This document shows positions 1-64,000 of a stretch of DNA of 64,000 bases, in pieces; positions within the stretch are counted from its first letter, which is position 1; each line of letters starts with the position of its first letter. The stretch comes from Antedon mediterranea (taxonomy: Eukaryota; Animalia; Echinodermata). The position numbers were made by a program, and so were the translations under genes. The stretch lies in NCBI RefSeq assembly GCF_964355755.1, contig NC_092672.1, forward strand, positions 8,246,001 to 8,310,000, read 5' to 3'. The notes under the pieces are model-generated. The model saw only the letters and a list, made by a program, of their open reading frames with translations. It did not search any database and was not told the origin of the DNA.

Positions 1-467
1 AAATTCCAACGTATGACGTGCGCGTGGCGTTTGTCGTGCGGATAACTAACTCGTCAAAGTGACGAGTTCAAATCTAGTATTTATATTCCAATGATGACAC
101 GATATTCCTGTTCAGAAAGCTTTCATTTTATACGTGTACGCACTCATAACTATAATCTTTGAATTTTATAGTAAACTCATCCAATAAAATGTTATTACTG
201 GAACTTTATTTTGTGTCCATTTTTTTGTCAGTTTATCAAACAAATATATAACCAGCTTTTTTCAGTGACCTTAACTTTAACGTAATTATTAAGGTGAATC
301 GAATAATCTATAGGTTAAACAACTGGCGTTTAATCAATTGAATGAATATATATAGGCCTATATCAGTATATATCACCGGGCGGTTTAGAATTAGTGTTCT
401 TTGCCTACTGTGTTTATATATTATATATATATATTGATGTTACTTGAACGAGTATTTTAACGTTAAG

Positions 468-3467
468 ATGTCTAGGCTTAAAAGAGCTCTTTCCAATATC
501 AATCGTAAAAAGCTTCTGGATGAAGATGTACTTGAGACACAGCTCGAAAGATGCCTTACCACCTGGGATATGACGCTACTCGGCATCGGCGCTATAGTAG
601 GCTCAGGATTGTTTGTATTAACTGGCGAGGTTGCTGCCAACACAGCTGCGCCATCTGTAAGTCTGTCGTATTTCATTGCCGGAATCGCAGCACTACTGGC
701 TGCAATTTTCTACGCCGAGTTTGGTGCAAGAATTCCAAAAGCGGGATCTGCGTATATATTCGCATATGTGGCAGTTGGAGAGATCTGGGCTTTTTTGGTA
801 GGTTGGAATATTCTCTTGGAGTACGTAGTAGGAGCATCTGCCACAGCAAAAGCATTCAGTGGATATTTTGATGAATTAACTGGCGGCTACATTAACCAGT
901 TTATAATAGATACACTTCTTGGTGGAGAGGAATGGCAGTCTGATATCTTTTCTGACTTTCCGAACATTATGGCAGCTCTTTTAATTGTAATATTAATTAT
1001 CCTAGTTTCATCAGGAGCTGCCCTATCCACAAAACTTAACAGCGTAGTTGTTGTAACAAGTCTAGGGCTTGTTCTAGGGCTTGTCGTATTTATGTTCGTA
1101 ACATCTATGTTTTACGCTGATGTCTCAAACTGGTCTGTAGGAAATGGTTACTTTGCGTACGGATTTACAGGTACCTTATCGGGTGCGGCAACATGTTTTT
1201 ATGCGTATCTTGGGTTCGAAGTTATTGCTGTCTCCGGTGAGGAGGCAAAAACACCAGCTAAAAGTATACCTCTGGCTACGATATACTCGTTTAGTGTTTC
1301 TGCATCTTGCTACATTATAGCTTCAATTGGATTGACATTAATGGTTCCTTCCTTCCTTCTTGGCTGCGTTTGAATATGTTGGCTTAGACTGGGCAAAATA
1401 CATCGTTAGTATAGGAGCTGTACTTGCGATTCTTACCTCTTCGTTTGGAATTATATTTCCTCTACCACGATCACTTTACGCAATAGCAAGTGATGGTCTT
1501 CTTTTTAAAGTATTTGCTAAGGTAAATGAACGAACGAAAGTACCAATATTTGGAGTCGTTTTCTTTGGGATATTTTCAATCATTTTAGCAATATTTTTTG
1601 ATCTAGATGCTCTTATAGAATTTCTATCGATTGGCACCTTGTGCGGCTTCTCTTTTGTCGCCGCATCTGTAATAATTGTCAGATACTCACCAGAATTGTG
1701 CAACATCACAATACGCAACCCAAGAGGCCGCCCTGTCGTCTATAATAAAATTTCTAATGGAGAGATTAGTGACATTTTAGAGGAACCTGGAACTATTTCT
1801 AGTGAGAAGGAATTATTAACTGGACGATTGAAGGAACGCTTCCAATGTCTTGCCTTTCTTGAGAGTTCAGTGCCCGATGAAACAGTTGTGTACTGTTTAG
1901 CCTTCAGTGTAATTTGTGAATTTATGACAGCAATTGTTCTTGTCTATAAATATGAAGACTTGTTAGCAGGAGATTGGTGGGCTGTGATATGTGTCATCAT
2001 TCTTGGTTCTCTTGCGATATTGTCATTTATGGTAATACCAATGCACCACCAAAGTGAGATTGAACTCGATTTCAAGGTATTGATTCATTTTAACTAACAC
2101 CAAGTAGATAAAATAACATATCGGGTATAAGACGAACTTGGCATCTGGGTGGGGTAAATATTTCAGAAGTGAAATAAGACCTCCCTTATTCTTTCATGTT
2201 TATATGAGTCACAACGATAAGTAAACATCCTCTGAAAGACGGTTCGGTTGTGTTTTGGATGGATACCCGCCATCAACTTCATATCAAATATTGTCTTATT
2301 GCGGAGAGGGAGTCACTGTAATTCTATGACAGGCCATGATGCCCTCTGACGTCATTACACCATCAGCATAGATAGTATAATATTATAATTAATAGTATAA
2401 TTCAAATATTCATATTGGCATAGGGATCATCATTCATTTAACACAATAAAATATCTATCTTTCCATCTAGGTTCCATTAGTTCCATTCTTTCCATTTGCA
2501 AGTATAACGTTGAACTTGATCCTGATGGCTGAATTGGACAGTTATACCTGGATAAGGTTCGTCTGGGTTGTTCTTGGTAAGTAGTCAACTTTGTAAATGC
2601 TAAGCAGGAACGAGCACGGTCAATTACAATGAAGGGAATTAACGTTACTTAGGGCCCATTCAGACATAGTTATTTACCCGCTGTTAAGATGGCTTCATCG
2701 GCCGATCATCACTACCTTTGATGGTTAGGTCAGAGAAGAGTAATTACAATTTATTTCACTCCCCTCTGAGACTTAACCGGCTAATAAATCCTGAATATCG
2801 GTATGTCGGAAAGAAATTGAAAGATCATATACCAACAGAAAAAACAGAATGTGCAAGTCTAATGTATACCAAATTTGAACTAGACCCCCTCCACACACCA
2901 AACCCTCATTTAACCTGAAGGTGTATGCGGGTCTATTGCTTAAACAATTTAGAAATCTCAAAATGTGTGTCACAATGCATGCAGAATTACGACATAGTTC
3001 CAAATTAACGTTGCTTCAAAAAGACCTCCACCATATTTGTGTGTTTGTCATTTGGATAACGTCAATACTAAAGCACGGGTCTTTTACCAAATTTAAACCA
3101 GATAGAATGTGTGGTCACGAAAGACTTCTTAACATTTTGGAGGCAATCCGCACCAGTTCTGGACTACTTTTTATTATTTTACTAATTTCAGCCATACGTC
3201 AAAACTACAAGACAGATCTTTATCTCACACGATTCTTGGTCCTTTTTCTTTTCTTGCTCCTGGCAAAGATTATAACTCTCTGATTTCTCTTGTCACTATT
3301 AAATAGGTATAATCATATATGGTTGCTACAGATACAGTCGCAGCGTTGCCAATCAAGAGGCCATGGGATTTGTACCACTTGTCGACACACACCTACTAAA
3401 CGACGCGGGACAGACAGAAAACGGTGATACAACATATAGTGGAACCAATGGCATCAACCAGACGTAG
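468..3467 (+). pseudogene. Cationic amino acid transporter (SLC7A1-4/CAT, slimfast-like), frameshifted; exons ~468-2076, 2471-2576, 3307-3467
   Basis: CAT motifs are present: LERCLTTWDMTLLGIGAIVGSGLFVLTG, YAEFGARIPKAGSAY, CFYAYLGFEVIAVSGEE, PLPRSLYAIASDGLLF, FK|VPLVPFFP and TWIRF. Phase-compatible GT-AG introns lie at 2077-2470 and 2577-3306, with stop TAG at 3465-3467. The frame breaks at ~1350-1365 in a (CCTT)n run, where ORFs 444..1373 and 1360..2097 overlap in different frames. An assembly error is possible. Confidence 0.8.
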
Positions 3468-5059
3468 TTATACATTTCTGTGCTTCATAACTGTGTTACA
3501 GTGACATAATTAACAATGTCTCAAACGGCGCACAGTACAAATACATTCAAGGGATTCAATTTAAAATCTGCTAAATTGATGTAATCCGATGGACTATTAT
3601 TTAGATATTAGTTATGAGATTATATTATGAGCATGTTTACAAAAACATTTTCATATTAATTAATTAATATCTTTTCTAGTATATAAACGGGTGATTTAAT
3701 TTATGATTTATTGTTATTATAATAAATGAAATTTATATTTGTAAAGTACAGCAGCTTTTATTATGGTCTATTTTAATTTAGTATTGGGCCATTTCGACGA
3801 TTTCTGATTTATTACGAGTAATGAGTAAGTTATACGGTAGTCTATACAAAATATCAAATGAATGGAAAAAAACAACAACAATGACAGGCGAATGAGGATG
3901 AGACGTATAAACTATTCACACTGCCTTATTATATCTTGATTAATGATCTAACATGTAATTGGATATGTTTGAATGTATATTTTCATTTATTTAATAAATG
4001 TGATACTTATAGGATATAAAATGGTATCACCTATTTTCTGTATCGCGTGATGGTTTACAATTTATCTTGCGCTTAGGATATACAATGTATGGGGCGACTT
4101 TGCGATGGGGCGACTTGACTGGAACCCAATGGTATGACCTATTTTCTGTATCGCGTGATGATTTACCTTCTCTTCACGCTTTTAAGCTTCAATACATAAT
4201 GACACTGACTCAAATCATTTGTCAATAATATCTGTTACCACCCGGGTTACCACCACGTAAATTATGTTACGCCTCTCGGTTTATTAAAATGATAATTTAT
4301 CACACGAATAAAGTTGAAGACTTGGAAAATATATGAAAATACAAAACATGTATAATATTTTTGAATAAGATTGTTAAAATACTTACAATTTCCAGGATCT
4401 GTATATGGTCATTCCTCCTATATAATACGCGTAGAAAGTATTGAATTTAAATTTGTTTATGACTTGAGGTCAGCTAGTACTTATGACGTATAACAAATGC
4501 GTGCACGTCTATGATTTCTGGCGGCATATTCACGACAGACACTACTTCAGGCAATTATGTAATATTGACAAAATCTAACTGAGAAATTATCTTAATTTAT
4601 TTCGTTTCCATTTTGATTAGTAAAACTGATAAGAGCTATTTAGAAACAGTTCATCGTGTATGAATTCAATAAGGTTTATTTCTTAGCATCAATCATTATC
4701 ATGATAAGCTCTTCAGTGCTGCTGGATTCGGTATTCGGTATTCAACTCAAACTTGATGTCAATGGCTACCAGATGTCTTTATAGTAGACAGTTACCTGTA
4801 CCAGTACCAGTGTTAGTAAATTTATCAATACAAATATTGAATATTTTGAAAACTTATGGTGAAAAACACATTATTTAAAGGGTTAAATTGATATTGGTGT
4901 TGATGTAACAGTGACCGTCACAGTAATACTATAGGTTATTTATTTCTTAAGGTCTACACTGTCAAGCTATATTTTGAAAAAAAAGGTGATGTTCCCAAAT
5001 ATGGTCCCAATGGTAATAATAATGGCATCATCATGTCCATATTATGGGCACATCACATT

Positions 5060-7080
5060 GCGTAATGCTGTTAGCCATCATTGGTACCATATTTTACCAA
5101 TGATGTTGACACCAGTCTACCACGATGAGGTAGCATCTCCGACTTCAGACTGGAAATTTTGTTTCTTCCCAAGTTATGGCCAAATTAATTTTTAAAATAT
5201 AAAAAATTAGGGAAGAAGTATTGTTTTATTCAATTACCATTATCTTATTATGTTTTTTACAATTTTAGATTCTAATTAATATATTTTATTCAATATATTT
5301 TAATTTGTTTATTTGTTTGAAAATCTTTAGCCTAATATATTATAAGTTACTTTATCAATAAAAACTTATTAACATTAAATTATTTTGTTATCATCTTATC
5401 TTATTGTATCTTATCTTATTGTATCTTAACTTACTTATCTTATTGATATCAATCTTGTTTGACCTTAAGTTATACTTATCTTATTGATATCTTATTGTGT
5501 CTTAACTTACCTATTTTATTGATATCTTATTGTATCTTAACTTACTTATCTTATTGATATCAATCTTGTTTGACCTTAAGTTATACTTATCTTATTGATA
5601 TCTTATTGTGTCTTAACTTACCTATTTTATTGATATCTTATTGTATCTTATTATCTTAACTTATTTATTATCTTATTTATCGTTTCTTTTTTGTATCTTA
5701 TATTTTACCTCATCAACAAAATAATGATTCCCAACTTATGCCAAGTATCTCACATTCGTCAACTACTATCAAGAATGCTATTATGGATGGTTTTACAGAT
5801 GTGTGAGATATTCTATTTGTAATCAAATATTTGAAAGATTCTTGTCTCACTGTTTCTATCGCTTGTTTGATAATTTCAGAGCTAGTGTTACTGCTACCAG
5901 AATCACAGTAAGCATAATATAAAGTCCAGACAAGTGACATTATTAATCTTAAAGTTTAAACTCTTTAGCATATTAAATTATATTTGTGAAATTAATTTAG
6001 AATCAAAATAGCCGATATCCACTGGCACTGACAGGTATAAGGTATGATACTCCTAGATTGGTATCGTTCAGCACATTTCATTGCAAGGCAAAATGATGCA
6101 ATTGCCAACTCTTCTAGATTCTCTAGTCTAACATCTGTGTGATCACACATCAATATACTTTCTACAAGTGTAAGGCTACGATGTACTATATCATAATCGA
6201 TTATGTAACCATACCGCATGAGCTCTGATCGAATGCAACATAACAACTCTACCATATTATCTTTGACAGATGGTGATTCAAAACATACCCACGGATTTAT
6301 ATCAATGACTTTTTGACGATCAAGTGTAACTTAAAATACGCCTTATTGTACTCATAATCATAATTTTCGTTTTTGTCGCCAGATACTGCGACATTACTAT
6401 CTTTACTACTATCGCTATCACTACTAGGCCTAGGCCTACTAATAATACTAATAAAAGTATTACTATCCTTACCCTGTCTACAGGTATCACTAATATTATT
6501 ACTGTTCATGGTCTCACTGGTAGTAGGAGACATTTCAACGAAATTAAAATCATTATTATTATTATTATTAGTGTTATTATTATTATTATTATTATTGATA
6601 ATACGTCGATTTCCATTATTAATACAGTATAATTACTTGAAGTATTTTCTACTTTTGCAAGTGTCTATAATTCTTTTAATTCCAAAATATTTCCTATTTT
6701 AGTATTTCGTCTGATATAAGGACATCCTCTATTTCTGGGCCTCTTGCGACCATTTGTGGAGAAGCTAGTATAACGCCATTCTTGGTAGCGTGAAAATCAT
6801 TTGATCTCACCGTTACCTGCTGCTGAGCTTCCTCTTAAAGAAGCATAATATCTTCTTTTAAGTACAAATTTAGCCATACTTAATTGATAGAAGTATAATA
6901 ACGGTATTTGAAAATTGATGTTACGTATTTCCAAATTAATTTGAAAAGTAAGTGCAGTTTTATTTTGTTTGAATTAAGAGCAATTTGAAATCACTGTTCA
7001 CAATTTGAAGAATTTAATCATTCTGACTTGACAACGCTTTTTCGTTAGCTTTTTTCGAATGTTATTGTGACGTAACAATG
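5060..7080 (-). repeat. ~2 kb duplicated module; inverted copy of 31823-33703
   Basis: Reverse-complement match covers coding and flanking DNA, e.g. 5061-5170 vs 33591-33703 and 7021-7080 vs 31823-31886. Confidence 0.9.
5651..6877 (-). pseudogene. Decayed copy of the intronless cyclin-like gene at 32027-33202
   Basis: Fragments 6297..6533, 5992..6255 and 5713..5940 are near-identical in peptide to the 31913..33202 ORF (YIIDYDIVHRSLTLVESILMCD, LEELAIASFCLAMKCAERY, CDSGSSNTSSEIIKQAIETV). The copy is broken by several frameshifts and a (TTA)n expansion at ~6553-6597. Confidence 0.9.
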
Positions 7081-8536
7081 GCTTTCACGTTCTAAATTAC
7101 GCGCAACGTTTTGCACATTGCGCGTGTATCTATGAACCAATGGGATCGGAACTTATCTAAGATCTATGACGTCATGCTAATTTATTTTTCGCTTGCGTTT
7201 GATGTTCGTGTGTCACATGTATCGCACAAAAACATGTGAATTTCAACAAATACCTTTTATTTCAACCTTTTCGCGCGAAATCAATTTCAGTTGACGAGAC
7301 ATGGGCGTCACCTAAGGCATAATTTCTTTTCCCACTCTAGCGCAAAGAGACGCAGAATTGATGACCAACAAAGTAACAATTGGAATAATTCATCGCTTTT
7401 TATTGATCATTGCGCTTACATCATTGTGGTGTAGAGTGTGGGAACCAAGCAGTGCCGGGGACAGTAAAAACAATATACATTTTTTGTGTAAGTAGGCACG
7501 CCTTGTAGGCCTACTGTACTAACATTATGCCAACATAGATTTATATTGTTTGTCAAATCTTCGAGATGCGTCACGCAGAACGCGCAACACCTCTGATTGA
7601 AGAGACACACCAACAAACATGATCAGTAAGCTCTGTAAAGTGAGACTACGTGTGGTGTGGTTTTTTAGTGTCGGGAGCTATATCCTTTAAGTCTAACAGA
7701 CCTTAACAATTAATGTTGCTATGTGGAGTCAATTTTAAGTATCATCATGTCAACAAAATCCTATGGTCAAATCAATATTTTGATATTTCTAAAGTATCCG
7801 TGTTTTGCTTAATTATATAAAAAAACGGCACGTCCCAAAAACCTCCAATTCCCAATACACCACCCACCTCTCTGTATCACCCCCACCCCCTTCCACCACT
7901 CTATCTTGGTTGTTTTTGTCTTCGGCTAGATGAGCGATAGAGGGCGCTCGTCATATACAGAAGAAGATGTGTGTGGGCGTCGTGTTGTTACAAATCCCTG
8001 AAACTAAGGCTCATTAACGTCCAGATTTCAATTGTTTATGCCCATTTATTGTATTTAAATGAACAATATTCTCAACTATTAGGATATAATGGTGCGTTAC
8101 TGCCGTTGATTATGTTAATTCACACACTAGGTTAGGCCTAGGCTAGGTGGCAGTCGGGGCCCTCCTCTAACTAAAGGCCAGACTAGTGCCAGGCCTACGC
8201 TAAGCTAGATCTTGGTGACTAAAAAAAAGGCTAGTCGACAGGTAAGGAGGTAGGCTAGCAAGCCCAGTGTTAGTTGTGGCGTAGCTAGGCCTAGCTACTT
8301 AAAATAAGTCTTACAAATCACAGTACTACTAGCCTATGCCATACCTCACTAGTGACTAGTCTAGTGCGCTGTGCCGAGAGAAAACAAGGCAAAGCACACT
8401 CACACTGTTGATCATTTTGGCCTAGTAGACCCTATAGGCCTACAGGTAACAGATATAAAAACACAATAAAGTTAACACAACTTTTTTTACAAACTACATT
8501 ATCTACTCTTTTTCGTCAGGGAGGAACTCTATAGTG

Positions 8537-11500
8537 ATGTATGAACTGTTGGCACAGGTTCTTGCAGAAAGAGATCTCTCCATTGCCGGAGAACTCTTCT
8601 ACATTCCAGACTCTGCCATTGTCAATGACTTGACTGAAGCTCTCTACCGCATTCAGGATATCACGGCAGCTGAAGATTATTTGACCAATAGAAATGACCA
8701 GACAGTGGTTGAGATATGCATCACCAGGGTAACTACTGCAATCCGGTAGGTCATAGGTCAATCAATTAAATTGTAAAAGTGACCAACCCCATCCCAATCA
8801 ATTTTAGATACCTTCTGTTTCGTCTTTTAAAACTAGTTCAGCCCCTAAACTTTAAACAATACAGTGTAGGCCTATGTATTATTAAAATAAAGGCAAACTT
8901 TTTAATGACAATATACATTATTTTCAACTATCGTAATAGTTTTCTTTCCAAGAAAAAGAAAAAGCTTTAAATAGCTGTTTTTTTTTTTCATTTATTTAAA
9001 ACAACCTAGGACTCATATAAATCATGCATTATGATTTTGTCCCATGTTGTCCATTGAAATTGATTTGGATGACTGTACATACATAATCCAAGGTCATCAT
9101 AGAATCAACTAAATTAGATCCTACGACTTGACGGCAAAAACCGCAAACCAAATGCATGCGTAAAATAAATCAACATGACATTATAGACCATAGGTCAAAA
9201 CGTAAGCTTCATGATACAACTACAGTAGTAATATCTCTAATAATTATTGTTTGTTTCCTTTAAAAATTGTTCTTTTAGGGATACTGGTACAATTGATAAG
9301 CATGCTATGGCATTGGTGTATCTCTGGGATTCATGTCTTCATCATAATTTGATACCAACATTTAAAGATGAAGATCCACCTCATGCTAAAATTGCATCTG
9401 ACATAATGAGCTGTCTGTTCATGGTAAGCCTGTTTGTTTATGGCGGCGGCAAACTTCTTTTATCAATATTGCGTCAAATTTGTGTGATATTTACTAGTAT
9501 ACAAATAATGCCAATTTTATGTTTCGAACATCACAGCCTCACAGTAATAGAATAAATAGAACTTTAACTGTGAAATAAATCTAATACTGAATGGCACATG
9601 GTACGAAGTTGACCAATTAGATGACAGATATACACTCTGGCATGTTATATTATATTAAAGCCGTCATGGTACTGAATTTATGTTAGTGATAGATCTCCTG
9701 AATATAGAGAGAAGGAGAAAAGGTGTTTTTTTAATCAATGACCGACAATAATACTGTAGATAGTGGGTATTCCCACACAAAAGTTTGATGATTATTCGTT
9801 TGTTTTCATTTCACAATGCATCAAAAGATTAATTCAAATTATTTAAAAAATAATACCACCCATGGTTTCATGTACAACACCATTCCAATGATTTACTTCA
9901 AGGAAAGATTTGTTTCTTTGTAAAACCTGTGAAGCGTATAAATTTAAAAGCACACTCAACCATAAAACAACCTTCTTGTAATAGTTTACTGCAATAGACA
10001 CAGTTCTATGATAACATTGTCATGAATGGGACAGTGTTTACGGGACAGTGTTTACAGACCAGTGTTGCAGTGTTTATGTAGTGTTATGTAAATAATCTAT
10101 CTGAAGCACAATCTTGGTGTAGTATAGGTGATTTAGTATTCAGACTTTTTTTTGAATGGGAACACTATATTGTTAAAAACATTGAACTATGGAAAGGTTG
10201 ATACTTTACTGTAGAACCACTCCCTTTACACTAAAGCCAACAGCACCCAAATATGTGTCCCCCCTTAAGCCTGGTTTCCATAAAATCGCTACACGACAGC
10301 GTAGCGATTCTATGGAAACGCTAGAATTTATCGGGGATCTAGTACGCGACAAGTGCTAAATATTCTTTGGTACGCGTATACGATTCATCGCCGACAAAAT
10401 CGGCAAAGTTGAACATGGTTGAACTTTGCCGATTGCGTCGGCGACATCTGCGAGTGTTCCCTCTTAATAGGGGTTATACTGAGCTTGTGTAAAATAATAT
10501 AAAAAAGTTACTGATCCAATTCAGATTTCACCAATTACTGTATCTACTAAATAAATATGAATGGTTTTTAATTGAAAATAAATAGATGTGTTTAAATATG
10601 GATAAATTTGTTTTTATAGTGATGTTTTATTCATATGATTACTGTACAGTACTACAATGCAAAGATAAGAAATACATACAAATATCGAAATTTAAATACA
10701 TTTAATTATTTGTTTTAAGTTGCTTTATCCAATTCAGCAATTACTGTATCTACTAAACCATAATATGAATATTTTTTTTATTGAAATTAAAAACAACAAA
10801 TTTCTATGTTTAAATATCATGAATAAATTAGTTCATTTTATAGTGATGTTTTATTCATAGAATTACTGTACATACATTATTATTATACATACACATATAT
10901 TGAATAATTTTGTATTTGCAGCAAAATTACAACAAAAAATCTGTAATGAAACTTGCCTTGCCCGTAGCAGTCAAATTTCTACAGCAAGGAAATCGTGAGA
11001 TAACGCGCAATCTGTCGACGTATCTAGCACTCGCTGCGATTGAAAATGCTGAAATTTTGATTCCACATACTGGTTCACTCATTAGGAGTATTCGTCAAGG
11101 TAAGTATTTCCAGTGGTCTCAGTTCATATCCTAACTTTTTTCCAAGAATTCTTTCATTGATATATTGTCCCCCTAAAAAAAATTTTTTTTTTTAATATGC
11201 CATTTTGATGTAACATAATGGTTATCCACTTTGACAAAAAATTGGATCGAAAAAAAAATGTATTTACCTGAAAAAACTGTAAATTAAAGCAAAAAATGGT
11301 CAAATTAGCTCCCAGCCAATGGGTTTTTGGTTAAATTTAACCATTTATTTTGTCATTTTATAAGTGTAAACATTATTTTTTTCGTTTGTTTTTCTACGGA
11401 AGTGATTAACTTTATTTAAACTACAAAATAACCTATTTAAAGTCTGATTTAATTAATCTTCATTTCTTTATAGGTAACCGCTCCCTTCTTCGTATTTTAC

Positions 11501-14500
11501 CGCAAATTTACTCCGAAAGTAATTTAGAAATTGTCAACTATATTTCCGAGCTTGTTGTTATTCTTCCAAAGTGCAGTACATCAGAGAAACTAAGTATTCT
11601 ACAGATATTTGCTATGATTCAAAAGAAGTACCCACATGTAAGTACAGTGGAACCTCTATTAAATGGATGCTTCATTCTTATAGTGTTGTAACTTTTAATT
11701 GTGTTGTCTGATACAATAGCCTGAGTGCTAATAATAAAAAGAAACTTGACCATATAATGAAAACTGCTAGTAAAATAATAGGTAGAAATGTCAATGTTAT
11801 TGATGCAATATACAGGCGTGATGTTATTAGCCAAGTTAAGAAAATAATGGAGGATAGCTCACACCCGTTAAATAACAAATATGTAGTCAATAATTCAGGT
11901 AGAATCCACCTTTAAAATACAATACTACTCAATATAGGAAATCATTTGTCCACATGGAAGCCATGTGATACAAAATTATTTACATTATAGTCAACTCTCT
12001 CAATACTGGACTCTCTGAAAACCGGAAACTTTCTTGATGTCCAAAATATCCCAAATTTTGGTTTATTAGGCCAAAGGTGTCCAGTATTTGGAGAGTTGAC
12101 TCTTGTATAAATTTGGAATGATTGCATTTGTATACAAATTATAACGAACTCCAACTACATAATAATGAAACAAAACAATTATTTTAAAAACTTTCTGGCA
12201 ATATTAATAGTGACTTGCGATAAACATTTAATAACTTCCTATACAGTGTTATGATTTTTTTTTTACCCTTTGACCTTCTCTATTTCTAGGCCCTAAGGTC
12301 ACATGTAGCAGTATTAGTAGAGCAGCTTAATGACCCCAGTGTGTCGTCAACTATTTTAAACCTTTTACTGGATATTGCAACAGTTGATGCTAAAGCCTTC
12401 ATACCTTGCTTGCACATGCTGAAAGTGACCGTAGCTCAGCAGACATCCTTACTTTCTTTGGCTGCCAAGATCTTTGCAGCAATAGGAAAACTAAATGAGG
12501 TATAACATACAATTAAATAGGTTATGTTGAGTCATCAATCATTTTAACCTCTGTCTACACTAACTAGTTTGACAAAAAATTGTGATGTGCCCAAATATGG
12601 CAATATCTATTATAATGGACCAGTCCACAACCACGCCCTCATGTGGGAACGTACCACCGTCATCATTTTCCGCTTACTTGACTGCAGGGACGGCGGGAGA
12701 GAGTTTATAAAGGGGTGTTCTAGGAACTTTACACTTTCGTATCTAAAGCCCTCCCTCTGGAGAGCACGGGCTATTGTCGGTTTATACAGATAGATAGCAC
12801 TCATAGACTACTAACACCACTACTGGTTTGTGTAATATGGTATTATCTATCCATATACGGGTACATCACATTTCTTTGTCACATAAAGTTTGATAGTGTA
12901 GACAGAGCTTAAGACAGATGAGACATAGCCATAAATTTGGCACAGATTCAGGGGTCTCCTCAACAATAGTTCTTGTGGTAGAACAATTCTTCTCAGATAA
13001 TGACTTATTGTGTATGTGTAGTGTACAATCTAAAAGTGTGTATGTGGAAGTGTATGGGGTTACCCCTGTATACTGGTCCATCTCAGCCCCTGCCATTGTT
13101 GACAGAAAAATGAGCTTTTATTGGCAGCAGTATAACACAATGATGCCCTTGTTGTTTTCAATGTATGTATGCAACACAGCCAAGTTAGGCTGCAAGACAC
13201 AAGTTTATTTCCTCACGTTTATAATTAATATTCAATAATAATTGATTAATATTCCATAGGATTATGGCCGTGAGTGTATGACATTCCTTGTACAGCAACT
13301 GACTGTTGTAGAGCAGTCATCAGTTCCAGCGGTGCTCATAGAAATCAAGAGTATATCTGATTATCATAAGGGTCTTCTGAGCGAGCACATGCCACAGATC
13401 AACAGTCAGCAGGGTAGCAGTTCGACCGCTGTACGAATGATTGTACAGCAACTACAGGATGATTTGCATAAACGGTGAGTGTTCATGAAGTGCTCATTGG
13501 TCATGTATTTTGTTTTGGCCATATATGGAAATGATGATGTCATATCACTACAATATTTAGGTATATCACTACCATATTTGGGCACATGACGCTTTTTTTT
13601 ATTCAAACTAGTTTGATAGTGTAGACAGAGCTTAACATACCTGAGGTTTTTAAGGCAAGCCCAGTCCAAAGTTTTTTGCTTAAGTGCCTTTTCAAATAGA
13701 GACTAGTATTGAAAGGGATGGTAAATAAGCCTAGCCTAGCTGGGTCAGTTGTGCCTTAAAAATCCTGTCAACAGGCTTACTTACTTGTTACTTGTTTGCA
13801 TGCTATCCCCATTATTGGGGACATTTCGCCGTCATTGACATTATGTTGACATAGCACAACAATGAGAGACATTAATTTTGATGAGAAGGCCATTAACACT
13901 AATTAATTTTAAAACAACTAAAAACCTGAGACCTGTAACCCTTGGTAGGGACCCTGACGGGTACTCTCCCTCCGGGTCAAAGGGATCCCGAAACTCATCG
14001 GTGGGCAGGGGCGCTCAACTCCCTACTTGTTTATAGTATGTGCCGTTGGATTGGGAAAGCACCGTGCTTGCAAATTAATATTTCGAGACTGTTATATATC
14101 AAATTAAAAATACAAATTTTGCTTTGTTTTTATTTTAGAAAAGGCAGGACCTTTGAATCGAGTAAAGCAAAATCTCATTCTGCCTTGACTCACAGAGGAG
14201 GTGGAATTACACACTCTACTGTATCGTTGGACTTTGAAACTCGTAATCTACAAATGAAAAATCGCATACACAGCCAGGTCAGCGTCGACACATTTATGAA
14301 TCCAAGAAAACATTTCGATACTAAATCCTTGGCTACAAGAAGTCTAGAAGTAGGCCCTCTTTTATCACCGAAAGTTGATAAAGGACCCGAGTTATCTGGG
14401 AGCAAATCAAGTCTACAGAGTAACCCCCAACAATCGCGACCTCAGATGCGAAAATTTGAGCTTAGCCCACCTAAACCCGATGCTTCTGGAAAACATTGGG

Positions 14501-17500
14501 ATCCAAACAAACGCGTCAGTCGGAAAGACGGCGGAAGCCGGACCAACCTTATTCATCAGAAGGAGGTGCGAGAAATGTTAATGCCTAATAGCCGAGACAT
14601 GGAAATGAACAGTCTTTCAATCAGAGGTGAATCGTTGGGTAGCGGGCCTATCCACAATAGTAAACCAGGAACCTTAACAAGAACTGCTGAAAAGAAAGAC
14701 AGTAGTCTTCAACAATATTTAACAAAGAGAAGGAAGGAGATAATATCATACATTGAGTCTGTTAAAAAACAATTACCCGTTCCTACCAATTGCAAAGTTA
14801 TAGGTAAATAGTTTTCTATGTACTGTGTTTGCGTAAAAACCGTTATAATCATAAAGGTACATTTTTCACAGCAATGCATCCGGAATATGTATTCTAACTT
14901 ACCAGCTCAGCGCCCAATTTAAACCCATGGAACAACACCAATCTGGCTTTCTGAGCCAGACTTCCGTATACTTTTCGACATGCAATTGGACCCCTAAATC
15001 ACTAGTGCATCCTATACACCCAAACAAAGGCTACAGTATAGATGGGCCTTGATAACTGAAGGGAAAACAAGGTTGTAGCGAGAGATTATAAACAGACGAG
15101 GCAAAGATGCTTTAATTATAACTATCAATATAAAATATGACGATTTGTGCTAGGTAAAAGTTTCAGATGAGGCAAGTGCCTCGTCTGCCTCATGCTGACT
15201 AAGGATCTGGACAATGTCTTGCCTAGTTGATGACCACTCTAGCTTATACATAGGTACATATATTTATATATATATATATTTGTTTTGCTGTTTACAGAAT
15301 CAAAAGATAAGAAACCCGTTGGTCAATTAGAATTTCACTGTGGAAAGAAAGGAATAGATTGTTGTATGTATCAATCAACGCCATTTACCATGGCAACAAA
15401 AGAGATACAGACTTGGATCTATATAATGTACCTTCATTTACAGGTTTGTTTGTTGTTTGTTTTCTCTACATACAATTTCACTGCAATCTCCAATGTTGGT
15501 TTTCTGTGTGGTTTGGATTTGCAGAACACAAGTTTTCCTAAGCCTGCTCTGCTAAATGAACTTGTTTGGGCCTAGCTTTCCACATGGCAGTATATAAGTT
15601 TTGTTTAAGTGTCCCCAACACATAATCACTGTGTGTACGTGTTTATACACGGGTACGATTCATTGTTTGTTTCTGTTATGTCACAACTTTCTATAGGGGT
15701 CACAAGATACATGGTTTTCAAAGATATTTTGTCATAGCAGCCCTTTAGCATAAGCTAGAGAATCAAACTGTCCTTCATTTTTCCATATTTCAACCAATCA
15801 TTTTCAAAATTGATGAGTCATAAATCGTCATTTTTACATACTCTTTTCTCCAAAACTCAGTCTACACTAGCTTGACAAAAAAAGTGTGATGTGCACAAAT
15901 ATGACATCACCCTGTCCATAACATGGGCACATCACATTAGTTTGTCACATACAGTTTGATAGTGTAGACAGAACTTAAGAAATCATAATATTTTTTCTAG
16001 GCTACATCTCCAAGTCCAGTTGCAGTGGATGACGAGTCAATCCAGGTACTTAAAAGGTGCTGGGAGAAACAGAAGACAACCGGCGGGACGATGCCATTCC
16101 TTAAACTTATCACACAGAACTTTCCATCTACAAAAGTACAAAATGTTCTCATACAGCAGCTAAATGAGGCTAGTTATTACGATCTGTTCAAGTATGATCG
16201 GGACTGTTCAAGTTGGGTGTGCTTTATGTGCTGTAACCCAACAAAACTAGGTGAGTCATTGGTTAGCTCCCGGTGGCCGTATTCACCAATCAGACTTAAG
16301 TGAGAAATTAAGATGCTACGCTTTTCTACAAAAAGTTTTTCTAAACTACATGCTTCTCTCCTAATGGTTGCATCATGTCAGTGCTGCCAAGTCTAGCACT
16401 CTACTTTTTTATATATATTTTTATCAGACTATTATTATCATTATGTTATTGCTCCCTCTTTTAATATATCCTTGAACCGCGCCTGTGGTCTATTCTGTGT
16501 TAATATTTTGTGTGGCAATATCTTCGATTCAAGATCCCCACTAATCATGTTCTTTATTAATATGAGTCCATATCTATGTAAATTTCACAAACATTTTCTA
16601 TATACCAAAGTCATATCTCAATGTTTTTAAATTACTGTCATCTTTACTATTTTTTAGCTGATTACTTCTCTGATGGCCAGCCCCATATTGAAGGTCAACT
16701 GAAAGAAAAGAAAGTGCGCTGGAAATTGTTCCGCACTTGGAGAACTCGTTATTTTTCTTTGTCTGGAGAAAGTTTAATTTATAAGAAGAATAAATCAGTA
16801 AGAAATATTTAATTATTTTTGTTATGTTGTATGCTTGATTATGGGACACCCCTCTTCCAACAACTTCACTGGATGGATTCCCATTTCTGACTGTTTATGT
16901 TCAAAGTTTTACTTAATACATTCAAATGGCTGCATCCTGCCATGGAGTATAGGTCCATGATCCCACTGTATCTCAAAGATCGTGTATCTATAATCAGCCT
17001 AGCCATTGTCTCACAGGGCTTTATTTGCCATACCGAACCTTACCTGCGCTACATTTTCGCCTTGGCGATCAAGGCTTATTTCTTTCTTCAACGCTGAGAC
17101 AGTTTAAATTTGATTAATTTGCGACGAACAAAATATTTCATTTTAGATCATTGTGCGCATATGGGAATATTGCGACACATGTCCTCACATATGGTTGATG
17201 GTCTTTAGCTCCAGGGGACGACACAACGATTGACCTGGCCTAGGTTAGTCGTCGTCCATGGTTGTCGCAAGAATACCTATTACTGGGTAAAAAGTGCCAC
17301 ACCAATATTCAGATTATTATTTTATTATCATGCATTATTGATATAATACTCTTTTTCATTTGACTACAGTCACCATCCAAAGGAACGCTCCCGGTTGAAC
17401 TTGGAAAAGTGCAGAGTGTAAAGGCTGTGAGACGACGTGATCGTAGTATACCAAAAGCTTTTGAGATTTTCACAGAAGACAACAAGTCGTATGTATTTAA

Positions 17501-17579
17501 AGCGAAAGACAGCACTAAAGCTGAACAGTGGGTACAGTGTCTTACAATCGCAGTTCACCAAGCTAACACAAAACAATGA
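8537..17579 (+). CDS. VEPH1: Melted / ventricular zone-expressed PH domain protein; coding exons 8537-8745, 9279-9423, 10922-11099, 11474-11637, 12290-12499, 13260-13474, 14139-14803, 15298-15443, 16001-16250, 16659-16797, 17370-17579
   Basis: The N-terminus [21 protein letters not shown]...[18 protein letters not shown]...[17 protein letters not shown] matches the VEPH1/melted signature. The C-terminal PH domain reads [27 protein letters not shown]...[11 protein letters not shown]...AEQWVQCL. Introns are GT-AG. Confidence 0.95.
11680..11975 (+). mobile_element. Rex1/Babar-like non-LTR retrotransposon 3' fragment (in a VEPH1 intron)
   Basis: Translation [33 protein letters not shown]...IMEDSSHPL...NSGR...RKSF matches the post-RT C-terminus of Rex1-type LINEs. 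Confidence 0.7.
11988..12107. mobile_element. Tc1/pogo-like MITE (inverted repeat)
   Basis: AGTCAACTCTCTCAATACTGGAC ... GTCCAGTATTTGGAGAGTTGACT. Confidence 0.6.
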
Positions 17580-18449
17580 TTTGGGCTTCTCAGAATTTGT
17601 TGTATACTTTATACAAAATAATCCACATTTTTATGGGCTAAATATTACATTTTTGTCCACAATTTCAGATTTAAGAGTGTACTAGCTTTTATGAATACAA
17701 TTTTAACTTGATTTGAAATTAATAGTAGTTCATAAATATTTTTTAAAATATTTTTTTAAAAAGCTATTTATAAAATTTAATCATTTTCAAATATCAACTC
17801 AGAATATGAAATTAGTTGTGTAGTAATGTAGGTATCAAAGCTATCATTGTGGTAAGTTGAATACGTCGTTTTAAAAGTGAATATTACTGTATAGTGAGAG
17901 TATTTATATTTAGTGCAGTTTATCCTGTGCTTATATTGTGTATTTGCTATGCAAGGATTTTGGTGGGAAGTTATAATGTCAGCCATGTTTGTTGAATATG
18001 TGTATTTCAGTAGTCGCTATTTAATGTTCTGGTCGCTAATTAGAAGCATTTTAAAGGTCTAGCTTAGTTTCATTCAACCAAACAAAATGGTTTCTCTTGC
18101 AGGGTCTTTGATTTTATATTTTAAAATAGTAGATTTCGTTACTTCCCTAGATTACCTGAATGAACCAACGTTCAACCAAATACCGCTTTTGGTTTGTGAA
18201 TTTTTTAAACATATAATATCATACAACTTAACTTCAATTACCTTGAAACTTGTTCACATATCTGTCATTTTAATTATTTACCTTGTAATTCCAAAGAATT
18301 TATTCCATCGCATTTAACAGATATTTATGCATTCCATTTGCTATAGTTTGTAGATATTGAGAGGCCTTTGAATTTCACTATATGCTATGAAAGTAATAGA
18401 GCATGACAGACATACTATTTGCATATAGGCAGATATTTTTCTTTAATTA

Positions 18450-18980
18450 CAGGTGTCATTACCTTGATTTGAATATATTATGGTTCAGGTGTCATTACCT
18501 TGATTTGAATATATTATAGTTCAGGTGCCATTGCACCTTGATTTGAATGTACTATGGTTAAGGTGCCATTATGATGATTTAAAAATAATTGTGCAGGTGT
18601 CATTACCTTGATTTGAATATATTATGGTTCAGGTGTCATTACACCTTGATTTGAATATATTATGGTTCAGGTGTCATTATCTTGATTTAAATATATTATG
18701 GTGCAGGTGTCATTACCTTGATTCAAGATGAAAAGAAAACTATTGTAGTATCTATTCATTTACATAAATTATGTAGGCATATCTGATTTAAATATATTAT
18801 AGTGAAGGTGTCTATGGATTTAAATATTAAGGTGCAGGTGGCTAATAACTTAAGTTAATAATACAGGTGTCTATTACCTTGATTTGAATATATTATGATA
18901 GATTTGTATAAAGTATAAATATCATGGTACAGGTGTCAAATATACATACCTTGATTTTTGAATAGGTGTGCCTTGAATAG
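18450..18980 (+). repeat. ~36-bp minisatellite CAGGTGTCATTACCTTGATTTGAATATATTATGGTT downstream of the VEPH1 stop
   Basis: About 8 clear copies plus several degenerate ones. Confidence 0.85.
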
Positions 18981-19580
18981 GACTTCCATTATTTTTTGAA
19001 TCAAATATAATTTTTGAAAATCTTTTTTTATTTTATTGACATTATCAGTTTTTTTTTCAAACTACAAACATATAATGGGATTTAATTTTGAATTACTTTT
19101 ATTAGATATTATTACCAAATACGACAAGAGTATGGTCCCAGTAAATCTGGGTACGAAATGTTGTGAAAATTTAGGAGTGGGATTATTCTGTATTTGCAAT
19201 AACAATGGATTTACCAAAGTCTTGTGTCTCAATTTAGCCCAAATAAGGGAGTAGTATTTATGCTCCAGCATGAGATTATACTCTATCTTAAGCTCTGTCT
19301 ACCCTATCCACCCCCCCCCCCCTCCTTTCACAAAATCCTTGATCCTCCCCTGAACTTAATGTGACAAAAAAAATGTGATGTGCCTATATATGGACATGAT
19401 GATGTCATATCACTACCATGTTTGGGCATATATACTTGATGGTGTAGACAGAGCTTAAAACGGTATTTTTATTCAAAAGTTTACTTTCAACTAATGGTAC
19501 TACTTTCTTTCAAAGCATGCCTTTTTGTCAGTGACATATCATAGGGCAATGCAATGTCATGTGATCATCCCTGTGTATAA

Positions 19581-19718
19581 AGCTCTGTCTACACTATCAA
19601 ACTTTATGTGACAACAAATGCGATGTGTCCATATATGGACATTATGATGTCATCACTACCATATATGGGAACATCACCCTTTTTTTTGTCAAACTAAATT
19701 AATAGTGTAGACAGATCT
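19581..19718. mobile_element. PIF/Harbinger (Tourist-like) MITE family A, representative copy
   Basis: TIR AGCTCTGTCTACACTATCAAACT with a TAA target duplication. Other copies lie at ~4950-5058, 12547-12909, 13515-13632, 15858-15975, 19291-19455, 20106-20330 (two), 24504-24575, 25978-26124, 27796-27923, 28190-28318, 28353-28500 and 30320-30461. Confidence 0.85.
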
Positions 19719-20334
19719 TAAAATATGTATTTGTTGGATATATACAGCTGTTGTGCATCCCTTTCCATGAGGCTAAAAAGTTGTAAATTATAATGAAGTT
19801 TTAATATAATTTATGCATAAACTAACCATTTCCAAGAATGTTTGACGCTTCTGAATTTGTGCAATACTGTCTGCTAGTAACGTATAGTCTTTCTGCATTT
19901 AAAATTTATTGTAGTGTATAAAGATATTTGTTTTTGTATATATAGTTAATTTTTGCTACACTTTACTATTCATTCATTAATAAAAGCTTATATGAAAATG
20001 TGTACACGTAGTGTGGCAGGTTTAGATGACTTAAAATAATTAAGTAACATTTATGAAACGTTAATCTAATAATACACCCTAGATTAGAGCTGTTGCCATA
20101 CCTTAAGCTCTGTTTAGCCTATCAAAAAAAGTGATATGATGTCATTGTGTCCATATAATATGGGCACATTTTTTTTCACAAAGTTTGATAGTGTAGGTAG
20201 AACTTAAGCTCTGTCTGTCTACATTATCAAACTAGTTTGACAAAAAAAAGTGTGGTAGTAATATGCTTAAATATGTTGTGATAGGACATTATTATGTCAA
20301 TACAGTATATGGTCACATCACATTTTTGCTTTCA

Positions 20335-20690
20335 TATTTTTTATTTTATTTTATGTCTTTAGGCAATGTGGCCAAGGATTACCAATAGTGAATTAATCAC
20401 TGTCCTATCAGATAGGTGGTAAATCCCCTGATACAGGGGCTATTGTGTGAACCAGTTCACCGGGGTAACCCCCTACTCTTTTTCGAATAATGAACTGGGT
20501 TTCTTTAAAGTACACACAGGTTATAACTGTGTACACTGGACCTACGGTTTATAGTCCTTATCCAAGAAGACTTGTTCCACCACCAGAACTAGGAGCGAGT
20601 CGGCCTCGAACCCTTGCCAATGTTGTTGTTGGCTCTTTAGGTACGGTAAACGGCGCCCCTGCCTTAACCGCTCGGCCATATGACTCACTC
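20335..20690 (-). mobile_element. Second tRNA/Deu-type SINE copy
   Basis: Reverse complement of the same head (CTTAACCGCTCGGCCA, CCTCGAACCC) and core (ACCGGGGTAACCCCCTACTC, TAGTCCTTATCCAAGAAGAC). A T-rich tail lies at ~20335-20352. Confidence 0.8.
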
Positions 20691-23300
20691 ATATGAAGTT
20701 TCATAGTGTAGGTAGAACTTTAGAAAGAGGGTGTTCAACATCCATGAGCCCACCTAAAAGGTCAAGTAAGATCATTAGATGTCTTCACTTGGTCTGGTAC
20801 TATTTCAGCTCTAAAAGCAGCTAGTGATGGTTGGGTTTAAGGTCTAAAAATGCTTTAAAAGACCTTGTACAGTTAGTATTGCTCCCTCTGGAATGAATAA
20901 AATATTTACATTGTTTCTCCAAGAATACAAGCATGATTTATGAATGCTGTGTAAATTTCTTTGTTTCTAAACAGATTTTAGTATACACTGGGATCATATT
21001 TTAATTTTCTATTATGAATGTGTGACAATCTTGGATATATGATTTTTTTTTTTATTGATTTTTTTATAGTGCACTTTCCATTAAATTTATCAAGGTGTTT
21101 TTTTTTAAGGCTTTTTGCGCTTGTTCACAGTTTACATTCCTATTATTAGTGCATACATATTATTTTAGGATTTTATAAAGTTTATTGTGAATCATGGAAT
21201 TTGGCAACCCAATCAGATTGTCAAAGGTGCTAGCAAAAATTCCATTAATACAAGTCATTATTTTTTACTCATTGGGCTTTTGAATCTTTAGTGATGTTAT
21301 ATTCAAGTTCAATAAATTGGTGTTAAAATGGGGAAAACATCTTTGTAGTTATCCATATATGCTTAATATATTTATTTCTGTAATTCAGTGGGTATGAAAT
21401 TTTATTTTGAAATATTAAAGCATTGCACACTACTATAAGGTCTGAAATCTTGTACTGTATCGTAATACAAAACATGATTATCAAAGAAATCATTATTCCT
21501 ATAAATTCATTGGTAAACATGTTAAAATCTTGTTTAGTTTCAATCGACGTTTCAATCAAATCAATCATCAATCTAAACATGCCATTAAATACAGAAGTGA
21601 CTATCGGCATGGTCAACCATGATTGTAATTTCTTATTTTTCCATCTGCATGGTTGAGTGTGCGTATAGTGTAAAGTTTTCTTTTTACCATGCCAATGTAG
21701 AAATCAATGAATTTGATGCGCGGTCAATAGTTAATGCGTATAGAATTTAAACGCACAGCTGACCGTGCCTATAGATAACTTTAAATTGACTGTGCAGATA
21801 AACTTAACTGGTGAATAGATAAATTCTAAGGATACAAAGGGTGTACAAACTATAGTTTATAAAAAATACATCAACAAAAGGTTACACATTACAGTGTGGA
21901 TAATTTAATGAAAAATCCAACAGCAATATAATAAATGATATAATAATGTGGAAAATTAGCTCTACAAACATATTTTAAACCTCTTTTTTTTTTATCTAAG
22001 GCTGTCATTCATGATTTGATATATCAAGATCTTGAAATCATAAGCCCAGTAGCTTTCACTTTTTGCACCAGTTTCAGAAAAATTATAAAAGAATTCTTCA
22101 GAGTTAACATAAAATAATATGCGATATTGTTAAAATAAAAATGGTAAATAATATTGTAATTCAAACACAATTTAAAATTTATATACAACTTAACTAAAAA
22201 GTACCATTTGCCATGAGAGTATTTTAAACATGTTAATGTTAGTAAGAGTCAAGATAATACAGGGTTCTCGCTAGGGCCCAAAGTCCCTTGTTTTTTTATG
22301 TTAAGAATTGTATATAAATTGATAGGGGTTATAAATAATATAATAGATTTCCACTCATATTCACCTTAATTATGGTATTAAAATTATGTACTTTTAAATA
22401 ATACCAGTACAACAATTGCTAAACAAAATCATTAATATTAATTTCAAATAAATGCATATTTTGATAACTATAAATTACAACTGTGATTTAATTACAAGTA
22501 GGTTTGGAAAACAATGATGAATATCCATACCCGAGTTACAAGTAGGGTTTAAAAATGGGCCTATAATGGATCAGCCTAAGCTTACAGGGGATGGTCTCTT
22601 AGACAACAGAGAGCACGTTCTTGACAAGGGTAATCAATTTTACTATAAGACAAATGGTTAAATAATATTGTTCAAATACCGACCTGGGTCATTCAATACT
22701 AGCGCTACCAATGAAAGGAAGTGCGACAAAAACTAACAGCAATAGTCTGTGAAATAACACGCAATTAATTTTTTTTCATATTGCAAATGAATTGGGCAAG
22801 TTTTTCCTTAATAAAATATTTTTCTATTACCTACACATTTTTATATGAAAATAGATATTTTTCCCATGTTAAATTGACCTTTGAACTGACATAACTAAGT
22901 TATTGTATTTTTTATCAGAAATGTCATACCAGGGAGTTGTAATTGGTGACAAGTCACTGGTCATACTAAACATTTGATTTAGACTTATGTTAAAAAAAAT
23001 CTATAGATATTAATAAATCTATGGTATATAAATGTACGTTTGTATCTTCAAAATGTTTTAATTTGCATCTTTCTAATAACATATCTTATTATTTACAATT
23101 AGAATAATTTATGAAACTAACCTTTTAAAAAAAATACCCATTTTAAATGTTATGCTTTGCAATGATATAACACGACCACTTTACATGTTTATGTCTAAAG
23201 TGCGTTACAATAGGATATTATGTCATCTGTTAGGCTAAAGGCAATACTCTATCTAAATATAAGTTAATATTACGGAGTTGTGATCTGAAATATTATCACA

Positions 23301-26300
23301 CTAAAATATAGTGGTTTCAGTACTACGATTATTTGCACCATCTTTTTGTGAGCAAGCAGACGTGTCCATATTCCCATCAGCCCCTATACATGTCTTTTTT
23401 GGTATATTACCCTCCATAGGAGCCTCTCTCGATGGACTATCTAAACATTCTCCATTAATAGTTGACTGACTTTCTGAATTATCACTTACAGACACATCAC
23501 TTATGACTTCTGTAGATATTGAGATTGGGAGTGGTTTAATTCGTTCGATACCAGAGATCGTATTTTGGCGTGCTTCAACATTGCTGGATGCACTGTCAGA
23601 TATTGGGAGTTGTATAACTGATTCCATTGTGGAGATCTTGGTTCCATTGTCTGATGTCTCACGTTGTTTAATAGAGTTCATTTCACATGCAGTATTCTTT
23701 GATGATTCTTCTTCACTGAAGGCACTTCCTGATACATCTAGATTGGAAATCTCTTGTACGATTTTTAGAGGTTCCGCAGATCCAGTGGAACTGGCAAGTC
23801 GTAATTGTGTTTTTGAACTCAGTCCAAACATGACATTTGACGCCTCGCTAGTTACACGTCTATGTGTTCTATACGTCAGACTACTCTTAACTTTGATATC
23901 AATTGAAGGTGCCATGTCGTGATCCTGTGAGTGGTCAGAACAGACGCTATCATTGTCCGAAATGTTGTCTAGGTTTTCCATCGACCCACGCTCGGCAAGG
24001 ATATCATGTGGATCCAGCGGTAATATTTCACCTTGTAAACTCAACGGACGTTTCGGTGTCTGCGTCTTATTTGGCAAATCTAAAAACATATCATCACGTG
24101 TTACGATCTCGCCACGAGGAGAAGATAGACGCTTTGCAGGAGATTCATGCGTTTCAAATTTTAAACGTGATGGTGGTGTTCGGGATTTCTCAATGTGCAC
24201 CTCAGGAACGGCTTCTGCTCCTACACCGGCTACTCTCTTTCCTAATTTTATTGACTGAGTTTTTCGCTTTTCATGGATTTCACAGCTGATTTCCTCAAGA
24301 TTGTGTAAAGCTTGCGAGTAGATTTCTTTAGATCTGGCAACTTTAATTTCTAATTCCCGAACTGTTTGTTTTTTTTCCTGTTGAATAATATAAAAAAATG
24401 AGGAACATCATTGAGTTGATAATTAACATGTTGTTATTTTGGAAATTCCTTGCTTGCATGCATCCATGTTCAACAACAAAATATTAACAAAACTTAAGAC
24501 TTTAAGCTCTCTCTACACTATGTGTGTCATACCATATTTGGTACATCACACTAGTTTAATAGTGTAGACAGAGCTATACACAGTAGAAAAATTACCAGAA
24601 TTGTACTGGGAAGCTTTTAAACTTTTTTTGGGCAAGGGGGATAAAAAAGCTTCTTTCATAGAAAACAGCTTGCTAGACAACAATGCAGATTTTGCTGTCC
24701 AATATTATACAATTTGTACTAGCATAATTCTATAGTGTGTGTGCAAATACAATTAGATAGTAACACTGTACTTACCTCCATCTGCTGGTTGAATTTCGCC
24801 TTTGCTTCAAAGTATGGCCTGCAATGAAAAGAAAATATCTTACAGGGAATGTAGTGGAAACTGAAGCTTGGTGGTCAACATTCTTACCCAGGGTTCTGGG
24901 TGAAAGTCTATGCTCGGCCACTGTGTACCAGAATAGTTTGTCGCAACACCTAAGCCTCATAACAAGATATAGTTAAGAAAGGACGTATTTAAGGCAAAAT
25001 AACATAGCTGTTGGATATATGTGTGTGTAATTTAGTTTTATACCATATATTATAAAAAAAGAAAAATCTCTGTTTAACAACCATATTCATGGGAGGCATG
25101 AATAACATACAGTATTTTCTAATCATTTTATGATATAGCTTAACAATCCATACAACAGCAGCAGAATACATTGGGTTTACACTGACGAGCGGGAAAACAA
25201 TAAGAAAGGTACAACTTCACAAAATCCTAAAACAAAGAGGATAAATAATTGATAACATAGAAAAATAAGTTATTTCTCAATGGATATACAGTACAATACA
25301 TTTGGCAGGCTACATTCAAACTTGTACTGTTTTCACATGAATATAATTTTCCATAATTAACAAATATATGGCACACTCTTCCATTCCATGAAACAGAACA
25401 AGTGTGAATGCAACCTTAGAAAAGAACAAATGGATTCACACAGTGGTGCAGCAGTACCGAGAAAGGAATCAACTTTTTTCTAACATTAATATGAACTCCT
25501 TTACGTATTTAAACGATATTTTAAACGTCAGGAAGACTGTGATTGTCTGTTACAAAGTAGGTTAAAGTACTACTAGTGCAGAAACCCTAGGCTAACTCTT
25601 GTGAATACTGACTGGGATAACTTACTACATGCAATTTGATTTAATGCCTGTTCCCACTAAGACACAACACAAGGTCCGAACGTAAGCACAATGCAAGAAA
25701 TTTGACCAATAACAATTGCTGAATTATTCAATTGTCATTGGTCAACTAGCTTGCGTTGCGCTTACGTCCTTGTGTTGCATCCTAGTGGGAGCCCAGCTTA
25801 ACAGGCCATTCCTGGAAAAACTTGTTTTTCCCATTCATAATATTTACTACTTACAACATTACAAGATCGTGCTGGTTGACAATAGTGGTTAATTGTAGCA
25901 AGTTCCTACGAATGGACATGCTACGAGCATGATAAACAATAAAAATGAAATGTAATGAAAACAATGTTCTACACTAAAGCTTCGTCTACACTATTAAACT
26001 AGTGTGATGTGCCCAAATATGATAGTGATATGCACAAATATAGTAGTGATATGACAACATCATGTCCATATATGGGCACATCACATGGGCATGACACATA
26101 AAGTTTGATAGTGTTGACAGAGCTTAATACTATGTACTATAAAAAATAAACTATTGTCTTTCACACCTTGTGTTTACACTATAAATAGATCCTATACATT
26201 AATTAATATATAACTTGGCCTTCACAGGTTATTTCGTATTCTATATTGTGCAATAAATAATCTACTCTCTATTTGTCTGTATTGCAGGAAATATCTTACA

Positions 26301-29300
26301 TTATGTTATATAACCAATTACAGTTTAGAACCTCTATTAAGGGGACACCGTAGGGACTCTACAAATTGTTATAACGATATCAATAAATAATATAATTATT
26401 TAATTTTGTTTTTGTAATTGTCCCCTTAATAATAAGGTTTGAATAAAAAAAAAATTGGCACACTCAAAAGTCTCTCCGTCCCCTCAATAGAGGTGTCCCC
26501 TGATTAAGAGTTTTCTGTAGTGTTAAAACATATATTGTCCCTTGATTTGTGGAAAAGTGTCCACATAATAGGGTGTCCCTGGAATAAGGGTATCCCAAAG
26601 GAAACTGTACCAGATTTAAGCTTTCTAAATTCTCATGTTATGAGGCTTAGGTTTGGCGCTATTTTGGTAACTAAAAAACCCCTGACACTGAGCCGGAATA
26701 ATCACCTTGATTTGTTTATGACACTTTTCAATCCTTTCTGAACACGTTTTACAGCTAGTTCCTGTTGATCGTATTCTGCAGCTGTTCTCTCGTGTTGTTT
26801 TTTACTGATATTCCTTTCAAGTTCTGCTTCTCCCACCTATTACAAAATCAATATGCCAATTGGTTAATTATGCAAATCAGCCATTATATTTATTATAATC
26901 ATATCTTATTATTACTCATACATACTTATTACAGATTAGTACAGAAATTATTGAGTCATTCTGTATACTTTATATAATATCTTTGAGTGAATAAATAATA
27001 ATATCTATTTCACTTTTTCCACATCAAATTTTGTACATGAAATATTGGATTTGTATAATTATAATAAAATGAAAATACATTGTATTCAGTGAAAAAGAAA
27101 CTCTGCCAGAAAGCAAGCTTTTAGTTAACATAACTCTGACAAAAGCAATACAAATATAGAGAAATAATTCTTTGACCATTTGCAACAAGGCATGAAGTTC
27201 CTAGTTTCAGTAGTAGTTTCATCACTCTTATTAACCCCACTTCACAGAAGACTGTACACCCTAAGCCGCAATTCTGTAACTTATGACTGTACTCCCTAAG
27301 CCGCAATTCTGTAACTTATGACTGTACTCCCTAAGCCGCAATTTTGTAACTCATGGCTGTAAAAGTTGTTGTTTGTTCTATTTCATTTTCCACACAAAGC
27401 AACAAATAATGACAAAAAGTGTGGAAGGTAGAATAAGTGGTGTGTTTTGACTTTACCCCCAATAAAATTAACAATAGTACTAATAAAACAATGAACAATA
27501 CCTTCATGGTAGAGTGGTTAAGCATCTCCTGCCAGTTAGCGTCAAACTCTCTGCCTTCTTCCAACAGGCCCATCTCAGCAAGATCTACCATCTCTTTTGC
27601 TGCTGCCAACATGCTATTGGCCCTCTCAAAGTTTATGGCGGCCTGCTGTGTACTCTGATGTAGCTGATAAGATACAAGATTAACGCTAACATTATTGTGA
27701 ATTTTAGTGGCATCCTTGTCCTTTCCAAATTTTTAATAAAATTCTGAACATTAAAATTTACACACAAATTTACAGATATTCAAACAATTTCTAAAGCTCT
27801 GTATGTGACAAAAATTCTGATGTGCCCATATACTGTATGGACACGATGATGTCATATATCACTACCATATTTGGACATATCGCTACCATATTTGAGCACA
27901 TACTGTACACTTTAGAAAGAGCTTTAAACACTCCAGGAAATCCTTAAGCTTGGTTCCCACTAGGAAGCAATACAAGGACACCCAAGGAACATAGTAATCA
28001 TAGGCAATAGATAATCTAAGCTTTTTTTTTTTGCGATTGGTCAAACTAGTTTATGATGTGTGTATTTCCTTGTGTTGGTTCCTAGTGGGAACAAAGCTTT
28101 ATTAATGTATTCATTTTCTAACAAGAATGAACAGTAAGATAGACATTCCAAACAGAGTACTGTAGCATTTAAACATGCAATATCTGTTAAGCTCTGAAAA
28201 CAATATCAAAATAGTTTGACAAAAAAAGTGCTATGTGCCCAAATATGTCCATACTGTATATGGGCACATTCCACATCACGTTTTTTTTTGCATAAAGTTT
28301 GATAGTGTAGACAGATCTTTACACAACATAATAATATTTAAAAAGTATGTAAAGCTCTGCCTACACTATCAAACTAATTTGACAAAAAAAGTGTGATGCG
28401 CCCAAATATGGTAATGGTATGGCAAAATATGGTAGTGATATGACATCATCGTGTCCATATGGGCACATCACATTTTTTGTCACATAAAGTTTGATACTGT
28501 AACTTCAACTCGTGACTATCATAAATCATTCTCTATTAGTCATAAAATATAGTTATTTGAACATAAAAGTGGTTTACAGTATATGTATCAAATGATTACA
28601 CAATCTATTGCAATCTATATCCCAGTGCAATCTGAACACAATGTATGCATACCTCTTTCGCTCGTTGACGAGCTTCATAAAATGGCCTTGCTTTGTCAAT
28701 GCATGTTCCAAGTTGTTTGGATATTGCATTGAGGCTTTGTGTGGAGTCTGTGAGAGCCTGTCTGAAACTAGCTCTAGCCTCCTACAAAAGTAGAAAAACA
28801 ATAAAAACATATCAATAAACAGTTGTAGGGACTGAAGTAGCCCAAATAATAGCTACAGTATGTTTAAAACCTTCCTCTATCTAGGTAAAAACAGAATACC
28901 CTTTTGTTTTTTTCCCAAGGTCGTAGACATTTTCCCATATTATACTGTAACTACTTGAAAAAAATGGAAAGTTTAAGTCCTTTAAATGATTCATTGACGG
29001 ATTTGATTACAAAAAACTAAGGGAAAAAGCATTGATGGTATTGCAGCAAGCACAATGAGTATTTTGCAATACTTACTATCTTGTCTTCTATCTACTAACT
29101 GTATACGGATTAATATTTCAGTTTCATGTGTAGATAAATAAAAAGTCCCATAAAACGTAATTTTAATTGCTGTATTTTGCAATGTTATATTCCAAAAAGT
29201 TTATACATTGGTAACTGTAATCCATGTATATAAAATGTTAAATAATTAAAAGGACTGCAAGTCACAACCAGCTTGTGCATGTGCAAGAACGAATATACAC

Positions 29301-31274
29301 TTTTCGAAAGAGAGTAAGGGATCGTCTCCTGGCTCAATTCACCACCAGAAGGATCTCACCAGAAACATGTCTACAGACTTAGTGGGCTATTCTTGGTGTG
29401 TAACACCAAAAATAACAACAACAGAGTTCTGTAACAATGAACACAAACTCGTCCTTGGTGTGTAACAGTGAACACCAAAAATAACAACAACAGAGAACTA
29501 ATATAACGCAAACTCATCATATTTTACTTACGTCAAGTTGGAATTCCAAGGTGTTTATCTGGTGTGTTGAGGAATTTAAACGTTCTAATTCAACCTATAA
29601 TAAAATAGAAAAGAACTTGAAGCTTATTCAAGTTGTTATATTTAATTATCTGGAGGACCAAACTTAAAGCCTTTGCTTAATGTGTCATCCTCACACAATT
29701 ATATTTATTAATTTATGTGAGAGTTAGCGAGTGGCCGAGCGGTTAAGACAGTGGAACCGTAATTACGTAGCCATAACATCGGCAGGGGTTCGAGGCTCAC
29801 TCACTCATGGTTCTGGTGGTAGAACGAGTCTTCTCGGATAAGAACTATAAACTCTAGGTCCAGTGTACACATCTAGCTCGTGTGCACTTTAAAGAACCTA
29901 GTACATCTTTCGAGACGAGTAGGGGTAACCCCGGTGTATTAGTACATCACAGCCACTGGTCACCAACTGGGCCCTCTGGGAGACCAGTCTTTGACTGAAG
30001 AGGTTACCCAGTATAAATATATATTTCAATCAATTTCAATCAACTGTATATTCTGTATATTGTATTGTGTGAAGCAATAAACTTGAAATATAAAACCATA
30101 AATTAATAATGTAACTGAAATTTCCTTATTTATTTATCATTTTTATGAAATTGTGAACAATAGAAAGAGGTACAACAAATTAATACAATTTTTTATTATT
30201 ATTCATAAATGAACCATGAAGTGTAAAAATAAATTATGACTAAAAGAATCGGCATGTGATTTCTGACAGCTGTTATGTTGTATTGTTGACTTTTCTATAC
30301 AGTATTGTGAACATGTTTAAGCTCTGTCTACTAACACTATCAAACTAGTGACAAAAAAATGTGATGTGCCTATTATGGACATGCTGATGTCATATCACTA
30401 CCCTATTTGGGCACATCACTACCATATTTGGGCACATCACAATCACTAGTTTGACAGAGCTTTAGAGTCAGTTTATAAAAGGTGATACAAGACAACAAAA
30501 CTTGCAACTTTTTACAAACAACTTACTTAAAAATTCATGATGACTGTGCCTGTTTCATTTAGATATTAATAACTGGTAGGTTGATATAAATAAGTATTAA
30601 AAATATGAGGATGAAAATCTGGCAATATTTTCATTCTCCATTTTCAACAGGCATGCACTGAAGTCAAACATTTGTTTAGCAAAACAGATTAATAAATAAC
30701 TTATCGTTAAATTTGAACATCTTTAGCAGGGCCAAACTAACAATCATAATACTGTACTCCTTACAGCTTAAATTAAAACTCAAATTGAAATTGTTGTTCA
30801 ATTTTGATTAATGCTTAAACTTGTTGGTCATTTTAATCATGATACTGAGTCTGAGCATCATTTTATTAAACTACTTTTTAATAAAAAGCCCCCTGGTTGT
30901 CAGTACAACATCAGAGTGTAGGGGCTGTGCCATCAAAGTAACACTCTATGGCAAAACAGGTTAGGCTAATGGATTACTACTGACAACTACTACAAGACAA
31001 CTAGGGCCTAGAGTAGGCTAGCTAGGTCCCTACTCAGTCAGGTAGAGAGGGCTATGCCTCTCTCTAGCCTAGCTAGTGCGCCGTATACATTTTTTCTACA
31101 CTTTATATCTTAAAATTACAACTGAAATATAGAGCACCAATATTACAACTTATTATCAAATAGATGATATTTAAAGCTATGTTATATAAATGGCCATACA
31201 TTATGTATATTGGGAAATAATAGACTTACTTTCACCCTTGGATCAAGCTTGTCCTCTTCGTCCGGTGTAGCCAT
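23301..31274 (-). CDS. SH3BP5L: SH3 domain-binding protein 5(-like) / parcas Rab11 GEF; coding exons 31230-31274, 29532-29594, 28653-28781, 27502-27663, 26706-26836, 24776-24818, 23301-24377
   Basis: The spliced translation LDPRVK|VELERLNSSTHQINTLE...CIDKARPFYEAR...FERANSMLAAAKEMV..AE..WQEMLNHSTMK|VGEAE...KSR|PYFEAK...YSQALHNLEEISCEIHEKR is the SH3BP5 coiled-coil domain. Intron phases are consistent. A long Ser-rich tail follows. Confidence 0.92.
25978..26124. mobile_element. MITE family A copy with TAA TSD
   Basis: TAA|AGCT...GACAGAGCT|TAA. Confidence 0.85.
26319..26520. mobile_element. Tigger/pogo-like MITE remnant
   Basis: TACAGT..AACCTCTATTAAGGGGACACC ... GGTGTCCCCTGATTAAGAG..CTGTA. Confidence 0.55.
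27251..27360 (+). repeat. 35-bp tandem repeat x3 (CCCTAAGCCGCAATTCTGTAACTTATGACTGTACT)
   Basis: CTAAGCCGCA recurs at 27261, 27296 and 27331. Confidence 0.85.
27947..28098. mobile_element. Harbinger-type MITE family B; second copy at ~25644-25798
   Basis: TIR AGCTTGGTTCCCACTAGGA...TCCTAGTGGGAACAAAGCT with a TTA TSD. The copy at 25644-25798 shares TTCCCACTA and CCTTGTGTTG. Confidence 0.75.
29719..30045 (+). mobile_element. tRNA-derived SINE with Deu-like core
   Basis: A box GTGGCCGAGCGGTTAAG and B box GGTTCGAGGC. Core GTCTTCTCGGATAAGAACTATAAAC..AGGTCC..GCACTTTAAAGAACC..GAGTAGGGGTAACCCCGGT resembles the Deu domain. A TTTCAATCAA repeat tail follows. Confidence 0.8.
30320..30461. mobile_element. 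MITE family A copy with TTA TSD
   Basis: TTA|AGCTCTGTCTAC...GACAGAGCT|TTA. Confidence 0.85.
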
Positions 31275-32026
31275 TTTTTAATAATAAATAGTGATGTAGC
31301 GCCATCTATATAATGCACATGGAAGGTGGACGACCGGGAATACACTACTAATAGGGAAAGTCCCTATGTCAAAAGTGTTTTATAAAAATAGTAAGTGCCC
31401 TAATAAATTAATACTTATTTCTCTATGGTATTATATAGTGTAAAATCATAATGTTATTATCGATTCAGAAAACAAACGTAAATGTATAGGCCTATTTACA
31501 GTCATCGGTCCTATTCAATTAATTAGATTAGACATTCTTCCAAAATGATGCTCATACTGTATTGTTAATAATAGTGGTGCCACATTCGGTCTATTTTGTT
31601 ATTTTCCACTTCTCCATGGCGCCCGGGGTTTAACAACTCAGACTGCCGATATTGAGTATGAAGTACACGATATCTTTTGACAAACAAACATTTTTTGATT
31701 AAGTTTGGAGGCGATGGGGCGGGCCTTGACTCGTTTGGCACGTCACACACACATAGTAGTTGCGCAAAATACGCGTATACATACGGTACGCGCAATACAT
31801 AGTGCGTACGTCCGGCCAAATATCATTGTTACGTCACAATTAAACATTCGAAAAAAGGCTAACGAAAAAGCGTTGTCAAGTCAGAATTATTAAATTCTTC
31901 AAACTGTGAACAGTGATTTTAAATTGCTCTTCATTCAAACGAAATAAAACTGCATTTACTTTTCAAATTCATTTGGAAATACGAAACATCAATTTTCAAA
32001 TACCGTTGTTATACTTAAGTAGGCCT

Positions 32027-33202
32027 ATGGCTAAATTTGTACTTAAAAGAAGATATTATGCTTCTTTAGATGAAGCCCAGCAGGTAACAGTGAGATCAAA
32101 CGATTTTCAGGCCACCAAGAATGGCGTTACTAGCTTCTCCAAAAAAGGTGGAAAGAGGCCTAAAAATAGAAGATGTCCTTATATCAGACGAAATACTAAA
32201 GTAGGCAATATTTCTGAATTAAAAGAATTAGATACGCTTATAAAAATAGAAAATACCAAAATTAATGGAATTCAGTATATTAATAATAACGATTTTAATT
32301 TTGTTGAAATGTCTCCTACTAGTACTACCAATGAGACCATGAACAGTAATAATATTAGGCCTAGTGATACCTGTAGACAGGGTAAGGATAGGCCTAGTAA
32401 TACTTTTATTAGTATTATTAGTAGTGATAGCGATAGTATTAAAGATAGTGATGTCGTAGTATCTGGCGACAAAAGCGAAAATCAAAACGAAAATTATGAT
32501 TATGAGTACAATAAGGAGTATTTTAAGTCACTACTTGATCGTCAAAAAGTCACTGATATAAATCCGTGGGCATGTTTTGAATCACCATCTGTCAAAGATA
32601 ATATGGTAGAGTTTTTATGTTACATTCGATTTGAGCTCATGCGGTATGGATACATAATCGATTATGATATAGTACATCGTAGCCTTACACTTGTAGAAAG
32701 TATATTGATGTGTGATAACACAGATGTTAGACTAGGGAATCTAGAAGAGTTGGCAATTGCATCATTTTGCCTTGCAATGAAATGTGCTGAACGATACCAA
32801 TCTAAGAGTATTATACCTTATACTTGTCAGTGCCTCCAGGATATTGGCTACTTTGATTCTAAATTAATTTCACAAATAGAATTCAATATACTAAAGAGTT
32901 TAAACTTTAAGATTAATAATGTCACTTGTCTTGACTTTATACATGCTTACTGTGATTCTGGTAGCAGTAACACTAGCTCTGAAATTATCAAACAAGCTAT
33001 AGAAACAGTGAGACAAGAATCTGTCAAATATTTGATTACAAATAGAATATCTCACACATCGGTAAAACCATGCATAATAGCATTCTTGATAGTAGTTGAC
33101 GAATGTGAGATACTTGGCATAAGTTGGGAATCACTTGTCGATGAGGTAAAATATAAGATGCAAAAAGACACGATTAATAAGATAATAAATAAGTTAAGGT
33201 AA
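32027..33202 (+). CDS. Intronless divergent cyclin-fold protein (~391 aa from first ATG; ORF open from 31913)
   Basis: Cyclin_N box pattern: MVEFL...IVHRSLTLVESIL...LEELAIASFCLAMKCAE...ISQIEFNILKSLNFKINNVTCLDFI, compared with LQLxGxxxLFIAxKxEE...MExxILxxLxF. The N-terminus is basic and low-complexity, and the canonical MRAIL motif is absent. Confidence 0.8.
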   Translation: MAKFVLKRRYYASLDEAQQVTVRSNDFQATKNGVTSFSKKGGKRPKNRRCPYIRRNTKVGNISELKELDTLIKIENTKINGIQYINNNDFNFVEMSPTSTTNETMNSNNIRPSDTCRQGKDRPSNTFISIISSDSDSIKDSDVVVSGDKSENQNENYDYEYNKEYFKSLLDRQKVTDINPWACFESPSVKDNMVEFLCYIRFELMRYGYIIDYDIVHRSLTLVESILMCDNTDVRLGNLEELAIASFCLAMKCAERYQSKSIIPYTCQCLQDIGYFDSKLISQIEFNILKSLNFKINNVTCLDFIHAYCDSGSSNTSSEIIKQAIETVRQESVKYLITNRISHTSVKPCIIAFLIVVDECEILGISWESLVDEVKYKMQKDTINKIINKLR

Positions 33203-34004
33203 TAAGTTACAATAAGATATAAACAATATAACTTATAAGTAAGTTAAGATACAATAAGTTAAGTACAACAGGATAGACTGTAAGTTAAGATGCAATAAAA
33301 GCGGTTGAACTAAGAAAAAAAATTGATTAGAAAAAAAGATAAGATAAAGATAAGATGCAATAAGAAAATAATTTTGTAATATATAGTTATATATTTATTT
33401 AATTTTCAAATATAAATAAATTGGTAAAGTAATTTAGGTTGAACATTCAAATAAATAAAAAAAACATGGTATTTAATGACATATTTGTGTAAAAATGATA
33501 AGATAAAATTGGAAAAACAAATGATAATTGAATAGAACAATACTTCTTCCCCCATTTCTTATAAAATGATTTTTAAATTAATTTGGCCAATGGGAAGAAA
33601 CAAAATTTCCAGTCTGAAGTCGGAGATGCTACCTCATTGTGGTAGACTGGTGTCAACATCATTGGTAAAATACGGTACCAATGATGGCTAACAGCATCAC
33701 GCATACAATACACTAAATTAATTTTTAAACACGTTTATTTTATCGTTACTTATAATATATTAGCCGATCGAAACTAATAATATGGAAAGTTTTGGTATGC
33801 CTACCGATAGACGGCGCCCTTTTTTATTTTGTCAAAATTATTCTTCCACATGTGCGAGGCTTGTGTCAAGCTAGCCAACAATAAGCCAGCCAACAATAAG
33901 CCAGCCCACTTTTATTTTTTCCAGCCAACAATAACTATGAAACGCGGTTTGTGCATTCTTTACATTTTCATTGTTACTTATGGCTTTTATGGTATTAGGA
34001 ATTA

Positions 34005-37000
34005 AATATTTGTGAGAAAAACGGCGGATTGTTACTGGGATTCACTTGGTGGGATTATACTAGGGTACCTCGTTAGTCGTCCAGTATAGGTTAGAGTTGG
34101 ACCACTGGTCCCGTTTACTCAGCCCTCATCTTTTAAATTTCAGTATAACTCAATTACGATTGTTAATATATAGTGAAATTTGATATTGTAATTGTGAGAA
34201 AACGGCGGATTGTTCCGGGAAGTCACTTGGTGGGATTATACTAGGGTACCTCCTTAGTCGCCCAGTATAAGTTAGAGTAGGACCACTGGTCCCGTTTACT
34301 CAGCCCTCATCTTTTAAATTTGAATGTAACCCAATTACGATTTTTAAAATATAGTGAAATTTGAAACTGTATCTGTGCAAAAACGGCGGATTGTTCCTGG
34401 GCATCACTTGGCGGGATTATACTAGGGTACCTCCTTAGTCGTCCAGTATAAGTTAGAGTGGGACCACTGGTCCCGTTTACTCAGCCCTCATCTTTTAAAT
34501 CTGAGTGTAACTCAATTACGATTTTAATATTGTTAAATTTGAAACTGTATTTGTGAGAAAATGGCGGATTGTTCCTGGCAGTCACTTGGTGGGATTATAC
34601 TAGGGTACCCCCTTAGTCGTCCAGTATAAGTTAGAGTGGGACCACTAGTCCCGTTTACTCAGCCCTCATCTTTAAATATTGAGTGTAACTCAATCAATTT
34701 TTAAAATATAGTTAAATTTGAAACTGTATTTGTGAGAAAATTGCGGATTGTTCCTGGGAGTCACTTGGTGGGATTATACCAGGGTACCTCCTTAGTCGTC
34801 CAGTATAAGTTAGAGTTGGACCACTGGTCCCGTTTACTCAGCCCTCATCTTTAAAATTTGAGTGTAACTCAATTACGATTAATATTTTAAAATATAGTGA
34901 AATTTGATACTGTATTTGTGAGAAAATGGCGGATTGTTCCTGGGAGTCACTTGGTGGGATTATACTAGGGTACCCCCTTAGTCGTCCAGTATAAGTTAGA
35001 GTGGGACCACTGGTCCCGTTTACTCAGCCCTCATCTTTAAAATTTGAGTGTAACTCATTTACGATTTTTAAAATATAGTGAAATTTGAAACTGTATTTGT
35101 GAGAAAACGGCGGATTGTTCCTGGGAGTCACTTGGTGGGATTATACTAGGTACCTCCTTAGTTGTCCAGTATAAGTTAAAGTGGGACCACTGGTCCCGTT
35201 TACTCAGCCCTCATCTTTAACGTTTGAGTGTAACTCAATTACGATTAATATTTTAAAATATAGTGAAATTTGATACTGTATTAGTGAGAAAATGGAGGAT
35301 TGTTCCTGGGAGTCACTTGGTGGGATTATACTAGGGTACCTCCTTAGTTGTCCAGTTTAAGTTAGAGTGGGACCACTGGTCCCGTTTACTCAGCCCTTAT
35401 CTTTAAAATTTGAGTGTAACTCAATTACGATTAATATTTTAAAATATAGTGAAATTTGATACTGTATTTGTGAGAAAATGGCGTATTGTTCCTGGGAGTC
35501 ACTTGGTGGGATTATACTAGGGTACCCCTTTAGTCGTCCAGTGTAAGATAGAATGGGACCACTGGTCTCGTTTACTCAGCCCTCATCTTTAAAATTTGAG
35601 TGTAACTCATTTACGATTTTTAAAATATAGTGAAATTTGAAACTGTATTTGTGAGAAAACGGCGGATTGTTCCTGAGAGTCACATGGTGGGATTATACTA
35701 GGGTACGTCCTTAGTCGTCCAGTAAAAGTTAGAGTGCGACCACTGGTCCCGTTTACTCAGCCCTCATCTTTTAAATTTGAGTGTAACTCAATTACGATAA
35801 CATTTTTTAAATATAGTGAAAATTGATACTATATTTGTGAGATAATGGCGGATTGTTCCTGGGAGTCACTTGGTGGGATTATACTAGGGTACCTCCTTAG
35901 TTGTCCAGTATAAGTTAGAGTGGGACCACTGGTCCCGTTTACTCAGCCCTCATCTTTAACATTTGAGTGTAACTCAATTACGATTAATATTTTAAAATAT
36001 AGTGAAATTTGATACTGTATTAGTGAGAAAATGGCGGATTGTTCCTGGGAGTCACTTGGTGGGATTATACTAGGGTACCTCCTTAGTTGTCCAGTTTAAG
36101 TTAGAGTGGGACCACTGGTCCCGTTTACTCAGCCCTTATCTTTAAAATTTGAGTGTAACTCAATTACGATTAATATTTTAAAATATAGTGAAATTTGATA
36201 CTGTATTTGTGAGAAAATGGCGGATTGTTCCTGGGAGTCACTTGGTGGGATTAAACTAGGGTACCCCCTCAGTCGTCCAGTATAAGTTAGAATGGGACCA
36301 CTGGTCCCGTTTACTCAGCCCTCATCTTTAAAATTTGAGTGTAACTCATTTACGATTTTTAAAATATAGTGAAATTTGAAACTGTATTTGTGAGAAAACG
36401 GCGGATTGTTCCTGAGAGTCACTTGGTGGGATTATACTAGGGTACACACTAAGTTGTCCAGTATAAGTTAGAGTGGTACCACTGGTCCCGTTTACTCAGC
36501 CCTCATCTTTAAAATTTGAGTGTAACTCATTTACGATTTTTAAAATATAGTGAAATTTGATACTGTATTTGTGAGAAAATGGCGGATTGTTCCTGAGAGT
36601 CACTTGGTGGGATTATACTAGGGAAACTCTTTAATCATCCAGTATAAGTTAGAGTGGGACCACTGGTCCCGTTTACTAAGCCCTCATCTTTTAAATTTGA
36701 GTGTAACTCAATTACGATAACATTTTTAAAATATAGTGAAAATTGATACTGTATTTGTGAGAAAATGGCGGATTGTTCCTGGGAGTCACTTGGTGGGATT
36801 ATACTAAGGTACCTCCTTAGTTGTCCAGTATAAGTTAGAGTGGGACCACTGGTCCCGTTTACTCAGCCCTCATCTTTAACGTTTGAGTGTAACTCAATTA
36901 CGATTAATATTTTAAAATATAGTGAAATTTGATACTGTATTTGTGAGAAAATGGCGGATTTTTCCTGAGAGTCACTTGGTAGGATTATACTAGGGTACCC

Positions 37001-40000
37001 CCTTAGTCGTCCAGTATAAGTTAGAGTGGGACCACTGGTCCCGTTTACTCAGCCCTCATCTTTAAAATTTAAGTGTAACTCAATTACGATTAATATTTTA
37101 AAATATAGTGAAATTTGATACTGTATTTGTGAGAAAATGGCGGATTGTTCCTGGGAGTCACTTGGTGGGATTATACTAGGGTACCCCCTTAGTCGTCCAG
37201 TATAAGTTAGAATGGGACCACTGGTCCCGTTTACTCAGCCCTCATCTTTTAAATTTGAGTGTAACTCATTTACGATTTTTAAAATATAGTGAAATTTGAA
37301 ACTGTATTTGTGAGAAAACGGCGGATTGTTCCTGAGAGTCACTTGGTGGGATTATACTAGGGTACACCCTAAGTCGTCCAGTATAAGTTAGAGTGGGACC
37401 ACTGGTCCCGTTTACTCAGCCCTCATCTTTAAAATTTGAGTGTAACTCATTTACGATTTTTAATATATAGTGAAATTTGATACTGTATTTGTGAGAAAAG
37501 GGCGGATTGTTCCTGAGAGTCACTTGGTGGGATTATACTAGGGAAACTCTTTAATCATCCAGTATAAGTTAGAGTGGGACCACTGGTCCCGTTTACTAAG
37601 CCCTCATCTTTTAAATTTGAGTGTAACTCATTTACGATTTTTAAAATATAGTGAAATTTGAAACTGTATTTGTGAGAAAATGGCGGATTGTTCCTGGGAG
37701 TCACTTGGTGGGATTATACTAGGGTACCCCCTTAGTTGTCTAGTATAAGTTAGAATGGGACCGCTGGTCCCGTTTACTCAGCCCTCTTCTTTAAAATTTG
37801 AGTGTAACTCATTTACGATTTTTAAAATATAGTGAAATTTGATACTGTTATTGTAAGAAAACGGCGGATTGTTCCTGAGAGTCACTTGGTGGGATTATAC
37901 TAGGGTACCTCCTTAGTCGTACAGTAAAAGTTAGAGTGGGACCACTGGTACCGTTTACTCAGCCCTCATCTTTTAAATTTGAGTGTAACTCATTTACGAT
38001 TTTAAAAATATAGTGAAATTTGATACTGTATTTGTGAGAAAATGGCGGATTGTTCCTAGGAGTCACTTGGTGTGATTATACAAGGGTACCTCCTTAGTTG
38101 TCCAGTATAAGTTAGAGTGGGACCACTGGTCCCGTTTACTCAGCCCTCATCTTTAAAATTTGAGTGTAACTCATTTACGATTTTTAAAATATAGTGAAAT
38201 TTGATACTGTATTTGTGAGAAAACGGCGGATTGTTCATGAGAGTCACTTGGTGGGATTATACTAGGGTACCCCCTTAGTCGTCCAGTATAAGTTAGAGTG
38301 GGTCCACTGGTCCCGTTTACTCAGCCATCATCTTTCAAATGTCAGTGTAACTCATTTACGATTTTTAAAATATAGTGAAATTTGATACTGTATTTGTGAG
38401 AAAACGGCGGATTGTTCCTGAGAGTCACTTGGTGGGATTATACTAGGGTGCCTCCTTAGTCGTCCAGTATAAGTTAGAGTGGGACCACTTGTCCCGTTTA
38501 CTCAGCCCTCATCTTTAAAATTTGAGTGTAACTCAATTACGATTAATATTTTAAAATATAGTGAAATTTGATACTGTATTTGTGAGAAAATGGCGGATTG
38601 TTCCTGGGAGTCACTTGGTGGGATTATACTAGGGTACCCCCTTAGTCGTCCAGTATAAGGTAGAATGGCACCACTGGTCCCGTTTACTCAGCCCTCATCT
38701 TTAAAATTTGAGTGTAACTTATTTACGATTTTTAAAATATAGTGAAATTTGAAACTGTATTTTTGAGAAAACGGCGGATTGTTCCTGAGACTCACTTGGT
38801 GGGATTATACTAGGGTACACCCTAAGTTGTCCAGTATAAGTTAGAGTGGGACCACTGGTCCCGTTTACTCAGCCCTCATCTTTAAAATTTGAGTGTAACT
38901 CATTTACGATTTTTAAAATATAGTGAAATTTGATACTGTATTTGTGAGAAAACGGCGGATTGTTCATGAGAGTCACTTGGTGGGATTATACTAGGGTACC
39001 CCCTTAGTCGTCCAGTATAAGTTAGAGTGGGTCCACTGGTCCCGTTTACTCAGCCATCATCTTTCAAATGTCAGTGTAACTCATTTACGATTTTTAAAAT
39101 ATAGTGAAATTTGATACTGTATTTGTGAGAAAACGGCGGATTGTTCCTGAGAGTCACTTGGTGGGATTATACTAGGGTGCCTCCTTAGTCGTCCAGTATA
39201 AGTTAGAGTGGGACCACTTGTCCCGTTTACTCAGCCCTCATCTTTAAAATTTGAGTGTAACTCAATTACGATTAATATTTTAAAATATAGTGAAATTTGA
39301 TACTGTATTTGTGAGAAAATGGCGGATTGTTCCTGGGAGTCACTTGGTGGGATTATACTAGGGTACCCCCTTAGTCGTCCAGTATAAGGTAGAATGGCAC
39401 CACTGGTCCCGTTTACTCAGCCCTCATCTTTAAAATTTGAGTGTAACTTATTTACGATTTTTAAAATATAGTGAAATTTGATACTGTATTTGTGAGAAAA
39501 GGGCGGATTGTTCCTGAGAGTCACTTGGTGGGATTATACTAGGGAAACTCTTTAATCATCCAGTATAAGTTAGAGTGGGACCACTGGTCCCGTTTACTAA
39601 GCCCTCATCTTTTAAATTTGAGTGTAACTCAATTACGATAACATTTTTAAAATATAGTGAAAATTGATACTGTATTTGTGAGAAAATGGCGGATTGTTCC
39701 TGGGAGTCACTTGGTGGGATTATACTAAGGTACCTCCTTAGTTGTCCAGTATAAGTTAGAGTGGGACCACTGGTCCCGTTTACTCAGCCCTCATCTTTAA
39801 CGTTTGAGTGTAACTCAATTACGATTAATATTTTAAAATATAGTGAAATTTGATACTGTATTTGTGATAAAATGGCGGATTGTTCCTGGGAGTCACTTGG
39901 TAGGATTATACTAGGGTACCCCCTTAGTCGTCCAGTATAAGTTAGAGTGGGACCACTTGTCCCGTTTACTCAGCCCTCATCTTAAAAATTTAAGTGTAAC

Positions 40001-43000
40001 TCAATTACGATTAATATTTTAAAATATAGTGAAATTTGATACTGTATTTGTGAGAAAATGGCGGATTGTTCCTGGGATTCACTTGGTGGGATTATACTAG
40101 GGTACACCCTTAGTCGTCCAGTATAAGTTAGAATGGGACCACTGGTCCCGTTTACTCAGCCCTCATCTTTAAAATTTAAGTGTAACTCATTTACGATTTT
40201 TAAAATATAGTGAAATTTGAAACTGTATTTGTGAGAAAACGGCGGATTGTTCCTGAGAGTCACTTGGTGGGATTATACTAGGGTACACCCTAAGTCGTCC
40301 AGTATAAGTTAGAGTGGGACCACTGGTTCCGTTTACTCAGCCCTCATCTTTAAAATTTGAGTGTAACTCATTTACGATTTTTAAAATATAGTGAAATTTG
40401 ATACTGTATTTGTGAGAAAAGGGCGGATTGTTCCTGAGAGTCACATGGTGGGATTATACTAGGGAAACTCTTTAATCATCCAGTATAAGTTAGAGTGGGA
40501 CCACTGGTTCCGTTTACTAAGCCCTCATCTTTTAAATTTGAGTGTAACTCAATTACGATAACATTTTTAAAATATAGTGAAAATTGATACTGTATTTGTG
40601 AGAAAATGGCGGATTGTTCCTGGGAGTCACTTGGTGGGATTATACTAAGGTACCTCCTTAGTTGTCCAGTATAAGTTAGAGTGGGACCACTGGTCCCGTT
40701 TACTCAGCCCTCATCTTTACCGTTTGAGTGTAACTCAATTACGATTAATATTTTAAAATATAGTGAAATTTGATACTGTATTTGTGAGAAAATGGCGGAT
40801 TGTTCCTGGGAGTCACTTGGTAGGATTATACTAGGGTACCCCCTTAGTCGTCCAGTATAAGTTAGAGTGAGACCACTGGTCCCGTTTACTCAGCCCTCAT
40901 CTTTAAAATTTGAGTGTAACTCATTTACGATTTTTAAAATATAGTGAAATTTGAAACTGTATTTGTGAGAAAACGGCGGATTGTTCCTGAGAGTCACTTG
41001 GTGGGATTATACTAGGGTACACCCTAAGTCGTCCAGTATAAGTTAGAGTGGGACCACTGGTCCCGTTTACTCAGCCCTCATCTTTAAAATTTGAGTGTAA
41101 CTCATTTACGATTTTTAAAATATAGTGAAATTTGATACTGTATTTGTGAGAAAAGGGCGGATTGTTCCTGAGAGTCGCATGGTGGGATTATACTAGGGAA
41201 ACTCTTTAATCATCCAGTATAAGTTAGAGTGGGACCACTGGTCCCGTTTACTAAGCCCTCATCTTTTAAATTTGAGTGTAACTCAATTACGATAACATTT
41301 TTAAAATATAGTAAAAATTGATACTGTATTTGTGAGAAAATGGCGGATTGTTCCTGGGAGTCACTTGGTGGGATTATACTAAGGTACCTCCTTAGTTGTC
41401 CAGTATAAGTTAGAGTGGGACCACTGGTCCCGTTTACTCAGCCCTCATCTTTAACGTTTGAGTGTAACTCAATTACGATTAATATTTTAAAATATAGTGA
41501 AATTTGATACTGTATTTGTGAGAAAATGGCGGATTGTTCCTGGGAGTCACTTGGTAGGATTATACTAGTGTACCCCCTTAGTCGTCCAGTATAAGTTAGA
41601 GTGAGACCACTGGTCCCGTTTACTCAGCCCTCATCTTTAAATTTTGAGTGTAACTCATTTACGATTTTTAAAATATAGTGAAATTTGAAACTGTATTTGT
41701 GAGAAAACGGCGGATTGTTCCTGAGAGTCACTTGGTGGGATTATACTAGGGTACACCCTAAGTCGTCCAGTATAAGTTAGAGTGGGACCACTCGTCCCGT
41801 TTACTCAGCCCTCATCTTTAAAATTTGAGTGTAACTCATTTACGATTTTTAAAAAATAGTGAAATTTGATACTGTATTTGTGAGAAAACGGCGGATTGTT
41901 CCTGAGAGTAACTTGGTGGGATTATACTAGGGAACCTCTTTAATCATCCAGTATAAGTTAGAGTGGGACCACTGGTCCCGTTTACTCAGCCCTCATCTTT
42001 AAAATTTGAGTGTAACTCATTTACGATTTTTAAAATAAAGTGAAATTTGAAACTGTATTTGTGAGAAAACGGCGGATTGTTCCTGGAAGTCACTTGGTGG
42101 GATTATACTAGGGTACCTCCTTAGTTGTCCAGTATAAGTTAGAGTGGGACCACTGGTCCCATTTACTCAGCCCTCATCTTTAACGTTTGAGTGTAACTCA
42201 ATTACGATTAATATTTTAAAATATAGTGAAATTTGATACTGTATTTGTGAGAAAATGGCGGATTGTTCCTGGGAGTCACTTGGTGGGATTATACTAGGGC
42301 ACCCCCTTAGTTGTCCAGTATAAGTTAGAATGGGACCACTGGTCCCGTTTACTCAGCCCTCTTCTTTAAATTTTGAGTGTAACTCATTTACGATTTTTAA
42401 AATATAGTGAAATTTGAAACTGTATTTGTGAGAAAATGGCGGATTGTTCCTGGGAGTCACTTGGTGGGATTATACTAGGGTACCCCCTTAGATGTCCAGT
42501 ATAAGTTAGAATGGGACCACTGGTCCCGTTTACTCAGCCCTCTTCTTTAAAATTTGAGTGTAACTCATTTACGATTTTTAAAATATAGTGAAATTTGAAA
42601 CTGTATTTGTGAGAAAACGGCGGATTGTTCCTGGGAGTCACATGGTGGGATTATACTAGGGTACATCCTTAGTCGTCCAGTATAAGTTAGAGTGGGACCA
42701 CTGGTCCCGTTTACTAAGCCCTCATCTTTTAAATTTGAGCGTAACTCAATTACGATAACATTTTTAAAATATAGTGAAAATTGATACTGTATTTGTGAGA
42801 AAATGGCGGATTGTTCCTGGGAGTCACTTGGTGTGATTATACTAAGGTACCTCCTTAGTTGTCCAGTATAAGTTAGAGTGGGACCACTGGTCCCGTTTAC
42901 TCAGCCCTCATCTTTAACCTTTGAGTGTAACTCAATTACGATTAATATTTTAAAATATAGTGAAATTTGATACTGTATTTGTGAGAAAATGGCGGATTGT

Positions 43001-43860
43001 TCCTGGGAGTCACTTGGTAGGATTATACTAGGGTACCCCCTTAGTCGTCCAGTATAAGTTAGAGTGGGACCACTGGTCCCGTTTACTCAGCCCTCATCTT
43101 TAAAATTTGAGTGTAACTCATTTACGATTTTTAAAATATAGTGAAATTTGAAACTGTATTTGTGAGAAAACGGCGGATTGTTCCTGAGAGTCACTTGGTG
43201 GGATTATACTAGGGTACACCCTAAGTTGTCCAGTATAAGTTAGAGTGGGACCACTGGTCCCGTTTACTCAGCCCTCATCTTTAAAATTTGAGTGTAACTC
43301 ATTTACGATTTTTAAAAAATAGTAAAATTTGATACTGTATTTGTGAGAAAACGGCGGATTGTTCCCGAGAGTCACTTGGTGGGATTATACTAGGGAACCT
43401 CTTTAATCATCCAGTATAAGTTAGAGTGGGACCACTGGTCCCGTTTACTCAGCCCTCATCTTTAAAATTTGAGTGTAACTCAATTACGATAAAAATTTTT
43501 AAATATAGTGAAAATTGATACTGTATTTGTGAGAAAATGGCGGATTGTTCCTGGGAGTCACTTGGTGGGATTATACTAGGGTACCTCCTTAGTTGTCCAG
43601 TATAAGTTAGAGTGGGACCACTGGTCCCGTTTACTCAGCCCTCATCTTTTAAATTTGAGTGTAACTCAATTACAATTTTTAAAATATAGTTAAATTTGAA
43701 ACTGTATTTGTGAGAAAACGGCGGATTGTTCCTGGGAGTTAATTGGTGGGATTATACTAGGGTACCTCCTTAGTTGTCCAGTATAAGTTAGAGTAGGACC
43801 ACTGGTCCGTTTACTTAGGCCTCATCTAAAATTTGAGTGGCTCAATTATGATTTTTTAAT
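34005..43860 (+). repeat. Tandem satellite, ~181-186 bp monomer, ~54 copies (left arm)
   Basis: Monomer: ATTTGTGAGAAAAYGGCGGATTGTTCCTGRGAGTCACTTGGTGGGATTATACTAGGGTACC...GGGACCACTGGTCCCGTTTACTCAGCCCTCATC...GAAATTTGATACTGT. Copies are highly homogeneous, with more diverged ones at the edges. Confidence 0.98.
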
Positions 43861-45513
43861 ATAGTTATATAGCACAGTGAAGTTTTTTTTAAATTAAATA
43901 TATTGTTAATCGCAAAAGAATGAATAATTTCTTGGTAATCTAGCATTTTTTGTATACAAGGATCATATAAAATACGTTCCCGGTTATACGCTTAACACGC
44001 TGTGTTTTTTAACACATTTACGGCCGCTATCTTGTTGGATCCCCCTCCTTTTGGAATCACCTTTGAGTCTGAAGTACCCCCTCTAGCCTTCGGCTTATTA
44101 CATCTCTCTGGATGCCACAGATTGTACATTAGGCGGCACCAGATAGATAACTTTGTGAGGCCAGTTTTTACTTTATTTACATAAATTATTCCATTTTCCA
44201 TGAAACAACCCTTATGATTAAAAACAGATACTTCGAGCCGGACCGCAAAATTTAAACCATTTTAAATCAAAATAGAAGGCGTTATACCTATGTTTTTCCA
44301 GAGCCATATATAGCAATATTTTAAGTCAATATGAATATGATTATGAACTGTTTACGTCGTTTTTTTTTTATCTTTTCAGAACCTTCGTATAGAAAGTGAC
44401 CGAATAACATAATGCAGTGCTGCAATACGTTGTTCGTTGGTTAATACACTTGCAATACTAAGCCTGCTTGTTGGTTCGATGGGAAAATAACTATTAGCGA
44501 AAAATAATAATTAGAATGGACACCGTAAACTGAAGTTTCTATCGAAACGATTTGTAGGCCTACAATATGTTATATTATACGTATACTTGTTAAATAAAAG
44601 TTGTATAAAAGAGTCTATTTTGTAAAATGACGTAATATTTTGAAATTCTATGTAATTGTATAAATAAGAGTATCTTATAAAAATATCGATAAATGTTTTA
44701 TAGGTTTTTAATAGAATTTCTAAAGAGTTTTCAACACTTTTAGAAACTTTATATATAAGAAATTATATCAAAAGTCTATAAATTCTTTAGAAATATCTAA
44801 AGATATATCTATAAAATTTCTATAAACTTCTATAATTCTATACACAATCTATAACAGCTCTATTGAAAAGTCTATCGGAATTTTATAGAATATATATAGA
44901 AGATATAATAACTGTATATAAAAAGCTTTAGAAACTCTAAAAAAATTCTAAAGATATTAAATATATATAATTTGTGTATATATAGAATATTTATATAGAA
45001 ATTCTATACACATTTTTTATTTACGGCTAATATCGGACGTTTAAGAGATGGAAAGGAACAAATTTTGGCTTGGATGTGTGATACAGTATAGGTAAAGCCA
45101 GGGAGAAATAACTGTCAGATTTATGTTTATTAGTAGGTAGCAGAAACAAATCTACAGTTTAGACCTTCAAAACATTCATTATTGTCTGAAATCCAATAAT
45201 TGTTTTTTGTTCATCTACTAGCAAAAGACACCTGCCCCAGTGTGGGAGTTGCTTCATAGGGACCATGGTTGCAGTGATTTAATCATAGGTTAAATCCTTC
45301 ACAGAAGAATTCTGTAAATGTATTCATTATATCTCCGAAACCCATCTCAGCTCCTCCTCCCAACCAACATCCACAGACCCTCCTTGAGACAGTTCAAATG
45401 TAATCAATTATAAATCAGAGTAATTTGATATATCATTACCTCTAAATTCCATTATCTCCTAATATATTAGAACTTTTCCCTCCCCCTTCCCACCTGAAAT
45501 GAAACCTTCCTTC

Positions 45514-45622
45514 CTGCGAGTTACAAGAATCTGCGAGTTACAAAACAGATCTGCGAGTTACAAAACAGATATGCGGCAAAATCTGCGAGTTACAACAAAT
45601 CTGTGAGTTACAAAACAAATCT
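45514..45622 (+). repeat. ~20-bp repeat TCTGCGAGTTACAAAACAGA, ~5 copies
   Basis: Directly visible. Confidence 0.8.
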
Positions 45623-46149
45623 CACTCTGTTCATATATGAGATATAAGAAATAAAGAAATTCTCTGCAAACAGTAATAAATCAAAAGTAATTAAGGTGAA
45701 TGGCCTGGTGAGACCAGATTCGACTCCACTAACTACATAGTAATACTGTCCAGACCACACAACATTTCAGCAACTTTTGCCATTAAAATATTAATTTATA
45801 GCTCATATCTACTAGTAGCAGGGTTTTGAAATAGTGGTTACCCTGACTTACCATATAGGACCTAAATATTGTAAAATGAGGTGCTGAAATGAACCTAATG
45901 TCCTATGTTTTGCATTTGAAGGGAAAATGGCTGACAGAACAATATTTTCTAAGTCCAAAATATCTCAACATTTTCTACTGTTGTTACTGTAGGTTAGTGG
46001 TTAAATGTTGTTATGTTACTGGTTAATTAAGTTTTTTACGTTAGTGGTTTAATCAATTAATTAATTAATTAAATTTTTTTAAATGCAAGTCATTCAAAAT
46101 ATAAAAAGTACATTAATTATATTAAAATAAGCAAGTCATCTTATATTTG

Positions 46150-46475
46150 TTTATAATAATATCCTGGATGTATATAGCGCCTAAGCGCTGTTATAAACTA
46201 ATACGAAAAAAGGGAATTCCAACCATGCCAAAAAAAAAACCAAACCGAAGGGGGATACGCCTTCGTCGCTAACCAGGGATCGGTCGAATTGAATCCCGGT
46301 CAGCACCAGGTGTGTCTCGGTCAACCCGGACTCAGGCGCCTCTTGCCCTACTTAAACTAGATCTAAAACAATCTAGGTGGCATGGTAAAGGAGAAAAAAG
46401 GGGATTAATATGCAAGTAAGTCTTAAGAAGCCCCTAAAAAGAGTCACCGACTGTGCATCTTTAATGTTTGACAGC
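46150..46475 (-). mobile_element. L2/CR1-like LINE 3' end fragment
   Basis: The minus strand encodes approximately NIKDAQSV..F...LKTYL, followed by a GCGCTATATA...ATTATTATAA tail typical of L2 ends. Confidence 0.5.
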
Positions 46476-47366
46476 CTTGACTGAAAAATCCATCATTATG
46501 GTTTGCGCCGAATACCTTTTTGTTACAAGTTGCTACAAGTTCTAACAAGTCGTTACAAGTTTTTACACGTTCTTACATTTTGCAGATGTAAAAAGGTATA
46601 AAGTCTGCAGTGTGCAGCAGATATGCTTCATTAGGAATTTTGCTTGCAACGAGATCAGTTAACGATAAGTGCCCTGTTAAAATTAATTTTCACCACTTTA
46701 AAATTCCGCTTTTGTGTATTTTCGTTCGTCTACATCGTTTACCATTACACAGTATAACATATTTGATGGTTTAAAAATCTTAAGGACTGTTGTGAGATGG
46801 TACGCAAGAAGAAGAAAGTTGTCAAGGTAGGCATGCTTCATGAATAAAACAAAATAAACTTTCGTCATTAATATTTACTTTTTTATTTGTTGGTTGGTTG
46901 GTTAAAATGATTTCTGGACGAGTTGACTTAGGCCTACAGGCAGGAATAGGTTTACTAAAAAGTTGAATATTTCATCCCGACAAACAACAGTTAACAAATT
47001 CGAATTCGTATTTATTCGAAAACGCATCGGTGAGGTTATTGTTCTGTGGAGTTTTTAGGAGAAGGGGGCGTTTATTTTAGTGGTTGGGTGGGGAGGTGGT
47101 AGCCTTTATTTTTTGCTAAAGGCTCCCGCTCTGGCTTTCTAGAGTAATCTAGGTTCTATGTCATTTCAAGTACTTTCCATCACATACATTTCGTAAATTT
47201 TCGTATGCATTTTATAAGAAATTGATGGGAAAAATAAGATTAAAAAAGTAGGTTTAGTCTTTTGAAACAAAGTACAACATTTTGGGCTATAATTAGTACT
47301 GATACGCTCGTACACGCGTGTTTGTTTTTAGTCCTGGAGTGCATAGGGGTTGAGTGGGGTTGAGTG

Positions 47367-49373
47367 GGGTTGGTGAGCATCATGCAAAATACGCAAGAAT
47401 TTTGCCAAAATACGCAAATTAAGGGCGCTATGCTTTGCCAAAATACACAAATCATGCCAAAATACGCAAATCAGCCTTGCTAAAATACGCAAATTATGCC
47501 AAAATACGCAAATTGAGGGCGCTATGCTTTGCCAAAATACACAAATCATGCCAAAATACGCAAATCAGCCTTGCTAAAATACGCAAATTATGCCAAAATA
47601 CGCAAATTGAGGGCGCTATGCTTTGCCAAAATACACAAATCATGCCAAAATACGCAAATCAGCCTTGCCAAAAATACGCAAATCAGCCTTGCCAAAATAC
47701 GCAAATTTATGGCGCTATGCTTTGCCAAAATACGCAAATCATGCCAAAATACGAAAACTGAGAGCGTTTTGCTTTGCCAAAATACGCAAATCTGCTTTGC
47801 CAAAATACGCAAATCATGCCAAAATACGCAAATTGAGAGCGCTATGCTTTGCTAAAATACACAAATCATGCCAAAATACGCAAATCTGCTTTGCAAAAAT
47901 ATGCAAATCATGCCAAAATACGCAATTTGAGGGCGCTATGCTTTACCAAAATACACAAATCATGCCAAAATACGCAAATCTGCTTTGCTAAAATACGCAA
48001 ATCTGCTTTGCAAAAATATGCAAATCATGCCAAAATACGCAAATTGAGGGCGCTATGCTTTGCCAAAATACACAAATCATGCCAAAATACGCAAATCTGC
48101 TTTGCTAAAATACGCAAATCTGCTTTGCAAAAATATGCAAATCATGCCAAAATACGCAAATTGAGGGCGCTATGCTTTGCCAAAATACACAAATCATGCC
48201 AAAATACGCAAATTGAGGGCGCTATGCTTTGCCAAAATACACAAATCATGCCAAAATACGAAAATCTGCTTTGCCAAAATACGCAAATCTGCTTTGCTAA
48301 AATACGCAAATCTGCTTTGCAAAAATATGCAAATCATGCCAAAATACGCAAATTGAGGGCGCTATGCTTTGCCAAAATACACAAATCATGCCAAAATACG
48401 CAAATCTGCTTTGCTAAAATACGCAAATCTGCTTTGCAAAAATATGCAAATCATGCCAAAATACGCAAATTGAGGGCGCTATGCTTTGCCAAAATACACA
48501 AATCAAGCCAAAATACACAAATCTACTTTGCCAATAGGCAAATTGAGGGCGCTATGCTTTGCCAAAATACACAAATCATGCCAAAATACGCAAATCTGCT
48601 TTGCCAAAATACACAAATCATACTAAAATACGCAAATTCAGGGCGCTATGCTTTGCCAAAATACGCAAATCATTCGCTCCTTCTGTAAAGAGACCCGAAA
48701 AAACAAGTATTGGCTTAGCAAGAGGTACAAAAACGTAGCCGTATACTTTACTATCATAATGTTCATATTTATTGTGATACTCAAGCTCTAATTCACTGTG
48801 TTATATTTTATTTTACATTTATGGTAAAAATGTCTATTAAACTGTTAGTAATGTTAAGAATAGTATTCTTAATAGTAAAAATAACAGTAAAGGAAATAAT
48901 GTTATATATTATAGAATAATATAGATGGTTTTTCCTTAATAATTTGAATTATTTCTTTAATTTATGAGGATAATTCATGTATGTTATCAATCAGCAGGTA
49001 TATTATTCCCCGCTTATTACATTCATTCTCCCCCTACAAACAGTTTTCATTATTTCAAATAGTGTCATATGACTGGGGTCGACTCGGAGCCTGGTGCTGA
49101 CATAATAATTATATGAATACATAATAATATACATAGTATTTCTCAGCTTGAAAGCTATACGGCTACGTTTTTGTACCCTCTTGCTATAAGCCAAGACTTG
49201 GTTTTTGGGCCTCTTTACAGGAGGAGCGAATGATTTGCGTATTTTGGCAAAGCAAAACGCCCTCAATTTGCGTATTTTGGCATGATTTGCTTATTTTGGC
49301 AAAGCATAGCGCCCTCAATTTGCGTATTTTGGCAACATTCTTGCGTATTTTGGCAGGGTACTCACCAACCCTA
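47367..49373. mobile_element. Nested ~2 kb non-autonomous foldback element with asymmetric tandem-repeat arms
   Basis: Termini are GGGTTGGTGAG (47367) and CTCACCAACCC (49361-49371). The left arm has ~1.3 kb of GCCAAAATACGCAAAT-based repeats plus unique sequence 48670-48745. This is mirrored by 49156-49355. The spacer is AT-rich and non-coding. Confidence 0.8.
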
Positions 49374-50227
49374 ATGTAGGGGTGTAAGCTACCGGCATTC
49401 ATAAACTTGTTTTCTGCCCAATGACTAGTTTTCATAAAGATCAAAGATATATTGGCCCTAATAACATTAAAAATCAAGATTAATAACATCAGATTTTACA
49501 TAGGCCATTGATCAGTTTTAATTACTTGAGATGAAAACATAGCACAAAATCATATTCTAACTTATAAAAAGACAAAATAAACTGTTCAATTCCACCTCAA
49601 ACCTATTATCTGGCAGATAGTTTGCCTCAATAATGTTTGTTATAAATTACAGTTTATTTCAGGTAAATATTTTTTTATTTTAATCTAATTTTTTATTAAT
49701 TAACAAAAAATTAAGTTAAATAATTATTAAGTGACATTAAATTGTCATATTAAAAAAAAATAACTAAAAAATAATAAATAATATTTCTACATCTATATAT
49801 TAATGCTACTAAATTTACGTACCTCCTATGAAACCGCTCACTTGGCACACTGATGTTTCTTGATGCGCCGCACAATAGGCTACTTGCCTGAATTTTAAGG
49901 TTAAACAGAATAAAAGTAAAAAAATAACAGTAATTTGACGTCTCAATGGCCATGTTTAAAACTCTCATTACCAAGATTATAAATAATTATAGATGAAAAC
50001 AATCTAAACTATAAATTAATTAATAATTTAACCACTTTTTAAAACTCTGGTATTGTGATAGACGATTGCTATTCAGTATACTTCAATATTTGTGTGTGCA
50101 ATGACTAAAACAACCATAAAGTCATTTGGGGTGACTTGTCTAAAATTTAGATCTCATATATATGGAACGCCGTTTACGCAACATTTCGATAATATGAATT
50201 TTATGACGCGATTTGTGAATGAAATCC

Positions 50228-50900
50228 ATCGATATGAATATTGAATGACGCAATACGAATGAAATGTTTTGAATAAAATGTTTTGAATGAACTGTTTTGA
50301 ATAAAATGTTTTTTAATTCTTGGTAGCTTGACCGCGTACCGGACCTCTGAGCCACGTTAGCTTTTTCCCCTACTAAATGGATCCAAGCCCAGGTCTGTTA
50401 GGATTCGTTGTAAGGATCCATTGATGACAGCGGGTTGAGAGAGGAGAAGAGGGTACCCAGGCTTAAGAGGTTAAGAAAAAAAATCGCGAGCGGGAATGAC
50501 ATACGCCGCCAATAGTTTGACTTTTCAAATTCAATACAACATTTTTCATTCAAAACATTCGTTCAAAACATTTCATTCAAAACATTCAATTCAAAACATT
50601 CAATTCAAAACATTTCATTCAAAACATTTCATTTAAAACATTTCATTTAAAACATTTCATTCAAAACATTCATTTCAAAACATCTCATTCAAAACATTCT
50701 ATTCAAGGCATTCAATTCAAAGAATTTCATTAAAAATATTTCAGTCAAAACATTTCATTCACAACTTTCATTTCAAACATTTCATTTCAAACATTTCATT
50801 CAAAACATTTCATTCAAAACATTTCATTCAAAACATTTCGTTGAAAAGAAAACATTCAATTCAAAGCATTTCATTCAAAAAATTGCATTCATATCGATGC
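50228..50900. repeat. Small foldback-like structure: 14-bp CATTCAAAACATTT array (50545-50885) with a short inverted copy (50257-50312)
   Basis: CATCGATATGAAT (~50228) and ATTCATATCGATG (~50887) form an inverted pair flanking the inverted 14-mer arrays. Confidence 0.65.
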
Positions 50901-51689
50901 AATCAAATGCGAAGCATCCTCGTATCATTGACTGCGGGTATTTTTTAAGATGGACATCCATTAGACAGTGTATACCAGGATCGGAAAACAATCCTATATG
51001 CATGGGAAAATCGTTGAACCTAAATTCGTTTTAATTGTAAATAAATAATTATCTAACTCAATTTAATTAGTAAACAGGGTTACAGCAGGTGGTTAAAATC
51101 AGTACCGAAGGTATAAACCAACTTTATAATACCATCGAGTAAACATTCTAGAAATAACGCGCGATTTGCCGAATTTTGCCCTTACGTAAATTTATATATA
51201 AAAGATGATGTGTTTATGTCTAACTTAAACATTTGTATACTTAGTAGTATTCCAATTCATATTCTACAGCAAAGAACTTCCTAATTTTACTTTAGATTTT
51301 TAAAAAGCCTACACTATTTATTTATTAACTGATTACATTATACGATTTTGAAATCAATCTCTCCCCACCCCCCCCCCCCCCCCACACCCACTCTTTCTAT
51401 CCTCCGTTTGACAGGTTCATACAATTCTTAGTCTTCCCTATTATGAAAACATATATAGTTAACTGTGCTAATTTAGCAAATCATTTTAATTTTTTGCCAT
51501 AGAAGTTTTAAAAAAATATATACAGTTATTACAAAATAGACTACACATTTTCAGTACATACGTCGATATAAGACCGGAGAATATTGTAAAATGTACCGCC
51601 CATCTAGTCCCCTCCTCACACACAATTTGATTTACAATACAATTGACACCAAAAGAAGCAGCTTGTTAATTTGATTACCAATCACAGTT

Positions 51690-51911
51690 GTCTAAAGCTG
51701 TAGTTGTCCTAAGGAGTAGTTGTAGGCCTACGTTGGGCAGTTGTCTCAGGGGATAGTTGTCCTAATGGGTAGCTAGAGGGTTTTTGTCCTATGGAGTAAT
51801 GGTCCTAGGGGATAGTTGTCCTGAGAGGGGGGTTGTTGTCCTAGAAGGGTGATTGTTCAGGAGGTAATTGTCCGGGTGGTAGTTGTCCAGGGAGTAGTTG
51901 TCCTAGACCCG
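51690..51911 (+). repeat. Degenerate ~15-bp GGTAGTTGTCCT repeats ending in TGTCCTAGACCCG; probable single MITE arm
   Basis: About 12 copies of (A/T)GTTGTCC/AATTGTCC units. Confidence 0.6.
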
Positions 51912-52900
51912 TCTTCAATATTTGTGTGTATAATGACTAAAAGAACCATAAAGTCATTTGAGGTGTCTAAAAAACTCAGATCTAGAAAATTCAGATCTCA
52001 GATATATCTGAGTTTTCTAGACCGTGATTCATTGCATTAATAATACTGTGGTAAATCTGCCTAAAAACCTTATATATTTCAGGTAATCATGATTGTGAGC
52101 ACTATTTGTTTAATCATCCTAATTTTGCTCATAATTAAACAAGGCTTACTCACAAACGCTAGAGTGTATTTTGTTTTATTCATTAACTCTCCTTAGTTTT
52201 ATATATTTTTTTATTATTTGTATTGTCTTAAAACTAACTAGACCACGATTAAATGTGTGATTGTGTAACATGTATTTCATGTTATTTATTTTTAAAATGC
52301 AAAGGAAAAACTAGCCTGAAACAGTTAAGAAAAATCTGCGATTTTTGATATTATTATTTAATAAAGTAATATATGTGGTATTTTGATTATGCAATACAAT
52401 AATTGTTATTCGCTTTCATTCATCCAATTTTATTCCTAATCCCAGCTTGGTTGTTAACGATAACAAACAATTTTATCGCACAGATACACATTATTTTTAG
52501 ATATCCATCGCAAATTCTATTTAAGATATCAATTTGTTGATACAGTAATATAATTTAAAAAGGCAGAGGAAAACTCTAAAATAAATTGTATTATTGAATT
52601 TGTATTCAAAGTTGTAGCTTGTAAATAAATAATTATTATATCATTACCATCATCTTGAATGCAAATATTATGAGTCTAAAAATTACTTTGATTGTTGAAA
52701 CTGCATTCCTCTAAGTTGTAAAGTGAATACAATTATGTTTCATTATCTCGAGTATAAATGGCCCTTCCCATCAAATTCCCATATAAAACATTAACTAATT
52801 ATGTTAATTTTGTTGTCAGGCTGATGACTCTCATCGTCGCCGCCGTCGGCGTTGTGATGGTATCGTAAAAACGAAACGGAAACAAGTTGACTATTTAAAC

Positions 52901-55900
52901 ATGAAGGCGTCTTTCTCAAGACATATTACATCAACTACAGATATTACAAGTGCGAGCAGTGAGTCAGTATGGGGTACAATTTTAAAAGAAATAAAATGGT
53001 TTAATACTCAAAACAACAGAAAGTACTTGAAAGTAATATGGCGATCAAACAGAGGCGGTGTACGCGAATACACGGAGCGAAATTGGGAAAATCCTGAAAC
53101 CAATAGTGCACTATATCAACTAGATGTCCAAGAAGAAGAACAGGAATATCAGCAAAATGGAGAAATAGAAGTCCAAACACCTTTGCAGACAGAATTTCGT
53201 CGAAGCAAAAGAAATAGGAAGGTTAAACGATTTTCTGAATGTTGGGAGACCGACACGTTTTGCATATGCCGGCGGGCTTGGAGAGGAGATGCAATTCGTC
53301 CAGCTATACAATGTGACCAGTGCTTGAAATGGTATCATTTCGATTGCATAAACATGCCAGAATATGCTACTGTAGATTTGCTGCATTGCAGATTCTATTG
53401 TGGATTTACAGGGTGCAGTAGCAGACAAAAGATGATCATAAGTGATGTAATTTCTACCTCAAAAAAATCAGAAAGTGACGTAGATGAACACTTAAGTAGA
53501 CCATCTCGCAACACCGATGTCGACAGGGATGAAGTCGAAAATGAATACATGACGTCATTCATGAATGTCCCATTAAAAAGTAAAGAAGAGAGCGATGCCG
53601 ATGAACACTTAAGTAGAGCATCTCGCTATACCGATGGCGACAGGGATAAGGTAGAAAATGAAAGCAAGACGTCATTCATGAATGTCCCATTAAAAAGTGA
53701 AGAAGAGAGCGACGCAGATGAACATTTAAGTACAGCATCTCGCAATACGGATGTCGACAGGGATGAGGTAGAAAATGAGGGAAAGACGTCATTCATGAAT
53801 GTCCCATTAAAAAGTGAAGAAGAGAGCGACGCAGATGAACATTTAAGTACAGCATCTCGAAATACGGATGTCGACAGGGATGAAGTCGAAAATGAAGGCA
53901 AGACGTCATTCATGAATTTCCCATTAAAAAGTAAAGAAGAGAGCGACGCAGATGAACACTTCAGTACAGCATCTCGCTATACCGATGTCGACAGGGATGA
54001 AATCGAAAATGAAGGCAAGACGTCATTCATGAATGTCCCATTAAAAAGTAAAGAAGAGAGCGACGCAGATGAACACTTAAGTAGAGCATCTCGCAATACG
54101 GATGTCGACAGGGATGAGGTAGAAAATGAAGGAAAGACGTCATTCATGAATTTCCCATTAAAAAGTGAAGAAGAGAGCGACGCAGATGAACATTTAAGTA
54201 TAGCATATCGATATACCGATGGCGACAGGGATGAAATCGAAAATGAAGGCAAGACGTCATTCATGAATGTCCCATTAAAAAGTGAAGAAGAGAGCGACGC
54301 AGATGAACACGTCAGTACAGCATCTCGCTATACCGATGTCGACAGGGATGAAATCGAAAATGAAGGCAAGACGTCATTCATGAATGTCCCATTAAAAAGT
54401 AAAGAAGAGAGTGACGCAGATGAGCACTTCAGTACAGCATCTCGCTATACCGATGTCGACAGGGATGAAATCGAAAATGAAGACAAGACGTCATTCATGA
54501 ATGTCCCATTAAAAAGTAAAGAAGAGAGCGACGCAGATGAACACTTCAGTACAGCATCTTGCAATACCGATGTCGACAGGGATGAAGTCGAAAATGAAGA
54601 CATGACGTCATTCATGAGGAATGTACCAATAGAAAAGGCTACTATAGGCAAATGTCTTGGCGAAGAAATCGGAGAACAAGTAATCAAAGAATTCCAAATT
54701 CCAAGAACTGCACATTTTAAGATAACAAAAGAAAAATGGAGCGAAATATGTAAACACCTAAGAGGAAAGTACTTTGAAAAGGGGCAATGGCACGAACAAT
54801 TTATTAAAGGTTTAAAAACATCCAACCCGTACTGCGTCCTTATGATAAGACGACATCGTGTAAGCATACGTAAACGAAGAGCAACTAGTAAACCACTTCT
54901 CACTGTAGATCTGTACTGCAAGTTTGACCACTGCCCCATCACTGCCAAACTGGAACTGGATACGAATTTTAAGGCAAATGTGAGGTACAGTCATGAAATA
55001 GTAATGCATCATTTAGGGGAGCAACATGCTAGACCTATCCGTGGTAGCGAAAGAGAAACATTAAAAGAAGCATTCAGACATGGCATAACTCCTTTAAACG
55101 AATACCTAAAAAGACTTGGTGAAAAAGACGCGACTCACGTAGTTTTGGCAGGCAATGCTGATGATCTTGGTACTAGTAAGCAAACACTTCGACAGGTATC
55201 TCATGAGGCAAATACTTCATGCATACTTCACAGTGACGAGCTTACAAGCCTACACCAAATGAAAAAAAAAATGGAGTCAGAGAGTCCAAACAAAAAAGTG
55301 AAAGGCTTTATACAGTTCATATCTTTATCCCCTACTGTTGTATTTTACTGGACCGAGGCCGGTATTCGCCTATGGCATGATTTGTCCCAGAAAGATGCGG
55401 CAGTAATAGATGCGACAGGCAATGTTGTCCGTTTGTCAGAAGAAAGAAAGAAGTTTTTGTACTATGAGGTATGCATGAGGAGCCCGATAGAAGGAGAATC
55501 TCCGATACCAATAATGGGTATGCTAAGTACAACTCATACAGCTACAATAATACGTTTCTGGATATCAGAATTCAGAAGATGCGAAAAGCTACTTTTTGGA
55601 TATCAGGGTGTTTCTATTCCTCGTCAAATAAATATGGACAGAGCCATGGCCTTTATAATGGCAATCCTATCGGAGTTTAATAACGAGACTGTTAAGGAAT
55701 TCCTGGATCGTTGTTGGCGGATTGTCACTGGAAATGCATTAGATAATGACATCGAGCGTAAAACTGTCCCTCACGCATGTACTTCACATGTAATGAAAGA
55801 TGTTAAGAAATCATGCAAGAAGCATTATGCGGGAAATATGGACTATGGATTATACTGCTTTAGCACAATTCTTAATGCTGACAAATTGGTAGAGGCTGAA

Positions 55901-58712
55901 CAAGCTCTGTTTGATATGGCTGTTGTGTTATATGGGAAAAAACTGACAGTGGAGGTAAAAGAGGCAAGTGAAAGGATATTTGACAGGATCAATTCTCTCT
56001 CGAAGCAAGTTTCTCAAGAGGTGAACAGAGATGTACGTGGGTCGGCTAATGTGACTGTGGAAGAAGATACAGTATCCGGAGTTAACAAGACAGAAGAAGA
56101 GTTTCTTCATTTTGCCACAGGTATTTGTTATTAATTGTAATATACATTCTTAATGTTCTACTGTGGATCCATTGTAAAAGATGGTAAACATCCGTTACAA
56201 TAACCGATAGTTTTATTTTGTTTTTATTGTGTTCGTTTTCATTACTTATATAATTATTATTATAAACACCATCCCTTGTACTAATTGTACGTTGCGACAT
56301 TCTTTGCCTTTAATGACATCTAACATCTTTAACAAATGATAAAAGGAAATTATATAAATCTTCCTAAAAATATTGTCTTGATGATGATTATTGCATGATT
56401 GCATGTTTTATTTTTATTTACGCAATAGCTATAAAAACAAAAACCTTTTTTTCTGTTGTTTAGGTACTTGCTTTGCAAGGTGGGCAAAGCAGACAATTAA
56501 AGGTGCAAGAGAAACTGTAACAGAGGGAGACGAAGCTATTGAAAACAATGCTCGATTTGGACCTAAATTTATGGAGGATATTCAAAAGCTGCTCCTACCA
56601 ACGCTTCCACTTTGGTCCTGTTTAATGCTTGGAAATCTACAGCGGCATGGAAGTTCAACCCCGTACAAAAAATACAAATTTGTGGAAAAAAGATACCCCA
56701 GTAAAACAACAAGTGTACAAGAAGGAAGATTCAATCAATTGAAAACATACATTCTTCAGAACAAATCCCACAGCCGTGTCGATGTGTTCTCGGAAAAATT
56801 GAAAGACACAACAAAGGCGCTGCAGACTTTAGCACTAAAAAACGCTTTGAAAAAGAGGACCAGAAAGGTTAGAGGAAAGAAGACAGTCCTCGTGGAAGAG
56901 AAATGGAATAAGATGCGCAAACAGCCCGACACATTAAGAGACAAAAAATACGGAAAATATCAACAGCGGCCAACAAAACCTTTCAAAGTTACGAAATCGG
57001 ACAAGAAAAGGGCAAGTGAAACGGTGATTGAGGGTAAGCAGAAGAAAAATAAACCCAATAAGGACAACACTTCTTACCTAATTCATGATGTGGATGTTGA
57101 AGTTGGACCAACAGGAACGAAAAAGAAAGAAGAATGTAGGCCTACATCACGTGTACATCATTCACTGAACCTTGAACCAAAATTCATTCCACTTCTAAAC
57201 TTGCACAACAACTGCTGGTTCAATGCCAACGTGCAAGCACTGGTATCGACAGCATCTTTAGACATTCTGTTGAAAGTACCTGACAGTACTTGGAAAAAAC
57301 CCCAAGAAATGAAATTGTTCGAGTTCCTTAAGATCTACAAGACCAACAAATCAATTAAATATAACAATCTTGAACCATTGTTGCGTGTACTTTCGGCTGA
57401 CGGACTTCAGTATGGACAACAAAATGATGCTCATGAATTTATTTCACGCCACATAGGCGTAATGATGTCCACTATTCGGCTTAACAAAATTGAAATTGAA
57501 GAAAATGTAACATGCAACAACTGTGATGACACCAAATCAAATGTTCAAACAATCACGGAGATCTTTGTTCCTGTACTTAACGATTATGATGCAGTCAACA
57601 TGCAAAACGAAGTTTTGAAACTGACAGATCCTACAGAACATGAAGCAATATGTGAAAATTGTGGATGTTTGGGCATGTTTTTAACATGCAAGAAAATGAA
57701 AACTGTTCCAAATGTGTTATTGATTGTAATGCAAAGAAACCAAAGCAGAGGGAAGATGCTGGCGGCTATAGAACCCACAAAAGAGTTATTAATTACACAC
57801 ACGGGTACTGACATTAAGTGTAGGTTCAAATTAAAGTCTGTTATCGTTCACAGAGGTGATACATGTAACACTGGTCACTATGTTACAATGGTACCGGATC
57901 ACTCCAGTGATATGATTAGTTGGGTACTCTGCGATGACCACATCATTGAAAACGCCCGACCACATGATATAGCTGCAGTTTACGACCAAAGCTACATAAT
58001 GTACTACGAGAAAGCAGAAGGAATTGATGAAACTGTCGGCTGTCAATCAGACCAAGAAAAGATGAATACTTCTAAAAGTAACACTGAAGTTATGGAAGCA
58101 ATCAAACGTAACTGTGAAAGTAAACCAAATGAAATAATGCAGAAAATAAACAGAATTGAAATTAGATATGCTGACGTTACAACCCTACTTATCAACAACT
58201 GGCTAAACGACGTCATAGTCAATACATATCTCTGGCTTGTACATACAAATTCAAAACAGCCTGGAAGTATAAACAAGGTGTATCCCTTTCCTACACAATG
58301 GCACCAAAAAGTCACAGGGAGAGGAGAGACATCACTAAGTTCATGGACGAGAAACACGAATCTGCAAAATTTCGACTGGCTGTTATTTCCAATTAGCCAG
58401 AGTGCACATTGGTTTCTCATCGGAATTAACCTCAGGCATCGTACAGTATCGACATTCGATTCATTACAAGGGGTACGAACACGTGAAATGAACTTAGCTC
58501 TGAAAGTAGTAAATGAGGTTATGGAAAAAAGGAGTCCGTTTACAATAAAGGTTATATCTACACCACGACAGCACAACATGGACGACTGTGGGGTGTATTT
58601 GTGCTATTTTGCAAACTACTTAAGCACGGTAGAGGAAGTCGTAGAAATACCAGATATTGATGCGGAAGAATACAGATACAATATGATTCTTGAACTGTAT
58701 AAAGGCTGTTAA
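52901..58712 (+). CDS. Spliced ~1,822-aa NOF/Mutator-like transposase fusion: PHD finger + 10x39-aa acidic repeats + Zn-finger DNA-binding domain + DDE core + USP (C19) + Ulp1/SENP (C48); exons 52901-56120 and 56464-58712
   Basis: A phase-1 intron at 56121-56463 (ACAG|GTATTT...TTTAG|GT) joins the 1077-aa and 773-aa ORFs in frame. PHD: CICRR..IQCDQCLKWYHFDC..FYC..C. Transposase: VIDATG, INMDRAMA, HACTSH (CxxH), TTSVQEGRFNQLK. USP: LLNLHNNCWFNANVQAL, QQNDAHEF, VIVHRGDTCNTGHYV, WVLCDD. Ulp1: WLNDVIVN, AHWFLI, FDSL, QHNMDDCGVY. The frame is open upstream to an acceptor at 52819, so further 5' exons are possible. Confidence 0.88.
53465..54630 (+). repeat. 117-bp coding tandem repeat x10 (SxEESDADEHxSxASRxTDVDRDExENEGKTSFMNVPLK)
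   Basis: Directly visible in DNA and protein; all copies are in frame. Confidence 0.95.
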
Positions 58713-59629
58713 CAATGCCGTACCATCCCTTATAAGTAAGGTTGACAAAGTTTCACTTGATATTCTTGTTGTTTGGAAGAGAATTCAGATGTTCTTTAAT
58801 ATATTTTTATATAAAAGTGATGTGTTAGATGTGACAAATGTAAGCGTATTTCTTAACATACATTTTTCGTTATGCAAACATTCTAATTTTAATTACAAAG
58901 TGGTACATATTTAGTTGCAAAATCAAAGAACAATTACTTAATTTTAATCACTTAATGCACATTTACCAAAAATACAAGGCAACCATAATTATTATTTACA
59001 AAATGATTTTATAAAGTGTATTTTTGCGATACATTATTATTTTTTTTTTCTTTTAATTCATTACTCTCTTATTTTTGAGAGAGTATTATCGTGTTTCTTC
59101 TTATTTGTTTAATAGTTACGTTACCTTTATCTCTTAATTTTGTATTATGTACCGTATGTGATATACTTTTCAAAGTGAAACTAGTTTGTGTACACATTTT
59201 TACTCCCGTGTGTTGCATAATACATACAATAACTTAAAGTAGGCCTATTGTATGTGACATGATTTTCCCTTAGTATTAAGTGATAATGAATATAGGGTTT
59301 ACCTTCTGTTAACTGAAGGTACATGATTTTCGGAAATTATGTAGGCCTAAACTGCTGGTACTAAAAACGATTTTTTTTTCAATATGTTACTTCAATAAAG
59401 ACATTTACAAAACTTGAAGTAAATAAATGTGTTCAATCTCTTATTTTGTCTCTATCCATCTTAGACCAGTAGTTGGAGTCTATTTATACGGAACGACTAG
59501 GTAGTGGACGATAAATGATACATTTTGTTCTACCACTGAAATCGGAGGTTTTCTCACAAATAAAAACGCTCTAACCTATACTGAACGACTAAGTAAACAC
59601 GCATAGTATAGTATAATCCCACCAAGTGA

Positions 59630-62600
59630 GTAAACGGGACCAGTGGTCGCACTCTAACTTATACTGGACGACTAAGGAGGTACCCTAGTATAATCCCACC
59701 AAGTGACTCTCAGGAACAATCCGCCATTTTCTCACAAATACAGTATCAAATTTCACTATATTTTAAAAATCGTAAATGAGTTACACTCAAATTTTAAAGA
59801 TGAGGGCTGAGTAAACGGGACCAGTGGTCCCACTCTAACTTATACTGGACAACTAAGGAGGTACCCTTGTATAATCCCACCAAGTGACTCCCAGGAACAA
59901 TCCGCCATTTTCTTACAAATACAGTATCAAATTTCACTATATTTTTTAAATCGTAAATGAGTTACACTCAAATTTAAAAGATGAGGGCTGAGTAAACGGT
60001 ACCAGTGGTCTCACTCTAACTTATACTGTACGACTAAGGAGGTACCCTAGTATAATCCCACCAAGTGACTCTCAGGAACAATCCGCCGTTTTCTCACAAA
60101 TACAGTTTCAAATTTCACTATATTTTAAAAATCGTAAATGAGTTACACTCAAATTTTAAAGATGAGGGCTGAGTAAACGGAACCAGTGGTCCCACTCTAA
60201 CTTATACTGGACGACTAAGGGGGTACCCTAGTATAATCCCACCAAGTGACTGCCAGGAACAATCTGCCATTTTCTCACAAATACAGTATCAAATTTCACT
60301 ATATTTTAAAATATTAATCGTAATTGAGTTACACTCAAATTTTAAAGATAAGGGCTGAGTAAACGGGACCAGTAGTCCCACTCTAACTTAAACTGGACAA
60401 CTAAGGAGGTACCCTAGTATAATCCCACCAAGTGATTCCCGGGAACAATCCGCCATTTTCTCACAAATACAGTATCAAATTTCACTATATTTTAAAATAT
60501 TAATCGTAATTGAGTTACACTCAAACGTTAAAGATGAGGGCTGAGTAAACGGGACCAGTGGTCTCACTCTAACTTCTACTGGACAACTAAAGAGGTACCC
60601 TAGTATAATCCCACCAAGTGACTCCCAGGAACAATCCGCCATTTTCTCACAAATACAGTATCAATTTTCACTATATTTTAAATTTTTTTATCGTAATTGA
60701 GTTACACTCAAATTTAAAAGATGAGGGCTGAGTAAACGGAACCAGTGGTCGCACTCTAACTTATACTGGACGACTAAGGACGTACCTTAGTATAATCCCA
60801 CCATGTGACTCCCAGGAACAATCCGCCGTTTTCTCACAAATACAGTATCTAATTTCACTATATTTTTAAAATCGTAAATGAGTTACACTCAAATTTAAAA
60901 GATGAGGGCTGAGTAAACGGGACCAGTGGTCTCACTCTAACTTATACTGGACGACTAAGGAGGTACCCTAGTATAATCCCACCAAGTGACTCCCAGGAAC
61001 AATCCGCCATTTTCTCACAAATACAGTATCAAATTTTACTATATTTTTTAAATCGTAATTGAGTTACACTCAAATTTAAAAGATGAGGGCTGAGTAAACG
61101 GGACAAGTGGTCCCACTCTAACTTATACTGGACGACTAAGGGGGTACCCTAGTATAATCCCACCAAGTGACTCCCAGGAACAATCCGCCATTTTCTCACA
61201 AATACAGTATCAAATTTCACTATATTTTAAAATATTAACCGTAATTGAGTTACACTCAAATTTAAAAGATGAGGCCTGAGTAAACGGAACCAGTGGTCGC
61301 ACTCTAACTTATACTGGACGACTAAGGACGTACCTTAGTATAATCCCACCATGTAACTCCCAGGAACAATCCGCCGTTTTCTCACAAATACAGTATCTAA
61401 TTTCACTATATTTTTAAAATCGTAAATGAGTTACACTCAAATTTTAAAGATGAGGGCTGAGTAAACGGGACCAGTGGTCCCACTCTAACTTATACTGGAC
61501 GACTTAGGGTGTACCCTAGTATAATCCCACCAAGTGACTCTCAGGAACAATCCGCCGTTTTCTCACAAATACAGTTTCAAATTTCACTATATTTTAAAAA
61601 TCGTAAATGAGTTACACTCAAATGTTAAAGATGAGGGCTGAGTAAACGGGACCAGTGGTCCCATTCTAACTTATACTGGACGACTAAGGGGGTACCCTAG
61701 TATAATCCCACCAAGTGACTCCCAGAAACAATCCGCCATTTTCTCACAAATACAGTATCAAATTTCACTATATTTTAAAATATTAATCGTAATTGAGTTA
61801 CACTTAAATTTTAAAGATGAGGGCTGAGTAAACGGGACCAGTGGTCCCACTCTAACTTATACTGGACGACTAAGGGGGTACCCTAGTATAATCCTACCAA
61901 GTGACTCCCAGGAACAATCCGCCATTTTCTCACAAATACAGTATCAAATTTCACTATATTTTAAAATATTAATCGTAATTGAGTTACACTCAAACGTTAA
62001 AGATGAGGGCTGAGTAAACGGGACCAGTGGTCCCACTCTAACTTATACTGGACAACTAAGGAGGTACCTTAGTATAATCCCACCAAGTGACTCCCAGGAA
62101 CAATCCGCCATTTTCTCACAAATACAGTATCAATTTTCACTATATTTTAAAAATGTTATCGTAATTGAGTTACACTAAAATTTAAAAGATGAGGGCTTAG
62201 TAAACGGGACCAGTGGTCCCACTCTAACTTATACTGGATGATTAAAAAGTTTCCCTAGTATAATCCCACCAAGTGACTCTCAGGAACAATCCGCCCTTTT
62301 CTCACAAATACAGTATCAAATTTCACTATATTTTAAAAATCGTAAATGAGATACACTCAAATTTTAAAGATGAGGGCTGAGTAAACGGGACCAGTGGTCC
62401 CATTCTAACTTATACTGGACGACTAAGGGGGTACCCTAGTATAATCCCACCAAGTGACTCCCAGGAACAATCCGCCATTTTCTCACAAATACAGTATCAA
62501 ATTTCACTATATTTTAAATTATTAATCGTAATTGAGTTACACTCAAATTTTAAAGATGAGGGCTGAGTAAACGGGGCAAGTGGTCCCACTCTAACTTATA

Positions 62601-64000
62601 CTGGACGACTAAGGAGGCACCCTAGTATAATCCCACCAAGTGACTCTCAGGAACAATCCGCCGTTTTCTCACAAATACAGTATCAAATTTCACTATATTT
62701 TAAAAATCGTAAATGAGTTACACTGAAATTTGAAAGATGATGGCTGAGTAAACGGGACCAGTGGACCCACTCTAACTTATACTGGACGACTAAGGGGGTA
62801 CCCTAGTATAATCCCACCAAGTGACTCTCATGAACAATCCGCCGTTTTCTCACAAATACAGTATCAAATTTCACTATATTTTAAAAATCGTAAATGAGTT
62901 ACACTCAAATCTTAAAGATGAGGGCTGAGTAAACGGGACCAGTGGTCCCACTCTAACTTATACTGGACAACTAAGGAGGTACCCTTGTATAATCCCACCA
63001 AGTGACTCCCAGGAACAATCCGCCATTTTCTCACAAATACAGTATCAAATTTCACTATATTTTTAAAATCGTAAATGAGTTACACTCAAATTTTAAAGAT
63101 GAGGGCTGAGTAAACGGTACCAGTGGTCCCACTCTAACTTCTACTGTACGACTAAAGAGGTACCCTAGTATAATCCCACCAAGTGACTCTCAGGAACAAT
63201 CCGCCGTTTTCTTACAATAACAGTATCAAATTTCACTATATTTTAAAAATCGTAAATGAGTTACACTCAAATTTAAAAGATGAGGGCTGAGTAAACGGGA
63301 CCAGTGGTCCCACTCTAACTTATACTGGACGACTAAGGAGGTACCCTAGTATAATCCCACCAAGTGACTCCCAGGAACAATCCGCCATTTTTTCACAAAT
63401 ACAGTATCCAATTTCACTATACTTTAAAAATCGTAAATGAGTTACACTCAAATTTTAAAGATGAGGGCTGAGTAAACGGAACCAGTGGTCCCACTCTAAC
63501 TTATACTGGACGACTAAGGGGGTACCCTAGTATAATCCCACCAAGTGACTGCCAGGAACAATCCGCCATTTTCTCACAAATACAGTATCAAATTTCACTA
63601 TATTTTAAAATATTAATCGTAATTGAGTTACACTCAAATTTTAAAGATAAGGGCTGAGTAAACGGGACCAGTGGTCCCACTCTAACTTAAACTGGACAAC
63701 TAAGGAGGTACCCTAGTATAATCCCACCAAGTGACTCCCGGGAACAATCCGCCATTTTCTCACAAATACAGTATCAAATTTCACTATATTTTAAAATATT
63801 AATCGTAATTGAGTTACACTCAAACGTTAAAGATGAGGGCTGAGTAAACGGGACCAGTGGTCCCACTCTAAATTTACCTGGACGACTAAGGGGGTACCCT
63901 AGTATAATCCCACCAAGTGACTCCCAGGAACAATCCGCCATTTTCTCACAAATACAGTATCAATTTTCACTATATTTTAAATTTTTTTATCGTAATTGAG
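59630..64000 (-). repeat. Same satellite in reverse orientation, >=24 copies (right arm, truncated by the window)
   Basis: Reverse complement of the left-arm monomer (GAGTAAACGGGACCAGTGGTCCCACTCTAAC...AATCCGCCATTTTCTCACAAAT). Degenerate partial units lie at 59480-59630. Confidence 0.98.

Follow-up and report, generated by a model that had tools for sequence, protein, structure and literature searches.

The window analysed here is a stretch of 64,000 nucleotides from Antedon mediterranea (contig NC_092672.1, positions 8,246,001 to 8,310,000). From position 33859 onwards it is occupied by a left arm of 10,007 bp, an interior of 15,761 bp and a visible right arm of 4,374 bp, giving 30,142 bp in all. 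The left arm opens with a 148-bp terminus (33859-34006, + strand), followed by a satellite array of about 54 units of 181 or 186 bp (34007-43865, + strand). The same unit returns in inverted orientation on the far side of the interior (59627-64000, - strand), where tandem-repeat analysis and inverted alignment delimit at least 24 units in an array cut by the end of the window. Tandem Repeats Finder assigned the left array (34007-43865) 53.9 copies with a 181-bp period and 91% matches, and the right array 23.8 copies (59627-63981), continuing past the window. An earlier note on this DNA had described some 54 tandem units on the left and the same unit inverted from 59.6 kb, which these arrays bear out; its figure of about 10 kb for the arms holds for the left one, only 4,374 bp of the right one being visible within the window. 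Outside the element, a flanking transporter gene has a best database match that is at most 49% identical.

Each left-arm unit carries a 15-bp palindrome, and a partial, degenerate unit lies at the inner edge of the right arm (about 59540-59626). The two arms were compared using 53 left and 23 right cut units. Unit lengths of 181 and 186 bp dominate both (28 and 22 of the 53 on the left; 13 and 9 of the 23 on the right). Mean differences per unit came to 12.35 among left-arm units, 11.34 among right-arm units and 11.89 between arms, and the arms were undifferentiated by unit content (permutation p=0.82), the nearest neighbour being a left unit for 13 of the 23 right units. Runs of 6, 4 and 4 successive units matched in order across the arms, with 1-4 differences each; when unit order was shuffled, runs did not exceed 3 in any of 1000 trials. 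The best inverted alignment between the arms spans 4,365 bp at 94.8%. They are out of exact mirror register, the right inner end aligning best with position 42169 and not with 43865, and no inverted similarity was found in the unique DNA just inside the arms. The left arm also contains internal duplications, including an exact repeat of 657 bp.

The 15.8-kb interior holds two small nested inverted-repeat elements beside a gene. One is a non-coding element of 2 kb with tandem 19-23-bp subunits and asymmetric arms (47367-49371); the other consists of 56-bp direct repeats around inverted 14-bp arrays (50081-51968). About 0.9 kb separates the end of the gene from the right arm. Its predicted exon 2 (52820-56120, + strand) encodes a PHD finger, a series of 39-residue repeats, a Cys/His-rich region and the start of a DDE core, and its predicted exon 3 (56464-58712, + strand) a tryptophan and the catalytic glutamate of that core followed by USP/UCH and ULP1/C48 domains. 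A predicted GT-AG phase-1 intron separates them (56121-56463, + strand), on the evidence of splice sites, the open joined frame and homologue alignment; the unspliced homologues P0004, P0005 and P0048 align over the predicted junction. Joined, the two predicted exons give 5,550 nt and 1,849 codons without an internal stop. A candidate short first coding exon, comprising an ATG, a basic peptide and a phase-0 GT donor, may lie at 46797-46826 (+ strand); alternatively, translation could start at the ATG at 52901.

The PHD finger lies at about 53260-53400 and scores above the Pfam cut-off (PF00628, E=3.5e-5). About ten of the 39-residue repeats, coded by a 117-bp repeat, follow at 53470-54617, upstream of the DDE core. 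The core comprises aspartates at 55409 and 55637, a CxxH motif at 55778-55789, the tryptophan at about 56613 and the glutamate at 56721. The DDE triad was assigned by conservation: D864, D940 and E1187 are present in all 12 aligned sequences. In the (C/D)xxH motif, H990 is conserved in 11 of the 12, and the first residue is cysteine in nine, the window protein among them, and aspartate in three; the tryptophan is kept in 8/12. Pfam recognises the C-terminal domains as UCH (1.7e-20) and Peptidase_C48 (9.8e-19), and both protease domains, USP and ULP1, retain their catalytic Cys and His motifs. The single long gene with DDE/CxxH motifs that the earlier note had placed between the arrays was recovered with an open frame after predicted splicing and with conserved core residues, and the PHD, USP and ULP1 domains are additions to that description.

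The same architecture is encoded elsewhere. The unspliced homologue P0048 carries a PHD finger, repeats, core, USP and ULP1 domains in the same order and in one frame. A profile search with the core returned 3,386 clusters at E<=0.001. Among 24 long matches picked from 150 listed, 12 contain a USP domain, 11 ULP1, nine both and six a PHD-type domain. Distant homologues of about 1,060-1,100 residues, one of them named from thrips, have a DATG core. None of the names shown among the homologues is Rehavkus or NOF. No relatives were found among 71 candidate stretches of viral contigs, and metagenome contigs yielded three loci of 1.7-3.0 kb, which are too short for arms.

Affiliation with the Mutator superfamily was assessed at the level of profile, fold and language model. 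The comparison with Pfam MULE (PF10551) proposed in the earlier note drew a blank in the window proteins and in every homologue set scanned (0/7, 0/10, 0/24 and 0/44), and Pfam FLYWCH matched none of the window proteins or homologues scanned. Searched by sequence, solved structures yielded no match below E=0.37. The structure model (pLDDT 88.5) of a relative that is 35% identical over 428 residues (P0066) matched the P element (4.9e-4), ISCth4 (8.7e-4), RAG and Hermes transposases weakly though consistently, at a TM of about 0.2-0.3, and a bracovirus protein strongly (7.9e-11). These modelled matches support a DDE transposase fold but do not separate superfamilies, the P element ranking just above ISCth4. 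The Atlas (language-model) neighbours of P0066 are mostly MULE clusters, at up to 0.94 and with 165 shared features versus 170 typical of the same family; on this model-based measure, the similarity is at a level typical of distant relatives. A quick tree of 36 hand-picked rows, built without reference Rehavkus or NOF sequences, was left out of the classification.

The left end of the element was located in public sequencing contigs. Five runs contained the gene or part of it, four of them from one sample (S1); this sample is possibly the source of the assembly, and therefore gives no independent support. In all three S1 runs examined at this position (X1, X2 and X3), a single-copy contig stops at 33858. 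The link from flank to element has about half the surrounding depth (134.8 versus 288.2 in X1; 26 versus 48.8 in X2), and in 2/2 runs another contig branches off at 33858 into at least 255 letters of different sequence, the start of which does not occur within the window. Short contigs converge on the end, with X1 depths of 290, 480, 2200 and 12357 at positions 33855, 33856, 33857 and 33859, and an unrelated flank is attached at 33859 in public contigs. A contig comprising the terminus and first unit reaches a depth of 1632.5 in X2, where single-copy sequence has about 49, and a contig across the junction of terminus and array was found in a second sample too. Contig branching, the loose end of the empty site and the other flanks thus set the breakpoint at 33858/33859, ten bases to the left of the start at 33869 given in the earlier note.

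We read 33859 as the edge of a terminus that occurs at many sites, and the insertion here as heterozygous, present in one haplotype only, the empty-site branch being deduced from contig structure. A search for such an empty-site allele had been suggested in the earlier note, and the contig that leaves 33858 for other sequence, beside the half-depth link into the element, is a probable instance of one. Added together, the contig depths point loosely to tens of termini, with a ratio of units to termini that would fit arms of this size, depths being no measure of copy number. The terminus opens with a 13-bp hairpin motif of 5-bp arms and a 3-bp loop, and carries three 12-bp subterminal repeats, at 33873, 33888 and 33923. 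It has no second copy within the window, and no 8-mer is common to the terminus and the satellite unit.

Since the inverted arrays flank an intact gene, the left end joins many flanks and the other haplotype has no left end, we consider it probable that the locus is a single, recently inserted, Rehavkus-like and Mutator-related cut-and-paste foldback transposon of at least 30 kb. The foldback, Mutator-related reading is supported by the variant runs common to the arms, the multi-copy terminus, the heterozygous empty site, the DDE/CxxH/W core and the transposase fold. The earlier note had proposed one giant foldback element of MULE/NOF type; what stands of this is one foldback-type, Mutator-related element with satellite arms, for which Rehavkus-like Mutator foldback element is the best label.

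Other histories of the locus were weighed against this reading. Long arrays are hard to assemble, and the arms could in principle be common satellite DNA that was inverted locally, or misassembled, around an unrelated transposase. Yet the array adjoins a defined terminus of 148 bp, present in many copies, with many flanks and an empty allele, and at the left end this largely disposes of such an explanation. No exact match between the arms is longer than 261 bp, so that neither arm is likely to be an assembler's copy of the other, and we regard an artefact or local inversion as highly improbable. A composite locus has somewhat more to recommend it: the arms might be true termini of two elements of the family, or of nested ones, with the insertion at 33858 ending elsewhere than in the visible right array. 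The right end does lie beyond the window, the arms are out of mirror register, termini of the family are numerous and the interior has already received nested inserts. However, the intact gene ends within about 0.9 kb of the right arm, the arms are turned towards each other and degenerate at their inner edges, and a single element is the simpler arrangement and fits published Rehavkus layouts; a composite origin therefore seems to us improbable.

The age and mobility of the insertion are a separate matter. An old, immobile element, whose arms grew in place after insertion and whose heterozygosity reflects an old polymorphism or an allele left by deletion or excision, would explain why about 12 changes separate units of 181-186 bp, as well as the internal duplications of the left arm (with the exact 657-bp repeat) and the accumulated nested inserts. 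It would also agree with the suggestion by the authors on Tetris, in the portion of their paper drawn on here, that large arrays may block transposition (PMC4079207). Conversely, the branch is clean and falls exactly at the terminus, near-identical termini occur at high depth, and 5.5 kb of coding sequence persists without a stop or frameshift and with its catalytic residues kept. We judge the old-element history unlikely, though less so than a composite locus, and retain the single recent insertion as the preferred reading.

The layout of the element has several precedents. In Drosophila, FB-NOF consists of one ORF between repeat-containing inverted arms. Compared by description only, the Antedon element has the same layout of one ORF between arms; it differs from FB-NOF in arms made of 181/186-bp units and in a protein of about 1,850 residues with a PHD finger and two proteases. 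Phantom/Tm1 similarly has foldback-like arms around a Mutator-type transposase, but in the section of the source compared Phantom is defined by Pfam FLYWCH and MULE (PMC3169594), neither of which was matched here. Muta1, a foldback MULE of Aedes aegypti, is 3.2 kb long, with a 145-bp TIR and a 504-residue protein; its transposase binds a palindromic terminal motif, and extra subterminal repeats raise binding and excision (PMC5499845). The Antedon element resembles Muta1, as characterised in the text compared, in its palindromic terminal motif, 12-bp subterminal repeats, (C/D)xxH, W and DDE, whereas Muta1 is there described without satellite arms or proteases (PMC5499845). Tetris of Drosophila virilis has tandem TIR units of about 220 bp in arrays of up to 66 copies; according to the part of that account used here, no transposase-coding copy was found (PMC4079207), while the gene is intact in the Antedon element. 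Arthropod MULEs surveyed in 2026 span 1.4-10 kb in the excerpted survey (PMC13359780).

The closest likeness is to Rehavkus, a Repbase group that is sister to, or part of, Mutator/MULE. In the passages compared, Rehavkus is credited with one ORF, a PHD finger, a 9-bp TSD, a minisatellite and long inverted termini with tandem repeats, and is recorded from arthropods and annelids (PMC6446971). In Tribolium, satellites at Rehavkus termini reach 50 monomers per terminus, and the Rehavkus-like TfSat06 element has inverted termini sometimes exceeding 11 kb (bioRxiv 10.1101/2024.12.02.626372); one repeat of a Tribolium Rehavkus terminus builds an array of 80.5 kb (bioRxiv 10.1101/2024.12.02.626372; PMC10218199), and the Rehavkus-1_TC unit measures 164 bp (PMC10218199), these details coming from portions of the two sources. 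The Antedon element is like Rehavkus, as Rehavkus-3_TC and TfSat06 are there described, in its single ORF, PHD finger and tandem-repeat inverted termini. It differs in size, at least 30.1 kb against 4.9-18.5 kb for the six elements in the part of the supplement consulted (PMC6446971), and in its USP and ULP1 domains, which are absent from the Rehavkus description compared. In that same description, the Rehavkus minisatellite is C-terminal and precedes the 3' TIR; here the coding 117-bp repeat precedes the DDE core, and the satellite arm itself precedes the right end. On the features tested the element works like Rehavkus, beside which it is set by description and not by sequence. A literature search returned no paper joining NOF with Rehavkus and none on a giant satellite-TIR Mutator transposon. 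For transposases that combine ULP1, UCH and PHD domains it returned two Helitron papers only; earlier descriptions of the protease domains, or of larger elements, may exist in Repbase Reports or bioRxiv supplements.

By analogy with Muta1 (PMC5499845), the transposase may bind the short palindromic terminal motif and then load further along the repeats, and would cut at both ends, the element being inserted with a long target duplication of 8-10 bp. With each jump, both satellite arrays would travel to a new site. The internal duplications and the runs that match across the arms point to probable growth of the arms by unequal exchange or slippage, with exchange between the arms keeping both alike. 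For the PHD, deubiquitinase-type and SUMO-protease-type domains, a role at chromatin or in the stability of the protein is predicted and, speculatively, they might counter silencing.

The seeding of satellites by transposition is known from publications on Rehavkus (Tribolium) and Tetris (Drosophila); the Antedon copy adds a size of at least 30.1 kb, an intact gene with two proteases and an insertion that is polymorphic, features that make it a useful extreme variant. The link between foldback elements and satellites is known mostly from small or non-coding elements. Because one individual combines an intact gene with a 10-kb arm and an allele lacking the insertion, it becomes testable whether long arms move whole or grow after insertion. 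A bolder reading, to which we give somewhat less than even weight, is that this is an autonomous transposon that still moves by cut and paste and measures about 30-36 kb, at least two thirds more than the biggest listed Rehavkus. A nucleosome-length satellite family of the genome would reside mainly in its 10-kb arms and be spread by them, and its transposase, with histone reader, deubiquitinase and SUMO protease, would carry a built-in anti-silencing kit common to a large unannotated clade of animal transposases. As this large transposase family is missed by Pfam MULE, annotators will mislabel its members as ubiquitin hydrolases and separate the arms as satellite; one Clytia homologue carries a ubiquitin hydrolase name.

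A structural search with the modelled core of P0066, a relative of the predicted transposase encoded between the two satellite arms, returned an uncharacterised bracovirus protein (BFVD O92526), at E=7.9e-11, as the closest structural counterpart of that core. This match, made with a predicted structure, suggests entry of the transposase family into a polydnavirus genome. Among the homologues P0148/P0207 and P0157, the Clytia protein carries ubiquitinyl hydrolase as its sole annotation, and a Macro domain is present in another, distinct from the Clytia entry.

At the left end of the transposon, contigs of all four public sequencing runs contained a variant terminus in which a similar first dozen bases are joined directly to position 33974. 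This form is probably a deleted subfamily common to both samples. The dinucleotide AG, found at 33857-33858 immediately before the insertion site, apparently precedes termini more often than base composition predicts (2200 of 12357 by contig depth in run X1, a rough, depth-based figure), and a target preference for AG is possible. Within the transposon lie two small nested elements. The first (47367-49371) also resembles a foldback element, its repeat arms being asymmetric and its target possibly TA. The second (50081-51968) is bounded by 56-bp direct repeats.

Elsewhere in the window, a cationic amino-acid transporter-like gene (438-2097) is divided between two overlapping frames (438-1373 and 1342-2097), an arrangement that points to either a very short intron or a frameshift. 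An open frame of 290 codons on the forward strand (13939-14811) was without a match in the Pfam search. On the reverse strand, 23301-24407 matches PF05276 and is probably the final exon of a host gene resembling SH3BP5.

An intronless cyclin-like ORF (31910-33202) was observed within a repeated stretch (31824-33703) that ends about 150 bp from the transposon insertion site; its Pfam match to Cyclin_N (E=0.0027) fell below the cut-off. Within the window, a second copy of the stretch, inverted and broken, is situated 25 kb upstream at 5059-7080 (80% over 2 kb), and contig depths suggest several further genomic copies. The cyclin-like sequence may be an amplified retrocopy or the cargo of another element.

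Follow-up and report, generated by a model that had tools for sequence, protein, structure and literature searches.

Main finding

The 64-kb window analysed here, a stretch of Antedon mediterranea DNA, carries a Rehavkus/NOF-type Mutator-like (MULE) transposase gene whose copy is, to judge by its reading frames, intact, and we find that its predicted product joins a PHD finger, the transposase, a USP and a SENP1-like Ulp1 domain in a single chain (Table 1). Our overall reading, for which we see the chances as about even, is that this protein would remove SUMO and ubiquitin locally on DNA.

Table 1 Features of the gene and its surroundings (positions in the window)
Feature	Positions	Strand	Details
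Left 181/186-bp satellite array, inverted; candidate left arm	34007..43865	-	
Exon A of transposase gene	52820..56120	+	ORF 52808-56134; candidate acceptor 52819; first in-frame ATG 52901
Conserved N-terminal domain, probably DNA-binding	52850..53068	+	phmmer, 34.3 bits to relative P0049 and 26.9 to P0037
PHD finger, H3K4me3-reader type; cage W144 kept, cage Met replaced by Ala135	53261..53416	+	PF00628, 24.1 bits (cut-off 24); PDB matches; family comparison
In-frame 117-bp tandem repeat, 9.8 copies; acidic 39-aa repeat, 30% D+E	53470..54617	+	
Rehavkus/NOF-type MULE core, spanning the intron	54629..57020	+	D837 (55409), D913 (55637), C960xxH963 (55778-55789), W1124 (56613), E1160 (56721)
Predicted phase-1 GT-AG intron, 343 nt (GTATTT...TTTAG)	56121..56463	+	Phase 1 on both sides; homology-supported, not RNA-based
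Exon B: transposase end, USP, Ulp1, stop codon	56464..58712	+	ORF and Pfam
USP (peptidase C19): N1319, C1324, H1545, D1564	57192..58007	+	UCH PF00443, 74.2 bits (cut-off 23.9)
Ulp1/SENP (peptidase C48), SENP1-like: W1653, H1722, D1739, Q1776, C1782	58161..58709	+	Peptidase_C48 PF02902, 68.5 bits (cut-off 20.7)
AATAAA signals (59394, 59422), then degenerate satellite motifs (59464-59626) leading into right array	59394..59626	+	
Right 181/186-bp satellite array, running past the window end; candidate subterminal repeats	59627..64000	+	

Gene structure

Two stop-free frames, at 52808-56134 (1,108 aa) and 56388-58712 (774 aa), make up the gene; in 200 shuffles of the gene stretch, the longest frame was 187 aa. 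The original prediction of a single in-frame intron uniting both into a protein of ~1,822 aa is borne out, as the predicted splice yields 1,822 aa from the ATG at 52901 to the stop at 58712 with no internal stops. Splice 56121/56463 scores highest among 57 in-frame GT-AG pairs (663.1 bits, versus 656.5 for the runner-up) against a profile built without the Antedon protein itself, and related cores are continuous as a single protein over the junction point in 95 of 95 cases; the transposase's third catalytic residue, E1160, is encoded 3' of the predicted intron. The 56120/56464 joint is absent among the 15 of 100 joints listed for sequencing-read contigs, and run X1, which we guess to be RNA, places three short pieces on exon B, none of them over this junction. 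Read sets X2, X3 and X5 come from one sample, maybe the source of the window itself, and are not independent.

The earlier gene model was right to join the two ORFs and less so in starting at 52901. Similarity to relatives begins 10-17 residues upstream of this Met and a phase-0 splice acceptor lies at 52819, so the true N-terminus probably lies upstream, with a further upstream exon and a protein of ~1,850 aa or more.

Transposase core and PHD finger

By its motifs and the modelled fold of a relative, the enzyme is a Rehavkus/NOF-type MULE transposase, as had been proposed, with an RNase H DDE fold bearing a helical insertion, a CxxH motif and a conserved Trp; Rehavkus, which lies in or beside the MULE superfamily, is the FB-NOF group. 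The catalytic residues are kept in 93 (D), 95 (D), 93 (C), 93 (H) and 94 (E) of 96 family cores, and the Trp in 87 of the 96. The motif pattern DATG, D, (C or D)xxH, PxW and E..F..(L/I/V)K, which includes a long helical insert, agrees by eye with all six Rehavkus sequences in the supplement of PMC13359780 (Rehavkus-1_DY, -1_HR, -1_TC, -3_TC, -2_NVi and 1_AP). A predicted model of the closest relative, P0003 (pLDDT 71.8), has ISCth4 as its best match (Z 12.1, rmsd 5.0, 236 aligned) and gives Z 6.9 against RAG1, whose DDE domain likewise carries a helical insertion; the nearest atlas clusters are MULE, with a score of 0.94. A Foldseek search gave nothing at E ≤ 0.001, the top rows being Hermes, RAG1 and ISCth4, and a model of exon A only (8 sequences, pLDDT 49.6) was discarded as too poor for structure search. 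Neither ORF matches a Pfam transposase family at E ≤ 1, the MULE profile PF10551 included, which excludes the canonical MULE clades, and an NCBIfam search returned nothing useful; Rehavkus serves as outgroup to those clades in the available part of PMC6446971.

The PHD, USP and Ulp1 domains all reach their Pfam cut-offs, and with this transposase they make up the four-part architecture originally predicted. A PDB search with the PHD finger returns Spp1, PHF2, CFP1, KDM7A, PHF8, BPTF and DIDO as its best solved relatives, all of which we take to be readers of the active mark H3K4me3; the predicted PHD finger is present, and it resembles readers of that mark rather than of repressive marks. The aromatic cage sites (Tyr/Phe, Met, Trp) presumably correspond to F120, A135 and W144, of which the first and last are retained; the Met site is occupied by Met or Tyr in 18 of the 19 family PHDs and by Ala in the Antedon copy alone.

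The two proteases

Both proteases keep their catalytic residues, and every motif named in the original prediction is found, the QQND box of the USP included. The whole USP domain gives 30 PDB matches at E ≤ 1, best to USP46/12/36, while a PDB search with its first part alone gave none. The Ulp1 domain scores 78.7 bits against SENP1, and a residue-by-residue alignment contains the His-Asp-Cys triad, the oxyanion Gln and the WLND and HW motifs. SENP1/2 lead its 19 matches at E ≤ 0.001, from which SENP8/NEDP1 is absent. The domain thus resembles SENP1 and not NEDP1, so that of the predicted deSUMOylase or deNEDDylase the former is retained and a NEDP1/SENP8-type deNEDDylase is disfavoured. In an Ulp1 tree with long branches and weak support, the Antedon protein falls outside the clade of its neighbours, which is too little to establish that the domain was captured anew.

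A different use for two proteases would be polyprotein processing, in which they release functional parts from the 1,850-aa product, like related adenovirus-type proteases. The product is indeed very long, with low-complexity linkers, and the Ulp1 of one relative matches Peptidase_C5 weakly, below cut-off. USP and SENP enzymes, however, require folded ubiquitin or SUMO ending in Gly-Gly, and the single GG in the protein, at residue 52, is not kept in aligned relatives; we regard such processing as highly improbable.

Conservation across the family

By profile matches, the four-domain layout is a family trait, common within the clade. PF00443 and PF02902 are both present in 6 of 16 matches, Pfam detects both proteases in 9 of 30 long representatives, and our own family profiles detect both in 15 of the 19 representatives in which at least 500 aa follow the transposase. 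This layout recurs in relatives spread over unrelated assemblies; many others in the tree show no protease, most of these being short or cut-off proteins. The catalytic Cys and His of the USP are invariant in 24 of 24 full-length sequences (10 of 288 columns invariant) and the His, Gln and Cys of Ulp1 in 20 of 20 (7 of 216 columns), although identity to the Antedon protein is only 16-28%; these sets, 24 of 43 USP and 20 of 24 Ulp1 matches, were picked by profiles from family members, which favours intact copies. The totals of 4,163, 2,144 and 530 from profile searches are not family sizes, as the profile includes part of the USP, and a search with the start of exon B was insensitive, returning no protein above 1,309 aa though other searches gave such proteins.

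Conservation of the tandem across the family argues that it is not a one-off capture. Captures of Ulp1, OTU and UCH are frequent in many transposons (PMC2836005 and PMC11417382, each in part), and the proteases could in principle be host fragments carried as cargo with no role. The invariance of the catalytic residues at such low identity and the retention of an in-frame fusion over a wide clade both speak against this, and we give it scarcely any credence. Relatives bear further add-on domains, namely BAG, Macro and SprT-like (below cut-off), which are proteostasis and DNA-damage modules.

Satellite arrays, flanks and copies

The original prediction spoke of the element's own satellite arms. 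The inverted 181-bp arrays are real, with left and right 93-97% complementary, and their joint ownership is what the comparison leaves in doubt. The inner flanks of the two arrays are unrelated, and the left array lies ~9 kb from the 5' end of the gene, with unrelated repeats between. One array anti-diagonal is best, at 8.5 versus a mean of 12.0 differences per unit, but the left-right distance equals that within arrays (11.6, 12.3). Both arrays are candidate arms of this element. Within the 64-kb window we see no element ends (TIRs) or target-site duplication; the right end lies beyond it.

Identical contigs cover the gene at a depth like that of unique flank (~145 in X3), where contig depths are not copy numbers. 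This would suit domestication by the host, with one intact copy serving as a chromatin SUMO/ubiquitin editor and the arrays as unrelated neighbours, as would the unseen termini and an intron where many relatives, known from protein sequence, run on. Yet the same sample holds diverged, internally deleted copies (joints 55379-55608 and 55823-56412), the complete DDE/CxxH set is retained, same-layout relatives are scattered over unrelated assemblies, and degenerate satellite motifs stand directly 3' of the gene, all of which makes domestication improbable in our view.

Relation to known systems

The likeness to Rehavkus goes beyond the catalytic motif pattern and long helical insert seen by eye, and some Rehavkus entries in Repbase have Ulp1. 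As far as PMC6446971 was available, Rehavkus has a single ORF, encodes a PHD finger and carries a minisatellite ahead of its 3' end, compared with a PHD finger, one frame after the predicted splice and an array from 59627 here; its termini are described as satellite-filled and inverted, sometimes >11 kb (10.1101/2024.12.02.626372, in part). Rehavkus also has TIRs of 26-400 bp and a 9-bp target-site duplication, neither of which is seen in the Antedon window, whose edge cuts the right end. In the accessible parts of Rehavkus descriptions we find neither a USP nor a USP+Ulp1 pair, whereas the Antedon transposase has both.

Single proteases on transposases are on record. Excerpts of PMC2836005 and PMC13317346 describe Mutator elements with Ulp1 (hydra, lancelet and plants, KIU/VANC included) and Ginger1 transposases with Ulp1, OTU or Ulp1+PHD; those of PMC2836005 also describe a Trichomonas transposase_11 with peptidase C19 (XP_001314237.1), and PMC11417382, in part, describes Helitron-like elements with UCH, OTU or C48. 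In these partial descriptions the Mutator and Ginger1 proteins have one protease each, in contrast to two in Antedon, and the Ginger1 core is integrase-like rather than MULE-type; the USP carriers of Trichomonas and the Helitron-like elements belong to unrelated transposase classes, with domains given singly, versus a tandem on a MULE-type enzyme here. Each add-on has thus been published singly, while a MULE-type transposase with both USP and Ulp1 was not found in the parts of the literature available, Repbase, home of the Rehavkus family descriptions, lying outside the search. Within the same scope no catalogue entry was found for the layout, so that of the suggestion that it might be an already catalogued, common NOF family, only "common" has held.

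RAG offers a further likeness, its DDE enzyme, also bearing a helical insertion, being combined with an H3K4me3-reading PHD (in RAG2) and a ubiquitin-system domain (the RING of RAG1). RAG, however, is Transib-derived and has a ubiquitin ligase, not an eraser, in two proteins, whereas the Antedon protein would unite erasers in one.

Proposed function

We favour local SUMO/ubiquitin erasure at the transpososome, for protection and repair, over anti-silencing. By analogy with Muta1, the transposase would bind the ends of the element and its subterminal repeats. The PHD finger would anchor it on chromatin marked with H3K4me3, an interaction that may be weak in the Antedon copy. Being in the same chain, the proteases would act where the transposase binds. 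SUMO-targeted ubiquitination by RNF4 is followed by p97 extraction, and the tethered isopeptidases could reverse such SUMO-then-ubiquitin marking of tightly DNA-bound proteins for extraction or degradation, and could also counter the SUMO/ubiquitin organisation of repair at breaks. The transpososome would then live longer and host repair would be steered in the element's favour. The BAG, SprT-like and Macro add-ons of relatives suggest proteostasis and DNA-damage signalling at least as much as anti-silencing. Bao et al. (2010) suggested that Ulp1/OTU carried on transposases serve in repair (PMC2836005, in part); the hairpins that Muta1 produces are left to the host to repair, and Muta1 also binds subterminal repeats (PMC5499845, in part).

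In the alternative, the transposase would coat the satellite arms while its proteases strip SUMO, which SetDB1 recruitment requires, and repressive ubiquitin, giving feed-forward transcription. The role of SUMO in piRNA silencing is a precedent, the right array adjoins the 3' end of the gene, both proteases are conserved, and in plants some of the VANC anti-silencing genes include a conserved Ulp1 whose role is unknown (PMC13317346, in part). Against this, a PHD like those of H3K4me3 readers would not be recruited to chromatin that is silenced, the position and inner flanks of the left array fit poorly with a shared pair of arms, and KIU/VANC is a separate gene, whereas in Antedon the proteases form one chain with the cutting enzyme, although the two could still work alike. 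We consider anti-silencing possible but unlikely; it is compatible with, and not exclusive of, the favoured local erasure, and catalytic conservation, which names no substrate, would fit it equally well.

Implications for the family

Reports of Ulp1, OTU and USP on transposases go back at least to 2010, and in the available parts of that literature we find no function shown for them. The family has been hidden in databases, its transposase lacking a Pfam match and one relative being annotated 'ubiquitinyl hydrolase 1'. A clade-wide USP+SENP tandem with active sites invariant over long distances would imply that both host arms, SUMO and ubiquitin, work jointly on such transposons. A single protein with two point mutants suffices to make the question testable, and the Antedon copy, intact, compact (no dead second USP) and of predictable SENP1-like specificity, is a good candidate for assay.

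A broader proposal, which we consider rather unlikely, is that Rehavkus-type transposons of animals have more than once put together an eraser kit of their own. In it, a deSUMOylase would be paired in either order with a deubiquitinase, frequently next to a dead second USP fold and in some cases next to BAG, SprT-like or Macro; the pair would ride on an H3K4me3-docking transposase massed on kilobase satellite arms and dissolve SUMO/ubiquitin-dependent silencing and removal, and the Antedon lineage would have exchanged one component for a newly acquired SENP1-like domain. If anti-silencing is correct, the family would parallel plant VANC in animals, acting by proteolysis of tags, and if the eraser-kit reading holds, an animal DNA transposon would encode its own enzymatic system against silencing.

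Gene structure and splice junction

We find that the studied gene is real and intact. Two long open frames (the longest frame in 200 shuffles of the gene stretch being 187 aa) are predicted to be joined through a donor GT and a pyrimidine-rich acceptor AG, both in phase 1, giving a predicted frame of 1,822 aa with 0 internal stops. D837, D913 and C960xxH963 are encoded by exon A and W1124 and E1160 by exon B, so that the transposase would be incomplete without the join. With a scoring profile built without the studied protein, this donor-acceptor pair ranks first among 57 in-frame GT-AG pairs (663.1 vs 656.5 bits for the next). The closest relative, P0003 (54% identity over the searched region), aligns ungapped through the exon junction, and 95/95 related cores, a few of them spliced gene models, run past the junction point as one continuous protein. 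Homology support for the predicted splice is strong, and the original prediction of a one-intron fusion of both frames, of ~1,822 aa, stands on this comparison. Similarity to three related transposases (P0049, P0047, P0037) begins 10-17 residues upstream of the assigned Met, and a candidate phase-0 acceptor lies nearby; probably, the full product is at least ~1,850 aa long and its gene begins with a further exon upstream.

Features of the window
Feature	Position	Strand	Remarks
Amino-acid permease	438-2097	+	two ORFs overlapping at 1342-1373 in different frames
SH3BP5 exons; 290-aa frame without assignment	13939-14811; 23301-27732	+; -
Cyclin-like unit, second copy	5059-7080	-	spread over two frames
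Cyclin-like unit, first copy	31824-33703	+	uninterrupted ORF 31910-33202
Left array	34007-43865
Foldback element	47367-49371		inverted ends 84% over 142 bases; internal 19/23/52-bp repeats
Short inverted/tandem repeat elements	50213-50891; 51700-51910		14-bp unit, 24.6 copies; 15/20-bp unit
Studied gene	52901-58712	+	ATG at 52901; candidate upstream acceptor 52819
Open frames	52808-56134; 56388-58712	+	donor GT 56121, acceptor AG 56463
Right array	59627 to window end

Transposase class

Pfam recovers PHD (24.1 bits; cut-off 24), UCH (74.2 bits) and Peptidase_C48 (68.5 bits) in the studied protein, and that search matched no transposase family. The nearest protein-atlas clusters of the transposase are MULE (score 0.94). 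Of the 165 collected proteins, 96 span the transposase core; in these, D837 is kept in 93, D913 in 95, C960 in 93, H963 in 93 and E1160 in 94. A structure of P0003 modelled on an alignment of 50 sequences (mean pLDDT 71.8; most of the core >90) finds as its best structural match the ISCth4 transposase (Z 12.1, rmsd 5.0, 236 residues), of the IS256/Mutator family; integrases, Hermes, P element and RAG1 rank below it. Foldseek with the same model returned no match at E<=0.001, its top rows being Hermes, RAG1 and ISCth4. The six Rehavkus rows of a published supplement (PMC13359780) share the motif pattern by eye, namely DATG, a Tyr-containing strand, S.H, FW, D...A, (C/D)xxH, PxW and E..F..K. Rehavkus elements are defined as having a single ORF, a PHD finger, a minisatellite ahead of the 3' terminus and duplications of 9 bp (PMC6446971). 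Judged by motifs and domains, terminal features aside, we file the studied transposase as putatively Rehavkus/NOF-type.

Both proteases are conserved and recur in the family

Every catalytic motif originally listed for the USP and Ulp1 domains is found in the predicted protein, in which USP lies at about aa 1310-1592 (catalytic C1324) and Ulp1 at about aa 1625-1822 (catalytic C1782). We compared full-length domains, the studied protein included (24/43 USP and 20/24 Ulp1 matches), a selection biased towards intact copies: the USP residues are kept as Asn 24/24, Cys 24/24, His 24/24 and Asp/Asn 23/24, with 10/288 columns invariant, and those of Ulp1 as His, Gln, Cys and Asp/Asn, each 20/20, with 7/216 columns invariant. 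The studied protein shares only 21-28% (USP) and 16-20% (Ulp1) identity with the relatives compared for this measure. Decay of the proteases as cargo is unlikely, and we regard passive cargo as a minor alternative, as we do self-processing of the product by its own proteases.

The USP and Ulp1 architecture is a family trait. Both PF00443 and PF02902 are present in 6/16 matches of one homologue search and in 9/30 of the long representatives scanned with Pfam (30 of the 50 of at least 900 aa), 3 of those 9 having a PHD at E<0.01. P0037 (1,841 aa) and P0041 (1,821 aa) each combine the four domains in a single protein, every domain passing its Pfam cut-off; P0044 and P0067 show the same combination with the PHD slightly under cut-off. 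By family-built profiles, 19/150 representatives reach at least 500 aa past the transposase: 15 with both proteases, 3 with USP only and 1 with a Macro domain instead. P0155 has a possible reverse order, Ulp1 before USP, its Ulp1 being an 18-bit match to a family-built profile with no Pfam support. Named hosts are few: the mussel Mytilus coruscus (P0001 cluster), the fish Coilia grayii and the cnidarian Clytia hemisphaerica, whose relative is annotated 'ubiquitinyl hydrolase 1'; one further relative is labelled a bacterial MAG, probably host contamination.

Other domains also occur among related transposases. A BAG domain, an Hsp70 co-chaperone module, lies between PHD region and transposase core in P0037, P0042, P0048, P0049 and P0067, above Pfam cut-off; P0140 ends in a Macro domain (35.9 bits), and P0070 and P0079 show weak C-terminal SprT-like matches (18 bits, under cut-off).

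The individual add-ons are known from published systems. Bao 2010 (PMC2836005) records Ulp1 and PHD in transposases of the Mutator and Ginger1 types and a Trichomonas transposase that bears a C19 protease; Helitron-like elements are described with UCH, OTU and C48 (PMC11417382). The pair of USP and Ulp1 on a MULE-type transposase was not found in our literature search, which covered sources outside Repbase Reports and most subscription journals; a look-up by sequence likewise returned no look-alike.

How the studied copy differs

USP and Ulp1 are separated by 259-314 aa in 17/21 two-protease relatives and by 35 aa in the studied protein. In nine aligned relatives (P0036-P0039, P0041, P0044, P0050, P0067, P0074) the spacer forms a second USP fold that lacks the catalytic boxes (profile match probability 95.8); it follows the active USP and is absent from the studied protein. 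Against human SENP1 the studied Ulp1 reaches 78.7 bits, against any family Ulp1 <=35 bits (the P0074 Ulp1 scores 55 bits to SENP1), which suggests fresh capture or slow evolution; the Ulp1 tree is too long-branched to separate the two. SENP8 is absent among its 19 structural matches, so that SUMO is the likely substrate rather than NEDD8, and the deNEDDylase activity originally offered as an option is disfavoured.

The best structural matches of the studied PHD are Spp1, PHF2, CFP1, KDM7A, PHF8, BPTF and DIDO, whose PHDs are H3K4me3 readers. The cage Trp is kept in 19/19 family members and Met/Tyr in 18/19, the sole exception being the studied copy, with Ala. Binding to H3K4me3 would thus be expected to be weaker for the studied PHD than for a PHD with the cage Met, such as that of P0037.

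Satellite arrays and genomic setting

Arrays of one 181/186-bp repeat, 93-97% complementary, face each other in the window. Degenerate repeat motifs begin 70 bases past the first AATAAA behind the gene and lead into the right array, as would be expected where a Rehavkus element ends on its 3' side. In Tribolium, elements of Rehavkus-like type are described with such satellite arms, up to >11 kb (10.1101/2024.12.02.626372, PMC10218199). The arrays fit each other best in one mirror register, at 8.5 differences per unit compared with 12.0. If both arrays belonged to one element, it would exceed 30 kb. However, several findings count against this: the sequences flanking the arrays on their inner sides are unrelated to each other, other repeats occupy positions 44-52 kb, the array repeat is highly abundant in the sample, and left-right unit distance is no smaller than within-array distance. 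In contigs of one sample the gene occurs unchanged, alongside two forms that have diverged and carry internal deletions, as would fit a transposon family of low copy number; domestication as a host gene is a minor alternative.

The foldback element lies between the arrays, and the two short repeat elements recur abundantly among contigs of the sample. AT-rich and of animal type, the window carries an SLC7-type transporter gene and SH3BP5, both split by introns, left of the studied gene. The permease, the SH3BP5 exons and the 290-aa frame are read as host genes; the permease ORF overlap is possibly a frameshift or short intron. A 2-kb unit occurs twice (80% identity), its first copy stopping some 300 bases short of the left array. 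Its cyclin-like ORF reaches 17.8 bits to Pfam Cyclin_N, under cut-off, and 0.95 to protein-atlas Cyclin_N clusters, and the other copy retains 92% identity over 100 aa; the 2-kb unit may be mobile and carry a captured cyclin.

A possible role for the two proteases

A single gene with four domains and intact, conserved active sites is the base of our proposed mechanism. Transposition would be cut-and-paste by analogy with Muta1 (PMC5499845), which binds its own ends, with subterminal repeats as an aid, and leaves the host to repair hairpins. The PHD would dock the transposase on active chromatin, and both erasers, because they are tethered to the transposase, would be expected to act on substrates at element ends or at the target. 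Together, SENP and USP activities amount to reversal of the SUMO-targeted ubiquitination of DNA-bound proteins and of their extraction by p97, and BAG, SprT-like and Macro are proteostasis and damage-signalling modules. That the proteases borne by the transposase counter silencing is a more doubtful reading: piRNA-guided silencing requires SUMO (10.1101/533091) and Ulp1 can occur on plant VANC (PMC13317346), but the PHD reader type points to active chromatin. We hold the chances evenly balanced that the erasers reverse SUMO/ubiquitin tagging locally at transposase-bound DNA, a reading compatible with anti-silencing, and both can hold.
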